From Eledone cirrhosa (Eukaryota), in contig OZ024764.1 in NCBI GenBank assembly GCA_964016885.1, forward strand, positions 11,036,001 through 11,100,000: a stretch of 64,000 nucleotides of DNA, in the 5' to 3' direction. Of the stretch, positions 1 through 64,000 are shown piece by piece. How positions within the stretch are numbered: position 1 is the stretch's first letter; each line of letters begins with the position of its first letter. The notes beneath the pieces were generated by a model that worked only from the letters and a program-made list of their open reading frames with translations, did no database searches and was not told the origin of the DNA. The translations under genes were made by a program, and so were the position numbers.

Positions 1-480
1 ATTCCATTGTTGTAGGCCCTTGCTCCCGATAATTTTGACCAGCTAATCCCATATTCCTGGTTTGTGTTCTTAAACTGCCAGATTTTATTGGTCAGCGTTG
101 TAGAGTTCTCTAGTCTATGGTTTTTCATGGAGTGTCTGTGAACATACCATCTTTTTTTTAACTCCCCAGCCGTGGAACCTATGTAGTGCCATGTTAAGTT
201 GCCTGAATTTATAGTACACAGGTACATCGTACTTGAATCCAGGCATCTATTTTGTAGCGCGTACTTATCCGGTAGGTGGCAGTTACCTGTGTGCAGGTTC
301 TATATATGCCATTGCCATATGTGAATTCTTTAGTATTCTGAGGATTTGATCAGAGGTAAACACTGTATTTGAGGTCGAGTGATGCAACTTCGAGTGATTA
401 GCGGCTTTTAGACTCACCTGATCAATGAAACAATTGTTAATACTTGAAATAAAGCCCCTTGTACAGCCGACCATGTTATT
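1..480 (-). mobile_element. Penelope-like retroelement fragment: GIY-YIG endonuclease region (runs off the window edge)
   Basis: Minus-strand translation of 290..1: GNCHLPDKYALQNRCLDSSTMYLCTINSGNLTWHYIGSTAGELKKRWYVHRHSMKNHRLENSTTLTNKIWQFKNTNQEYGISWSKLSGARAYNNG. This matches the C..C-linker / Y...YIG.T...KKRW..H..S / ST.L...IW / I.W...A.AY pattern of PLE endonucleases. Confidence 0.8.
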
Positions 481-567
481 CTTTAATCTTTCACTATATA
501 TATATACATATATATATAAAATAAAGTTAAATAAAAGTCAAATGATTAAAATTTAGCTTCGTTTATT

Positions 568-622
568 ACTGCTATATATATTTCAGTGACAGCCATCTTT
601 GGCTGTGACCTCTTCAGGCAGT
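568..622 (-). ncRNA. Minimal type I hammerhead ribozyme motif (family A)
   Basis: Reverse complement: ACTGC-CTGAAGA-GGTCACAGCCA(AAGA)TGGCTGTCACT-GAAA-TATATA-TA-GCAGT. Stem I ACTGC/GCAGT, stem II hairpin, palindromic stem III. Confidence 0.75.
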
Positions 623-766
623 TTGAATTAGTATGGTATAGAAAAGTACATATGACTCCAGTTCCCCAGTGAATTAACAACCCAACAAGGAACTGGGCAT
701 ATCAGAGTATTGACAATATCATACACCTAAACAACATATGTACTTGTCTATACCATACTAATTCAA

Positions 767-821
767 ACTGCCTGAAGAGATCACAGCCAAAGATGGCTGT
801 CACTGAAATATATATAGCAGT
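767..821 (+). ncRNA. Minimal type I hammerhead ribozyme motif (family A)
   Basis: ACTGC-CTGAAGA-GATCACAGCCA(AAGA)TGGCTGTCACT-GAAA-TATATA-TA-GCAGT. Confidence 0.75.
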
Positions 822-1019
822 AATAAACGAAGCTAAATTTTAATCATTTGATTTTTATTTAACTTTATTTTACACTACTCCGGAGTAACCAAACCAACCT
901 GCGCACTTCGTCGAGTGCTCCAGCCTGCATATTGAGGTGTTGGTATACAACCAACATAAACTCAAAATCTACATATATATATATGTATATATATATGTAT
1001 ATATATATATTATATATAT

Positions 1020-2200
1020 ATATATAATATATAAATATATTATACAGATGATACATAAAAGCAGTGAAATTCAAGTACTAAAGTGTAACATAGTCAATTT
1101 ATTTAGCAATAATGAAAAAATACCGTGTTTATATAAATGGTATTTATATGTGTATGTATCTGTACACACACACACACAGACACACACACTACATACATAC
1201 AAAGTATGTAGAAAATTATGAAAAAAACTTACCTTTTCTAGGACTGATAATAGAACGTGTGTTATATATTGTTAACTGAGGAGCTGATGTCAGGACTTCT
1301 GATGATGTTAATATTATCTACAGATGTCAGTAGTGTCTACAGATTTTGGTATTGTCTACAGATGTCAGTAGTGTCTACAGATTTTGGTATTGTCTACAGA
1401 TGTGAGTATTCTCTAGAGATGTCAGTGTGGTCTAGAGATGTCAGTATTAACTACAGATGTCAGTGTGGTCTACAGATGTCAGTAGTGTCTACAGATGTCA
1501 GTATTCTCTACAGATGTCAGTATTCTCTACAGATGTCAGTAGTGCCTACAGATGTCAGTAGTGCCTACAGATGTTGGTATTGTCTACAGATGTCAGTAGT
1601 GTCTACAGATGTCAGTATTCTCTACAGATGTCAGTATTCTCTACAGATGTCAGTAGTGCCTACAGATGTCAGTAGTGCCTACAGATGTCAGTAGTGCCTA
1701 CAGATGTTGGTATTGTCTACAGATGTCAGTATTCTCTACAGATGTCAGTATTCTCTACAGATGTCAGTAGTGTCTACAGATGTCAGTATTCTCTACAAAT
1801 GTCAGTAGTGTCTACAGATGTCAGTAGTGTCTACAGATGTCAGTATTCTCTACAGATGTCAGTAGTGTCTACAGATGTCAGTATTCTCTACAGATGTCAG
1901 TAGTGTCTACAGATGTCAGTATTCTCTACAGATGTCAGTATTCTCTACAGATGTCAGTAGTGCCTACAGATGTTGGTATTGTCTACAGATGTCAGTATTA
2001 ACTACAGATGTCAGTACTCTCCACTGTACCAGTAATATTCACTGCTGTCCAGTCATGTCCATTCACATCAACACTGTCCACAATTTATGCAGCAAAGTCT
2101 AATTTTTCTAGTTTTATAGTATTGGTGGTGGTGATGGTGTAGGTGTAGGTGGTGTTTTTGTTGCTGTGGGTGATATTAGTAGCAGTGGTGGTGGTGGTAA
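1020..2200. repeat. Segmental duplication copy 1 (direct repeat of ~59095-60130)
   Basis: Unique sequence, 19-bp array and GGT tract are colinear and highly similar to the block ~58 kb downstream. Confidence 0.9.
1318..2020. repeat. 19-bp minisatellite (CTACAGATGTCAGTAGTGT / CTACAGATGTCAGTATTCT), ~37 copies
   Basis: Direct inspection; explains the repetitive ORFs at 1257-2102. Confidence 0.95.
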
Positions 2201-2350
2201 TGGTGGTGGTGGTGATGGTGGTGGTGATGGTGGTGATGGTGGTGGTGATGGTGGTGATGGTGTTGGTGGTGATTGTGGTAATGTTGGTGGTGGTGATGAT
2301 GGTAATGGTGGTGGTGATGATGATGACAATGGTGGTGGTAATGATTGTGG
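2122..2350. repeat. Degenerate (GGT)n microsatellite
   Basis: Direct inspection. Confidence 0.95.
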
Positions 2351-2374
2351 TATATGTATATATAAGTGTGTGTG

Positions 2375-2421
2375 TATATAAATATATATATATATATATT
2401 AAATAAATATATATATATATA

Positions 2422-2457
<36 letters not shown>

Positions 2458-2475
2458 TATATATATATATATATT

Positions 2476-2568
<93 letters not shown>

Positions 2569-2653
2569 TAAATATATATATATATATATTAAATAAATAT
2601 ATATATATATATTAAATAAATATATATTAAATAAATATATATATATATATTAA

Positions 2654-2752
<99 letters not shown>

Positions 2753-2979
2753 AATATATATATATATATATATTAAATAAATATATATATATATATATAT
2801 ATTAAATAAATATATATATATATATATATATTAAATAAATATATATATATATATATATATATATTAAATAAATATATATATATATATGCATATATATATA
2901 TATATATAAAATAAATATATATATATATATGCATATATATATATATATATATGCATATATATATATATATATATATTAA

Positions 2980-3021
<42 letters not shown>

Positions 3022-3079
3022 AATATATATATATATATATGCATATATATATATATATATGCATATATATATATATATA

Positions 3080-3119
<40 letters not shown>

Positions 3120-3208
3120 TATTTACATATATTTGAATGTATGTATGTCCACATGTACAAACATGAATTGAATGATACAGCATTCAGCTGGAAACACACA
3201 TAAATATA

Positions 3209-3244
<36 letters not shown>

Positions 3245-3260
3245 TATATATATATATATT

Positions 3261-3343
<83 letters not shown>

Positions 3344-3369
3344 TAAATATATATATATATATATATTAA

Positions 3370-3407
<38 letters not shown>

Positions 3408-3433
3408 TAAATATATATATATATATATATAAA

Positions 3434-3475
<42 letters not shown>

Positions 3476-3559
3476 AATATATATATATATATATATTAAA
3501 TAAATATATATATATATATATATATTAAATAAATATATATATATATATATATATATTAA

Positions 3560-3595
<36 letters not shown>

Positions 3596-3784
3596 TAAAT
3601 ATATATATATATATGCATATATATATATATGCATATATATATATATATATATAAAATAAATATATATATATATATGCATATATATATATATATGCATATA
3701 TATATATATATATATTAAATAAATATATATATATATATATATTAAATAAATATATATATATATATGCATATATATATATATATA

Positions 3785-3852
<68 letters not shown>

Positions 3853-3942
3853 TATTTACATATATTTGAATGTATGTATGTCCACATGTACAAACAGGAA
3901 TTGAATGATACAGCATTCAGCTGGAAACACACATAAATATAT
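2375..3942. repeat. Interrupted (TA)n tract, tandemly duplicated (~730-bp period) together with a ~95-bp unique segment (3116-3209 and 3849-3942)
   Basis: AAAGTATTTACATATATTTGAATG...GGAAACACACATAAATATAT occurs twice. Confidence 0.9.
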
Positions 3943-4083
3943 ACATTATTCTTGAAGTGTAATCAAGTGTATACTATTTGTTTATCTTATATATTGTAAA
4001 TATTGGTTGTTTAAGGTGTCTTATAAGTGAACAATGTATTTTACTGGATGCCATGCAAATCATGATATATATATATATATATC

Positions 4084-4449
4084 TAAATACATAGTAAAAC
4101 CTACTACAGCCAGTAGGCATCTCTAACAAAATACCCCCCCCCCCGTTCTATGTAAAGTTATGTTGGTGCCACACCATCCAGGCCGAAACAAATGAGATCG
4201 TGTAGGTGTCACGACAAAAAAACACACAGTCCAAGCTGTAATGTGACCGTGTAGGCAACACGGTAAAAACCTCCCAGACCCACACTGTAAATGTGGTTGG
4301 TGTTAGGAAGGGCATCCAGCTGTAGAAAACCTGCCAGACAGTCCTATGCGAGCAAGACAACCACTCTTGCCTCAAGTGGGACTACCCCCGTCCAAACCCA
4401 TGCAAGCGTGGAACACGGACGTTAAACGTTGATGATGATGATGATGATG
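4084..4449 (+). mobile_element. RTE LINE 3'UTR-only fragment with (GAT)n tail, same family as the 60641-63330 element
   Basis: Matches the reverse complement of 60641-61371. GGTGTTAGGAAGGGCATCCAGCTGTAGAAA core, GACGTTAAACG-(GAT)n end. Confidence 0.85.
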
Positions 4450-4469
4450 AAAGTTATAGAATTATATAT

Positions 4470-4785
4470 ATCATGATCGTTTAACGTCTATCTTCCACGC
4501 TAGCATGGATTAGACGGGTTGTCCTGTTGTCGGCAATGCCAGGTTGGGTGACCTTGTCTTGCTCATACGGGGACTGTTCCCATAGGAAGTCGGGTCTTCT
4601 GTATTACTGCATGATGCCAGAGGCACGGTCCTTATACATTGCCTTTGAGAGGTGCAATTGGGCAAGGTCAGTTTTTATCACCTCATCCCAGGTCTTCTTG
4701 GCTCTCCCCACTCCATGGCTTCCATCAACTTTTAGTGCTCTGCACCTTTTTATGCAGCTTTCATCCTTCATATACATCACATGTG
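4470..4785 (-). mobile_element. RTE LINE 3' fragment (ORF C-terminus + internally deleted 3'UTR)
   Basis: HVMYMKDESCIKRCRALKVDGSHGVGRAKKTWDEVIKTDLAQLHLSK aligns to the C-terminus of ORF 54702..57821. Confidence 0.85.
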
Positions 4786-4873
4786 CAACCTCCTCTCCTG
4801 CACCCAGCATTTGATATATATTCATGCATAAGCACACACACAGTTAAGTATGTGCATATTCATACCACATGCA

Positions 4874-5212
4874 TCATCATCATTCATCATTTCATTTTAC
4901 GTCCGCTTTTCCCTGCTTGCAAGGGTGGGACGGGAACTGATTCTGGCTTGATTTCTACAGCTGGATGCCCTTCCTAACACCAACCTCATTTACAGCGAGT
5001 GCTAGGTGCTTTTTTTTTCTGTGGCGCCTACACGTCCACTTTGCAGTGGAATGATAGGGACCCCAGTCCCTATCATCTCACTTCTACAGCTGAGTAAACT
5101 GGAGCAATGTGAAATAAAGTGTCTTGCTCAAGGAAACAACACATCACCCGGTCTGAGAATTGAACTCACAACCTTTCGATTGCAAGGCCAATGCTCTAAC
5201 CACTAAGCCATG
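4874..5212 (-). mobile_element. tRNA-derived SINE with CORE-like body and RTE-derived 3' tail
   Basis: Minus strand: A box TGGCTTAGTGG, B box GAGTTCAATTC, CCTTGAGCAAGACACTTT body, then sequence matching the RTE 3'UTR 57905-58008, ending in (GAT)n. Confidence 0.8.
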
Positions 5213-5231
5213 TATGTATATATATATATAT

Positions 5232-5977
5232 TATATATATATAACCGAAGTTGTCTGTGTGTGTCCTAACTTTGACAAAGTCTATACAAATCCACACTTC
5301 TACTCCGATTGACTTCAAACTTGTATTTATATACTCCTTGCGGTCTAAAGATATTAACTGCAGCTTCTATTTTTCAATTTTCTTTTGTTAAAGGCGTTTT
5401 TTTCACTAAACCTTTAAGCCCTTTTTGTCAGAAATTTTGTCTACAATGTTCAAGAGAGACAACTCTTTAGTATTTTGAAAGAGTTACCTCTCTTAATAGA
5501 CTATATTATCCTTACTTAAACGTACATCCCTTGAAATTGTTGATGGAGACCCCAATAATAACTCCGAAGCGTTCGGCATCCGATATCACAGTTCGGTCTA
5601 TATCAGATTGGGTAGATTTTTGTAACCTTAAAAGTATCCAACTAAATTCCTTCATGCTCTCCACCACTGCAGTCCCAGATGCTTACTGCTCTGTAACTAT
5701 TGCTTTCATTGTACCATAGCACAACAAATACATGTTCAGTTTGTCGAATGCCTTTTTACTTAACTCTATCGTCTTGGCTTTCGTGGGTTGAACATTTTAC
5801 TCTCAGGCACCCAATTAAGTTAAACCCCTGGTAATCAACGACAAATTTTTTTTATAAGCACAAAATATTGACACCATCTCCCAGACCGAGGAATTCCGTA
5901 CTTCTCTGTACTGTTTCAGAAAGGAGGGATGCCAATCTCTGTTTAGAAGCCCGAGCAACGCAGGGCCATTCTGCTAG
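5232..5977 (+). mobile_element. Non-autonomous Helitron
   Basis: 3' end GCCCGAGCAACGCAGGGC hairpin + CATTCTG-CTAG|T. The first ~160 bp and last ~120 bp are shared with the element at 45035-47760, which retains RepHel coding remnants. Inserted in a (TA)n tract, so the 5' boundary is approximate. Confidence 0.8.
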
Positions 5978-6009
<32 letters not shown>

Positions 6010-6065
6010 CATGGATACACACACATTATCATTATACTCATACATATATGTATATATATATATAT

Positions 6066-6410
6066 ATCATCATCATCATCATCATTTCATTTTACGTCTG
6101 CTTTTCCCTGCTTGCAAGGGTGGGACGGGAACTGATTGTGACTTGATTTCTACAGCTGGATGCCCTTCCTAACACCAACCTCATTTACAGTGAGTGCTGG
6201 GTGCTTTTTTGCCGTGGCACCTCCACGACCACTTTGCAGTGGAGTGATAGGGACCCCAGTCCCTATCATCTCATTTCTACAGCTGAGTAAACTGGAGCAA
6301 TGTGAAATAAAGTGTCTTGCTCAAGGAAACAACACATCACCCGGTCTGGGAATTGGACTCACAACCTTTCAATTGCAAGCCCAATGCTCTAACCACTAAG
6401 CCATGTGCCT

Positions 6411-6412
<2 letters not shown>
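6066..6412 (-). mobile_element. tRNA-derived SINE with RTE tail (second copy of the 4874-5212 family)
   Basis: Colinear with 4874-5212; A/B boxes and (GAT)n tail. Confidence 0.8.
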
Positions 6413-6465
<53 letters not shown>

Positions 6466-7034
6466 CTCCCTTTACCTTCTCCTCCTCACTTTTGGTTGCT
6501 TGTGTCTCTCTCTCACTTTCTCCTGTCTATGTGATAGGCAGCATGATTATACCAGCTGAGTCGTAGCTGACCCCCAGGCTAAAGTCTCCCAGGTTGGCCA
6601 CAACTTACTTTCCCTATTTTCCCACGGTTACTCATTTGAATGTTTCTTTCACCTGTGTCTTCCCACGATGGGACCTGTTCACTTTTTTCTCCTATTTTTT
6701 TCTGTTTTTTCTCCCTTTTTCCCTTCTCCCTTTCTTCCTCTCTCCTCATCTTTTTCCCCCCTCTGTTCTTCCTCTTTTCCCTCTCTTTCCTTTACTCGCT
6801 CCTTTTCCTCCTGGCCTTTTGATTAATAAAAGGCCTCATGCACTCTTGAACTCCACCGATGTCCTGTAGTTCAGTGCCGAAACATCAAATCGGAAAACAT
6901 TTACAGCTGACGAAGGAATCTCCTTTCTTCCTTTCTCCTCTTGTTCCATCCTAACCACCATCATAAACCTTGTTTTTAGTAACCACACAGTTCCTTTCAT
7001 TTTGTATCATTTCCCTTTAAAGTCTGAGTTCATT

Positions 7035-7160
7035 ACGTCCTTTTACAATCTGAGTTCAAATCCCGCCGAGGTTGACTTTGCCTTTCATCCTTACGGGGTC
7101 GATAAAATAAAGTACCAGTAATGTACTGGGTAATTGCTGGCCTTGTACCTAAAGTAGAAA
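7035..7160 (+). mobile_element. 5'-truncated tRNA-derived SINE (family of 59187-59373)
   Basis: CTGAGTTCAAATCCCGCCGAGGTTGACTTTGCCTTTCATCCTTACGGGGTCGATAAAATAAAGTACCAGT. Confidence 0.8.
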
Positions 7161-7199
7161 TAATTATATACATATATAAATGCACACACATTATCATTA

Positions 7200-10100
7200 T
7201 ACACATACATATATATACATACATAAACACACAGACATATATATATATACATACATAAACACACAGACATATATATATATACATACATAAACACACAGAC
7301 ATATATATATACATACATAAACACACAGACATATATATATACATACATAAACACACAGACATATATATATATACATACATAAACACACAGACATATATAT
7401 ATATACATACATAAACACACAGACATATATATATATACATACATAAACACACAGACATATATATACATACATAAATACACAGACATATATATATACATAC
7501 ATAAACACACAGACATATATATATATACATACATAAACACACAGACATATATATACATACATAAACACACAGACATATATATATACATACATAAACACAC
7601 AGACATATATATATACATACATAAACACACAGACATATATATATATATACATACATAAACACACAGACATATATATATATACATACATAAACACACAGAC
7701 ATATATATATACATACATAAACACAGACATATATATATACATACATAAACACACAGACATATATATATATACATACATAAACACACAGACATATATATAT
7801 ATACATACATAAACACACAGACATATATATATACATACATATATATATACATACATAAACACACAGACATATATATATATACATACATAAACACATAGAC
7901 ATATATATATACATACATAAACACACAGACATATATATATACAGACATATATATATACATACATAAACACACAGACATATATATATACATACATAAACAC
8001 ACAGACATATATGTATACATACATAAACACACAGACATATATATATATACATACATAAACACACAGACATATATATATACATACATAAACACACAGACAT
8101 ATATATATACATACATAAACACACAGACATATATATATATATACATACATAAACACACAGACATATATATATACATACATAAACACACAGACATATATAT
8201 ATATACATACATAAACACACAGACATATATATATACATACATAAACACACAGACATATATATATACATACATAAACAGACAGACATATATATACATACAT
8301 AAATACAGACATATATATATATACATACATAAACACACAGACATATATATATACATACATAAACACACAGACATATATATACATACATAAATACAGACAT
8401 ATATATATACATACATAAACACACAGACATATATATATACATACATAAACACACAGACATATATATATACATACATAAACACACACATATATATATACAT
8501 ACATAAACACACAGACATATATATATACATACATAAACACACAGACATATATATATATACATACATAAACACACAGACATATATATATATACATACATAA
8601 ACACACAGACATATATATATACAAACATAAACACACAGACATATATATATACATACATATATATATACATACATAAACACACAGACATATATATATACAT
8701 ACATAAACACACAGACATATATATATACATACATAAACACACAGACATATATATATATACATACATAAACACACAGACATATATATATACATACATAAAC
8801 ACACAGACATATATATATACATACATAAACACACAGACATATATATATACATACATAAACACACAGACATATATATATACATACATAAACACACAGACAT
8901 ATATATATATACATACATAAACACACAGACATATATATATATACATACATAAACACACAGACATATATATATACATACATAAACACACAGACATATATAT
9001 ATACATACATAAACACACAGACATATATATATACATACATAAACACACAGACATATATATACATACATAAATACAGACATATATATATATACATACATAA
9101 ACACACAGACATATATATATACATACATAAACACACAGACATATATATATATACATACATAAACACACAGACATATATATATACATACATAAACACACAG
9201 ACATATATATATACATACATAAACACACACATATATATATACATACATAAACACACAGACATATATATATACATACATAAACACACAGACATATATATAT
9301 ACATACATAAACACACAGACATATATATACATACATAAATACAGACATATATATATATACATACATAAACACACAGACATATATATATACATACATAAAC
9401 ACACAGACATATATATATATACATACATAAACACACAGACATATATATATACATACATAAACACACAGACATATATATATACATACATAAACACACAGAC
9501 ATATATATATACATACATAAACACACAGACATATATATATACATACATAAACACACAGACATATATATATACATACATAAACACACAGACATATATATAT
9601 ACATATATAAACACACAGACATATATATATATACATACATAAACACACAGACATATATATACATACATAAATACAGACATATATATATACATACATAAAC
9701 ACACAGACATATATATATACATACATAAACACACAGACATATATATATACATACATAAACAGACAGACATATATATACATACATAAATACAGACATATAT
9801 ATATACATACATAAACACACAGACATATATATATACATACATAAACACACAGACATATATATATACATACATAAACACACACATATATATATACATACAT
9901 AAACACACAGACATATATATATACATACATAAACACACAGACATATATATATATACATACATAAACACACAGACATATATATATACATACATAAACACAC
10001 AGACATATATATATACATACATAAACACACAGACATATATATATACATACATAAACACACAGACATATATATATACATACATAAACACACAGACATATAT

Positions 10101-10423
10101 ATATACATACATAAACACACAGACATATATATATACATACATAAACACACAGACATATATATATACATACATAAACACACAGACATATATATATACATAT
10201 ATAAACACACACATATATATATACATACATAAACACACAGACATATATATATACATACATAAACACACAGACATATATATATACATACATAAACACACAG
10301 ACATATATATACATACATAAACACACAGACATATATATATACATACATAAACACACAGACATATATATATATACATACATAAACACACAGACATATATAT
10401 ATACATACATAAACACACAGACA

Positions 10424-10455
<32 letters not shown>

Positions 10456-11390
10456 AACACACAGACATATATATATACATACATAAACACACAGACATAT
10501 ATATATACATACATAAACACACAGACATATATATATATACATACATAAACACACAGACATATATATATACATACATAAACACACAGACATATATATATAC
10601 ATACATAAACATACCGAAATATATATATATATACATACATAAATACAGACATATATATATATACATACATAAACACACAGACATATATATATATACATAC
10701 ATAAACACACACATATATATATACATACATAAACACACAGACATATATATATACATACATAAACACACAGACATATATATACATACATAAATACAGACAT
10801 ATATATATATACATACATAAACAGACAGACATATATATACATACATAAACACACAGACATATATATATACATACATAAACACACAGACATATATATATAT
10901 ACATACATAAACACACAGACATATATATACATACATAAATACAGACATATATATATATACATACTTAAACACACAGACATATATATATACATACATAAAC
11001 ACACAGACATATATATATACATACATAAACACACAGACATATATATATACATACATAAACACACAGACATATATATATATACATACATAAACACACAGAC
11101 ATATATATACATACATAAATACAGACATATATATATATACATACATAAACACACAGACATATATATATACATACATAAACACACAGACATATATATATAC
11201 ATACATAAACAGACAGACATATATATACATACATAAATACAGACATATATATATACATACATAAACACACAGACATATATATATATACATACATAAATAC
11301 AGACATATATATATATACATACATAAACAAACAGACATATATATATACATACATAAACACACAGACATATATATACATACATAAACACAC
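7200..11390. repeat. ~30-bp compound minisatellite (ACATACATAAACACACAGACATATATATAT)n, ~140 copies
   Basis: Direct inspection; unit length varies in 2-bp steps of the AT run. Confidence 0.97.
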
Positions 11391-11440
11391 CATATACTCG
11401 TGCACAAAAATACATACATACACACGCATATTAATATGTA

Positions 11441-11607
11441 CCATATTTCCCGGCGCCGATGACGCTTCGTCCTCAAGGACATACCCTAATTTTGACAACC
11501 AAAAATTTGAAAGATGATAATAAACAGCCTTCGGCCTCCAGCTTGCATGGTGGATTTTTGAGACTTATTTTAGAAAAAAATAGCATCTTCGACGCCGGCA
11601 AATATGG
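11441..11607. mobile_element. 167-bp MITE, Tc1/mariner-pogo type
   Basis: TIRs CCATATTTCCCGGCGCCGATGACGC and reverse complement CCATATTTGCCGGCGTCGAAGATGC, flanked by TA on both sides. Confidence 0.8.
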
Positions 11608-11799
11608 TATATTTTAATGTATATCAAAACATAAAGGCTGTCAAACAATAACTGATTAAGTACTCAATACATATAAGCAGGGTGTAGAATTTATTTTTAC
11701 AAGGAAATAGTTAAGAGTGACTTTGAAGTTATATCTGTGGTTGACTTTGTCAAACTGCTGTGTGAGTATAGTAGGATCCTTGTAGGTTTGGATTATAAA

Positions 11800-12570
11800 C
11801 TGATAGATAGAGAGGCATAGATAGGTAGAGAGAGTGAGAGAAAGACACTGAGGTAGATAGAAAGACAGATAGATGTGTTAGTAGATATATATAGATATAG
11901 ATTGAAACAGAGGTAGGTATTTAGGTAGATATAGAGAGAGAGTGAGAGAAAGACAGATAGACATGTGTTGGTAGATATAAATAGATAGATTGATAGATTA
12001 CGACAATGAAACAGAGGTAGGTATTTAGGTAGATATACATAGATATAGATAGGTAGATAGAGAGAGTGAGAGAAAGACAGATAGACATGTGTTGGTAGAT
12101 ATATATAGATAGATTGAAACAGAGGTAGGTATTTAGCAAGATATACATAGATGTAGAGAGAGTGAGAGATAGACATGTTGGTAGATATATATTGATAGAT
12201 TAAGAAAATTAAACAGAGGTAGGTATTTAGGTAGATATACATAGATATAGAGAGAGTGAGAGAAAGACAGATAGACATGTGTTGGTAGATATAAATAGAT
12301 AGATTGTTAGATTAAGACAACAAAACTGGTAGGTATTTAGGTAGATATACATAGATATAGATAGGTAGATAGAGAGAGTGATAGAAAGACAGATAGACAT
12401 GTGTTGGTAAATATATATAGATAGATTACGACAATGAAACAGAGGTAGGTATTTAGGTAGATATACATAGATATAGAAAGACAGATAGACGTGTTGGTAT
12501 ATATATATAGATAGATTGAAACAGAGGTAGGTATTTAGATAGATATACATAGATATAGATAGGTAGATAG
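11800..12570. repeat. Degenerate (AGAT)-rich compound tandem repeat with recurring GAAACAGAGGTAGGTATTTAGGTAGAT and AGACATGTGTTGGTAG blocks
   Basis: Direct inspection, ~7 irregular units. Confidence 0.85.
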
Positions 12571-12682
12571 AAAAAAGGGGATAAGATAAAGAGATTCATT
12601 GAAGGACAGAGAGAGAGGGATAGAGAGGAGGAGGTAATCAGAAGAAGGGATAAATATTGGATAAAATAGCTATTGTTGTTTC

Positions 12683-12688
12683 TTTATT
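12683..12688 (-). terminator. Polyadenylation signal AATAAA of the host gene
   Basis: TTTATT on + strand ~85 nt past the stop codon. Confidence 0.6.
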
Positions 12689-12773
12689 AATGGGTAACAC
12701 TTGACTTATAGATCATTGGTGGTGGCCATCTGGAAAGGATGGACACTAACAACGCCAAGGGTAGCGGTAGAGA

Positions 12774-12838
12774 TCATGGAATCGAGTGTTGTGGTGTCAG
12801 GCGGAGGAATATAGCCATGGAGTCTGCCATAGCTTTTC
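12774..12838 (-). CDS. Coding exon 5 (terminal): (G)KAMADSMAIFLRLTPQHSIP*
   Basis: TTACTTTCAG acceptor, phase 1 gives an open frame ending at TGA 12776-12774. AATAAA ~85 nt downstream. Confidence 0.85.
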
Positions 12839-12897
12839 CTGAAAGTAACAACAAAAACATCAGTAACAACAACAGCAACATCAATAATATCTACAAA

Positions 12898-14575
12898 CCT
12901 GGGCATGGATACATTGAAGCTCCGATGTCTGGCAACTGAGTTGGTAAACGCCCACAAAATTATTAACCATCTTGCCAACAACAACCCTGAGCACATTTTT
13001 GAATTTCATGTGTCTAACACACGTGGACATGCCTACAAAGTCAGAAAATAGCACAGCTCCTATGTCTTTTGCAAACATCTTTTCATGCTCAGAGTTGCTG
13101 AAGAATGGAACAAACTACCTGCATCAGTTCTTAGCTATCAAGATACAGCATCCTTTAAAACCTACATGGAACAAACTACCTGCATCAGTTGTTAGCAGTC
13201 GAGACACAGCATCCTTTAAACCCTCCATGGAACAGACTACCTGCATCAGTTGTTAGCTGTCGAGACACAGCATCCTTTAAAACCTCCATGGAACAAACTA
13301 CCTGCATCAGTTGTTAGCTGTCGAGACACTGCATCCTTTAAAACCTCCATGGAACAAATTAGCTACATCAGTTGTTAGCTGTCGAGACACTGCATCCTTT
13401 AAGGCCTCCATGGAACAAACTACCTGCATCAGTTGTTAGCTGTCGAGTCACTGCATCCTTTAAAACCTCCATGGAACAAACTACCTGCATCAGTTGTTAG
13501 CTGTTGAGACACTGCATCCTTTAAAACCTCCATGGAACAAATTAGCTACATCAGTTGTTAGCTGTCGTGACACTGCATCCTTTAAGGCCTCCATGGAACA
13601 AACTACCTGCATCAGTTGTTAGCTGTCGAGACACTGCATCCTTTAAAACCTCCATGGAACAAACTACCTGCATCAGTTGTTAGCTGTCAAGACACTGCAT
13701 CCTTTAAAACATCCATGGAACAAACTACCTGCATCAGTTGTTAGCTGTTGAGACACTGCATCCTTTAAAACCTCCATGGAACAAATTAGCTACATCAGTT
13801 GTTAGCTGTCGTGACACTGCATCCTTTAAGGCCTCCATGGAACAAACTACCTGCATCAGTTGTTAGCTGTCGAGACACTGCATCCTTTAAAACCTCCATG
13901 GAACAAACTACCTGCATCAGTTGTTAGCTGTCGAGACACTGCATCCTTTAAAACATCCATGGAACAAACTACCTGCATCAGTTGTTAGCTGTTGAGACAC
14001 TGCATCCTTTAAAACCTCCATGGAACAAACTACCTGCATCAGTTGTTAGCAGTCGAGACACTGCATCCTTTAAAACATCCATGGAACAAACTACCTGCAT
14101 CAGTTGTTAGCTGTTGAGACACTGCATCCTTTAAAACCTCCATGGAACAAACTACCTGCATCAGTTGTTAGCAGTCGAGACACTGCATCCTTTATAACCT
14201 CCATGGAACAAACTACCTGCATCAGTTGTTAGCTGTCGAGACACTGCATCCTTTAAAACCTCCATGGAACAAACTACCTGCATCAGTTGTTAGCAGTCGA
14301 GACACTGCATCCTTTAAAATATCCATGGAACAAACTACCTGCATCAGTTGTTAGCTGTTGAGACACTGCATCCTTTAAAACCCCCATGCTTCCTGAAATT
14401 CGCCAACACTACATCTGATATCCCCCCTCCATACACACACACACACACACATATATCATGACGCATACACTGTTCACTTCCCTGACATTTGTACATTACA
14501 CTATGAACTATACATGCACTTTTGATGAGTTGTAGTGCACCTGAGCACTGTACACAATAATTTCATTAATATTAC
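12898..14575 (+). mobile_element. CR1/L2-group LINE 3' fragment, antisense in the last intron, with an internal 61-bp expansion
   Basis: Translation LGMDTLKLRCLATELVNAHKIINH...NTRGHAYKVRK*HSS...KHLFMLRVAEEWNKLPASV...TASFK contains the TRGH..K / F..RV...WN.LP..VV / FK motifs of the CR1-group ORF2 C-terminus. 3'UTR follows the array. Confidence 0.8.
13105..14388. repeat. 61-bp tandem array (ATGGAACAAACTACCTGCATCAGTTGTTAGCTGTCGAGACACTGCATCCTTTAAAACCTCC), ~21 copies
   Basis: Period 61 measured (13288 to 13349). Confidence 0.95.
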
Positions 14576-14609
14576 TATATAGACACCCGTGACCCTTTGG
14601 GTCACATTC

Positions 14610-14730
14610 GCTACTACTACTACTACTACTACTACTATGGTTACTACTATAGCTACTACTACTACATTACCACCACCACCACCACTACTACCAACACTGC
14701 CACCACCACCACCACAGCAACAACAACAAT
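14610..14730. repeat. (ACT)n/(ACC)n/(AAC)n microsatellite
   Basis: Direct inspection. Confidence 0.9.
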
Positions 14731-14741
14731 AAAATACTTAC

Positions 14742-14899
14742 CCTGCTGATATATGATCTTTGTATCCTTATCAGAATAGTAGAATGCAGGGAACGGGGGT
14801 GTGCGACCCCACTCACAACGTTGGTTACCTTCATTCATAGCCAACCAACCTTCATCGGCAAAACAATGTTTTGGATTTCCAATATAGAAACGGTGAAGA
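14742..14899 (-). CDS. Coding exon 4: (N)LHRFYIGNPKHCFADEGWLAMNEGNQRCEWGRTPPFPAFYYSDKDTKIIYQQ
   Basis: Polypyrimidine tract TCTTCTCTCTGCTTTTTCAATAG acceptor, GTAAGT donor, 158 nt, phase 2 to 1. Contained in ORF 14662..15009. Confidence 0.9.
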
Positions 14900-14924
14900 C
14901 TATTGAAAAAGCAGAGAGAAGATA

Positions 14925-17900
14925 CAAGATGGTTAGCTTTCTGTTTTATGAAGGGTCTAAGGTGTAGGAAATGTGTTTGGATGGGCATGGAAGGATTTGA
15001 TGTAACCAAGATGATTAGCTTTCTGTTTTATGAAGGGTCTAAGGTGTAGGAAATGTGTTTGGATGGGCATGGATGGATTAGATGTAACCAAGATGGTTAG
15101 CTTTCTGTTTTATGAAGGGTCTAAGGTGTAGGAAATGTGTTTGGATGGGCATGGATGGATTAGATGTAACCAAGATGGTTAGCTTTCTGTTTTATGAAGG
15201 GTCTAAGGTGTAGGAAATGTGTTTGGATGGGAATGGATGGATTAGATGTACCCAAGATGGTTAGCTTTCTGTTTTATGAAGGGTCTAAGGTGTAGGAAAT
15301 GTGTTTGGATGGGCATGGAAGGATTAGATGTAACCAAGATGGCTAGCTTTCTGTTTTATGAAGAGTCTAAGGTGTAGGAAATGTGTTTGGATGGGCATGG
15401 AAGGATTTGATGTAACCAAGATGATTAGCTTTTCTGTTTTATGAAGAGTCTAAGGTGTAGAAAATGTGTTTGGATGGGCATGGATGGATTTGATGTAACC
15501 AAGATGGTTAGCTTTTCTGTTTTATGAAGAGTCTAAGGTGTAGGAAATGTGTTTGGATGGGCATGGAAGGATTTGATGTAACCAAGATGGTTAGCTTTTC
15601 TGTTTTATGAAGAGTCTAAGGTGTAGAAAATGTGTTTGGATGGGCATGGATGGATTTGATGTAACCAAGATGATTAGCTTTCTGTTTTATGAAGAGTCTA
15701 AGGTGTAGGAAATGTGTTTGGATGGGCATGGAAGGATTTGATGTAACCAAGATGATTAGCTTTCTGTTTGTGAAGAGTCAAAGGTGTAGGAAATGTGTTT
15801 GGATGGGCATGGATGGATTAGATGTACCCAAGATGGTTAGCTTTCTGTTTTATGAAGAGTCTAAGGTGTAGAAAATGTGTTTGGATGGGCATGGATGGAT
15901 TAGATGTAACCAAGATGATTAGCTTTCTGTTTTATGAAGAGTCTAAGGTGTAGGAAATGTGTTTGGATGGGCATGGATGGATTAGATGTAACCAAGATGG
16001 TTAGCTTTCTGTTTTATGAAGAGTCTAAGGTGTAGAAAATGTGTTTGGATGGGCATGGATGGATTAGATGTAACCAAGATGGTTAGCTTTCTGTTTTATG
16101 AAGAGTCTAAGGTGTAGAAAATGTGTTTGGATGGGCATGGAAGGATTAGATGTAACCAAGATGGCTAGCTTTCTGTTTTATGAAGAGTCTAAGGTGTAGA
16201 AAATGTGTTTGGATGGGCATGGATGGATTAGATGTACCCAAGATGGTTAGCTTTCTGTTTTATGAAGAGTCTAAGGTGTAGAAAATGTGTTTGGATGGGC
16301 ATGGATGGATTAGATGTAACCAAGATGATTAGCTTTCTGTTTTATGAAGAGTCTAAGGTGTAGGAAATGTGTTTGGATGGGCATGGATGGATTAGATGTA
16401 ACCAAGATGGTTAGCTTTCTGTTTTATGAAGAGTCTAAGGTGTAGAAAATGTGTTTGGATGGGCATGGATGGATTAGATGTAACCAAGATGGTTAGCTTT
16501 CTGTTTTATGAAGAGTCTAAGGTGTAGAAAATGTGTTTGGATGGGCATGGAAGGATTAGATGTAACCAAGATGGCTAGCTTTCTGTTTTATGAAGAGTCT
16601 AAGGTGTAGAAAATGTGTTTGGATGGGCATGGATGGATTTGATGTAACCAAGATGATTAGCTTTCTGTTTTATGAAGAGTCTAAGGTGTAGAAAATGTGT
16701 TTGGATGGGCATGGATGGATTTGATGTAACCAAGATGATTAGCTTTCTGTTTTATGAAGAGTCTAAGGTGTAGAAAATGTGTTTGGATGGGCATGGATGG
16801 ATTTGATGTAACCAAGATGATTAGCTTTCTGTTTTATGAAGAGTCTAAGGTGTAGAAAATGTGTTTGGATGGGCATGGATGGATTTGATGTAACCAAGAT
16901 GATTAGCTTTCTGTTTTATGAAGAGTCTAAGGTGTAGAAAATGTGTTTGGATGGGCATGGATGGATTTGATGTAACCAAGATGATTAGCTTTCTGTTTTA
17001 TGAAGAGTCTAAAGTGTAGGAAATGTGTTTGGATGGGCATGGATGGATTTGATGTAACCAAGATGGTTAGCTTTCTGTTTTATGAAGAGTCTAAGGTGTA
17101 GGAAATGTGTTTGGATGGGCATGGCAGGATTTGATGTAACCAAGATGGTTAGCTTTCTGTTTTATGAAGAGTCAAAGGTGTAGGAAATGTGTTTGGATGG
17201 GCATGGATGGATTTGATGTAACCAAGATGGTTAGCTTTCTGTTTTATGAAGAGTCTAAGGTGTAGAAAATGTGTTTGGATGGGCATGGATGGATTTGATG
17301 TAACCAAGATGGTTAGCTTTCTGTTTTATGAAGAGTCTAAGGTGTAGAAAATGTGTTTGGATGGGCATGGATGGATTTGATGTAACCAAGATGGTTAGCT
17401 TTCTGTTTTATGAAGAGTCTAAGGTATAGAAAATGTGTTTGGATGGGCATGGATGGATTTGATGTAACCAAGATGGTTAGCTTTTCTGTTTTATGAAGAG
17501 TCTAAGGTGTAGAAAATGTGTTTGGATGGGCATGGATGGATTTGATGTAACCAAGATGGTTAGCTTTCTGTTTTATGAAGAGTCTAAGGTGTAGAAAATG
17601 TGTTTGGATGGGCATGGAAGGATTTGATGTAACCAAGATGGTTAGCTTTTCTGTTTTATGAAGGGTCTAAGGTGTAGAAAATGTGTTTGGATGGGCATGG
17701 ATGGATTTGATGTAACCAAGATGGTTAGCTTTCTGTTTTATGAAGAGTCTAAGGTGTAGAAAATGTGTTTGGATGGGCATGGATGGATTTGATGTCACCA
17801 AGATGGTTAGCTTTCTGTTTTATGAAGAGTCTAAGGTGTAGAAAATGTGTTTGGATGGGCATGGATGGATTTGATGTAACCAAGATGGTTAGCTTTCTGT

Positions 17901-20900
17901 TTTATGAAGAGTCTAAGGTGTAGAAAATGTGTTTGGATGGGCATGGAAGGATTTGATGTAACCAAGATGGTTAGCTTTTCTGTTTTATGAAGGGTCTAAG
18001 GTGTAGAAAATGTGTTTGGATGGGCATGGATGGATTTGATGTAACCAAGATGGTTAGCTTTCTGTTTTATGAAGAGTCTAAGGTGTAGAAAATGTGTTTG
18101 GATGGGCATGGATGGATTTGATGTCACCAAGATGGTTAGCTTTCTGTTTTATGAAGAGTCTAAGGTGTAGAAAATGTGTTTGGATGGGCATGGATGGATT
18201 TGATGTAACCAAGATGGTTAGCTTTCTGTTTTATGAAGAGTCTAAGGTGTAGAAAATGTGTTTGGATGGGCATGGAAGGATTTGATGTAACCAAGACGGT
18301 TAGCTTTTCTGTTTTATGAAGGGTCTAAGGTGTAGAAAATGTGTTTGGATGGGCATGGATGGATTTGATGTAACCAAGATGGTTAGCTTTCTGTTTTATG
18401 AAGAGTCAAAGGTGTAGGAAATGTGTTTGGATGGGCATGGATGGATTTGATGTAACCAAGATGGTTAGCTTTCTGTTTTATGAAGAGTCAAAGGTGTAGG
18501 AAATGTGTTTGGATGGGCATGGATGGATTTGATGTAACCAAGATGGTTAGCTTTCTGTTTTATGAAGAGTCAAAGGTGTAGGAAATGTGTTTGGATGGGC
18601 ATGGATGGATTTGATGTAACCAAGATGGTTAGCTTTTCTGTTTTATGAAGAGTCTAAGGTGTAGAAAATGTGTTTGGATGGGCATGGATGGATTTGATGT
18701 AACCAAGATGGTTAGCTTTCTGTTTTATGAAGAGTCTAAAGTGTAGAAAATGTGTTTGGATGGGCATGGATGGATTAGATGTAACCAAGATGGTTGGATT
18801 TCTGTTTTACGAAGAGTCTAAGGTGTAGAAAATGTGCTTGGATGGGCATGGAAGGATTTGATGTAACCAAGATGGTTAGCTTTCTGTTTTATGAAGAGTC
18901 TAAGGTGTAGAAAATGTGTTTGGATGGGCATGGATGGATTAGATGTAACCAAGATGGCTAGCTTTCTGTTTTATGAAGAGTCTAAGGTGTAGGAAATGTG
19001 TTTGGATGGGCATGGATGGATTTGATGTAACCAAGATGGTTAGCTTTTGTTTTATGAAGGGTCTAAAGTGTAGAAAATGTGTTTGGATGGGCATGGATGG
19101 ATTTGATGTAACCAAGATGTCTAGCTTTCTGTTTTATGAAGAGTCTAAGGTGTAGAAAATGTGTTTGGATGGGCATGGATGGATTTGATGTAACCAAGAT
19201 GATTAGCTTTCTGTTTTATGAAGGGTCTAAGGTATAGAAAATGTGTTTGGATGGGCATGGTAGGATTAGATTTAACCAAGATGGTTAGCTTTCTGTTTTA
19301 TGAAGAGTCTAAGGTGTAGAAAATGTGTTTGGATGGGCATGGATGGATTTGATGTAACCAAGATGGTTAGCTTTCTGTTTTATGAAGAGTCTAAGGTGTA
19401 GAAAATGTGTTTGGATGGGCATGGACGGATTTGATGTAACCAAGATGGTTAGCTTTCTGTTTTATGAAGAGTCTAAGGTGTAGAAAATGTGTTTGGATGG
19501 GCATGGATGGATTTGATGTAACCAAGATGGTTAGCTTTCTGTTTTATGAAGGGTCTAAGGTGTAGGAAATGTGTTTGGATGGGCATGGATGGATTAGATG
19601 TACCCAAGATGGTTAGCTTTCTGTTTTATGAAGAGTCTAAGGTGTAGGAAATGTGTTTGGATGGGCATGGAAGGATTAGATGTACCCAAGATGGTTAGCT
19701 TTCTGTTTTATGAAGAGTCTAAGGTGTAGGAAATGTGTTTGGATGGGCATGGAAGGATTAGATGTACCCAAGATGGTTAGCTTTCTGTTTTATGAAGAGT
19801 CTAAGGTGTAGAAAATGTGTTTGGATGGGCATGGAAGGATTAGATGTACCCAAGATGGTTAGCTTTCTGTTTTATGAAGAGTCTAAGGTGTAGGAAATGT
19901 GTTTGGATGGGCATGGAAGGATTAGATGTACCCAAGATGGTTAGCTTTCTGTTTTATGAAGAGTCTAAGGTGTAGAAAATGTGTTTGGATGGGCATGGAA
20001 GGATTAGATGTACCCAAGATGGTTGGATTTCTGTTTTATGAAGAGTCTAAGGTGTAGAAAATGTGTTTGGATGGGCATGGATGGATTAGATGTAACCAAG
20101 ATTGTTGGATTTCTGTTTTACGAAGAGTCTAAGGTGTAGGAAATGTGTTTGGATGGGCATGGAAGGATTAGATGTAACCAAGATGGTTAGCTTTCTGTTT
20201 TATGAAGAGTCTAAAGTGTAGAAAATGTGTTTGGATGGGCATGGAAGGATTAGATGTACCCAAGATGGTTAGCTTTCTGTTTTATGAAGAGTCTAAGGTG
20301 TAGGAAATGTGTTTGGATGGGCATGGAAGGATTAGATGTACCCAAGATGGTTAGCTTTCTGTTTTATGAAGAGTCTAAGGTGTAGGAAATGTGTTTGGAT
20401 GGGCATGGAAGGATTAGATGTACCCAAGATGGTTGGATTTCTGTTTTATGAAGAGTCTAAGGTGTAGAAAATGTGTTTGGATGGGCATGGATGGATTAGA
20501 TGTAACCAAGATTGTTGGATTTCTGTTTTACGAAGAGTCTAAGGTGTAGGAAATGTGTTTGGATGGGCATGGAAGGATTAGATGTAACCAAGATGGTTAG
20601 CTTTCTGTTTTATGAAGAGTCTAAAGTGTAGAAAATGTGTTTGGATGGGCATGGAAGGATTAGATGTACCCAAGATGGTTAGCTTTCTGTTTTATGAAGA
20701 GTCTAAGGTGTAGGAAATGTGTTTGGATGGGCATGGAAGGATTAGATGTACCCAAGATGGTTAGCTTTCTGTTTTATGAAGAGTCTAAGGTGTAGGAAAT
20801 GTGTTTGGATGGGCATGGAAGGATTAGATGTACCCAAGATGGTTGGATTTCTGTTTTATGAAGAGTCTAAGGTGTAGAAAATGTGTTTGGATGGGCATGG

Positions 20901-23900
20901 ATGGATTAGATGTAACCAAGATTGTTGGATTTCTGTTTTACGAAGAGTCTAAGGTGTAGGAAATGTGTTTGGATGGGCATGGAAGGATTTGATGTAACCA
21001 AGATGGTTAGCTTTCTGTTTTATGAAGAGTCTAAAGTGTAGAAAATGTGTTTGGATGGGCATGGAAGGATTAGATGTACCCAAGATGGTTAGCTTTCTGT
21101 TTTATGAAGAGTCTAAGGTGTAGGAAATGTGTTTGGATGGGCATGGAAGGATTAGATGTACCCAAGATGGTTAGCTTTCTGTTTTATGAAGAGTCTAAGG
21201 TGTAGGAAATGTGTTTGGATGGGCATGGAAGGATTAGATGTACCCAAGATGGTTAGCTTTCTGTTTTATGAAGAGTCTAAGGTGTAGGAAATGTGTTTGG
21301 ATGGGCATGGAAGGATTAGATGTACCCAAGATGGTTAGCTTTCTGTTTTATGAAGAGTCTAAGGTGTAGAAAATGTGTTTGGATGGGCATGGAAGGATTA
21401 GATGTACCCAAGATGGTTAGCTTTCTGTTTTATGAAGAGTCTAAGGTGTAGGAAATGTGTTTGGATGGGCATGGAAGGATTAGATGTACCCAAGATGGTT
21501 AGCTTTCTGTTTTATGAAGAGTCTAAGGTGTAGAAAATGTGTTTGGATGGGCATGGATGGATTAGATGTAACCAAGATGGCTAGCTTTCTGTTTTATGAA
21601 GAGTCTAAGGTGTAGGAAATGTGTTTGGATGGGCATGGAAGGATTAGATGTAACCAAGATGGTTAGCTTTCTGTTTTATGAAGAGTCTAAGGTGTAGGAA
21701 ATGTGTTTGGATGGGCATTGAAGGATTAGATGTAACCAAGATGGTTAGCTTTCTGTTTTATGAAGAGTCTAAGGTGTAGGAAATGTGTTTGGATGGGCAT
21801 GGAAGGATTAGATGTAACCAAGATGGTTAGCTTTCTGTTTTATGAAGAGTCTAAGGTGTAGGAAATGTGTTTGGATGGGCATGGAAGGATTAGATGTAAC
21901 CAAGATGGTTAGCTTTCTGTTTTATGAAGAGTCTAAGGTGTAGGAAATGTGTTTGGATGGGCATGGAAGGATTAGATGTAACCAAGATGGTTAGCTTTCT
22001 GTTTTATGAAGAGTCTAAGGTGTAGGAAATGTGTTTGGATGGGCATGGAAGGATTAGATGTAACCAAGATGGTTAGCTTTCTGTTTTATGAAGAGTCTAA
22101 GGTGTAGGAAATGTGTTTGGATGGGCATGGAAGGATTAGATGTAACCAAGATGGTTAGCTTTCTGTTTTATGAAGAGTCTAAGGTGTAGGAAATGTGTTT
22201 GGATGGGCATGGAAGGATTAGATGTAACCAAGATGGTTAGCTTTCTGTTTTATGAAGAGTCTAAGGTGTAGGAAATGTGTTTGGATGGGCATGGAAGGAT
22301 TAGATGTAACCAAGATGGTTAGCTTTCTGTTTTATGAAGAGTCTAAGGTGTAGGAAATGTGTTTGGATGGGCATGGAAGGATTAGATGTAACCAAGATGG
22401 TTAGCTTTCTGTTTTATGAAGAGTCTAAGGTGTAGGAAATGTGTTTGGATGGGCATGGAAGGATTAGATGTACCCAAGATGGTTAGCTTTCTGTTTTATG
22501 AAGAGTCTAAGGTGTAGGAAATGTGTTTGGATGGGCATGGAAGGATTAGATGTACCCAAGATGGTTAGCTTTCTGTTTTATGAAGAGTCTAAGGTGTAGG
22601 AAATGTGTTTGGATGGGCATGGAAGGATTAGATGTACCCAAGATGGTTAGCTTTCTGTTTTATGAAGAGTCTAAGGTGTAGGAAATGTGTTTGGATGGGC
22701 ATGGAAGGATTAGATGTACCCAAGATGGTTAGCTTTCTGTTTTATGAAGAGTCTAAGGTGTAGGAAATGTGTTTGGATGGGCATGGAAGGATTAGATGTA
22801 CCCAAGATGATTAGCTTTCTGTTTTATGAAGAGTCTAAGGTGTAGGAAATGTGTTTGGATGGGCATGGAAGGATTAGATATACCCAAGATGGTTAGCTTT
22901 CTGTTTTATGAAGAGTCTAAGGTGTAGGAAATGTGTTTGGATGGGCATGGAAGGATTAGATGTACCCAAGATGGTTAGCTTTCTGTTTTATGAAGAGTCT
23001 AAGGTGTAGGAAATGTGTTTGGATGGGCATGGAAGGATTAGATGTACCCAAGATGGTTAGCTTTCTGTTTTATGAAGAGTCTAAGGTGTAGGAAATGTGT
23101 TTGGATGGGCATGGATGGATTAGATGTACCCAAGATGGTTAGCTTTCTGTTTTATGAAGGGTCTAAGGTGTAGGAAATGTGTTTGGATGGGCATGGAAGG
23201 ATTAGATGTACCCAAGATGGTTAGCTTTCTGTTTTATGAAGAGTCTAAGGTGTAGGAAATGTGTTTGGATGGGCATGGAAGGATTAGATGTACCCAAGAT
23301 GGTTAGCTTTCTGTTTTATGAAGAGTCTAAGGTGTAGGAAATGTGTTTGGATGGGCATGGAAGGATTAGATGTACCCAAGATGGTTAGCTTTCTGTTTTA
23401 TGAAGAGTCTAAGGTGTAGGAAATGTGTTTGGATGGGCATGGATGGATTAGATGTAACCAAGATGGCTAGCTTTCTGTTTTATGAAGAGTCTAAGGTGTA
23501 GGAAATGTGTTTGGATGGGCATGGAAGGATTAGATGTAACCAAGATGGTTAGCTTTCTGTTTTATGAAGAGTCTAAGGTGTAGGAAATGTGTTTGGATGG
23601 GCATGGAAGGATTAGATGTAACCAAGATGGCTAGCTTTCTGTTTTATGAAGAGTCTAAGGTGTAGGAAATGTGTTTGGATGGGCATGGAAGGATTAGATG
23701 TAACCAAGATGGCTAGCTTTCTGTTTTATGAAGAGTCTAAGGTGTAGGAAATGTGTTTGGATGGGCATGGAAGGATTAGATGTAACCAAGATGGCTAGCT
23801 TTCTGTTTTATGAAGAGTCTAAGGTGTAGGAAATGTGTTTGGATGGGCATGGATGGATTAGATGTAACCAAGATGGTTAGCTTTCTGTTTTATGAAGAGT

Positions 23901-26900
23901 CTAAGGTGTAGGAAATGTGTTTGGATGGGCATGGAAGGATTAGATGTAACCAAGATGGTTAGCTTTCTGTTTTATGAAGAGTCTAAGGTGTAGGAAATGT
24001 GTTTGGATGGGCATGGATGGATTTGATGTAACCAAGATGGCTAGCTTTCTGTTTTATGAAGAGTCTAAGGTGTAGGAAATGTGTTTGGATGGGCATGGAT
24101 GGATTAGATGTAACCAAGATGGTTAGCTTTCTGTTTTATGAAGAGTCTAAGGTGTAGGAAATGTGTTTGGATGGGCATGGAAGGATTAGATGTAACCAAG
24201 ATGGTTAGCTTTCTGTTTTATGAAGAGTCTAAGGTGTAGGAAATGTGTTTGGATGGGCATGGATGGATTTGATGTAACCAAGATGGTTAGCTTTCTGTTT
24301 TATGAAGAGTCTAAGGTGTAGGAAATGTGTTTGGATGGGCATGGAAGGATTTGATGTAACCAAGATGGTTAGCTTTCTGTTTTATGAAGAGTCTAAGGTG
24401 TAGAAAATGTGTTTGGATGGGCATGGATGGATTAGATGTAACCAAGATGGCTAGCTTTCTGTTTTATGAAGAGTCTAAGGTGTAGAAAATGTGTTTGGAT
24501 GGGCATGGATGGATTAGATGTAACCAAGATGGTTGGATTTCTGTTTTATGAAGAGTCTAAAGTGTAGAAAATGTGTTTGGATGGGCATGGATGGATTAGA
24601 TGTAACCAAGATTGTTGGATTTCTGTTTTACGAAGAGTCTAAGGTGTAGGAAATGTGTTTGGATGGGCATGGAAGGATTTGATGTAACCAAGATGGTTAG
24701 CTTTCTGTTTTATGAAGAGTCTAAGGTGTAGGAAATGTGTTTGGATGGGCATGGAAGGATTAGATGTACCCAAGATGGTTAGCTTTCTGTTTTATGAAGA
24801 GTCTAAGGTGTAGAAAATGTGTTTGGATGGGCATGGAAGGATTAGATGTACCCAAGATGGTTAGCTTTCTGTTTTATGAAGAGTCTAAGGTGTAGAAAAT
24901 GTGTTTGGATGGGCATGGAAGGATTAGATGTAACCAAGATGGTTAGCTTTCTGTTTTATGAAGAGTCTAAGGTGTAGGAAATGTGTTTGGATGGGCATGG
25001 AAGGATTAGATGTACCCAAGATGGTTAGCTTTCTGTTTTATGAAGAGTCTAAGGTGTAGAAAATGTGTTTGGATGGGCATGGAAGGATTAGATGTACCCA
25101 AGATGGTTAGCTTTCTGTTTTATGAAGAGTCTAAGGTGTAGGAAATGTGTTTGGATGGGCATGGAAGGATTAGATGTAACCAAGATGGTTAGCTTTCTGT
25201 TTTATGAAGAGTCTAAGGTGTAGGAAATGTGTTTGGATGGGCATGGAAGGATTAGATGTAACCAAGATGGTTAGCTTTCTGTTTTATGAAGAGTCTAAGG
25301 TGTAGGAAATGTGTTTGGATGGGCATGGAAGGATTAGATGTAACCAAGATGGTTAGCTTTCTGTTTTATGAAGAGTCTAAGGTGTAGGAAATGTGTTTGG
25401 ATGGGCATGGAAGGATTAGATGTACCCAAGATGGTTAGCTTTCTGTTTTATGAAGAGTCTAAGGTGTAGGAAATGTGTTTGGATGGGCATGGAAGGATTA
25501 GATGTACCCAAGATGGTTAGCTTTCTGTTTTATGAAGAGTCTAAGGTGTAGGAAATGTGTTTGGATGGGCATGGAAGGATTAGATGTACCCAAGATGGTT
25601 AGCTTTCTGTTTTATGAAGAGTCTAAGGTGTAGGAAATGTGTTTGGATGGGCATGGAAGGATTAGATGTAACCAAGATGGTTAGCTTTCTGTTTTATGAA
25701 GAGTCTAAGGTGTAGGAAATGTGTTTGGATGGGCATGGAAGGATTAGATGTACCCAAGATGGTTAGCTTTCTGTTTTATGAAGAGTCTAAGGTGTAGGAA
25801 ATGTGTTTGGATGGGCATGGAAGGATTAGATGTAACCAAGATGGTTAGCTTTCTGTTTTATGAAGAGTCTAAGGTGTAGGAAATGTGTTTGGATGGGCAT
25901 GGAAGGATTAGATGTACCCAAGATGGTTAGCTTTCTGTTTTATGAAGAGTCTAAGGTGTAGGAAATGTGTTTGGATGGGCATGGAAGGATTAGATGTACC
26001 CAAGATGGTTAGCTTTCTGTTTTATGAAGAGTCTAAGGTGTAGGAAATGTGTTTGGATGGGCATGGAAGGATTAGATGTACCCAAGATGGTTAGCTTTCT
26101 GTTTTATGAAGAGTCTAAGGTGTAGGAAATGTGTTTGGATGGGCATGGAAGGATTAGATGTAACCAAGATGGTTAGCTTTCTGTTTTATGAAGAGTCTAA
26201 GGTGTAGGAAATGTGTTTGGATGGGCATGGAAGGATTAGATGTACCCAAGATGGTTAGCTTTCTGTTTTATGAAGAGTCTAAGGTGTAGGAAATGTGTTT
26301 GGATGGGCATGGAAGGATTAGATGTACCCAAGATGGTTAGCTTTCTGTTTTATGAAGAGTCTAAGGTGTAGGAAATGTGTTTGGATGGGCATGGATGGAT
26401 TTGATGTACCCAAGATGGTTAGCTTTCTGTTTTATGAAGAGTCTAAGGTGTAGGAAATGTGTTTGGATGGGCATGGAAGGATTAGATGTAACCAAGATGG
26501 TTAGCTTTCTGTTTTATGAAGGGTCTAAGGTGTAGAAAATATGTTTGGATGGGCATGGAAGGATTAGATGTAACCAAGATGGTTAGCTTTCTGTTTTATG
26601 AAGAGTCTAAGGTGTAGGAAATGTGTTTGGATGGGCATGGATGGATTTGATGTAACCAAGATGGTTAGCTTTCTGTTTTATGAAGAGTCTAAGGTGTAGG
26701 AAATGTGTTTGGATGGGCATGGAAGGATTAGATGTAACCAAGATGGCTAGCTTTCTGTTTTATGAAGAGTCTAAGGTGTAGAAAATGTGTTTGGATGGGC
26801 ATGGATGGATTAGATGTAACCAAGATGGTTAGCTTTCTGTTTTATGAAGAGTCTAAGGTGTAGAAAATGTGTTTGGATGGGCATGGAAGGATTAGATGTA

Positions 26901-29900
26901 ACCAAGATGGCTAGCTTTCTGTTTTATGAAGAGTCTAAGGTGTAGAAAATGTGTTTGGATGGGCATGGATGGATTTGATGTAACCAAGATGATTAGCTTT
27001 CTGTTTTATGAAGAGTCTAAGGTGTAGAAAATGTGTTTGGATGGGCATGGATGGATTTGATGTAACCAAGATGATTAGCTTTCTGTTTTATGAAGAGTCT
27101 AAGGTGTAGAAAATGTGTTTGGATGGGCATGGATGGATTTGATGTAACCAAGATGATTAGCTTTCTGTTTTAAGAAGAGTCTAAGGTGTAGAAAATGTGT
27201 TTGGATGGGCATGGATGGATTTGATGTAACCAAGATGGTTAGCTTTCTGTTTTATGAAGAGTCTAAGGTGTAGAAAATGTGTTTGGATGGGCATGGATGG
27301 ATTTGATGTAACCAAGATGGTTAGCTTTCTGTTTTATGAAGAGTCTAAGGTGTAGAAAATGTGTTTGGATGGGCATGGATGGATTTGATGTAACCAAGAT
27401 GGTTAGCTTTCTGTTTTATGAAGAGTCTAAGGTGTAGAAAATGTGTTTGGATGGGCATGGATGGATTTGATGTAACCAAGATGGTTAGCTTTCTGTTTTA
27501 TGAAGAGTCTAAGGTGTAGAAAATATGTTTGGATGGGCATGGATGGATTTGATGTAACCAAGATGGTTAGCTTTCTGTTTTGTGAAGAGTCTAAGGTGTA
27601 GAAAATGTGTTTGGATGGGCATGGAAGGATTTGATGTAACCAAGATGGTTAGCTTTTCTGTTTTATGAAGGGTCTAAGGTGTAGAAAATGTGTTTGGATG
27701 GGCATGGATGGATTTGATGTAACCAAGATGGTTAGCTTTCTGTTTTATGAAGGGTCTAAGGTGTAGAAAATGTGTTTGGATGGGCATGGAAGGATTTGAT
27801 GTAACCAAGATGGTTAGCTTTTCTGTTTTATGAAGGGTCTAAGGTGTAGAAAATGTGTTTGGATGGGCATGGATGGATTTGATGTAACCAAGATGGTTAG
27901 CTTTCTGTTTTATGAAGAGTCAAAGGTGTAGGAAATGTGTTTGGATGGGCATGGATGGATTTGATGTAACCAAGATGGTTAGCTTTCTGTTTTATGAAGA
28001 GTCAAAGGTGTAGGAAATGTGTTTGGATGGGCATGGATGGATTTGATGTAACCAAGATGGTTAGCTTTTCTGTTTTATGAAGAGTCTAAGGTGTAGAAAA
28101 TGTGTTTGGATGGGCATGGATGGATTTGATGTAACCAAGATGGCTAGCTTTCTGTTTTATGAAGAGTCAAAGGTGTAGGAAATGTGTTTGGATGGGCATG
28201 GATGGATTTGATGTAACCAAGATGGTTAGCTTTCTGTTTTATGAAGAGTCAAAGGTGTAGGAAATGTGTTTGGATGGGCATGGATGGATTTGATGTAACC
28301 AAGATGGCTAGCTTTCTGTTTTATGAAGAGTCAAAGGTGTAGGAAATGTGTTTGGATGGGCATGGATGGATTTGATGTAACCAAGATGGTTAGCTTTCTG
28401 TTTTATGAAGAGTCAAAGGTGTAGGAAATGAGTTTGGATGGGCATGGATGGATTTGATGTAACCAAGATGGCTAGCTTTCTGTTTTATGAAGAGTCTAAG
28501 GTGTAGAAAATGTGTTTGGATGGGCATGGATGGATTTGATGTAACCAAGATGGTTAGCTTTCTGTTTTATGAAGAGTCTAAGGTGTAGAAAATGTGTTTG
28601 GATGGGCATGGATGGATTTGATGTAACCAAGATGGTTAGCTTTCTGTTTTATGAAGGGTCTAAGGTGTAGAAAATGTGTTTGGATGGGCATGGAAGGATT
28701 AGATGTAACCAAGATGGTTAGCTTTTCTGTTTTATGAAGGGTCTAAGGTGTAGAAAATGTGTTTGGATGGGCATGGATGGATTAGATGTAACCAAGATGG
28801 TTAGCTTTTCTGTTTTATGAAGGGTCTAAGGTGTAGGAAATGTGTTTGGATGGGCATGGAAGGATTAGATGTAACCAAGATGGTTAGCTTTTCTGTTTTA
28901 TGAAGGGTCTAAGGTGTAGAAAATGTGTTTGGATGGGCATGGATGGATTAGATGTAACCAAGATGGTTAGCTTTCTGTTTTATGAAGAGTCTAAGGTGTA
29001 GGAAATGTGTTTGGATGGGCATGGAAGGATTAGATGTACCCAAGATGGTTAGCTTTCTGTTTTATGAAGAGTCTAAGGTGTAGAAAATGTGTTTGGATGG
29101 GCATGGAAGGATTAGATGTACCCAAGATGGTTAGCTTTCTGTTTTATGAAGAGTCTAAGGTGTAGGAAATGTGTTTGGATGGGCATGGAAGGATTAGATG
29201 TACCCAAGATGGTTAGCTTTCTGTTTTATGAAGAGTCTAAGGTGTAGAAAATGTGTTTGGATGGGCATGGAAGGATTAGATGTACCCAAGATGGTTAGCT
29301 TTCTGTTTTATGAAGAGTCTAAGGTGTAGGAAATGTGTTTGGATGGGCATGGAAGGATTAGATGTAACCAAGATGGTTAGCTTTCTGTTTTATGAAGAGT
29401 CTAAGGTGTAGGAAATGTGTTTGGATGGGCATGGAAGGATTAGATGTAACCAAGATGGTTAGCTTTCTGTTTTATGAAGAGTCTAAGGTGTAGGAAATGT
29501 GTTTGGATGGGCATGGAAGGATTAGATGTACCCAAGATGGTTAGCTTTCTGTTTTATGAAGAGTCTAAGGTGTAGGAAATGTGTTTGGATGGGCATGGAA
29601 GGATTAGATGTACCCAAGATGGTTAGCTTTCTGTTTTATGAAGAGTCTAAGGTGTAGGAAATGTGTTTGGATGGGCATGGAAGGATTAGATGTACCCAAG
29701 ATGGTTAGCTTTCTGTTTTATGAAGAGTCTAAGGTGTAGGAAATGTGTTTGGATGGGCATGGAAGGATTAGATGTAACCAAGATGGTTAGCTTTCTGTTT
29801 TATGAAGAGTCTAAGGTGTAGGAAATGTGTTTGGATGGGCATGGAAGGATTAGATGTACCCAAGATGGTTAGCTTTCTGTTTTATGAAGAGTCTAAGGTG

Positions 29901-32900
29901 TAGGAAATGTGTTTGGATGGGCATGGAAGGATTAGATGTACCCAAGATGGTTAGCTTTCTGTTTTATGAAGAGTCTAAGGTGTAGGAAATGTGTTTGGAT
30001 GGGCATGGAAGGATTAGATGTACCCAAGATGGTTAGCTTTCTGTTTTATGAAGAGTCTAAGGTGTAGGAAATGTGTTTGGATGGGCATGGAAGGATTAGA
30101 TGTAACCAAGATGGTTAGCTTTCTGTTTTATGAAGAGTCTAAGGTGTAGGAAATGTGTTTGGATGGGCATGGAAGGATTAGATGTAACCAAGATGGTTAG
30201 CTTTCTGTTTTATGAAGGGTCTAAGGTGTAGAAAATGTGTTTGGATGGGCATGGAAGGATTAGATGTACCCAAGATGGTTAGCTTTCTGTTTTATGAAGA
30301 GTCTAAGGTGTAGGAAATGTGTTTGGATGGGCATGGATGGATTAGATGTACCCAAGATGGTTAGCTTTCTGTTTTATGAAGAGTCTAAGGTGTAGGAAAT
30401 GTGTTTGGATGGGCATGGAAGGATTAGATGTACCCAAGATGGTTAGCTTTCTGTTTTATGAAGAGTCTAAGGTGTAGAAAATGTGTTTGGATGGGCATGG
30501 ATGGATTTGATGTACCCAAGATGGTTAGCTTTCTGTTTTATGAAGAGTCTAAGGTGTAGGAAATGTGTTTGGATGGGCATGGAAGGATTAGATGTACCCA
30601 AGATGGTTAGCTTTCTGTTTTATGAAGAGTCTAAGGTGTAGAAAATGTGTTTGGATGGGCATGGAAGGATTAGATGTACCCAAGATGGTTAGCTTTCTGT
30701 TTTATGAAGAGTCTAAGGTGTAGGAAATGTGTTTGGATGGGCATGGAAGGATTAGATGTAACCAAGATGGTTAGCTTTCTGTTTTATGAAGAGTCTAAGG
30801 TGTAGGAAATGTGTTTGGATGGGCATGGAAGGATTAGATGTAACCAAGATGGTTAGCTTTCTGTTTTATGAAGGGTCTAAGGTGTAGAAAATGTGTTTGG
30901 ATGGGCATGGAAGGATTAGATGTACCCAAGATGGTTAGCTTTCTGTTTTATGAAGAGTCTAAGGTGTAGGAAATGTGTTTGGATGGGCATGGATGGATTA
31001 GATGTACCCAAGATGGTTAGCTTTCTGTTTTATGAAGAGTCTAAGGTGTAGGAAATGTGTTTGGATGGGCATGGAAGGATTAGATGTACCCAAGATGGTT
31101 AGCTTTCTGTTTTATGAAGAGTCTAAGGTGTAGAAAATGTGTTTGGATGGGCATGGATGGATTTGATGTACCCAAGATGGTTAGCTTTCTGTTTTATGAA
31201 GAGTCTAAGGTGTAGGAAATGTGTTTGGATGGGCATGGAAGGATTAGATGTACCCAAGATGGTTAGCTTTCTGTTTTATGAAGAGTCTAAGGTGTAGAAA
31301 ATGTGTTTGGATGGGCATGGATGGATTTGATGTACCCAAGATGGTTAGCTTTCTGTTTTATGAAGAGTCTAAGGTGTAGGAAATGTGTTTGGATGGGCAT
31401 GGATGGATTAGATGTAACCAAGATGGTTAGCTTTCTGTTTTATGAAGAGTCTAAGGTGTAGGAAATGTGTTTGGATGGGCATGGATGGATTAGATGTAAC
31501 CAAGATGGTTAGCTTTTCTGTTTTATGAAGGGTCTAAGGTATAGAAAATGTGTTTGGATGGGCATGGAAGGATTAGATGTAACCAAGATGGCTAGCTTTC
31601 TGTTTTGTGAAGAGTCTAAGGTGTAGGAAATGTGTTTGGATGGGCATAGATGGATTAGATGTAACCAAGATGGTTGGATTTCTGTTTTATGAAGAGTCTA
31701 AAGTGTAGAAAATGTGTTTGGATGGGCATGGATGGATTAGATGTAACCAAGATGGCTAGCTTTCTGTTTTATGAAGAGTCTAAGGTGTAGGAAATGTGTT
31801 TGGATGGGCATGGAAGGATTAGATGTACCCAAGATGGTTAGCTTTCTGTTTTATGAAGGGTCTAAGGTGTAGGAAATGTGTTTGGATGGGCATGGAAGGA
31901 TTAGATGTACCCAAGATGGTTAGCTTTCTGTTTTATGAAGAGTCTAAGGTGTAGAAAATGTGTTTGGATGGGCATGGATGGATTTGATGTACCCAAGATG
32001 GTTAGCTTTCTGTTTTATGAAGAGTCTAAGGTGTAGGAAATGTGTTTGGATGGGCATGGAAGGATTAGATGTACCCAAGATGGTTAGCTTTCTGTTTTAT
32101 GAAGAGTCTAAGGTGTAGAAAATGTGTTTGGATGGGCATGGATGGATTTGATGTACCCAAGATGGTTAGCTTTCTGTTTTATGAAGAGTCTAAGGTGTAG
32201 GAAATGTGTTTGGATGGGCATGGATGGATTAGATGTAACCAAGATGGTTAGCTTTCTGTTTTATGATGAGTCTAAGGTGTAGGAAATGTGTTTGGATGGG
32301 CATGGATGGATTAGATGTAACCAAGATGGTTAGCTTTTCTGTTTTATGAAGGGTCTAAGGTATAGAAAATGTGTTTGGATGGGCATGGAAGGATTAGATG
32401 TAACCAAGATGGCTAGCTTTCTGTTTTGTGAAGAGTCTAAGGTGTAGGAAATGTGTTTGGATGGGCATGGATGGATTTGATGTACCCAAGATGGTTAGCT
32501 TTCTGTTTTGTGAAGAGTCTAAGGTGTAGGAAATGTGTTTGGATGGGCATGGATGGATTAGATGTAACCAAGATGGTTGGATTTCTGTTTTATGAAGAGT
32601 CTAAAGTGTAGAAAATGTGTTTGGATGGGCATGGATGGATTAGATGTAACCAAGATGGCTAGCTTTCTGTTTTATGAAGAGTCTAAGGTGTAGAAAATGT
32701 GTTTGGATGGGCATGGATGGATTTGATGTACCCAAGATGGTTAGCTTTCTGTTTTGTGAAGAGTCTAAGGTGTAGGAAATGTGTTTGGATGGGCATGGAT
32801 GGATTAGATGTAACCAAGATGGTTAGCTTTCTGTTTTGTGAAGAGTCTAAGGTGTAGGAAATGTGTTTGGATGGGCATGGATGGATTTGATGTAACCAAG

Positions 32901-35900
32901 ATGGTTAGCTTTCTGTTTTGTGAAGAGTCTAAGGTGTAGGAAATGTGTTTGGATGGGCATGGATGGATTAGATGTAACCAAGATGGTTGGATTTCTGTTT
33001 TATGAAGAGTCTAAGGTGTAGGAAATGTGTTTGGATGGGCATGGATGGATTAGATGTAACCAAGATGGTTAGCTTTCTGTTTTGTGAAGAGTCTAAGGTG
33101 TAGGAAATGTGTTTGGATGGGCATGGATGGATTAGATGTAACCGAGATGGTTGGATTTCTGTTTTATGAAGAGTCTAAGGTGTAGGAAATGTGTTTGGAT
33201 GGGCATGGATGGATTAGATGTAACCGAGATGGTTGGATTTCTGTTTTATGAAGAGTCTAAGGTGTAGGAAATGTGTTTGGATGGGCATGGATGGATTAGA
33301 TGTAACCAAGATGGTTAGCTTTCTGTTTTGTGAAGAGTCTAAGGTGTAGGAAATGTGTTTGGATGGGCATGGATGGATTAGATGTAACCGAGATGGTTGG
33401 ATTTCTGTTTTATGAAGAGTCTAAGGTGTAGGAAATGTGTTTGGATGGGCATGGATGGATTAGATGTAACCAAGATGGTTAGCTTTCTGTTTTATGAAGG
33501 GTCTAAAGTGTAGAAAATGTGTTTGGATGGGCATGGAAGGATTAGATGTAACCAAGATGGTTGGATTTCTGTTTTACAAAGAGTCTAAGGTGTAGAAAAT
33601 GTGCTTGGATGGGCATGGAAGGATTTGATGTAACCAAGATGGTTAGCTTTCTGTTTTATGAAGAGTCTAAGGTGTAGAAAATGTGTTTGGATGGGCATGG
33701 AAGGATTAGATGTAACCAAGATGGCTAGCTTTCTGTTTTATGAAGAGTCTAAGGTGTAGGAAATGTGTTTGGATGGGCATGGATGGATTTGATGTAACCA
33801 AGATGGTTAGCTTTTGTTTTATGAAGGGTCTAAGGTGTAGAAAATGTGTTTGGATGGGCATGGATGGATTTGATGTAACCAAGATGGCTAGCTTTCTGTT
33901 TTATGAAGAGTCTAAGGTGTAGGAAATGTGTTTGGATGGGCATGGATGGATTAGATGTAACCAAGATGGTTAGCTTTCTGTTTTATGAAGAGTCTAAGGT
34001 GTAGGAAATGTGTTTGGATGGGCATGGATGGATTAGATGTAACCAAGATGATTAGCTTTCTGTTTTATGAAGGGTCTAAGGTATAGAAAATGTGTTTGGA
34101 TGGGCATGGAAGGATTAGATGTAACCAAGATGGTTAGCTTTCTGTTTTATGAAGAGTCTAAGGTGTAGAAAATGTGTTTGGATGGGCATGGATGGATTAG
34201 ATGTAACCAAGATGGTTAGCTTTCTGTTTTATGAAGAGTCTAAGGTGTAGAAAATGTGTTTGGATGGGCATGGAAGGATTAGATGTAACCAAGATGGTTA
34301 GCTTTCTGTTTTATGAAGAGTCTAAGGTGTAGAAAATGTGTTTGGATGGGCATGGAAGGATTAGATGTAACCAAGATGGCTAGCTTTCTGTTTTATGAAG
34401 AGTCTAAGGTGTAGGAAATGTGTTTGGATGGGCATGGATGGATTTGTTGTAACCAAGATGGTTAGCTTTCTGTTTTATGAAGGGTCTAAGGTGTAGGAAA
34501 TGTGTTTGGATGGGCATGGATGGATTTGATGTAACCAAGATGATTAGCTTTCTGTTTTATGAAGAGTCTAAGGTGTAGAAAATGTGTTTGGATGGGCATG
34601 GAAGGATTAGATGTAACCAAGATGGCTAGCTTTCTGTTTTATGAAGAGTCTAAGGTGTAGGAAATGTGTTTGGATGGGCATGGATGGATTTGTTGTAACC
34701 AAGATGGTTAGCTTTCTGTTTTATGAAGGGTCTAAGGTGTAGGAAATGTGTTTGGATGGGCATGGAAGGATTAGATGTAACCAAGATGGCTAGCTTTCTG
34801 TTTTATGAAGAGTCTAAGGTGTAGGAAATGTGTTTGGATGGGCATGGATGGATTTGTTGTAACCAAGATGGTTAGCTTTCTGTTTTATGAACAGTCTAAG
34901 GTGTAGGAAATGTGTTTGGATGGGCATGGAAGGATTAGATGTAACCAAGATGGCTAGCTTTCTGTTTTATGAAGAGTCTAAGGTGTAGAAAATGTGTTTG
35001 GATGGGCATGGATGGATTAGATGTAACCAAGATGGTTAGCTTTCTGTTTTATGAAGGGTCTAAGGTGTAGAAAATGTGTTTGGATGGGCATGGATGGATT
35101 AGATGTAACCAAGATGGTTAGCTTTCTGTTTTATGAAGGGTCTAAGGTGTAGAAAATGTGTTTGGATGGGCATGGATGGATTAGATGTAACCAAGATGGT
35201 TAGCTTTCTGTTTTATGAAGGGTCTAAGGTGTAGAAAATGTGTTTGGATGGGCATGGATGGATTAGATGTAACCAAGATGGTTAGCTTTCTGTTTTATGA
35301 AGGGTCTAAGGTGTAGAAAATGTGTTTGGATGGGCATGGATGGATTAGATGTAACCAAGATGGTTAGCTTTCTGTTTTATGAAGGGTCTAAGGTGTAGAA
35401 AATGTGTTTGGATGGGCATGGATGGATTAGATGTAACCAAGATGGTTAGATTTCTGTTTTATGAAGGGTCTAAGGTGTAGAAAATGTGTTTGGATGGGCA
35501 TGGATGGATTAGATGTAACCAAGATGGTTAGCTTTCTGTTTTATGAAGGGTCTAAGGTGTAGAAAATGTGTTTGGATGGGCATGGAAGGATTAGATGTAA
35601 CCAAGATGGTTGGATTTCTGTTTTATGAAGAGTCTAAGGTGTAGAAAATGTGTTTGGATGGGCATGGAAGGATTAGATGTAACCAAGATGGTTAGCTTTC
35701 TGTTTTATGAAGAGTCTAAGGTGTAGGAAATGTGTTTGGATGGGCATGGATGGATTAGATGTAACCAAGATGGTTAGCTTTTCTGTTTTATGAAGGGTCT
35801 AAGGTATAGAAAATGTGTTTGGATGGGCATGGAAGGATTAGATGTAACCAAGATGGCTAGCTTTCTGTTTTATGAAGAGTCTAAGGTGTAGGAAATGTGT

Positions 35901-38900
35901 TTGGATGGGCATGGATGGATTAGATGTAACCAAGATGGTTAGCTTTCTGTTTTATGAAGAGTCTAAGGTGTAGGAAATGTGTTTGGATGGGCATGGAAGG
36001 ATTAGATGTAACCAAGATGGTTAGCTTTCTGTTTTATGAAGAGTCTAAGGTGTAGGAAATGTGTTTGGATGGGCATGGATGGATTAGATGTAACCAAGAT
36101 GGTTAGCTTTTCTGTTTTATGAAGGGTCTAAGGTATAGAAAATGTGTTTGGATGGGCATGGAAGGATTAGATGTAACCAAGATGGCTAGCTTTCTGTTTT
36201 GTGAAGAGTCTAAGGTGTAGGAAATGTGTTTGGATGGGCATGGATGGATTAGATGTAACCAAGATGGTTAGCTTTCTGTTTTATGAAGAGTCTAAGGTGT
36301 AGGAAATGTGTTTGGATGGGCATGGAAGGATTAGATGTAACCAAGATGGTTAGCTTTCTGTTTTATGAAGAGTCTAAGGTGTAGGAAATGTGTTTGGATG
36401 GGCATGGATGGATTAGATGTAACCAAGATGGTTAGCTTTTCTGTTTTATGAAGGGTCTAAGGTGTAGAAAATGTGTTTGGATGGGCATGGAAGGATTAGA
36501 TGTAACCAAGATGGCTAGCTTTCTGTTTTGTGAAGAGTCTAAGGTGTAGGAAATGTGTTTGGATGGGCATGGATGGATTAGATGTAACCAAGATGGTTAG
36601 CTTTCTGTTTTATGAAGAGTCTAAAGTGTAGAAAATGTGTTTGGATGGGCATGGATGGATTAGATGTAACCAAGATGGCTAGCTTTCTGTTTTGTGAAGA
36701 GTCTAAGGTGTAGGAAATGTGTTTGGATGGGCATGGATGGATTAGATGTAACCAAGATGGTTAGCTTTCTGTTTTATGAAGAGTCTAAAGTGTAGAAAAT
36801 GTGTTTGGATGGGCATGGATGGATTAGATGTAACCAAGATGGCTAGCTTTCTGTTTTGTGAAGAGTCTAAGGTGTAGGAAATGTGTTTGGATGGGCATGG
36901 ATGGATTAGATGTAACCAAGATGGCTAGCTTTCTGTTTTATGAAGAGTCTAAGGTGTAGGAAATGTGTTTGGATGGGCATGGATGGATTAGATGTAACCA
37001 AGATGATTAGCTTTCTGTTTTATGAAGAGTCTAAGGTGTAGGAAATGTGTTTGGATGGGCATGGATGGATTAGATGTAACCAAGATGATTAGCTTTCTGT
37101 TTTATGAAGAGTCTAAGGTGTAGGAAATGTGTTTGGATGGGCATGGAAGGATTAGATGTAACCAAGATGGTTGGATTTCTGTTTTATGAAGAGTCTAAAG
37201 TGTAGAAAATGTGTTTGGATGGGCATGGATGGATTTGATGTAACCAAGATGGTTAGCTTTCTGTTTTGTGAAGAGTCTAAGGTGTAGGAAATGTGTTTGG
37301 ATGGGCATGGATGGATTAGATGTAACCAAGATGGCTAGCTTTCTGTTTTGTGAAGAGTCTAAGGTGTAGGAAATGTGTTTGGATGGGCATGGATGGATTA
37401 GATGTAACCAAGATGGCTAGCTTTCTGTTTTATGAAGAGTCTAAGGTGTAGGAAATGTGTTTGGATGGGCATGGATGGATTAGATGTAACCAAGATGGTT
37501 GGATTTCTGTTTTATGAAGAGTCTAAAGTGTAGAAAATGTGTTTGGATGGGCATGGATGGATTAGATGTAACCAAGATGGTTGGATTTCTGTTTTACGAA
37601 GAGTCTAAGGTGTAGAAAATGTGTTTGGATGGGCATGGATGGATTAGATGTAACCAAGATGGTTGGATTTCTGTTTTATGAAGGGTCTAAGGTGTAGAAA
37701 ATGTGTTTGGATGGGCATGGATGGATTTGATGTAACCAAGATGGTTAGCTTTCTGTTTTATGAAGAGTCTAAAGTGTAGAAAATGTGCTTGGATGGGCAT
37801 GGAAGGATTTGATGTAACCAAGATGGTTAGCTTTCTGTTTTATGAAGAGTCTAAGGTGTAGAAAATGTGTTTGGATGGGCATGGATGGATTAGATGTAAC
37901 CAAGATGGCTAGCTTTTGTTTTATGAAGGGTCTAAGGTGTAGGAAATGTGTTTGGATGGGCATGGATGGATTTGATGTAACCAAGATGGTTAGCTTTTGT
38001 TTTATGAAGGGTCTAAGGTGTAGAAAATGTGTTTGGATGGGCATGGATGGATTTGATGTAACCAAGATGGCTAGCTTTCTGTTTTATGAAGAGTCTAAGG
38101 TGTAGAAAATGTGTTTGGATGGGCATGGATGGATTAGATGTAACCAAGATGATTAGCTTTCTGTTTTATGAAGGGTCTAAGGTATAGAAAATGTCTTTGG
38201 ATGGGCATGGAAGGATTAGATGTAACCAAGATGGTTAGCTTTCTGTTTTGTGAAGAGTCTAAGGTGTAGAAAATGTGTTTGGATGGGCATGGATGGATTA
38301 GATGTAACCAAGATGTCTAGCTTTCTGTTTTATGAAGAGTCTAAGGTGTAGAAAATGTGTTTGGATGGGCATGGATGGATTTGATGTAACCAAGATGATT
38401 AGCTTTCTGTTTTATGAAGAGTCTAAGGTGTAGGAAATGTGTTTGGATGGGCATGGATGGATTTGATGTAACCAAGATGTCTAGCTTTCTGTTTTATGAA
38501 GAGTCTAAGGTGTAGAAAATGTGTTTGGATGGGCATGGATGGATTTGATGTAACCAAGATGTCTAGCTTTCTGTTTTATGAAGAGTCTAAGGTGTAGAAA
38601 ATGTGTTTGGATGGGCATGGATGGATTTGATGTAACCAAGATGATTAGCTTTCTGTTTTATGAAGAGTCTAAGGTGTAGGAAATGTGTTTGGATGGGCAT
38701 GGATGGATTTGATGTAACCAAGATGTCTAGCTTTCTGTTTTATGAAGAGTCTAAGGTGTAGAAAATGTGTTTGGATGGGCATGGATGGATTTGATGTAAC
38801 CAAGATGTCTAGCTTTCTGTTTTATGAAGAGTCTAAGGTGTAGAAAATGTGTTTGGATGGGCATGGATGGATTTGATGTAACCAAGATGTCTAGCTTTCT

Positions 38901-41900
38901 GTTTTATGAAGAGTCTAAGGTGTAGAAAATGTGTTTGGATGGGCATGGATGGATTTGATGTAACCAAGATGATTAGCTTTCTGTTTTATGAAGGGTCTAA
39001 GGTATAGAAAATGTGTTTGGATGGGCATGGAAGGATTAGATGTAACCAAGATGGTTAGCTTTCTGTTTTATGAAGAGTCTAAGGTATAGAAAATGTGTTT
39101 GGATGGGCATGGATGGATTTGATGTAACCAAGATGGTTGGATTTCTGTTTTATGAAGAGTCTAAAGTGTAGAAAATGTGTTTGGATGGGCATGGATGGAT
39201 TTGATGTAACCAAGATGGTTAGCTTTCTGTTTTATGAAGAGTCTAAGGTGTAGAAAATGTGTTTGGATGGGCATGGATGGATTTGATGTAACCAAGATGG
39301 CTAGCTTTCTGTTTTATGAAGGGTCTAAGGTGTAGGAAATGTGTTTGGATGGGCATGGATGGATTTGATGTAACCAAGATGGTTAGCTTTCTGTTTTATG
39401 AAGAGTCTAAGGTGTAGGAAATGTGTTTGGATGGGCATGGAAGGATTTGATGTAACCAAGATGGTTAGCTTTCTGTTTTATGAAGAGTCTAAGGTGTAGA
39501 AAATGTGTTTGGATGGGCATGGATGGATTAGATGTAACCAAGATGGCTAGCTTTCTGTGTTATGAAGAGTCTAAGGTGTAGAAAATGTGTTTGGATGGGC
39601 ATGGATGGATTAGATGTAACCAAGATGGTTGGATTTCTGTTTTATGAAGAGTCTAAAGTGTAGAAAATGTGTTTGGATGGGCATGGATGGATTAGATGTA
39701 ACCAAGATGGTTAGCTTTCTGTTTTATGAAGAGTCTAAGGTGTAGGAAATGTGTTTGGATGGGCATGGATGGATTTGATGTAACCAAGATGGCTAGCTTT
39801 CTGTTTTATGAAGAGTCTAAGGTGTAGAAAATGTGTTTGGATGGGCATGGATGGATTTGATGTAACCAAGATGGTTAGCTTTCTGTTTTATGAAGAGTCT
39901 AAGGTGTAGGAAATGTGTTTGGATGGGCATGGATGGATTAGATGTAACCAAGATGGTTAGATTTCTGTTTTATGAAGAGTCTAAGGTGTAGAAAATGTGT
40001 TTGGATGGGCATGGATGGATTAGATGTAACCAAGATGGTTGGATTTCTGTTTTACGAAGAGTCTAAGGTGTAGAAAATGTGCTTGGATGGGCATGGAAGG
40101 ATTTGATGTAACCAAGATGGTTAGCTTTCTGTTTTATGAAGAGTCTAAGGTGTAGAAAATGTGTTTGGATGGGCATGGATGGATTTGATGTAACCAAGAT
40201 GGTTAGCTTTCTGTTTTATGAAGAGTCTAAGGTGTAGAAAATGTGTTTGGATGGGCATGGACGGATTTGATGTAACCAAGATGGTTAGCTTTCTGTTTTA
40301 TGAAGAGTCTAAGGTGTAGAAAATGTGTTTGGATGGGCATGGATGGATTTGATGTAACCAAGACGGTTAGCTTTCTGTTTTATGAAGAGTCTAAGGTGTA
40401 GGAAATGTGTTTGGATGGGCATGGAAGGATTTGATGTAACCAAGATGGTTAGCTTTCTGTTTTATGAAGAGTCTAAGGTGTAGAAAATGTGTTTGGATGG
40501 GCATGGATGGATTAGATGTAACCAAGATGGCTAGCTTTCTGTTTTATGAAGAGTCTAAGGTGTAGAAAATGTGTTTGGATGGGCATGGATGGATTAGATG
40601 TAACCAAGATGGCTAGCTTTCTGTTTTGTGAAGAGTCTAAGGTGTAGGAAATGTGTTTGGATGGGCATGGATGGATTAGATGTAACCAAGATGGTTGGAT
40701 TTGTTTTATGAAGAGTCTAAAGTGTAGAAAATGTGTTTGGATGGGCATGGATGGATTAGATGTAACCAAGATGGTTGGATTTCTGTTTTACGAAGAGTCT
40801 AAGGTGTAGAAAATGTGCTTGGATGGGCATGGAAGGATTTGATGTAACCAAGATGGTTAGCTTTCTGTTTTATGAAGAGTCTAAGGTGTAGAAAATGTGT
40901 TTGGATGGGCATGGATGGATTAGATGTAACCAAGATGGCTAGCTTTCTGTTTTATGAAGAGTCTAAGGTGTAGGAAATGTGTTTGGATGGGCATGGATGG
41001 ATTTGATGTAACCAAGATGGTTAGCTTTCTGTTTTGTGAAGAGTCTAAGGTGTAGGAAATGTGTTTGGATGGGCATGGATGGATTTGATGTAACCAAGAT
41101 GGTTAGCTTTCTGTTTTATGAAGAGTCTAAAGTGTAGAAAATGTGTTTGGATGGGCATGGAAGGATTTGATGTAACCAAGATGGTTAGCTTTCTGTTTTA
41201 TGAAGAGTCTAAGGTGTAGAAAATGTGTTTGGATGGGCATGGAAGGATTTGATGTAACCAAGATGGTTAGCTTTCTGTTTTATGAAGAGTCTAAAGTGTA
41301 GAAAATGTGTTTGGATGGGCATGGAAGGATTTGATGTAACCAAGATGGTTAGCTTTCTGTTTTATGAAGAGTCTAAAGTGTAGAAAATGTGTTTGGATGG
41401 GCATGGAAGGATTTGATGTAACCAAGATGGTTAGCTTTCTGTTTTATGAAGAGTCTAAGGTGTAGAAAATGTGTTTGGATGGGCATGGCAGGATTAGATG
41501 TACCCAAGATGGTTAGCTTTCTGTTTTATGAAGAGTCTAAAGTGTAGAAAATGTGTTTGGATGGGCATGGATGGATTAGATGTAACCAAGATGGTTAGCT
41601 TTCTGTTTTATGAAGAGTCTAAGGTGTAGAAAATGTGTTTGGATGGGCATGGATGGATTTGATGTAACCAAGATGGCTAGCTTTCTGTTTTATGAAGAGT
41701 CTAAGGTGTAGAAAATGTGTTTGGATGGGCATGGATGGATTTGATGTAACCAAGATGGTTAGCTTTCTGTTTTATGAAGAGTCTAAGGTGTAGGAAATGT
41801 GTTTGGATGGGCATGGAAGGATTTGATGTAACCAAGATGGTTAGCTTTCTGTTTTATGAAGAGTCTAAGGTGTAGAAAATGTGTTTGGATGGGCATGGAT

Positions 41901-44464
41901 GGATTTGATGTAACCAAGATGGTTAGCTTTCTGTTTTGTGAAGAGTCTAAGGTGTAGGAAATGTGTTTGGATGGGCATGGATGGATTTGATGTAACCAAG
42001 ATGGTTAGCTTTCTGTTTTATGAAGAGTCTAAAGTGTAGAAAATGTGTTTGGATGGGCATGGATGGATTTGATGTAACCAAGATGGTTAGCTTTCTGTTT
42101 TATGAAGAGTCTAAGGTGTAGGAAATGTGTTTGGATGGGCATGGAAGGATTAGATTTTAGCAAGATGGCTAGCTTTCTGTTTTATGAAGGGTCTAAGGTA
42201 TAGAAAATGTGTTTGGATGGGCATGGAAGGATTAGATGTAACCAAGATGGCTAGCTTTCTGTTTTATGAAGAGTCTAAGGTGTAGGAAATGTGTTTGGAT
42301 GGGCATGGATGGATTAGATGTAACCAAGATGATTAGCTTTCTGTTTTATGAAGGGTCTAAGGTATAGAAAATGTGTTTGGATGGGCATGGAAGGATTTGA
42401 TGTAACCAAGATGGTTAGCTTTCTGTTTTGTGAAGAGTCTAAGGTGTAGAAAATGTGTTTGGATGGGCATGGATGGATTTGATGTAACCAAGATGGTTAG
42501 CTTTCTGTTTTATGAAGAGTCTAAGGTGTAGGAAATGTGTTTGGATGGGCATGGAAGGATTAGATGTAACCAAGATGGTTAGCTTTCTGTTTTATGAAGA
42601 GTCTAAGGTGTAGGAAATGTGTTTGGATGGGCATGGAAGGATTAGATGTAACCAAGATGGTTAGCTTTCTGTTTTATGAAGAGTCTAAGGTGTGGAAAAG
42701 GGGTTTGGATGGGCATGGATGGATTTGATGTACCCAAGATGGCTAGCTTTCTGTTTTATGAAGAGTCTAAGGTGTAGAAAATGTGTTTGGATGGGCATGG
42801 ATGGATTAGATGTAACCAAGATGGTTAGCTTTCTGTTTTATGAAGAGTCTAAGGTGTAGAAAATGTGTTTGGATGGGCATGGATGGATTTGATGTAACCA
42901 AGATGATTAGCTTTCTGTTTTATGAAGGGTCTAAGGTATAGAAAATGTGTTTGGATGGGCATGGATGGATTAGATGTAACCAAGATGATTAGCTTTCTGT
43001 TTTATGAAGGGTCTAAGGTATAGAAAATGTGTTTGGATGGGCATGGAAGGATTAGATGTAACCAAGATGGTTAGCTTTCTGTTTTATGAAGAGTCTAAGG
43101 TGTAGAAAATGTGTTTGGATGGGCATGGATGGATTTGATGTAACCAAGATGGTTAGCTTTCTGTTTTATGAAGAGTCTAAGGTGTAGAAAATGTTGTTGG
43201 ATGGGCATGGATGGATTTGATGTAACCAAGATGGCTAGCTTTCTGTTTTATGAAGAGTCTAAGGTGTAGAAAATGTGTTTGGATGGGCATGGATGGATTT
43301 GATGTAACGAAGATGGTTAGCTTTCTGTTTTATGAAGAGTCTAAGGTGTAGGAAATGTGTTTGGATGGGCATGGAAGGATTAGATGTAACCAAGATGGTT
43401 AGCTTTCTGTTTTATGAAGAGTCTAAGGTGTAGGAAATGTGTTTGGATGGGCATGGATGGATTTGATGTAACCAAGATGGTTAGCTTTCTGTTTTATGAA
43501 GAGTCTAAGGTGTAGAAAATGTGTTTGGATGGGCATGGATGGATTTGATGTAACCAAGATGATTAGCTTTCTGTTTTATGAAGAGTCAAAGGTGTAGAAA
43601 ATGTGTTTGGATGGGCATGGATGGATTTGATGTAACCAAGATGGTTAGCTTTCTGTTTTATGAAGAGTCTAAGGTGTAGGAAATGTGTTTGGATGGGCAT
43701 GGAAGGATTAGATGTAACCAAGATGGTTAGCTTTCTGTTTTATGAAGGGTCTAAGGTGTAGGAAATGTGTTTGGATGGGCATGGATGGATTAGATGTAAC
43801 CAAGATGGTTAGCTTTCTGTTTTATGAAGAGTCTAAGGTGTAGAAAATGTGTCTGGATGGGCATGGATGGATTAGATGTAACCAAGATGGTTGGATTTCT
43901 GTTTTATGAAGAGTCTAAAGTGTAGAAAATGTGTTTGGATGGGCATGGATGGATTTGATGTAACCAAGATGGTTGGATTTCTGTTTTATGAAGAGTCTAA
44001 GGTGTAGAAAATGTGTTTGGATGGGCATGGATGGATTAGATGTAACCAAGATGGTTAGCTTTCTGTTTTATGAAGAGTCTAAGGTGTAGAAAATGTGTCT
44101 GGATGGGCATGGATGGATTAGATGTAACCAAGATGGTTGGATTTCTGTTTTATGAAGAGTCTAAAGTGTAGAAAATGTGTTTGGATGGGCATGGATGGAT
44201 TTGATGTAACCAAGATGGTTGGATTTCTGTTTTATGAAGAGTCTAAGGTGTAGAAAATGTGTTTGGATGGGCATGGATGGATTAGATGTAACCAAGATGG
44301 TTAGCTTTCTGTTTTATGAAGAGTCTAAAGTGTAGAAAATGTGTTTGGATGGGCATGGATGGATTAGATGTAACCAAGATGGTTGGATTTCTGTTTTACG
44401 AAGAGTCTAAGGTGTAGGAAATGTGTTTGGATGGGCTTGGAAGGATTTGATGTAACCAAGATGG
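14925..44464. repeat. 82-bp satellite array, ~360 copies, 29.5 kb (ATGGTTAGCTTTCTGTTTTATGAAGAGTCTAAGGTGTAGGAAATGTGTTTGGATGGGCATGGAAGGATTAGATGTAACCAAG)
   Basis: Period 82 measured (22151 to 22233). Uninterrupted head-to-tail with a handful of recurrent variant positions. Confidence 0.98.
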
Positions 44465-44606
44465 CAGTGTAAGTGCCATGAAGGTGCTTTTGTTGTTTGG
44501 TTGAAAGCGTCCATGCTTCACTGCCATATATTAGGGTTGGGGTCAGTTTATATTTAGGTATGTATGGTAAATAATTAAATAATATGAAGTTATAATAATC
44601 TCATAC

Positions 44607-44764
44607 TTTTTTCCAGCAATTGAGAACACTTCAGCATTATGTATATCTATCCATGGAGAACTTTTCAGATTTTTAAGAGAGAACCAGCTATGAAGTGTTG
44701 TATTTCGTCCATTAAATAACATATTTACCACGGCTGTTTTGTTTTTGTAAAGTACCAATTTCAC
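44607..44764 (-). CDS. Coding exon 3: VKLVLYKNKTAVVNMLFNGRNTTLHSWFSLKNLKSSPWIDIHNAEVFSIAGK
   Basis: GTTTCAG acceptor, GTATGA donor, 158 nt, phase 0 to 2. Contained in ORF 44543..44797. Confidence 0.88.
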
Positions 44765-45271
44765 CTGAAACAAATAACAATATATCATTCCAAGCATAAG
44801 AGTATTTCAGTTCAGTATTTGTGCCAACTTTTATATTGGGTAATGACCGAATAGAAGGTGGCTAAAATGGGGCTCCTCTGAAGGCTCTTTGAAGTAACGT
44901 TACTCAGTAGAGTGCGTAACTTTGAGACCCGAGAGTGATTCCACTTAGAGCCACTACTCCTCTGAATAGGTCCAGCTTATATACACCCAAGCTGAAATTC
45001 TGGCTTAAGTTTAATGAGTATATACGTATATACACTAGCAGAATGGCCCGCCGTTGCTCGGGATTCTAAACATGGATTGGCATGTTTATCCCTCCTTTCT
45101 GAACTATTACAGAGAAGTACGGAATACCTCGGCCTGGGGATGGTGTCTACATTTTGTGCTTAGGCAAATAATATTCCATTAAGATTTTTCATAAGCATGT
45201 AATTGCGTTCCCTCTCTTTTTTGTTGTTGTTTTTGCTGCTGTTGGTGTGATAGCAGCCGTTGGTCGTACTC

Positions 45272-46219
45272 CTAACACAGTTGTGTCCTTCTTCAGCCAA
45301 TCGTGTATATCCCCTTCTGCCTCGTCTACCTAAACAATGATTGTAGCACCTCCTTGTACACAATGTTCCTTGTTCTTCCGTGTTGGGTATATGCAAAGAG
45401 ATTTGTCTTGCTTCCCACTCTTGAGCAACCAATGTATAGTTTGCCGTGTGAAAAACATGACTAACACAGTTGTGTCCTTCTTCAGCCAATCGTGTATATC
45501 CCCTTCTGCCTCGTCTACCTAAACAATGATTGTAGCACCTCCTTGTACACAATGTTCCTTGTTCTTCCGTGTTGGGTATATGCAAAGAGATTTGTCTTGC
45601 TTCCCACTCTTGAGCAACCAATGTATAGTTTGCCGTGTGAAAAACATGACTAACACAGTTGTGTCCTTCTTCAGCCAATCGTGTATATCCCCTTCTGCCT
45701 CGTCTACCTAAACAATGATTGTAGCACCTCCTTGTACACAATGTTCCTTGTTCTTCCGTGTTGGGTATATGCAAAGAGATTTGTCTTGCTTCCCACTCTT
45801 GAGCAACCAATGTATAGTTTGCCGTGTGAAAAACATGACTAACACAGTTGTGTCCTTCTTCAGCCAATCGTGTATATCCCCTTCTGCCTCGTCTACCTAA
45901 ACAATGATTGTAGCACCTCCTTGTACACAATGTTCCTTGTTCTTCCGTGTTGGGTATATGCAAAGAGATTTGTCTTGCTTCCCACTCTTGAGCAACCAAT
46001 GTATAGTTTGCCGTGTGAAAAACATGACTAACACAATTGTGTCCTTCTTCAGCCAATCGTGTATATCCCCTTCTGCCTCGTCTATCTAAACAATGATTGT
46101 AGCACCTCCTTGTACACAATGTTCCTTGTTCTTCCGTGTTGGGTATATGCAAAGAGATTTGTCTTGCTTCCCACTCTTGAGCAACCAATGTATAGTTTGC
46201 CGTGTGAAAAACATGACTC
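45272..46219. repeat. 189-bp tandem array, 5 near-identical copies, made of the Helitron helicase C-terminus and stop region
   Basis: Repeated ORFs at 45337, 45526, 45715, 45904 (period 189). Confidence 0.95.
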
Positions 46220-46689
46220 TGGGATTTGTTGATAGATATTGCAAAGTTGACATGGTTCGGTGAATGGTTTGTTGGTTGTCAGTTTCAAGTGTTCTTCTGG
46301 TGGCAGTATGTTCAGCATCTTGCAACCGTCGAATAGCAGATTCCACTGACGATTCGTTTGCCTGCCTTGCTCTTTTTCTTGCCGCTTTCGCAGTATTTCG
46401 GCCAATGGAGTATCTCTTCCTTCGAAGCATGACCTAAAAGCAGGACGAAGTACACTAAGACTAACTGGTAGAGTAAGGAGTAAATTCATCAGTGATGCAT
46501 GTGATTTCCAAACCGTTGACTATGTCATTGCTGGCCTTGTGCCAAAAGTAGTGGGACTTTTTGGGTGGCATATCGGCAGTAACAATGACGATAAGCCGTC
46601 TTTGCTTTCGTGAAATAAATACGTTTGTTTATATTTTGTTTTTGTGTATGCAAAAATATCTGTACACGAATATATAATTATATATATAT

Positions 46690-47241
46690 ATATTGTTATG
46701 CTTTGGGAGGATCATATATATATTATTATGCTTTGCCAATAAGAAACACATGCACCAGTTGCTTTCACTCCAATTTATTATAAATTAAATTAGCAACATC
46801 ACAACTTACAATTAAGGACAAAATGAAAACACACACACACACATAGAACAAACAACTAACTAGTAACATATAAATAAACAAATAAAAACACACACAGACA
46901 CCCGGATGTAACACATGCACAAACTAAGCACACAACACACACAAAAACAAGATGGCGTAGGACAGAACAAAGGAGAGGCACAAAACAAAGAAAATAATCC
47001 CCAGTCACTGAAGAGGTCACAGAATGTGTGACGAAAGAACTTTGACAATATATGAACAACCGTCCGGTTATGGAACCAAACAACCAACCGGAAATTTATA
47101 AATTCAATTTATAATAAATTGGAGTGAAAGCAACTAGTGTGTGTGTTTCTTATTGGCAACATGACCCTCCCAAAGCATAACAATATCGGTTTCAACACAC
47201 GTTTTCAGATAAAGAATCTTGCTAAACAAATTCAGAAACGA
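46690..47241. mobile_element. PLE pLTR-like remnant with a short inverted arm, nested in the Helitron; same family as 58181-59090
   Basis: 46795-47241 is the reverse complement of ~58181-58660. 46690-46786 is inverted relative to 47105-47186. Flanked by (TA)n. Confidence 0.75.
47004..47046 (+). ncRNA. Minimal type I hammerhead ribozyme motif (family B)
   Basis: GTCA-CTGAAGA-G-GTCACA(GAATG)TGTGAC-GAAA-GAAC-TT-TGAC. Confidence 0.7.
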
Positions 47242-47840
47242 TATATATATATATACATATACATTAAAATAACAGATTAAAGTTTAAGCTTTCACCCTTA
47301 ACGGGATCTTCTGAAACTAAAAAAATCAATCTGTGAACGCAGAAGTAAATATTTTGAAAAACGTTGCAACCGAAGGAAAACAGGAAGACGATACTTTGGT
47401 TTGTGAAGATGTTCCCTGGCAATGAACAGAAAATAGTGAAGATAATACGTCAGCAATGAGAACAATATTTGTCATAATGTTGTAATGCAGACAGCCAGAC
47501 ATACAGACAGATATTATAAGGGCGCGACGTTATAGCTATGTATTTATCTAAAAATACAGACTAAGAAAGAGAGTGAGATCGCTAACCGGCCCCTAACACC
47601 CCTTTAACAACAGAAAATTGAAAAATAAAGGCTGCAGTTAATATCTTTAGGCCGCAAGGAATATATAAATGCAAGTTTGAAGTGAATCGGAGTAGAAATG
47701 TGGATTTGTATAGACTTTGCAAAAATTAGGACACACGGACACACAATTTCAGTTTTATATATATGTATATATATATATATATGTGTGTGTGTGTTTGAGT
47801 AGGTAAATATATATATATATATTTGTGTGTCTATACCTAC

Positions 47841-48019
47841 CTCCTCAATTGGAAGTTTTTCCCAGATGTCAAGGATAGGATGTTGGAAGAATTTAGTACA
47901 GCTGTCATCTTTGCATCCGTTCAAATTCCAATCTGAAGGCTTTCCAAACTTGGCAAAGGATCCATAAATTTGGGTGCCACTTCCTGCTGATAGGGCAAAG
48001 ATTTTGATCCATTTGCTAT
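47841..48019 (-). CDS. Coding exon 2: (Y)SKWIKIFALSAGSGTQIYGSFAKFGKPSDWNLNGCKDDSCTKFFQHPILDIWEKLPIEE
   Basis: ATTTCAG acceptor, GTAGGT donor, 179 nt, phase 1 to 0. Contained in ORF 47604..48089. Confidence 0.9.
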
Positions 48020-48039
48020 CTGAAATAATAATAATAATG

Positions 48040-48182
48040 ATTTCTAATATAGGCACAAGGCCAGTAATTTGTGGGGAGGGGAAAGTCAATTAAATTGACT
48101 CCAGTACATTACTGGTGTTTTATTTTATCGACCCCGTAAGGATGAAAGGCAAAGTTACCCCCGGAGGGATTTGAACTCAGAC
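48040..48182 (-). mobile_element. 5'-truncated tRNA-derived SINE next to the exon 2 acceptor
   Basis: Reverse complement of CTGAGTTCAAATCCC...TTTGCCTTTCATCCTTACGGGGTCGATAAAATAA, same family as 7035 and 59187. Confidence 0.75.
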
Positions 48183-48572
48183 CATTCATAACTTTGAAAT
48201 TATGAACTGTTGGAATCGAGTTCATAACTTTGAAGGTATGAACTGTTGGAAAAGAGTTCAAACATGTTAGGATGAGTTATCTTGTCCCTGGCACTGGAGT
48301 GCATACATGTTAAGACGAGATATCTTCTATGGCACTGAAGAGGTTAATGGAGAGCCCTTATATATTCAGTAGCGTTTAGCATCACACAAAGAAATGAATC
48401 CCTCGGATGAAAGAAAAATATGGTAAAAATATTTATAGGATAATAAAGCATCAACGACACCACACCAACATGCACCACCACCATCGTTACATGAACACCA
48501 CCACAAAAGTATATGAAACAAGTATCAAAGTTCCACTACTACCACTGCGACAAGAACATCAGCTACAACTTC

Positions 48573-48942
48573 ACCATCATCATCATCATACGCCCGCTTT
48601 TCCCTGCTTGCAATGGTATGATGGGTACTTTTCAGCGAAGCATCTCTCCATTCATCACGGTCCTTCGTCATCTCCTCCATGAGCTTCAGAGATCTGAGGT
48701 CAGCTCTCACTACATCCACCCATGATTTCCTCTACTGCGTCTTCCTTCTACTGGGACTATTTGGCACTTCTTTACCTAGCGGTCATCCTCCATGCGCATC
48801 ACATGTCCATACCAATGCAGTCTTCTCTCCCGCACACTACAGCTTATCCCTCTTATACACAGTTTCTCTTTCAACTCATCTATACTTGGTTGTTCACGTA
48901 CATTGACATTGCACATCCAACGGAGCATGCTTGCTTCATTTC
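48573..48942 (-). mobile_element. Decayed RTE LINE 3' fragment (third subfamily) with (GAT)n tail
   Basis: NEASMLRWMCNVNVREQ... and MDVVRADLRSLKLMEEMTKDRDEWR; matches 63918-64000. Confidence 0.8.
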
Positions 48943-48971
48943 TCTACAACATAAAATAATATTTTACTTAC

Positions 48972-49296
48972 ATCTATAGTAGCATTTTTCATAGTCGTCT
49001 TGTAATTTATCGGCAGCGACAGCACTATTTGGTAAGAAAATCTTGCAAACACTGGTGTTAACGTCATAACTGAAGAGGTCTGACTGGCTGTTTAAAGCAG
49101 CCATGGCACATTGCCCTTCAGAGTTGTTTTTGGTGAATCCATGTGGTGGAGGCTTGATAAGGTACTTGTAGGAATAGCCAGAAGCAAAATAATTGTAGAT
49201 GGCTTCATTAAATTCCTCATCTACAGAAATGGTCAGATCTGTTGCAAGGATTAAGAGCATCAGCAACATGTTGGTCAAAACTGGACACTTGGACAT
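48972..49296 (-). CDS. Coding exon 1: MSKCPVLTNMLLMLLILATDLTIS...SEGQCAMAALNSQSDLFSYDVNTSVCKIF...EKCYYR (signal peptide + PAN/apple-like module)
   Basis: ATG at 49296-49294, 5 nt after a TTTACAG acceptor (exon starts 49301). Hydrophobic N-terminal stretch. GTAAGT donor from 48971, phase 1. Lies within ORF 48964..49533. Confidence 0.88.
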
Positions 49297-49566
49297 TGTA
49301 TCTGTAAATTGAACAGAATAAAGAGAGAGATGGGCTGATAAATAAATAGGAAGTGGATAGATATAGAGGAGGGAGGGATTGACATGAGGAGGGAGGATGT
49401 AGTAAGAGAAGATATTTGAGAGTGATAGAAAGAGAGAAGTGAGGGAATAGGAGGAAGAATAAGAGAGATAGAGCATATGTATGTGTAGCAAGATGGTGTA
49501 TGATAAATCAGAAAGTGTTTTGATTGAAAACAAACAGCAATTTATTAAGTCATATATATATATATG

Positions 49567-49638
<72 letters not shown>

Positions 49639-49758
49639 TGTATGTATAGTATATTTGGTAATATACTGTGTGTTTAATTAAAAATATTTTGAAGACCTTG
49701 CACTATTATTTTAAAGTAGTACTATGTATCTTCTTTTCTCAGCAAAGGAAGAGAGAGA

Positions 49759-49797
49759 AACTGACATCTGTTTCACACTGTTGGTGTTCCTCAGAAC
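49759..49797 (-). ncRNA. Degenerate hammerhead ribozyme motif (family C)
   Basis: Reverse complement GTT-CTGAGGA-ACAC(CAACA)GTGT-GAAA-CAGATG-TC-AGT; stems I and III weakened. Confidence 0.5.
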
Positions 49798-49950
49798 AAC
49801 GTACCCGCCGACCTCTGTCGAAAATTATAGTAGCTGCATTCTTATAGAATTCCAGTAATAATCAGGAACTGATTATACAGAGGGCTTTATTACTGGAATT
49901 CTATAAGAATCCAGCTACTATAATTTTCAACAGAGGTCGGCGGGTACGTC

Positions 49951-49990
49951 GCTCTGAGGAACACCAACAGTGTGAAATAGGTCTGTCAGC
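49951..49990 (+). ncRNA. Minimal type I hammerhead ribozyme motif (family C)
   Basis: GCT-CTGAGGA-ACAC(CAACA)GTGT-GAAA-TAGGTCTG-TC-AGC; GUC cleavage triplet. Confidence 0.65.
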
Positions 49991-50164
49991 TGCTCTCCCT
50001 TCCTTTGCTGAGAAAAGAAGTGACATAATCACTACTTTAAAATAATAGCGCAAGGTCTTCAAAATATTTTTAATTAAACATACAGTATATTACCAAATAT
50101 ACTATACATACATTCATGTATACATCACTATTTCAGAGCACCAATCCTAATATATATATATATA

Positions 50165-53100
50165 GAGGGTTTCTCTTAGTAGCTTTTTCATGTCGTTAAT
50201 ATTATGATGTTCCCTGCTGTATTAGCGTTAAATTTTCCCTGCTGTATTAGCGATAAATTTTCGAGGGTTTCTCTTAGTAGCTTTTTTCATGACGTTATTA
50301 TTGTTAATTTTACTGATGTAGTATTAACTTATTAACTTGGATATTTACCATGCGGTATTCTAATCCTATTGTATCTCTCTCAGTTATTTACCATGCGACC
50401 CTCAGTTCCTACCCCCCCCCCCTCTATGCACTTCTTTAAGGCTTACTACCCTGTCTTTAACCTAATTCATTCAATCTGAAAATATTGAAGAGATAAGACA
50501 CTTTGCCATTCTTCTCTGCTAAAATGTACCACTGAGCTGATTCAAATTTTCCCAGCCAGCCATCCACCTAATCTACGAAGGTATTTTAGCCTACATATTG
50601 TCGTTAATATTATGATGTTCCCTGCTGTATTAGCGTTAAATTTTCCCTGCTGTATTAGCGATAAATTTTCGAGGGTTTCTCTTAGTAGCTTTTTCATGTC
50701 GTTAATATTATGATGTTCCCTGCTGTATTAGCGTTAAATTTTCCCTGCTGTATTAGCGATAAATTTTCGAGGGTTTCTCTTAGTAGCTTTTTCATGTCGT
50801 TAATATTATGATGTTCCCTGCTGTATTAGCGTTAAATTTTCCCTGCTGTATTAGCGATAAATTTTCGAGGGTTTCTCTTAGTAGCTTTTTTCATGACGTT
50901 ATTATTGTTAATTTTACTGATGTAGTATTAACTTATTAACTTGGATATTTACCATGCGGTATTCTAATCCTATTGTATCTCTCTCAGTTATTTACCATGC
51001 GACCCTCAGTTCCTACCCCCCCCCCCCTCTATGCACTTCTTTAAGGCTTACTACCCTGTCTTTAACCTAATTCATTCAATCTGAAAATATTGAAGAGATA
51101 AGACACTTTGCCATTCTTCTCTGCTAAAATGTACCACTGAGCTGATTCAAATTTTCCCAGCCAGCCATCCACCTAATCTACGAAGGTATTTTAGCCTACA
51201 TATTGTCGTTAATATTATGATGTTCCCTGCTGTATTAGCGTTAAATTTTCCCTGCTGTATTAGCGATAAATTTTCGAGGGTTTCTCTTAGTAGCTTTTTC
51301 ATGTCGTTAATATTATGATGTTCCCTGCTGTATTAGCGTTAAATTTTCCCTGCTGTATTAGCGATAAATTTTCGAGGGTTTCTCTTAGTAGCTTTTTCAT
51401 GTCGTTAATATTATGATGTTCCCTGCTGTATTAGCGTTAAATTTTCCCTGCTGTATTAGCGATAAATTTTCGAGGGTTTCTCTTAGTAGCTTTTTCATGT
51501 CGTTAATATTATGATGTTCCCTGCTGTATTAGCGTTAAATTTTCCCTGCTGTATTAGCGATAAATTTTCGAGGGTTTCTCTTAGTAGCTTTTTCATGTCG
51601 TTAATATTATGATGTTCCCTGCTGTATTAGCGTTAAATTTTCCCTGCTGTATTAGCGATAAATTTTCGAGGGTTTCTCTTAGTAGCTTTTTCATGTCGTT
51701 AATATTATGATGTTCCCTGCTGTATTAGCGTTAAATTTTCCCTGCTGTATTAGCGATAAATTTTCGAGGGTTTCTCTTAGTAGCTTTTTTCATGACGTTA
51801 TTATTGTTAATTTTACTGATGTAGTATTAACTTATTAACTTGGATATTTACCATGCGGTATTCTAATCCTATTGTATCTCTCTCAGTTATTTACCATGCG
51901 ACCCTCAGTTCCTACCCCCCCCCCCCCCCTCTATGCACTTCTTTAAGGCTTACTACCCTGTCTTTAACCTAATTCATTCAATCTGAAAATATTGAAGAGA
52001 TAAGACACTTTGCCATTCTTCTCTGCTAAAATGTACCACTGAGCTGATTCAAATTTTCCCAGCCAGCCATCCACCTAATCTACGAAGGTATTTTAGCCTA
52101 CATATTGTCGTTAATATTATGATGTTCCCTGCTGTATTAGCGTTAAATTTTCCCTGCTGTATTAGCGATAAATTTTCGAGGGTTTCTCTTAGTAGCTTTT
52201 TCATGTCGTTAATATTATGATGTTCCCTGCTGTATTAGCGTTAAATTTTCCCTGCTGTATTAGCGATAAATTTTCGAGGGTTTCTCTTAGTAGCTTTTTC
52301 ATGTCGTTAATATTATGATGTTCCCTGCTGTATTAGCGTTAAATTTTCCCTGCTGTATTAGCGATAAATTTTCGAGGGTTTCTCTTAGTAGCTTTTTCAT
52401 GTCGTTAATATTATGATGTTCCCTGCTGTATTAGCGTTAAATTTTCCCTGCTGTATTAGCGATAAATTTTCGAGGGTTTCTCTTAGTAGCTTTTTCATGT
52501 CGTTAATATTATGATGTTCCCTGCTGTATTAGCGTTAAATTTTCCCTGCTGTATTAGCGATAAATTTTCGAGGGTTTCTCTTAGTAGCTTTTTCATGTCG
52601 TTAATATTATGATGTTCCCTGCTGTATTAGCGTTAAATTTTCCCTGCTGTATTAGCGATAAATTTTCGAGGGTTTCTCTTAGTAGCTTTTTTCATGACGT
52701 TATTATTGTTAATTTTACTGATGTAGTATTAACTTATTAACTTGGATATTTACCATGCGGTATTCTAATCCTATTGTATCTCTCTCAGTTATTTACCATG
52801 CGACCCTCAGTTCCTACCCCCCCCTCTATGCACTTCTTTAAGGCTTACTACCCTGTCTTTAACCTAATTCATTCAATCTGAAAATATTGAAGAGATAAGA
52901 CACTTTGCCATTCTTCTCTGCTAAAATGTACCACTGAGCTGATTCAAATTTTCCCAGCCAGCCATCCACCTAATCTAAGAAGGTATTTTAGCCTACATAT
53001 TGTCGTTAATATTATGATGTTCCCTGCTGTATTAGCGTTAAATTTTCCCTGCTGTATTAGCGATAAATTTTCGAGGGTTTCTCTTAGTAGCTTTTTCATG

Positions 53101-54460
53101 TCGTTAATATTATGATGTTCCCTGCTGTATTAGCGTTAAATTTTCCCTGCTGTATTAGCGATAAATTTTCGAGGGTTTCTCTTAGTAGCTTTTTCATGTC
53201 GTTAATATTATGATGTTCCCTGCTGTATTAGCGTTAAATTTTCCCTGCTGTATTAGCGATAAATTTTCGAGGGTTTCTCTTAGTAGCTTTTTCATGTCGT
53301 TAATATTATGATGTTCCCTGCTGTATTAGCGTTACATTTTCCCTGCTGTATTAGCGATAAATTTTCGAGGGTTTCTCTTAGTAGCTTTTTCATGTCGTTA
53401 ATATTATGATGTTCCCTGCTGTATTAGCGTTAAATTTTCCCTGCTGTATTAGCGATAAATTTTCGAGGGTTTCTCTTAGTAGCTTTTTCATGTCGTTAAT
53501 ATTATGATGTTCCCTGCTGTATTAGCGTTAAATTTTCCCTGCTGTATTAGCGATAAATTTTCGAGGGTTTCTCTTAGTAGCTTTTTTCATGACGTTATTA
53601 TTGTTAATTTTACTGATGTAGTATTAACTTATTAACTTGGATATTTACCATGCGGTATTCTAATCCTATTGTATCTCTCTCAGTTATTTACCATGCGACC
53701 CTCAGTTCCTACCCCCCCCTCTATGCACTTCTTTAAGGCTTACTACCCTGTCTTTAACCTAATTCATTCAATCTGAAAATATTGAAGAGATAAGACACTT
53801 TGCCATTCTTCTCTGCTAAAATGTACCACTGAGCTGATTCAAATTTTCCCAGCCAGCCATCCACCTAATCTACGAAGGTATTTTAGCCTACATATTGTCG
53901 TTAATATTATGATGTTCCCTGCTGTATTAGCGTTAAATTTTCCCTGCTGTATTAGCGATAAATTTTCGAGGGTTTCTCTTAGTAGCTTTTTCATGTCGTT
54001 AATATTATGATGTTCCCTGCTGTATTAGCGTTAAATTTTCCCTGCTGTATTAGCGATAAATTTTCGAGGGTTTCTCTTAGTAGCTTTTTCATGTCGTTAA
54101 TATTATGATGTTCCCTGCTGTATTAGCGTTAAATTTTCCCTGCTGTATTAGCGATAAATTTTCGAGGGTTTCTCTTAGTAGCTTTTTCATGTCGTTAATA
54201 TTATGATGTTCCCTGCTGTATTAGCGTTAAATTTTCCCTGCTGTATTAGCGATAAATTTTCGAGGGTTTCTCTTAGTAGCTTTTTCATGTCGTTAATATT
54301 ATGATGTTCCCTGCTGTATTAGCGTTAAATTTTCCCTGCTGTATTAGCGATAAATTTTCGAGGGTTTCTCTTAGTAGCTTTTTTCATGACGTTATTATTG
54401 TTAATTTTACTGATGTAGTATTAACTTGGATATTTACCATGCGACCCTCAGTTCCTACCT
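50165..54460 (+). repeat. Hierarchical tandem array: 98-bp monomers (with an internal 25-bp duplication) in runs of 2,3,6,6,6,5 separated by five copies of a ~310-bp block; ~900-bp higher-order period
   Basis: GAGGGTTTCTC at 50165, 50263 | 50671-50867 | 51276-51766 | 52178-52668 | 53073-53563 | 53968-54360. Confidence 0.95.
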
Positions 54461-54701
54461 CACAATTTCCCTCCCCCCACCCCCACACACCACCATAGTC
54501 TATTCGACCAATCAAACCTAGCATGCCATTTCCACTGCTGCTGCTGCTACTACCTGCCTAACTAACTCTCTCCTCCTCTGGCGCATCCCAACACACCCTG
54601 CCATTACCCCACCACCACTGTCCTTCTAGCCCTCAATTTTCCCACCGTTAGGGATGGATGAGCTGGGAATACACGAGCAACTCTGAATCAATAGATGAAA
54701 T

Positions 54702-57700
54702 ATGAATCTGCGAGCTACCAAGCACCCACGTGAAGCGCCAACCCAGAGACCCTGCCCTACGAGTGTCGACAAATGCCCAAAACTCCGAGTTGGTACCATC
54801 AATGTAGGCTCAATGAAAGGAAGAGCAGGAGAAATCGTAGAAATGCTAGAGCGAAAGGAAGTTGATGTATGCTGTGTGCAAGAGACTAGATGGAGAGGAG
54901 GGTCTGCTAGAGTCCTTGTAGGAAAAAGCCAGTGCTACAAATTTTTCTGGGTGGGAAATGACGATGGGATGGGTGGTGTAGGTATACTATTAGCTGACAA
55001 GTGGGTAGATAAAGTAATCTCAGTGTACAGGGTAAATGCAAGAATCATTAAACTCAGACTAGTCCTGAATAAGACAATTACCACAATAATATCAGCTTAC
55101 GCACCCCAATCGGGGCTGCCAGACGAACTTAAGGATAGGTTTTACGAGTCCCTAATACACACTACTGCTCTAACAGACGACAAGGACTTCCTAATCATTG
55201 CAGGAGATTTTAACGGACACGTAGGTAAACACTGCGACGGCTTCAATAGAGTACATGGAGGCCATGGAGTTGGCACAAGGAATGAGGAAGGATTCAGACT
55301 TCTAGAATTCTGCGACGCCAATGACATGTCGATATGTAACACAAACTTTAAAAAACCCGACAACCACCTGATCACCTATAGATCAGGGGAGCACTCTAGT
55401 CAGTTAGATTTTATCCTCATCAGAGGACGTGACAGATGGACGGTCGTAAACACAAAAGCCTTCCCTAGTGAGGAATGTACATCCCAACATAGCTTAGTTG
55501 TCAGCGACCTCACGGTCAGAACTAGACGAGCCCTGAAACAGAGGCCAACCTGGAGAAGAAAGATCTGGAAGCTGAAAGTCCCCTCAACCAGTAACAGATT
55601 TAAAGATATTTTACTCAACGCCTACGACAGTAAAGAAGAACAGATAGAGACATTTAACGTAGAAGAGAACTGGGAGTTCCTAAAAAATAACTTACTAGAG
55701 GCGACGGATGAGGTTTGTGGCTGGAGTAAGACCTCAAGCAGGAGGAGAGTGACTTGGTGGTGGAACAATAAGGTAGATGAAGCAGTCAAGGCCAAGAGAC
55801 AGGCATGGAAAGAATGGAAGAACGGGGGGAGCAGGGTACATTACATAGAGACCAAGAGGGAAGCTAGGCGACAAGTATACTTAGCTAGGAGGGAAGCAGA
55901 GGATAGAAAATTCAAGCATGTTTTACAACGTGAGGACCAGAAACAGGAGGTATTCAAGATTGCGAGGCAGTGTGTCAGAGATAGTTGTGATGTCATTGGA
56001 GAGAAGTGTATCCGGAATGATAAAGGTGAGCTTGCCCTCACAAGTGCTGAGAAGAAAGATGCATGGAAGAGTCATTATGATAGATTACTAAATGAGGAGA
56101 ATGCATGGGAAGAAGAGACCCTACCCCACGTAGACCCTATAGAGGGACCAGCAGTACAAGTCAGCGGCAGCGTAGTAAGTAAGGCAATCAGAGATATGAA
56201 GATAGGGAAGGCAACCGGTCCATCGGGTATAGCTGCCGAGATGCTGAAGGCATCTGGGTCTGTAGGTCACACTATAACCACACGTATCGTTAACCAGGTA
56301 ATACTAGAGGGGGCCATACCAAAAGATTGGTGCAGTAGCATCATTGTCAACTGCTACAAAGGTAAAGGCGATGCACTAGATAGAGGAAACTATAGAGGTA
56401 TAAAGTTGATGGACCAGGTCATGAAAGTAACAGAAAGAGTTATAGCACAGCTGATTAGGGACCGGGTGAATATAGACGAGATGCAATTTGGGTTTGTTCC
56501 AGGGAAAGGCACCACTGATGCGCTCTTCCTTGTGAGGCAATTACAGGAAAAGTACCTAGCTAAAAGTAAGCCACTCTACTTGGCATTTGTCGACCTTGAG
56601 AAAGCCTTTGACAGAGTTCCACGTGCAGTAATCTGGTGGGCTCTTAGAAAACTAGGAGTAGATGAATGGCTTGTGAAAGCGGTACAAGCCATGTATAGGG
56701 GAGCAGTCAGCAAAGTTAGGATTGGCAATGAGTATAGCGAGGAATTTAGCGTACAGGTTGGGGTCCACCAGGGCTCTGTTCTTAGCCCTCTCCTGTTCAT
56801 CATAGTCCTGCAGGCAATAACGGAGGAGTTTAAGACCGGATGCCCATGGGAACTCCTGTATGCTGATGACCTCGCACTCATAGCTGAATCTATGGTAGAA
56901 CTAGAGAATAAATTCCAAACCTGGAAGCAGGGACTAGAGAGAAAGGGCCTCAAAGTCAACATGACAAAGACTAAGGTCCTTATAAGTAGACGAGAAAACA
57001 GAACCCAGATCCCCTCAGGGAAATGGCCTTGCTCAGTATGTAGGAAAGGTGTAGGTAGGAACTCCATTCTTTGCCCCAAATGCAAACAATGGGTACACAA
57101 GAGATGTAGCGGGATCTCAGGAAGCTTAATTAAGAATGTAGGATTCACATGCAGCAGCTGTGCTGAAACAGCAAGCAAACAGCCACAGGAAACAAGTACC
57201 ACCAATCTCTGGGAGGGCCCTGTAGAAACAGTAGACAGCTTCTGCTACCTAGGTGACCGAATTAGCAACGGAGGTGGGTGCTCAGAAAGTACAATAACTA
57301 GGGTAAGAACGGGATGGAAGAAGTTTAGGGAACTACTACCACTGCTAGCTGCAAAAGGCTTCTCCCTCAGAATGAAAGGCAGACTGTATGATGCGTGTAT
57401 CCGAACAGCGATGTTGCATGGTAGTGAGACCTGGGCGCTGAAGGTGGAAGACTTACGTAGATTAGAGAGAAACGAAGCCTGCATGCTCCGATGGATGTGT
57501 AACAGTAATATACGTGAACGACAAAGCATAAATGAATTGAGAGAGAGACTGAGCATAAGAGGAATCAAATGCTGCGTGCAGGAGAGGCGGTTACGCTGGT
57601 ATGGACATGTGATGCGTATGAAGGATGACAGCTGCATAAAAAGGTGCAGAGCACTAGAAGTTGATGGAAACCGCGGAGTGGGGAGACCCAAGATGACTTG

Positions 57701-57821
57701 GGATGAGGTGATAAAAGCCGACCTTACCCAACTACACCTCTCAAAGTCAATGACACACGACCGTGACTTCTGGCGTCACGCAGTAATACAGGGTACCCGA
57801 CCTCCCATGGGTACATGCTGA
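54702..57821 (+). CDS. RTE LINE ORF, 1039 aa: AP endonuclease + reverse transcriptase + PHD-like zinc finger
   Basis: APE motifs GTINV, VQETRW, SAYAPQ, GDFNGH, LDFIL, SQH. RT motifs KGKGD..NYRGI, QFGF, FVDLEKAFD, GVHQGSVLSP, YADD, YLG. Finger C-x2-C...C-x2-C...H-x2-C...C-x2-C. No stops. Confidence 0.95.
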   Translation: MNLRATKHPREAPTQRPCPTSVDKCPKLRVGTINVGSMKGRAGEIVEMLERKEVDVCCVQETRWRGGSARVLVGKSQCYKFFWVGNDDGMGGVGILLADKWVDKVISVYRVNARIIKLRLVLNKTITTIISAYAPQSGLPDELKDRFYESLIHTTALTDDKDFLIIAGDFNGHVGKHCDGFNRVHGGHGVGTRNEEGFRLLEFCDANDMSICNTNFKKPDNHLITYRSGEHSSQLDFILIRGRDRWTVVNTKAFPSEECTSQHSLVVSDLTVRTRRALKQRPTWRRKIWKLKVPSTSNRFKDILLNAYDSKEEQIETFNVEENWEFLKNNLLEATDEVCGWSKTSSRRRVTWWWNNKVDEAVKAKRQAWKEWKNGGSRVHYIETKREARRQVYLARREAEDRKFKHVLQREDQKQEVFKIARQCVRDSCDVIGEKCIRNDKGELALTSAEKKDAWKSHYDRLLNEENAWEEETLPHVDPIEGPAVQVSGSVVSKAIRDMKIGKATGPSGIAAEMLKASGSVGHTITTRIVNQVILEGAIPKDWCSSIIVNCYKGKGDALDRGNYRGIKLMDQVMKVTERVIAQLIRDRVNIDEMQFGFVPGKGTTDALFLVRQLQEKYLAKSKPLYLAFVDLEKAFDRVPRAVIWWALRKLGVDEWLVKAVQAMYRGAVSKVRIGNEYSEEFSVQVGVHQGSVLSPLLFIIVLQAITEEFKTGCPWELLYADDLALIAESMVELENKFQTWKQGLERKGLKVNMTKTKVLISRRENRTQIPSGKWPCSVCRKGVGRNSILCPKCKQWVHKRCSGISGSLIKNVGFTCSSCAETASKQPQETSTTNLWEGPVETVDSFCYLGDRISNGGGCSESTITRVRTGWKKFRELLPLLAAKGFSLRMKGRLYDACIRTAMLHGSETWALKVEDLRRLERNEACMLRWMCNSNIRERQSINELRERLSIRGIKCCVQERRLRWYGHVMRMKDDSCIKRCRALEVDGNRGVGRPKMTWDEVIKADLTQLHLSKSMTHDRDFWRHAVIQGTRPPMGTC

Positions 57822-58130
57822 AGCATATAAACAATATGCCCCCCCCCCCCACCGCAAGGTGGTCGTGGAGGTGCCACGGCAAAAAAGCACCCAGCCCACA
57901 CTGTAAAGTGGACGTGTAGGCGCCACGAAAAAGCACCCAGCACTCACTGTAAATGAGGTTGGTGTTAGGAAGGGCATCCAGCTGTAGAAATCAAGCCAGA
58001 TCAGTTCCTGTATGAGCAAGGCATGGTCAGCCGACCAGACACTGCCCACAACAGGACAACCCGTCTAACCCATGCTAGCGTGGAAGAACTGACGTAAAAC
58101 GGTGATGATGATGATGATGATATATATATG

Positions 58131-58183
<53 letters not shown>

Positions 58184-58402
58184 TTTCTGAATTTGTTTAG
58201 CAAGATTCTTTATCAGAAAACGTGTGTTGAAACCGATATTGTTATACTTTGGGAGGGTCATGTTGCCAATAAGAAACACACGCACCAGTTGCTTTCACTT
58301 CAATTTATTTATAAATTTATTATAAATCAAATTTATAAATTTAGGAATTATAAATTTCCGGTTGGTTGGTTGGTTTCACAACCAGACGATTGTTCATATA
58401 TT

Positions 58403-58445
58403 GTCAAAGTTCTTTCGTCACACATTCTGTGACCTCTTCAGTGAC
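58403..58445 (-). ncRNA. Minimal type I hammerhead ribozyme motif (family B)
   Basis: Reverse complement identical to 47004-47046. Confidence 0.7.
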
Positions 58446-58876
58446 TGGGGATTCTTTTCTTTGTTTTTGTGCCTCTCCCTTGTTCTGTCCTACGCCATCT
58501 TGTTTTTGTGTGTGTTGCGTGCTTAGTTTGCGCATGTGTTACATCCGGGTGTCTGTGTGTGTTTATATTTGTTTATTTATTTGTTTATTTACATGTTACT
58601 GGTTGGTTGTTTGTTCTATGTGTGTTTTCACTTTGTCCTTAATTGTAAGTTGTGATGGTGCTGTTCCATTCATGTTTTCTATTTAATTTTGGTTGGAGTT
58701 CATTTATGTTCATTGCCTCTGTGATTTGTCTAAATAAACAAATAAATAAACAAATTTAAACACACACAGACACCCGAATGTAATACATGCGCAAACTAAG
58801 CACACAACACACACAAAACAAAGATGGCGTAGGACAGAACAAAGGAGAGGCACAAAAACAAAGAAAAGAATCCCCA

Positions 58877-58919
58877 GTCACTGAAGAGGTCACAGAATGT
58901 GTGACGAAAGAACTTTGAC
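58877..58919 (+). ncRNA. Minimal type I hammerhead ribozyme motif (family B)
   Basis: GTCA-CTGAAGA-G-GTCACA(GAATG)TGTGAC-GAAA-GAAC-TT-TGAC. Confidence 0.7.
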
Positions 58920-59094
58920 AATATATGAACAATCGTCTGGTTGTGGAACCAACCAACCAACCGGAAATTTATAAATTCCTAAATTTATAAATTTAATTTA
59001 TAATAAATTGAAGTGAAAGCAACTGGTGCGTGTGTTTCTTATTGGCAACATGACCCCCCCCCCCCCCAAAAAAAAAGTATAACAATATATATAT

Positions 59095-60490
59095 ATATAA
59101 TATATAAATATATTATACAGATAATACATAAAAGCAGTGAAATTCAAGTACTAAAGTGTTACATAGTCAATTTATTTAGCAATAATTGTTTCTACTTTTG
59201 GCACAAGGCCAGCAAATACTCAGTACATTACTTGTACTTTATTTTATCGACCCATTAAGGATGAAAGGCAAAGTTAACCTCGGCGGGATTTGAACTCAGT
59301 ATGGCAAGGGCCGTAACTCTATGCGTCAAAGCATGGCGTCCGACCCTCTACCGATACTGCCAATCCACCGCCCTTTATTTAGCAATAATGAACAAATACC
59401 GTGTTTATATAAATGGTATTTATATGTGTATGTATCTGTACACACACACACACAGACACACACACTACATACATACAAAGTATGTAGAAAATTATGAAAA
59501 AAACTTACCTTTTCTAGGACTGATAATAGTACGTGTGTTATATATTGTTAACTGAGGAGCTGATGTCAGGATTTCTGATGATGTTAATATTATCTACAGA
59601 TGTCAGTAGTGTCTACAGATTTTGGTATTGTCTACAGATGTGAGTACTGTCTACAGATATTTGTAGTCTACAGATGTCAGTATTGTCTACAGATGTGCAT
59701 ATCGTGTTTAGATGTGAATATTGTGTACAGATGTTTGTGTCGTCTACAGATGTTAGTGTGGTTTCCAGATGTCAGTATTCTCTACAGATGTCAGTAGTGT
59801 CTACAGATGTCAGTATTCTCTACAGATGTCAGTAGTGTCTACAGATGTCAGTATTCTCTACAGATGTCAGTATTCTCTACAGATGTTGGTATTGTCTACA
59901 GATGTCAGTATTAACTACAGATGTCGGTATTCTCCACTCTACCAGTAATATTCACTGCTGTCCAGTCATGTCCATTCACATCAACACTGTCCACAATTTA
60001 TGCACCAAAGTGTAATTTTTCAAGTTTTATAGTGTTGGTGATGGTGATGGTGTAGGTGTAGGTGGTGTTTTTGTTGCTGTGGGTGATATTAGTAGCAGTG
60101 GTGGTGGTGGTAATGGTGGTGGTGGTGATGGTGGTGGTGGTGGTGGTAATGTAGGTTTGGGGATGGTGATGGTGGTGGTAATGTAGGTGGTGGTGATGGT
60201 GGTGGTAATGGTGATGGTGGTGATGGCAATGTAGGTTTGGGGATGGTGATGGTGCTGGTGATGATGGTTTTGTTGGTGGTGGTGGTGATGGTGGTATATG
60301 TATACATATGTGTGCATGTAAATATATATATGCATATATATATATATTTACATATATTTGGGTGTATGTGTGTGGGGTTGGTGTATTATATATAAATATA
60401 TACATGCATTATATATATATATGTATATTCACACTCACACACACACACACACATATATATATAGACACACGTGTACAAACAGGAATGCAA
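59095..60490. repeat. Segmental duplication copy 2 (of ~1020-2200, with patchy similarity to ~3850-3900), containing a shorter 19-bp array (59594-59930, ~18 units) and a GGT tract
   Basis: Colinear alignment by eye. Confidence 0.9.
59187..59373 (-). mobile_element. Full-length tRNA-derived SINE with 16-bp TSD
   Basis: TSD TTTATTTAGCAATAAT at 59171-59186 and 59374-59389. A box TGGCAGTATCGG, B box GAGTTCAAATCC. Empty site at 1098-1113. Confidence 0.92.
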
Positions 60491-60608
60491 TAAATACTGA
60501 TGCATCCATCTCACCAGTCAATTGCTAAGGATACATTGTCTCATTGCTTATACAGAATTTAATTAAATATACTATACATACATTCATATATAAATAAATA
60601 AATAAATA

Positions 60609-60639
<31 letters not shown>

Positions 60640-60640
60640 T

Positions 60641-63329
60641 CATCATCATCATCATCATCATCGTTTAACGTCCATGTTCCACGCTTGCATGGGTTTGGAC
60701 GGGAGTTTTCCCACTTGAGGCAAGAGTGGTTGTCTTGCTCGCACAGGACTGTCTGGCGGGTTTTCTACAGCTGGATGCCCTTCCTAACACCAACCACATT
60801 TACAGTCTGGGGCTGGGAGGTTTTTACCGTGTTGCCTACACGGCCACATTACAGCGTGGACTGTCTGGCGGGTTTTCTACAGCTGGATGCCCTTCCTAAC
60901 ACCAACCACATTTACAGTCTGGGGCTGGGAGGTTTTTACCGTGTTGCCTACACGGCCACATTACAGCGTGGATTGTCTGGCTGGTTTTCTACAGCTGGAT
61001 GCCCTTCCTAACACCAACCACATTTACAGTGTGGGGCTGGGAGGTTTTTACCGTGTTGCCTACACGGCCACATTACAGCGTGGACTGTCTGGCGGGTTTT
61101 CTACAGCTGGATGCCCTTCCTAACACCAACCACATTTACAGTGTGGGACTGGGAGGTTTTTACCGTGTTGCCTACACGGTCACATTACAGCGTGGACTGT
61201 GTGTTTTTTTGTCGTGACACCTACATGATCTCATTTGTTTCGGCCTGGATTTTGTGGCACCAACATAACTTTACATTGAAAGGGGCGGTGTGGATGGGCT
61301 GGGGGTGGTGGGACGGGGGTGTATTTTGTTAGAGATGCCTACTGACTGTAGTAGGTTTTACTTTGTATTTAGGTAAGGCAGGTCTTCTCTATTACTGAGT
61401 ACCGCCAAAGGTCTCGGTCCAGTGACATTGTCTTGGAGAGGTGTAAGTGTGTGAGGTCGGAATTTATCAGCTCGTCCCAGGTTTTTCTGGGTCTGCCTAC
61501 TCCGTGGCTACCGTCTATCTTTATTGCCCTGCACTTTGCTATACAGCTGTCGTCTTTCATGCGCATCACGTGACCACACCAACGTAGCCTTCTCTCGAGT
61601 AAACAACATCTGATCCCTCTTATTTCTAATTTTTTCCTTAGTTCGTTTATGCTTTGCCGTTCGCGTATATTACTATTACATATCCAGCGGAGCATGCAAG
61701 CTTCGTTCCTCTCTAGTCTGCGTATATCCTCTGCACACAATGCCCAGGTCTCACTGCCATGCAACATTGCTGTTCGTATGCAGGCATCATACAACCTGCC
61801 TTTCATTTTTAGGGAGAACCCTTTAGCGGCTAATAGTGGTATAAGCTCTCTGAACTTTTTCCATCCAGTTCTGACTCTAGCTACTGTACTTTCAGAGCAC
61901 CCTCCCCCACTGCTGATTTTGTCACCCAGGTAACGGAAGCTGTCCACTATTTCTATAGAACCCTCTGCACAGTTGAAAGAGCTAGTATTCTGTGGGCACT
62001 TGCTGCTACTTATTGCACCAGAGCACCGGCCACATGTAAAATCTGTGTTCTTAGTTAGCTTACCTGTGATCCCACTACATCTTTTATGCACCCATACTTT
62101 GCATTTGGGACATAAAATGGAGTTTCTACCTACGCCTTTCCTACACACTGAGCATGGCCATTTCCCGGAAAGGACCGGCGCCTTATTTTCTTTCCTACAA
62201 ACTAGAACTTTAGTCTTAGCCAGGTTAATTTTAAGGCCTTTTGATTCTAGGCCGTGCTTCCATGTTTGGAATTTCTTCTCTAGCTCGGCCATTGATTCAG
62301 CTATGAGCGTTAGGTCATCTGCGTATAGGAGTTCCCATGGGCAGCCGGTCTTGAACTCCTCTGTTATAGCCTGAAGAGCAATAATAAATAGTAGGGGGCT
62401 AAGAACAGAGCCCTGATGGACACCAACTTTTACGCTAAACTCTTCACTATATTCGTTGTTAATTCTAACCTTGCTCACTGTTTCTTTATACATGGCTTGT
62501 ATAGCTCTCACAAGCCATTCGTCAACACCTAGTTTTCTAAGAGCCCACCAGATAATGGAACGGGGGACTCTGTCGAAGGCTTTCTCCAAGTCGACAAAGA
62601 CTAAGTATAGGGGTTTACTTTTAGCTAGGTACTTCAACTGTAGTTGTCGTACAATGAAAAGAGCGTCTGTGGTACTTTTGCCTGACACAAACCCGAACTG
62701 CATTTCATCTAGATCGATTCTCTCTCTGATTAGTTGCACTATTACTTTTTCCGTGACCTTCATGACCTGGTCGATTAATTTAATGCCTCTATAGTTACTC
62801 CTATCTAGGGCGTCTCCTTTACCCTTGTAGCAGTTAATGATGATGCTGCTACGCCAGTCCTTCAGAACAACCCCATTCTGTATGACTTGGTTTACTATCC
62901 GGGTGACCATGGTGTGTCCCACCGTTCCAGAGGCCTTCAGCATCTCAGCAACTATTTCCGAAGGCCCAGCCGCCTTACCCGTCTTCATTTGATTGCCTTA
63001 CTTATTATACTACCTTCAACTAACACTGCTGGTCCCTCTATTGGATCGATCTGGGGGAGACTATCCTTCTCCCATTTATTCTCCTCATTTAGTAGCCTCT
63101 CGTAGTGACACTTCCAAGCGACCTTCTTATCAGCGTCAGTGATGGCGAGTACGCCATCATCATTTAGTACACACTTCTCCCCAACAATATCACGGTTTTC
63201 CTTGACACATTGCCTAGCAATCCTGAACACCTCACGTTTTTGGTCCTCGCGTTGTAGAACATGCTTGAACTTTCTTTCCTCTGCTTCCCTTCTTGCGAAG
63301 TACACTTGTCTCCTAGCTTCCCTTGTGAG

Positions 63330-63330
<1 letters not shown>
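60641..63330 (-). pseudogene. 5'-truncated RTE LINE (second subfamily): RT + PHD region, with a frameshift near 62985
   Basis: ORFs 62985..63380 (from TREARRQ) and 61369..62988 align to consecutive parts of the 1039-aa ORF; KAIK-MK junction lacks ~4 nt; (GAT)n tail at 60641-60662. Confidence 0.92.
60748..61200. repeat. 112-bp tandem array (4 copies) inside the RTE 3'UTR
   Basis: Repeated ORFs at 60887, 60999, 61111 (period 112). Confidence 0.95.
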
Positions 63331-63369
<39 letters not shown>

Positions 63370-63373
<4 letters not shown>

Positions 63374-64000
63374 GAGGCATAAAACTGATGGATCAGGTTA
63401 TGAAAGTGGCAGAAAGAATATTAGCGCAACCAATTAAAGAAAGGGTCAAATTAGATGAGATGCAGTTTGGTTTTGTGCCTGGGAAAAGTACAACAGATGC
63501 CCTCTTCTTAGTGAGACAACTACAAGAGAGGTTCTTATAGAAGAATAAGCCACTATACTTAGCTTTTGTTGATCTAGAGAAGGTCTTTGATTGGGTACCC
63601 CGATCTGTTGTCTGGTGGTCCCTAAGGAAACTAGATGTAGAGGAATGATTTGTGAGGACAGTGCAAACTTTGTACAGAGGTGCTGTCAGTAAAGTCAGTG
63701 AAGGAATGGAGTTGTGAGGAATTCCAGATACAAGTAGGAGTACATCAATTCGGTCCTCAGTTCGCTCTTGTTCATTATAGTCCTCCAAGCTATAACAGAG
63801 GAGTTTAAGACTGGCTGCCCATGGGAACAGTAGAGGAGCTAGAGAATAAATTCTGGCTATGGAAACAACAGATGGAATCAAGAGGACTGAGAGTGAACTT
63901 ATGCAATGGCTGAAGAGAAATGAAGCAAGCATGCTCTGTTGGATGTGCAATGTCAATGTGCGTGAACAACCAAGCATGGATGAGTTGAGAGAGTAACTGT
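63370..64000 (+). pseudogene. Heavily decayed RTE RT fragment with stops and deletions, running off the window
   Basis: NRGIKLMDQVMKVAERI...QFGFVPGKSTTDALFLVRQLQERFL* followed by degenerate FVDLEKVFD and later motifs. Confidence 0.85.

What the first reader, a model, noticed from the sequence alone, without database searches (positions are those of the whole stretch)
14900..44606. An intact gene whose 29.7-kb intron is ~99% a single 82-bp satellite
Seen: exons 3 and 4 are phase-compatible and motif-continuous (FSIAGK|N|LHRFYI) across ~360 uninterrupted 82-mers, with only ~25 bp and ~140 bp of unique intron at the ends. The array starts and ends with the same CAAGATGG octamer. Inference: an ancestral intron of ~250 bp grew ~100-fold by microhomology-primed amplification of one internal segment while the ORF stayed intact. 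Established parallel: satellite-filled giant introns of Drosophila Y fertility genes. If expressed, the gene transcribes ~30 kb of satellite RNA.
Basis: partly seen in the sequence, partly recalled or inferred. Interest (0 to 1): 0.75.

Follow-up and report, generated by a model that had tools for sequence, protein, structure and literature searches.

The report
Octopod intron swollen by local repeat
In an octopus-like animal, an intact gene that is spliced correctly has a 29,700-base intron that is 99% one 82-base repeat, found elsewhere only as 19 copies in the neighbouring twin gene; the repeat likely grew in place from the intron's own sequence, a known kind of overgrowth that is common in this genome.

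Summary
Confirmed, but ordinary for this genome. Intron 3 (14900-44606, minus strand) is 29,707 bp; 360 units of an 82-mer fill 99.4% of it. One public-run contig joins all five coding exons at the predicted junctions, so the exon 3-exon 4 splice across the array is real. The 82-mer occurs only here (340 exact hits) and in the same intron of an adjacent, intact tandem paralog (19 hits), so the array predates the duplication; the paralog contrast is 17-fold, and the ~100-fold figure rests on an unseen single-copy ancestor. Diverged matches in intron 3 of 3 of 18 other paralogs point to local origin; the unit carries the intron's likely branch point. 116 unit types and triplicated blocks imply stepwise turnover. 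Tandem repeats cover about half of this chromosome, and 2 of 40 sampled 10-kb pieces are wholly one array. Closest known: chicken 'intron stuttering' and the human CACNA1C VNTR, not the megabase Drosophila Y loops. The scan had already noted many larger cases elsewhere in this genome. Side finding: exon 4 differs 21% between the twins against 6% in flanks.

The parts
48972..49296 (-). coding exon 1 (ATG at 49296; signal-peptide-like start and PAN/apple-like part, inferred from a homolog model)
   Evidence: (spliced contig 48972-49303, 0 differences)
47841..48019 (-). coding exon 2
44607..44764 (-). coding exon 3, ends in phase 2
14900..44606 (-). intron 3, 29,707 bp, GT..AG, spliced out in the X3 contig
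44465..44606 (-). unique 5' part of intron 3 (142 bp; 8 differences and a 10-bp gap against paralog B)
14925..44464 (.). 82-bp minisatellite array, 360 units, 116 types, mean pairwise divergence 4.3%
14925..14932 (+). terminal octamer CAAGATGG (exon-4 side)
44457..44464 (+). terminal octamer CAAGATGG (exon-3 side), the 8-bp overhang beyond whole units
14932..14937 (-). GCTAAC branch-point-like motif in the last unit, A at -34 from the intron end (use as branch point inferred)
14900..14924 (-). single-copy pyrimidine tract and AG acceptor, 25 bp, identical in paralog B
14742..14899 (-). coding exon 4; 33 of 158 nt differ from paralog B
13105..14388 (.). 61-bp minisatellite (21 copies) in intron 4; 10 copies in paralog B; the same unit also at dispersed sites
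12774..12838 (-). coding part of exon 5 with stop codon
45272..46218 (.). 189-bp repeat (5 copies) in intron 2

Best explanation
This is an intact, spliced gene whose third intron is 99% a locus-specific 82-bp minisatellite that likely arose from the intron's own branch-point segment and likely grew as a tolerated passenger. Shown: array, ORF, splice junction, confinement of the unit to this intron and the same intron of the adjacent tandem paralog B (19 units), diverged matches in intron 3 of older paralogs. Inferred steps: (1) a first tandem duplication between two 8-bp direct repeats 82 bp apart; (2) a short array was copied when the gene duplicated; (3) in gene A unequal exchange and slippage raised it to 360 units through single-unit, few-unit and 20-25-unit block duplications, with new variants spreading locally; (4) selection only kept the pyrimidine tract, AG and exon 4 single-copy, so the last unit supplies the branch point and exon definition picks the true sites over the internal look-alikes. 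The cost is roughly 28 kb of extra transcription per message, with no special machinery needed.
For: Spliced contig with 0-1 differences per exon. Exact 23-mer: 359 genome hits = 340 in A + 19 in B, none elsewhere. B intact, same intron positions, intron 3 1,743 bp, same terminal octamers. nhmmer of a unit dimer over 58 loci plus the masked 264-kb region: 4 hits at E<=1, all downstream of exon 3 in 3 of 18 paralog loci (E 7e-7 to 0.06), none in 40 background pieces. YTRAY at -24 to -28 in 7 of 16 paralog intron-3 acceptors, three sharing the AAAGCTAAYC context of the unit. 116 unit types, similarity decaying with distance, variants found in A and not in B; three 20-25-unit blocks align at scores 27-28 against 11-17.5 in 12 block-shuffled controls. 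Satellite contig depths in three DNA-like runs fit hundreds of copies, not 19. Tandem repeats cover 54% of 20 sampled pieces of this chromosome and 26% of 20 elsewhere; 2 of 40 are wholly one array; a 16.3-kb array lies ~106 kb away. Most paralog loci hold other minisatellites.
Against: No read or contig spans the array or bridges its edges, so its exact length rests on the assembly; depth per assembled copy (2.8-8.4) is below that of exon-bearing contigs (7.8-12.5), so the array may be shorter or heterozygous. The spliced contig comes from a different sample than the DNA-like runs, whose array length is unknown, and all four runs are one study. Expansion in A versus contraction in B is inferred by parsimony. 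By a crude family-trained score the true splice sites are not the strongest: 38 of 1,096 AGs and 78 of 376 GTs in the intron score at least as high, so site strength alone does not explain correct splicing. Neutrality was not tested.
Confidence: 0.8

Rival explanations
1. The array has a regulatory role: its length or its splice-like motifs tune expression or splicing of gene A against gene B (delay, decoy branch points, optional 33-nt microexons).
For: 245 GCTAAC motifs in the array; an A-only variant in 78 units creates a donor-like site 33 nt after each unit's AG, and all 78 pseudo-exons are in frame and stop-free. Long CACNA1C VNTR alleles associate with lower expression in some tissues (PMC13131567 abstract).
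Against: The one spliced contig includes none of them; the two 82-mer contigs in that run are unspliced tandem pieces. Fixed unit geometry makes the 78 cases one event, and in-frame plus stop-free has a chance of roughly 1 in 5 (my estimate). 16 other paralogs lack the array.
Confidence: 0.08
2. The shared array is a recombination or conversion platform beside the fast-changing exon 4, helping swap or protect exon 4 between paralogs or alleles of a recognition protein.
For: Exon 4 differs at 33 of 158 nt (22 of 52 residues) between A and B against 116 of 2,047 in aligned non-coding flanks (p 8e-10) and 28 of 704 in other exons. The homolog model suggests a secreted PAN plus fibrinogen-like protein.
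Against: Only 2 of 24 changed codons are purely synonymous, which fits selection on the protein without any swap; no closer donor of either exon 4 exists in the assembly (next best 59%, then 42% or less); exon 4 is also the most divergent core exon among paralogs that lack the array.
Confidence: 0.06
3. Assembly artefact: the array is inflated, or joins exons of different paralogs.
For: No spanning read was available; depth per assembled copy is 1.3- to 3-fold below exon-contig depth.
Against: One contig carries A-type exons 1-4 together; 116 unit types with no exact repeat longer than 7 units; B alone would need 34-157x per copy, and three contigs have no B match at all; no gap in the window.
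Confidence: 0.04
4. A true Y-loop-like gene with a dedicated long-transcription programme.
For: Intron 99.4% tandem repeat and spliced.
Against: About 30 kb, not megabases; complex 82-bp unit; autosome-like gene-rich setting with a normal twin; no AGGT ratchet motif in the intron.
Confidence: 0.02

Closest known systems
'Intron stuttering' on chicken dot chromosomes (Hron et al. 2026, PMC12954441; abstract, first part of section 7 and passages read)
   Same: Locally expanded motif of tens of bases from originally unique intron sequence, confined between exons, coding region intact, on a small repeat-rich chromosome.
   Different: Here one regular array of 29.5 kb (their example intron is 1.6-2.9 kb), an invertebrate, and length variation between individuals is untested.
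Human TRACT VNTR in CACNA1C intron (PMC13131567; abstract and introduction read)
   Same: Single intronic array of hundreds of variant units reaching ~30 kb in an expressed gene.
   Different: 82-bp not 30-bp unit; abuts the acceptor and likely supplies the branch point; has a 19-unit twin in a paralog; no functional data.
Amphioxus 'mirage' minisatellites (PMC3087553, passages read) and human F7 IVS7 37-bp VNTR (PMC1557585, abstract)
   Same: Repeats copy a splice signal many times and normal splicing persists.
   Different: Those span the exon-intron boundary; this unit stops 25 nt short of exon 4 and copies only the branch-like motif; 360 units against 3-6 for the globin mirage.
Drosophila Y-loop genes kl-3, kl-5 (PMC6508621, abstract)
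   Same: Satellite-filled intron that must be transcribed and spliced out.
   Different: Megabases of simple satellite, ~90 h spermatocyte programme and dedicated RNA-binding proteins; none shown here.
Uncharacterized Octopus/Argonauta protein family (e.g. LOC128251093, LOC106873068)
   Same: 50-70% identity over exon 3, ~284-302 aa full-length members with the same C-terminal motif.
   Different: No named function; Pfam gives only sub-threshold PAN_3.

Membership tests
Intron stuttering (chicken dot chromosomes) | Repeat derives from local, originally unique sequence | tested here: met
Intron stuttering (chicken dot chromosomes) | Block stays within one intron; coding region intact | tested here: met
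Intron stuttering (chicken dot chromosomes) | Enriched on small repeat-rich chromosomes | tested here: inconclusive
   54% repeat cover in 20 pieces of this 29-Mb chromosome, 26% in 20 pieces of others; introns not sampled as such
Intron stuttering (chicken dot chromosomes) | Intron length varies between individuals | not testable with these tools
   only short contigs from one study
Large intronic VNTR (TRACT type) | Unit of 6 bp or more, hundreds of copies, 3-30+ kb, inside an intron of an expressed gene | tested here: met
Large intronic VNTR (TRACT type) | Variable copy number among alleles | not testable with these tools
   varies between paralogs (360 vs 19); alleles not seen
Mirage minisatellite | Unit spans an exon-intron boundary | tested here: not met
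   25 single-copy nt separate the array from exon 4
Mirage minisatellite | Normal splicing persists despite repeated splice-like signals | tested here: met
   one contig
Drosophila Y-loop intron gigantism | Megabase introns of simple satellite | tested here: not met
   29.7 kb, 82-bp unit
Drosophila Y-loop intron gigantism | Satellite intron is transcribed | tested here: inconclusive
   implied by the spliced junction; two low-depth 82-mer contigs in run X3 could be pre-mRNA or DNA carry-over
Drosophila Y-loop intron gigantism | Germline-specific long programme with dedicated RNA-binding proteins | not testable with these tools
   tissue of X3 not on record
Recursive splicing (ratchet points; AG-GT definition recalled) | Internal AG|GT sites | tested here: not met
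   0 AGGT in intron 3 on the transcribed strand
PAN/apple domain (protein N-terminus) | PAN fold | tested here: inconclusive
   homolog P0003 model, mean pLDDT 65: Z 7.8, rmsd 2.5, 73 aligned to HGF N domain, many PAN rows; Pfam PAN_3 E 0.039, below cut-off; gene A itself not folded
Fibrinogen-like (FBG) domain (protein C-terminus) | FBG fold | tested here: inconclusive
   Foldseek E 0.015-0.16, none at 0.001; VIA Z 3.4-4.9, tied with TLDc-domain rows at Z 4.2-5.3

The most novel reading that the evidence does not exclude
The array is a diversifier for a fast-evolving secreted recognition protein: it acts as a recombination platform next to the hypervariable exon 4, and a single base change that spread to 78 units has built a bank of in-frame 33-nt optional microexons that can add 11-residue inserts just before exon 4.
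Probability: 0.06. Interest if true: 0.65.

Novelty: new member of a known kind. Interest (0 to 1): 0.27.

Why it matters
As a kind of thing it is known: locally grown intronic minisatellites of this size exist in humans and chickens, and this genome is full of long arrays. Its value is as a clean natural experiment. Two adjacent, intact twin genes share the same intron, ends and acceptor but carry 360 and 19 units, so the cost of 28 kb of repeat on expression and the choice of one branch point among ~245 copies can be compared directly. My three searches for octopus intron satellites (all terms required, open-access library only) listed no cephalopod paper, so the genome-wide pattern may be under-reported, but that interest belongs to the pattern, not this locus.

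Tried and rejected
No RNA holder listed (run kinds not on record; X3 is taken as RNA only because its contig is spliced, and searches show no intronless copy in the assembly). The three DNA-like runs gave no cover over exon 4 and no contig bridging either array edge; the tool filters records, so this proves nothing. My first idea that the array avoids donor-like sites was wrong: it has no GTRAG but 78 GTACAT/GTATAT sites. One search's site scores included mis-picked donors and in-sample scoring; one search replaces them, and even that matrix rests on 35 acceptors and 19 donors. Survey of terminal overhangs in 52 other arrays: the version was buggy and dropped; the version gave 22 of 52 at 15 nt or less against 14.5 expected, weak and not independent, so no genome-wide microhomology claim. 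A suspected ~126-unit duplication (units 19-34 vs 145-158) scored 12, within the shuffled range. Pfam on the four exons and on 16 exon-3 translations: nothing credible. Exon 1 against longer proteins: 0 of 165 candidates. Foldseek: no match at E<=0.001. Exon 4 was not found in 2 of the 18 paralog loci fetched, which were left out of the intron sizes; 18 of the 36 other exon-3 matches were not fetched. Search of earlier notes by sequence: nothing. Supplements of the papers were not read; the chicken paper's gene lists there might hold larger arrays than the example I cite.
Full report
Observation. Tandem Repeats Finder gives one array at 14925-44464, period 82, 360.1 copies, 96% matches, and the window holds no N. 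It splits into 360 units plus a final CAAGATGG, the octamer that also begins it. On the minus strand five coding exons (49296-48972, 48019-47841, 44764-44607, 14899-14742, 12838 to the stop at 12774) form an open frame of 294 codons with GT..AG introns of 952, 3,076, 29,707 and 1,903 bp. Intron 3 is 99.4% array, with 142 and 25 unique bases at its ends. Full-length homologs of 284-302 residues from Octopus species and Argonauta support the gene model and place the genome among octopus-like cephalopods.

The splice is real. Four runs of one study hold exon 1; none has its kind on record. In run X3 a single 1,236-nt contig lies on exon 4 (record 124-282, 1 other letter), exon 3 (283-438), exon 2 (439-619) and exon 1 (620-951), the last three with no difference; its loose ends continue from exon 4 into this gene's exon 3 on one side and into exon 5 on the other. 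Because the neighbouring paralog differs at 8 of 158 exon-3 and 33 of 158 exon-4 bases, the contig is gene A throughout. It is one contig, of unknown tissue, from a different sample than the DNA-like runs.

Array size. No spanning read was available. For 13 of the 24 listed satellite contigs in the three DNA-like runs I matched each to the commonest fitting assembly sequence; depth per assembled copy was 2.8-8.4, against 7.8-12.5 for exon-bearing contigs, while the paralog's 19 units alone would need 34-157 for ten contigs and have no match for three. The tool warns that such depth is no copy number and these runs may be the assembly's own sample, so this only supports 'hundreds of copies'. 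The internal variety (116 types, no exact repeat beyond 7 units) also argues against inflation by assembly.

The genome search found the 82-mer 33 kb before the array. It lies in gene B (G000:C25:11013247-11028782, same strand), with the same exon lengths, intact frame and an intron 3 of 1,743 bp holding 19 units between the same octamers. An exact 23-mer has 359 genome hits, 340 in A and 19 in B. A and B differ at 5.7% of aligned non-coding bases. They share several unit variants, but A has variants absent from B (one in 78 units) and only 5 of B's 19 units are types found in A. So an array existed before the duplication and each copy then evolved apart; the measured contrast is 17-fold, and the 116-fold figure is against an inferred 257-bp single-copy intron.

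Origin of the unit. The family has 38 exon-3 and 16 exon-4 matches at E<=1. I fetched 18 non-A/B loci; in 16 intron 3 measures 422-6,123 bp, median about 1.5 kb (automated boundaries). A unit dimer searched over these 18, 40 background pieces and the masked 264-kb region hit only three paralog loci, all downstream of exon 3; in one (L026) the related segment is itself a 50-bp repeat of 3.2 copies. On the transcribed strand the unit holds GCTAAC, a branch-point-like motif (consensus recalled); in the last unit its A lies 34 nt before the intron end, no such motif lies in the unique 25 nt, and 7 of 16 paralogs have YTRAY at -24 to -28. The unit is therefore most likely the intron's own branch-point segment, not a transposon piece. 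The 8-bp overhang fits a first duplication by microhomology; outgroups match it only in part, so that step stays inferred.

Growth. Mean pairwise divergence is 4.3%, lowest between neighbours; short higher-order runs recur; three blocks of 20-25 units align well above 12 shuffled controls. This is the pattern expected from repeated unequal exchange and slippage (established knowledge, recalled), not a single burst.

Splicing problem. The intron has 245 GCTAAC, 1,096 internal AG, no AGGT and no GTRAG. With a small family-trained matrix the true acceptor scores 5.1, the common internal AG 3.0-3.2, and 38 AGs score at least as high; the true donor scores 4.1 and 78 internal sites 6.9-7.2. Those 78 come from one A-only variant and define 33-nt, in-frame, stop-free pseudo-exons. 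The spliced contig uses none. Exon definition and position next to real exons most likely decide, as reported for repeated donors in human F7 (PMC1557585, abstract) and amphioxus mirages (PMC3087553, passages). Rare inclusion cannot be excluded, since contigs drop rare variants.

How unusual. Of 40 evenly placed 10-kb pieces, 2 are wholly one array and 4 hold an array of 5 kb or more; repeat cover averages 54% on this chromosome and 26% elsewhere; a 16.3-kb and a 7.9-kb array lie within 135 kb. Earlier unchecked notes of this scan describe many larger satellite introns in the same genome, some also built from splice signals; I tested only the general abundance. In print, chicken intron stuttering (PMC12954441; abstract, part of section 7, passages) and the 3-30+ kb CACNA1C VNTR (PMC13131567; abstract, introduction) are the closest kinds; the Drosophila Y-loop genes (PMC6508621, abstract) are far larger and specialised.

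The protein. No Pfam family passes. A model of homolog P0003 (mean pLDDT 65) matches PAN/apple domains at the N-terminus (Z 7.8, rmsd 2.5, 73 aligned) and only weakly fibrinogen-like or TLDc folds at the C-terminus; 500 clusters match the exon-3 profile. A secreted recognition protein is my guess. Exon 4 differs between A and B at 20.9% of bases against 5.7% in flanks (p 8e-10) and mostly changes residues (the last 23 coding bases of exon 5 were left out of the exon comparison), which suggests diversifying selection. Nothing ties this to the array except proximity.

Verdict. Observation confirmed and strengthened by a spliced contig; interpretation partly supported. A new member of a known kind, most likely a passenger. 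Interest 0.27.

Noticed in passing
window 14742-14899 vs G000:C25:11017636-11017793: Exon 4 differs at 33 of 158 nt and 22 of 52 residues between the tandem twins while flanks differ 5.7%; exon 2 has 12 replacement and 0 silent changes. Looks like diversifying selection in an uncharacterized, octopod-expanded secreted family.
   Followed up: partly
window 15171-42735: An A-only variant in 78 units creates a donor-like site that frames 33-nt in-frame, stop-free pseudo-exons; not seen in the one spliced contig.
   Followed up: partly
upstream of window 49303: The spliced contig has 285 nt beyond the first coding exon's acceptor, so at least one 5' untranslated exon is unmapped.
   Followed up: no
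window 47884 in run X3: A second contig (depth 3.9) carries the B-type base, hinting that paralog B is also present in that run.
   Followed up: partly
L026:6305-6464: A paralog on another chromosome has its own 50-bp x 3.2 repeat of the related intron-3 segment, an independent small amplification of the same seed.
   Followed up: partly
window 50165-54443: Nested array: runs of a 98-bp unit inside a ~900-bp higher-order repeat, upstream of the gene.
   Followed up: no
window 1098-2693 and 59374-60640: Duplicated segment with a 19-bp array and a donor-like site, about 58 kb apart.
   Followed up: no
window 54700-57800 and 61390-63320: Two LINE-like reverse-transcriptase copies in opposite orientation, 76% alike (identity; the LINE label is recalled from the sequence, not tested).
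   Followed up: no
L006-L012 and L017-L018 (within 100 kb of the window): Clusters of 84-bp-period C2H2 zinc-finger-like arrays (label recalled) flank the gene pair; the same 61-, 72- and 48-bp minisatellite units recur at many dispersed sites, unlike the locus-specific 82-mer.
   Followed up: no
G000:C25:11186542-11202821: A 16.3-kb array of a 49-bp unit about 106 kb from the 82-bp array.
   Followed up: partly
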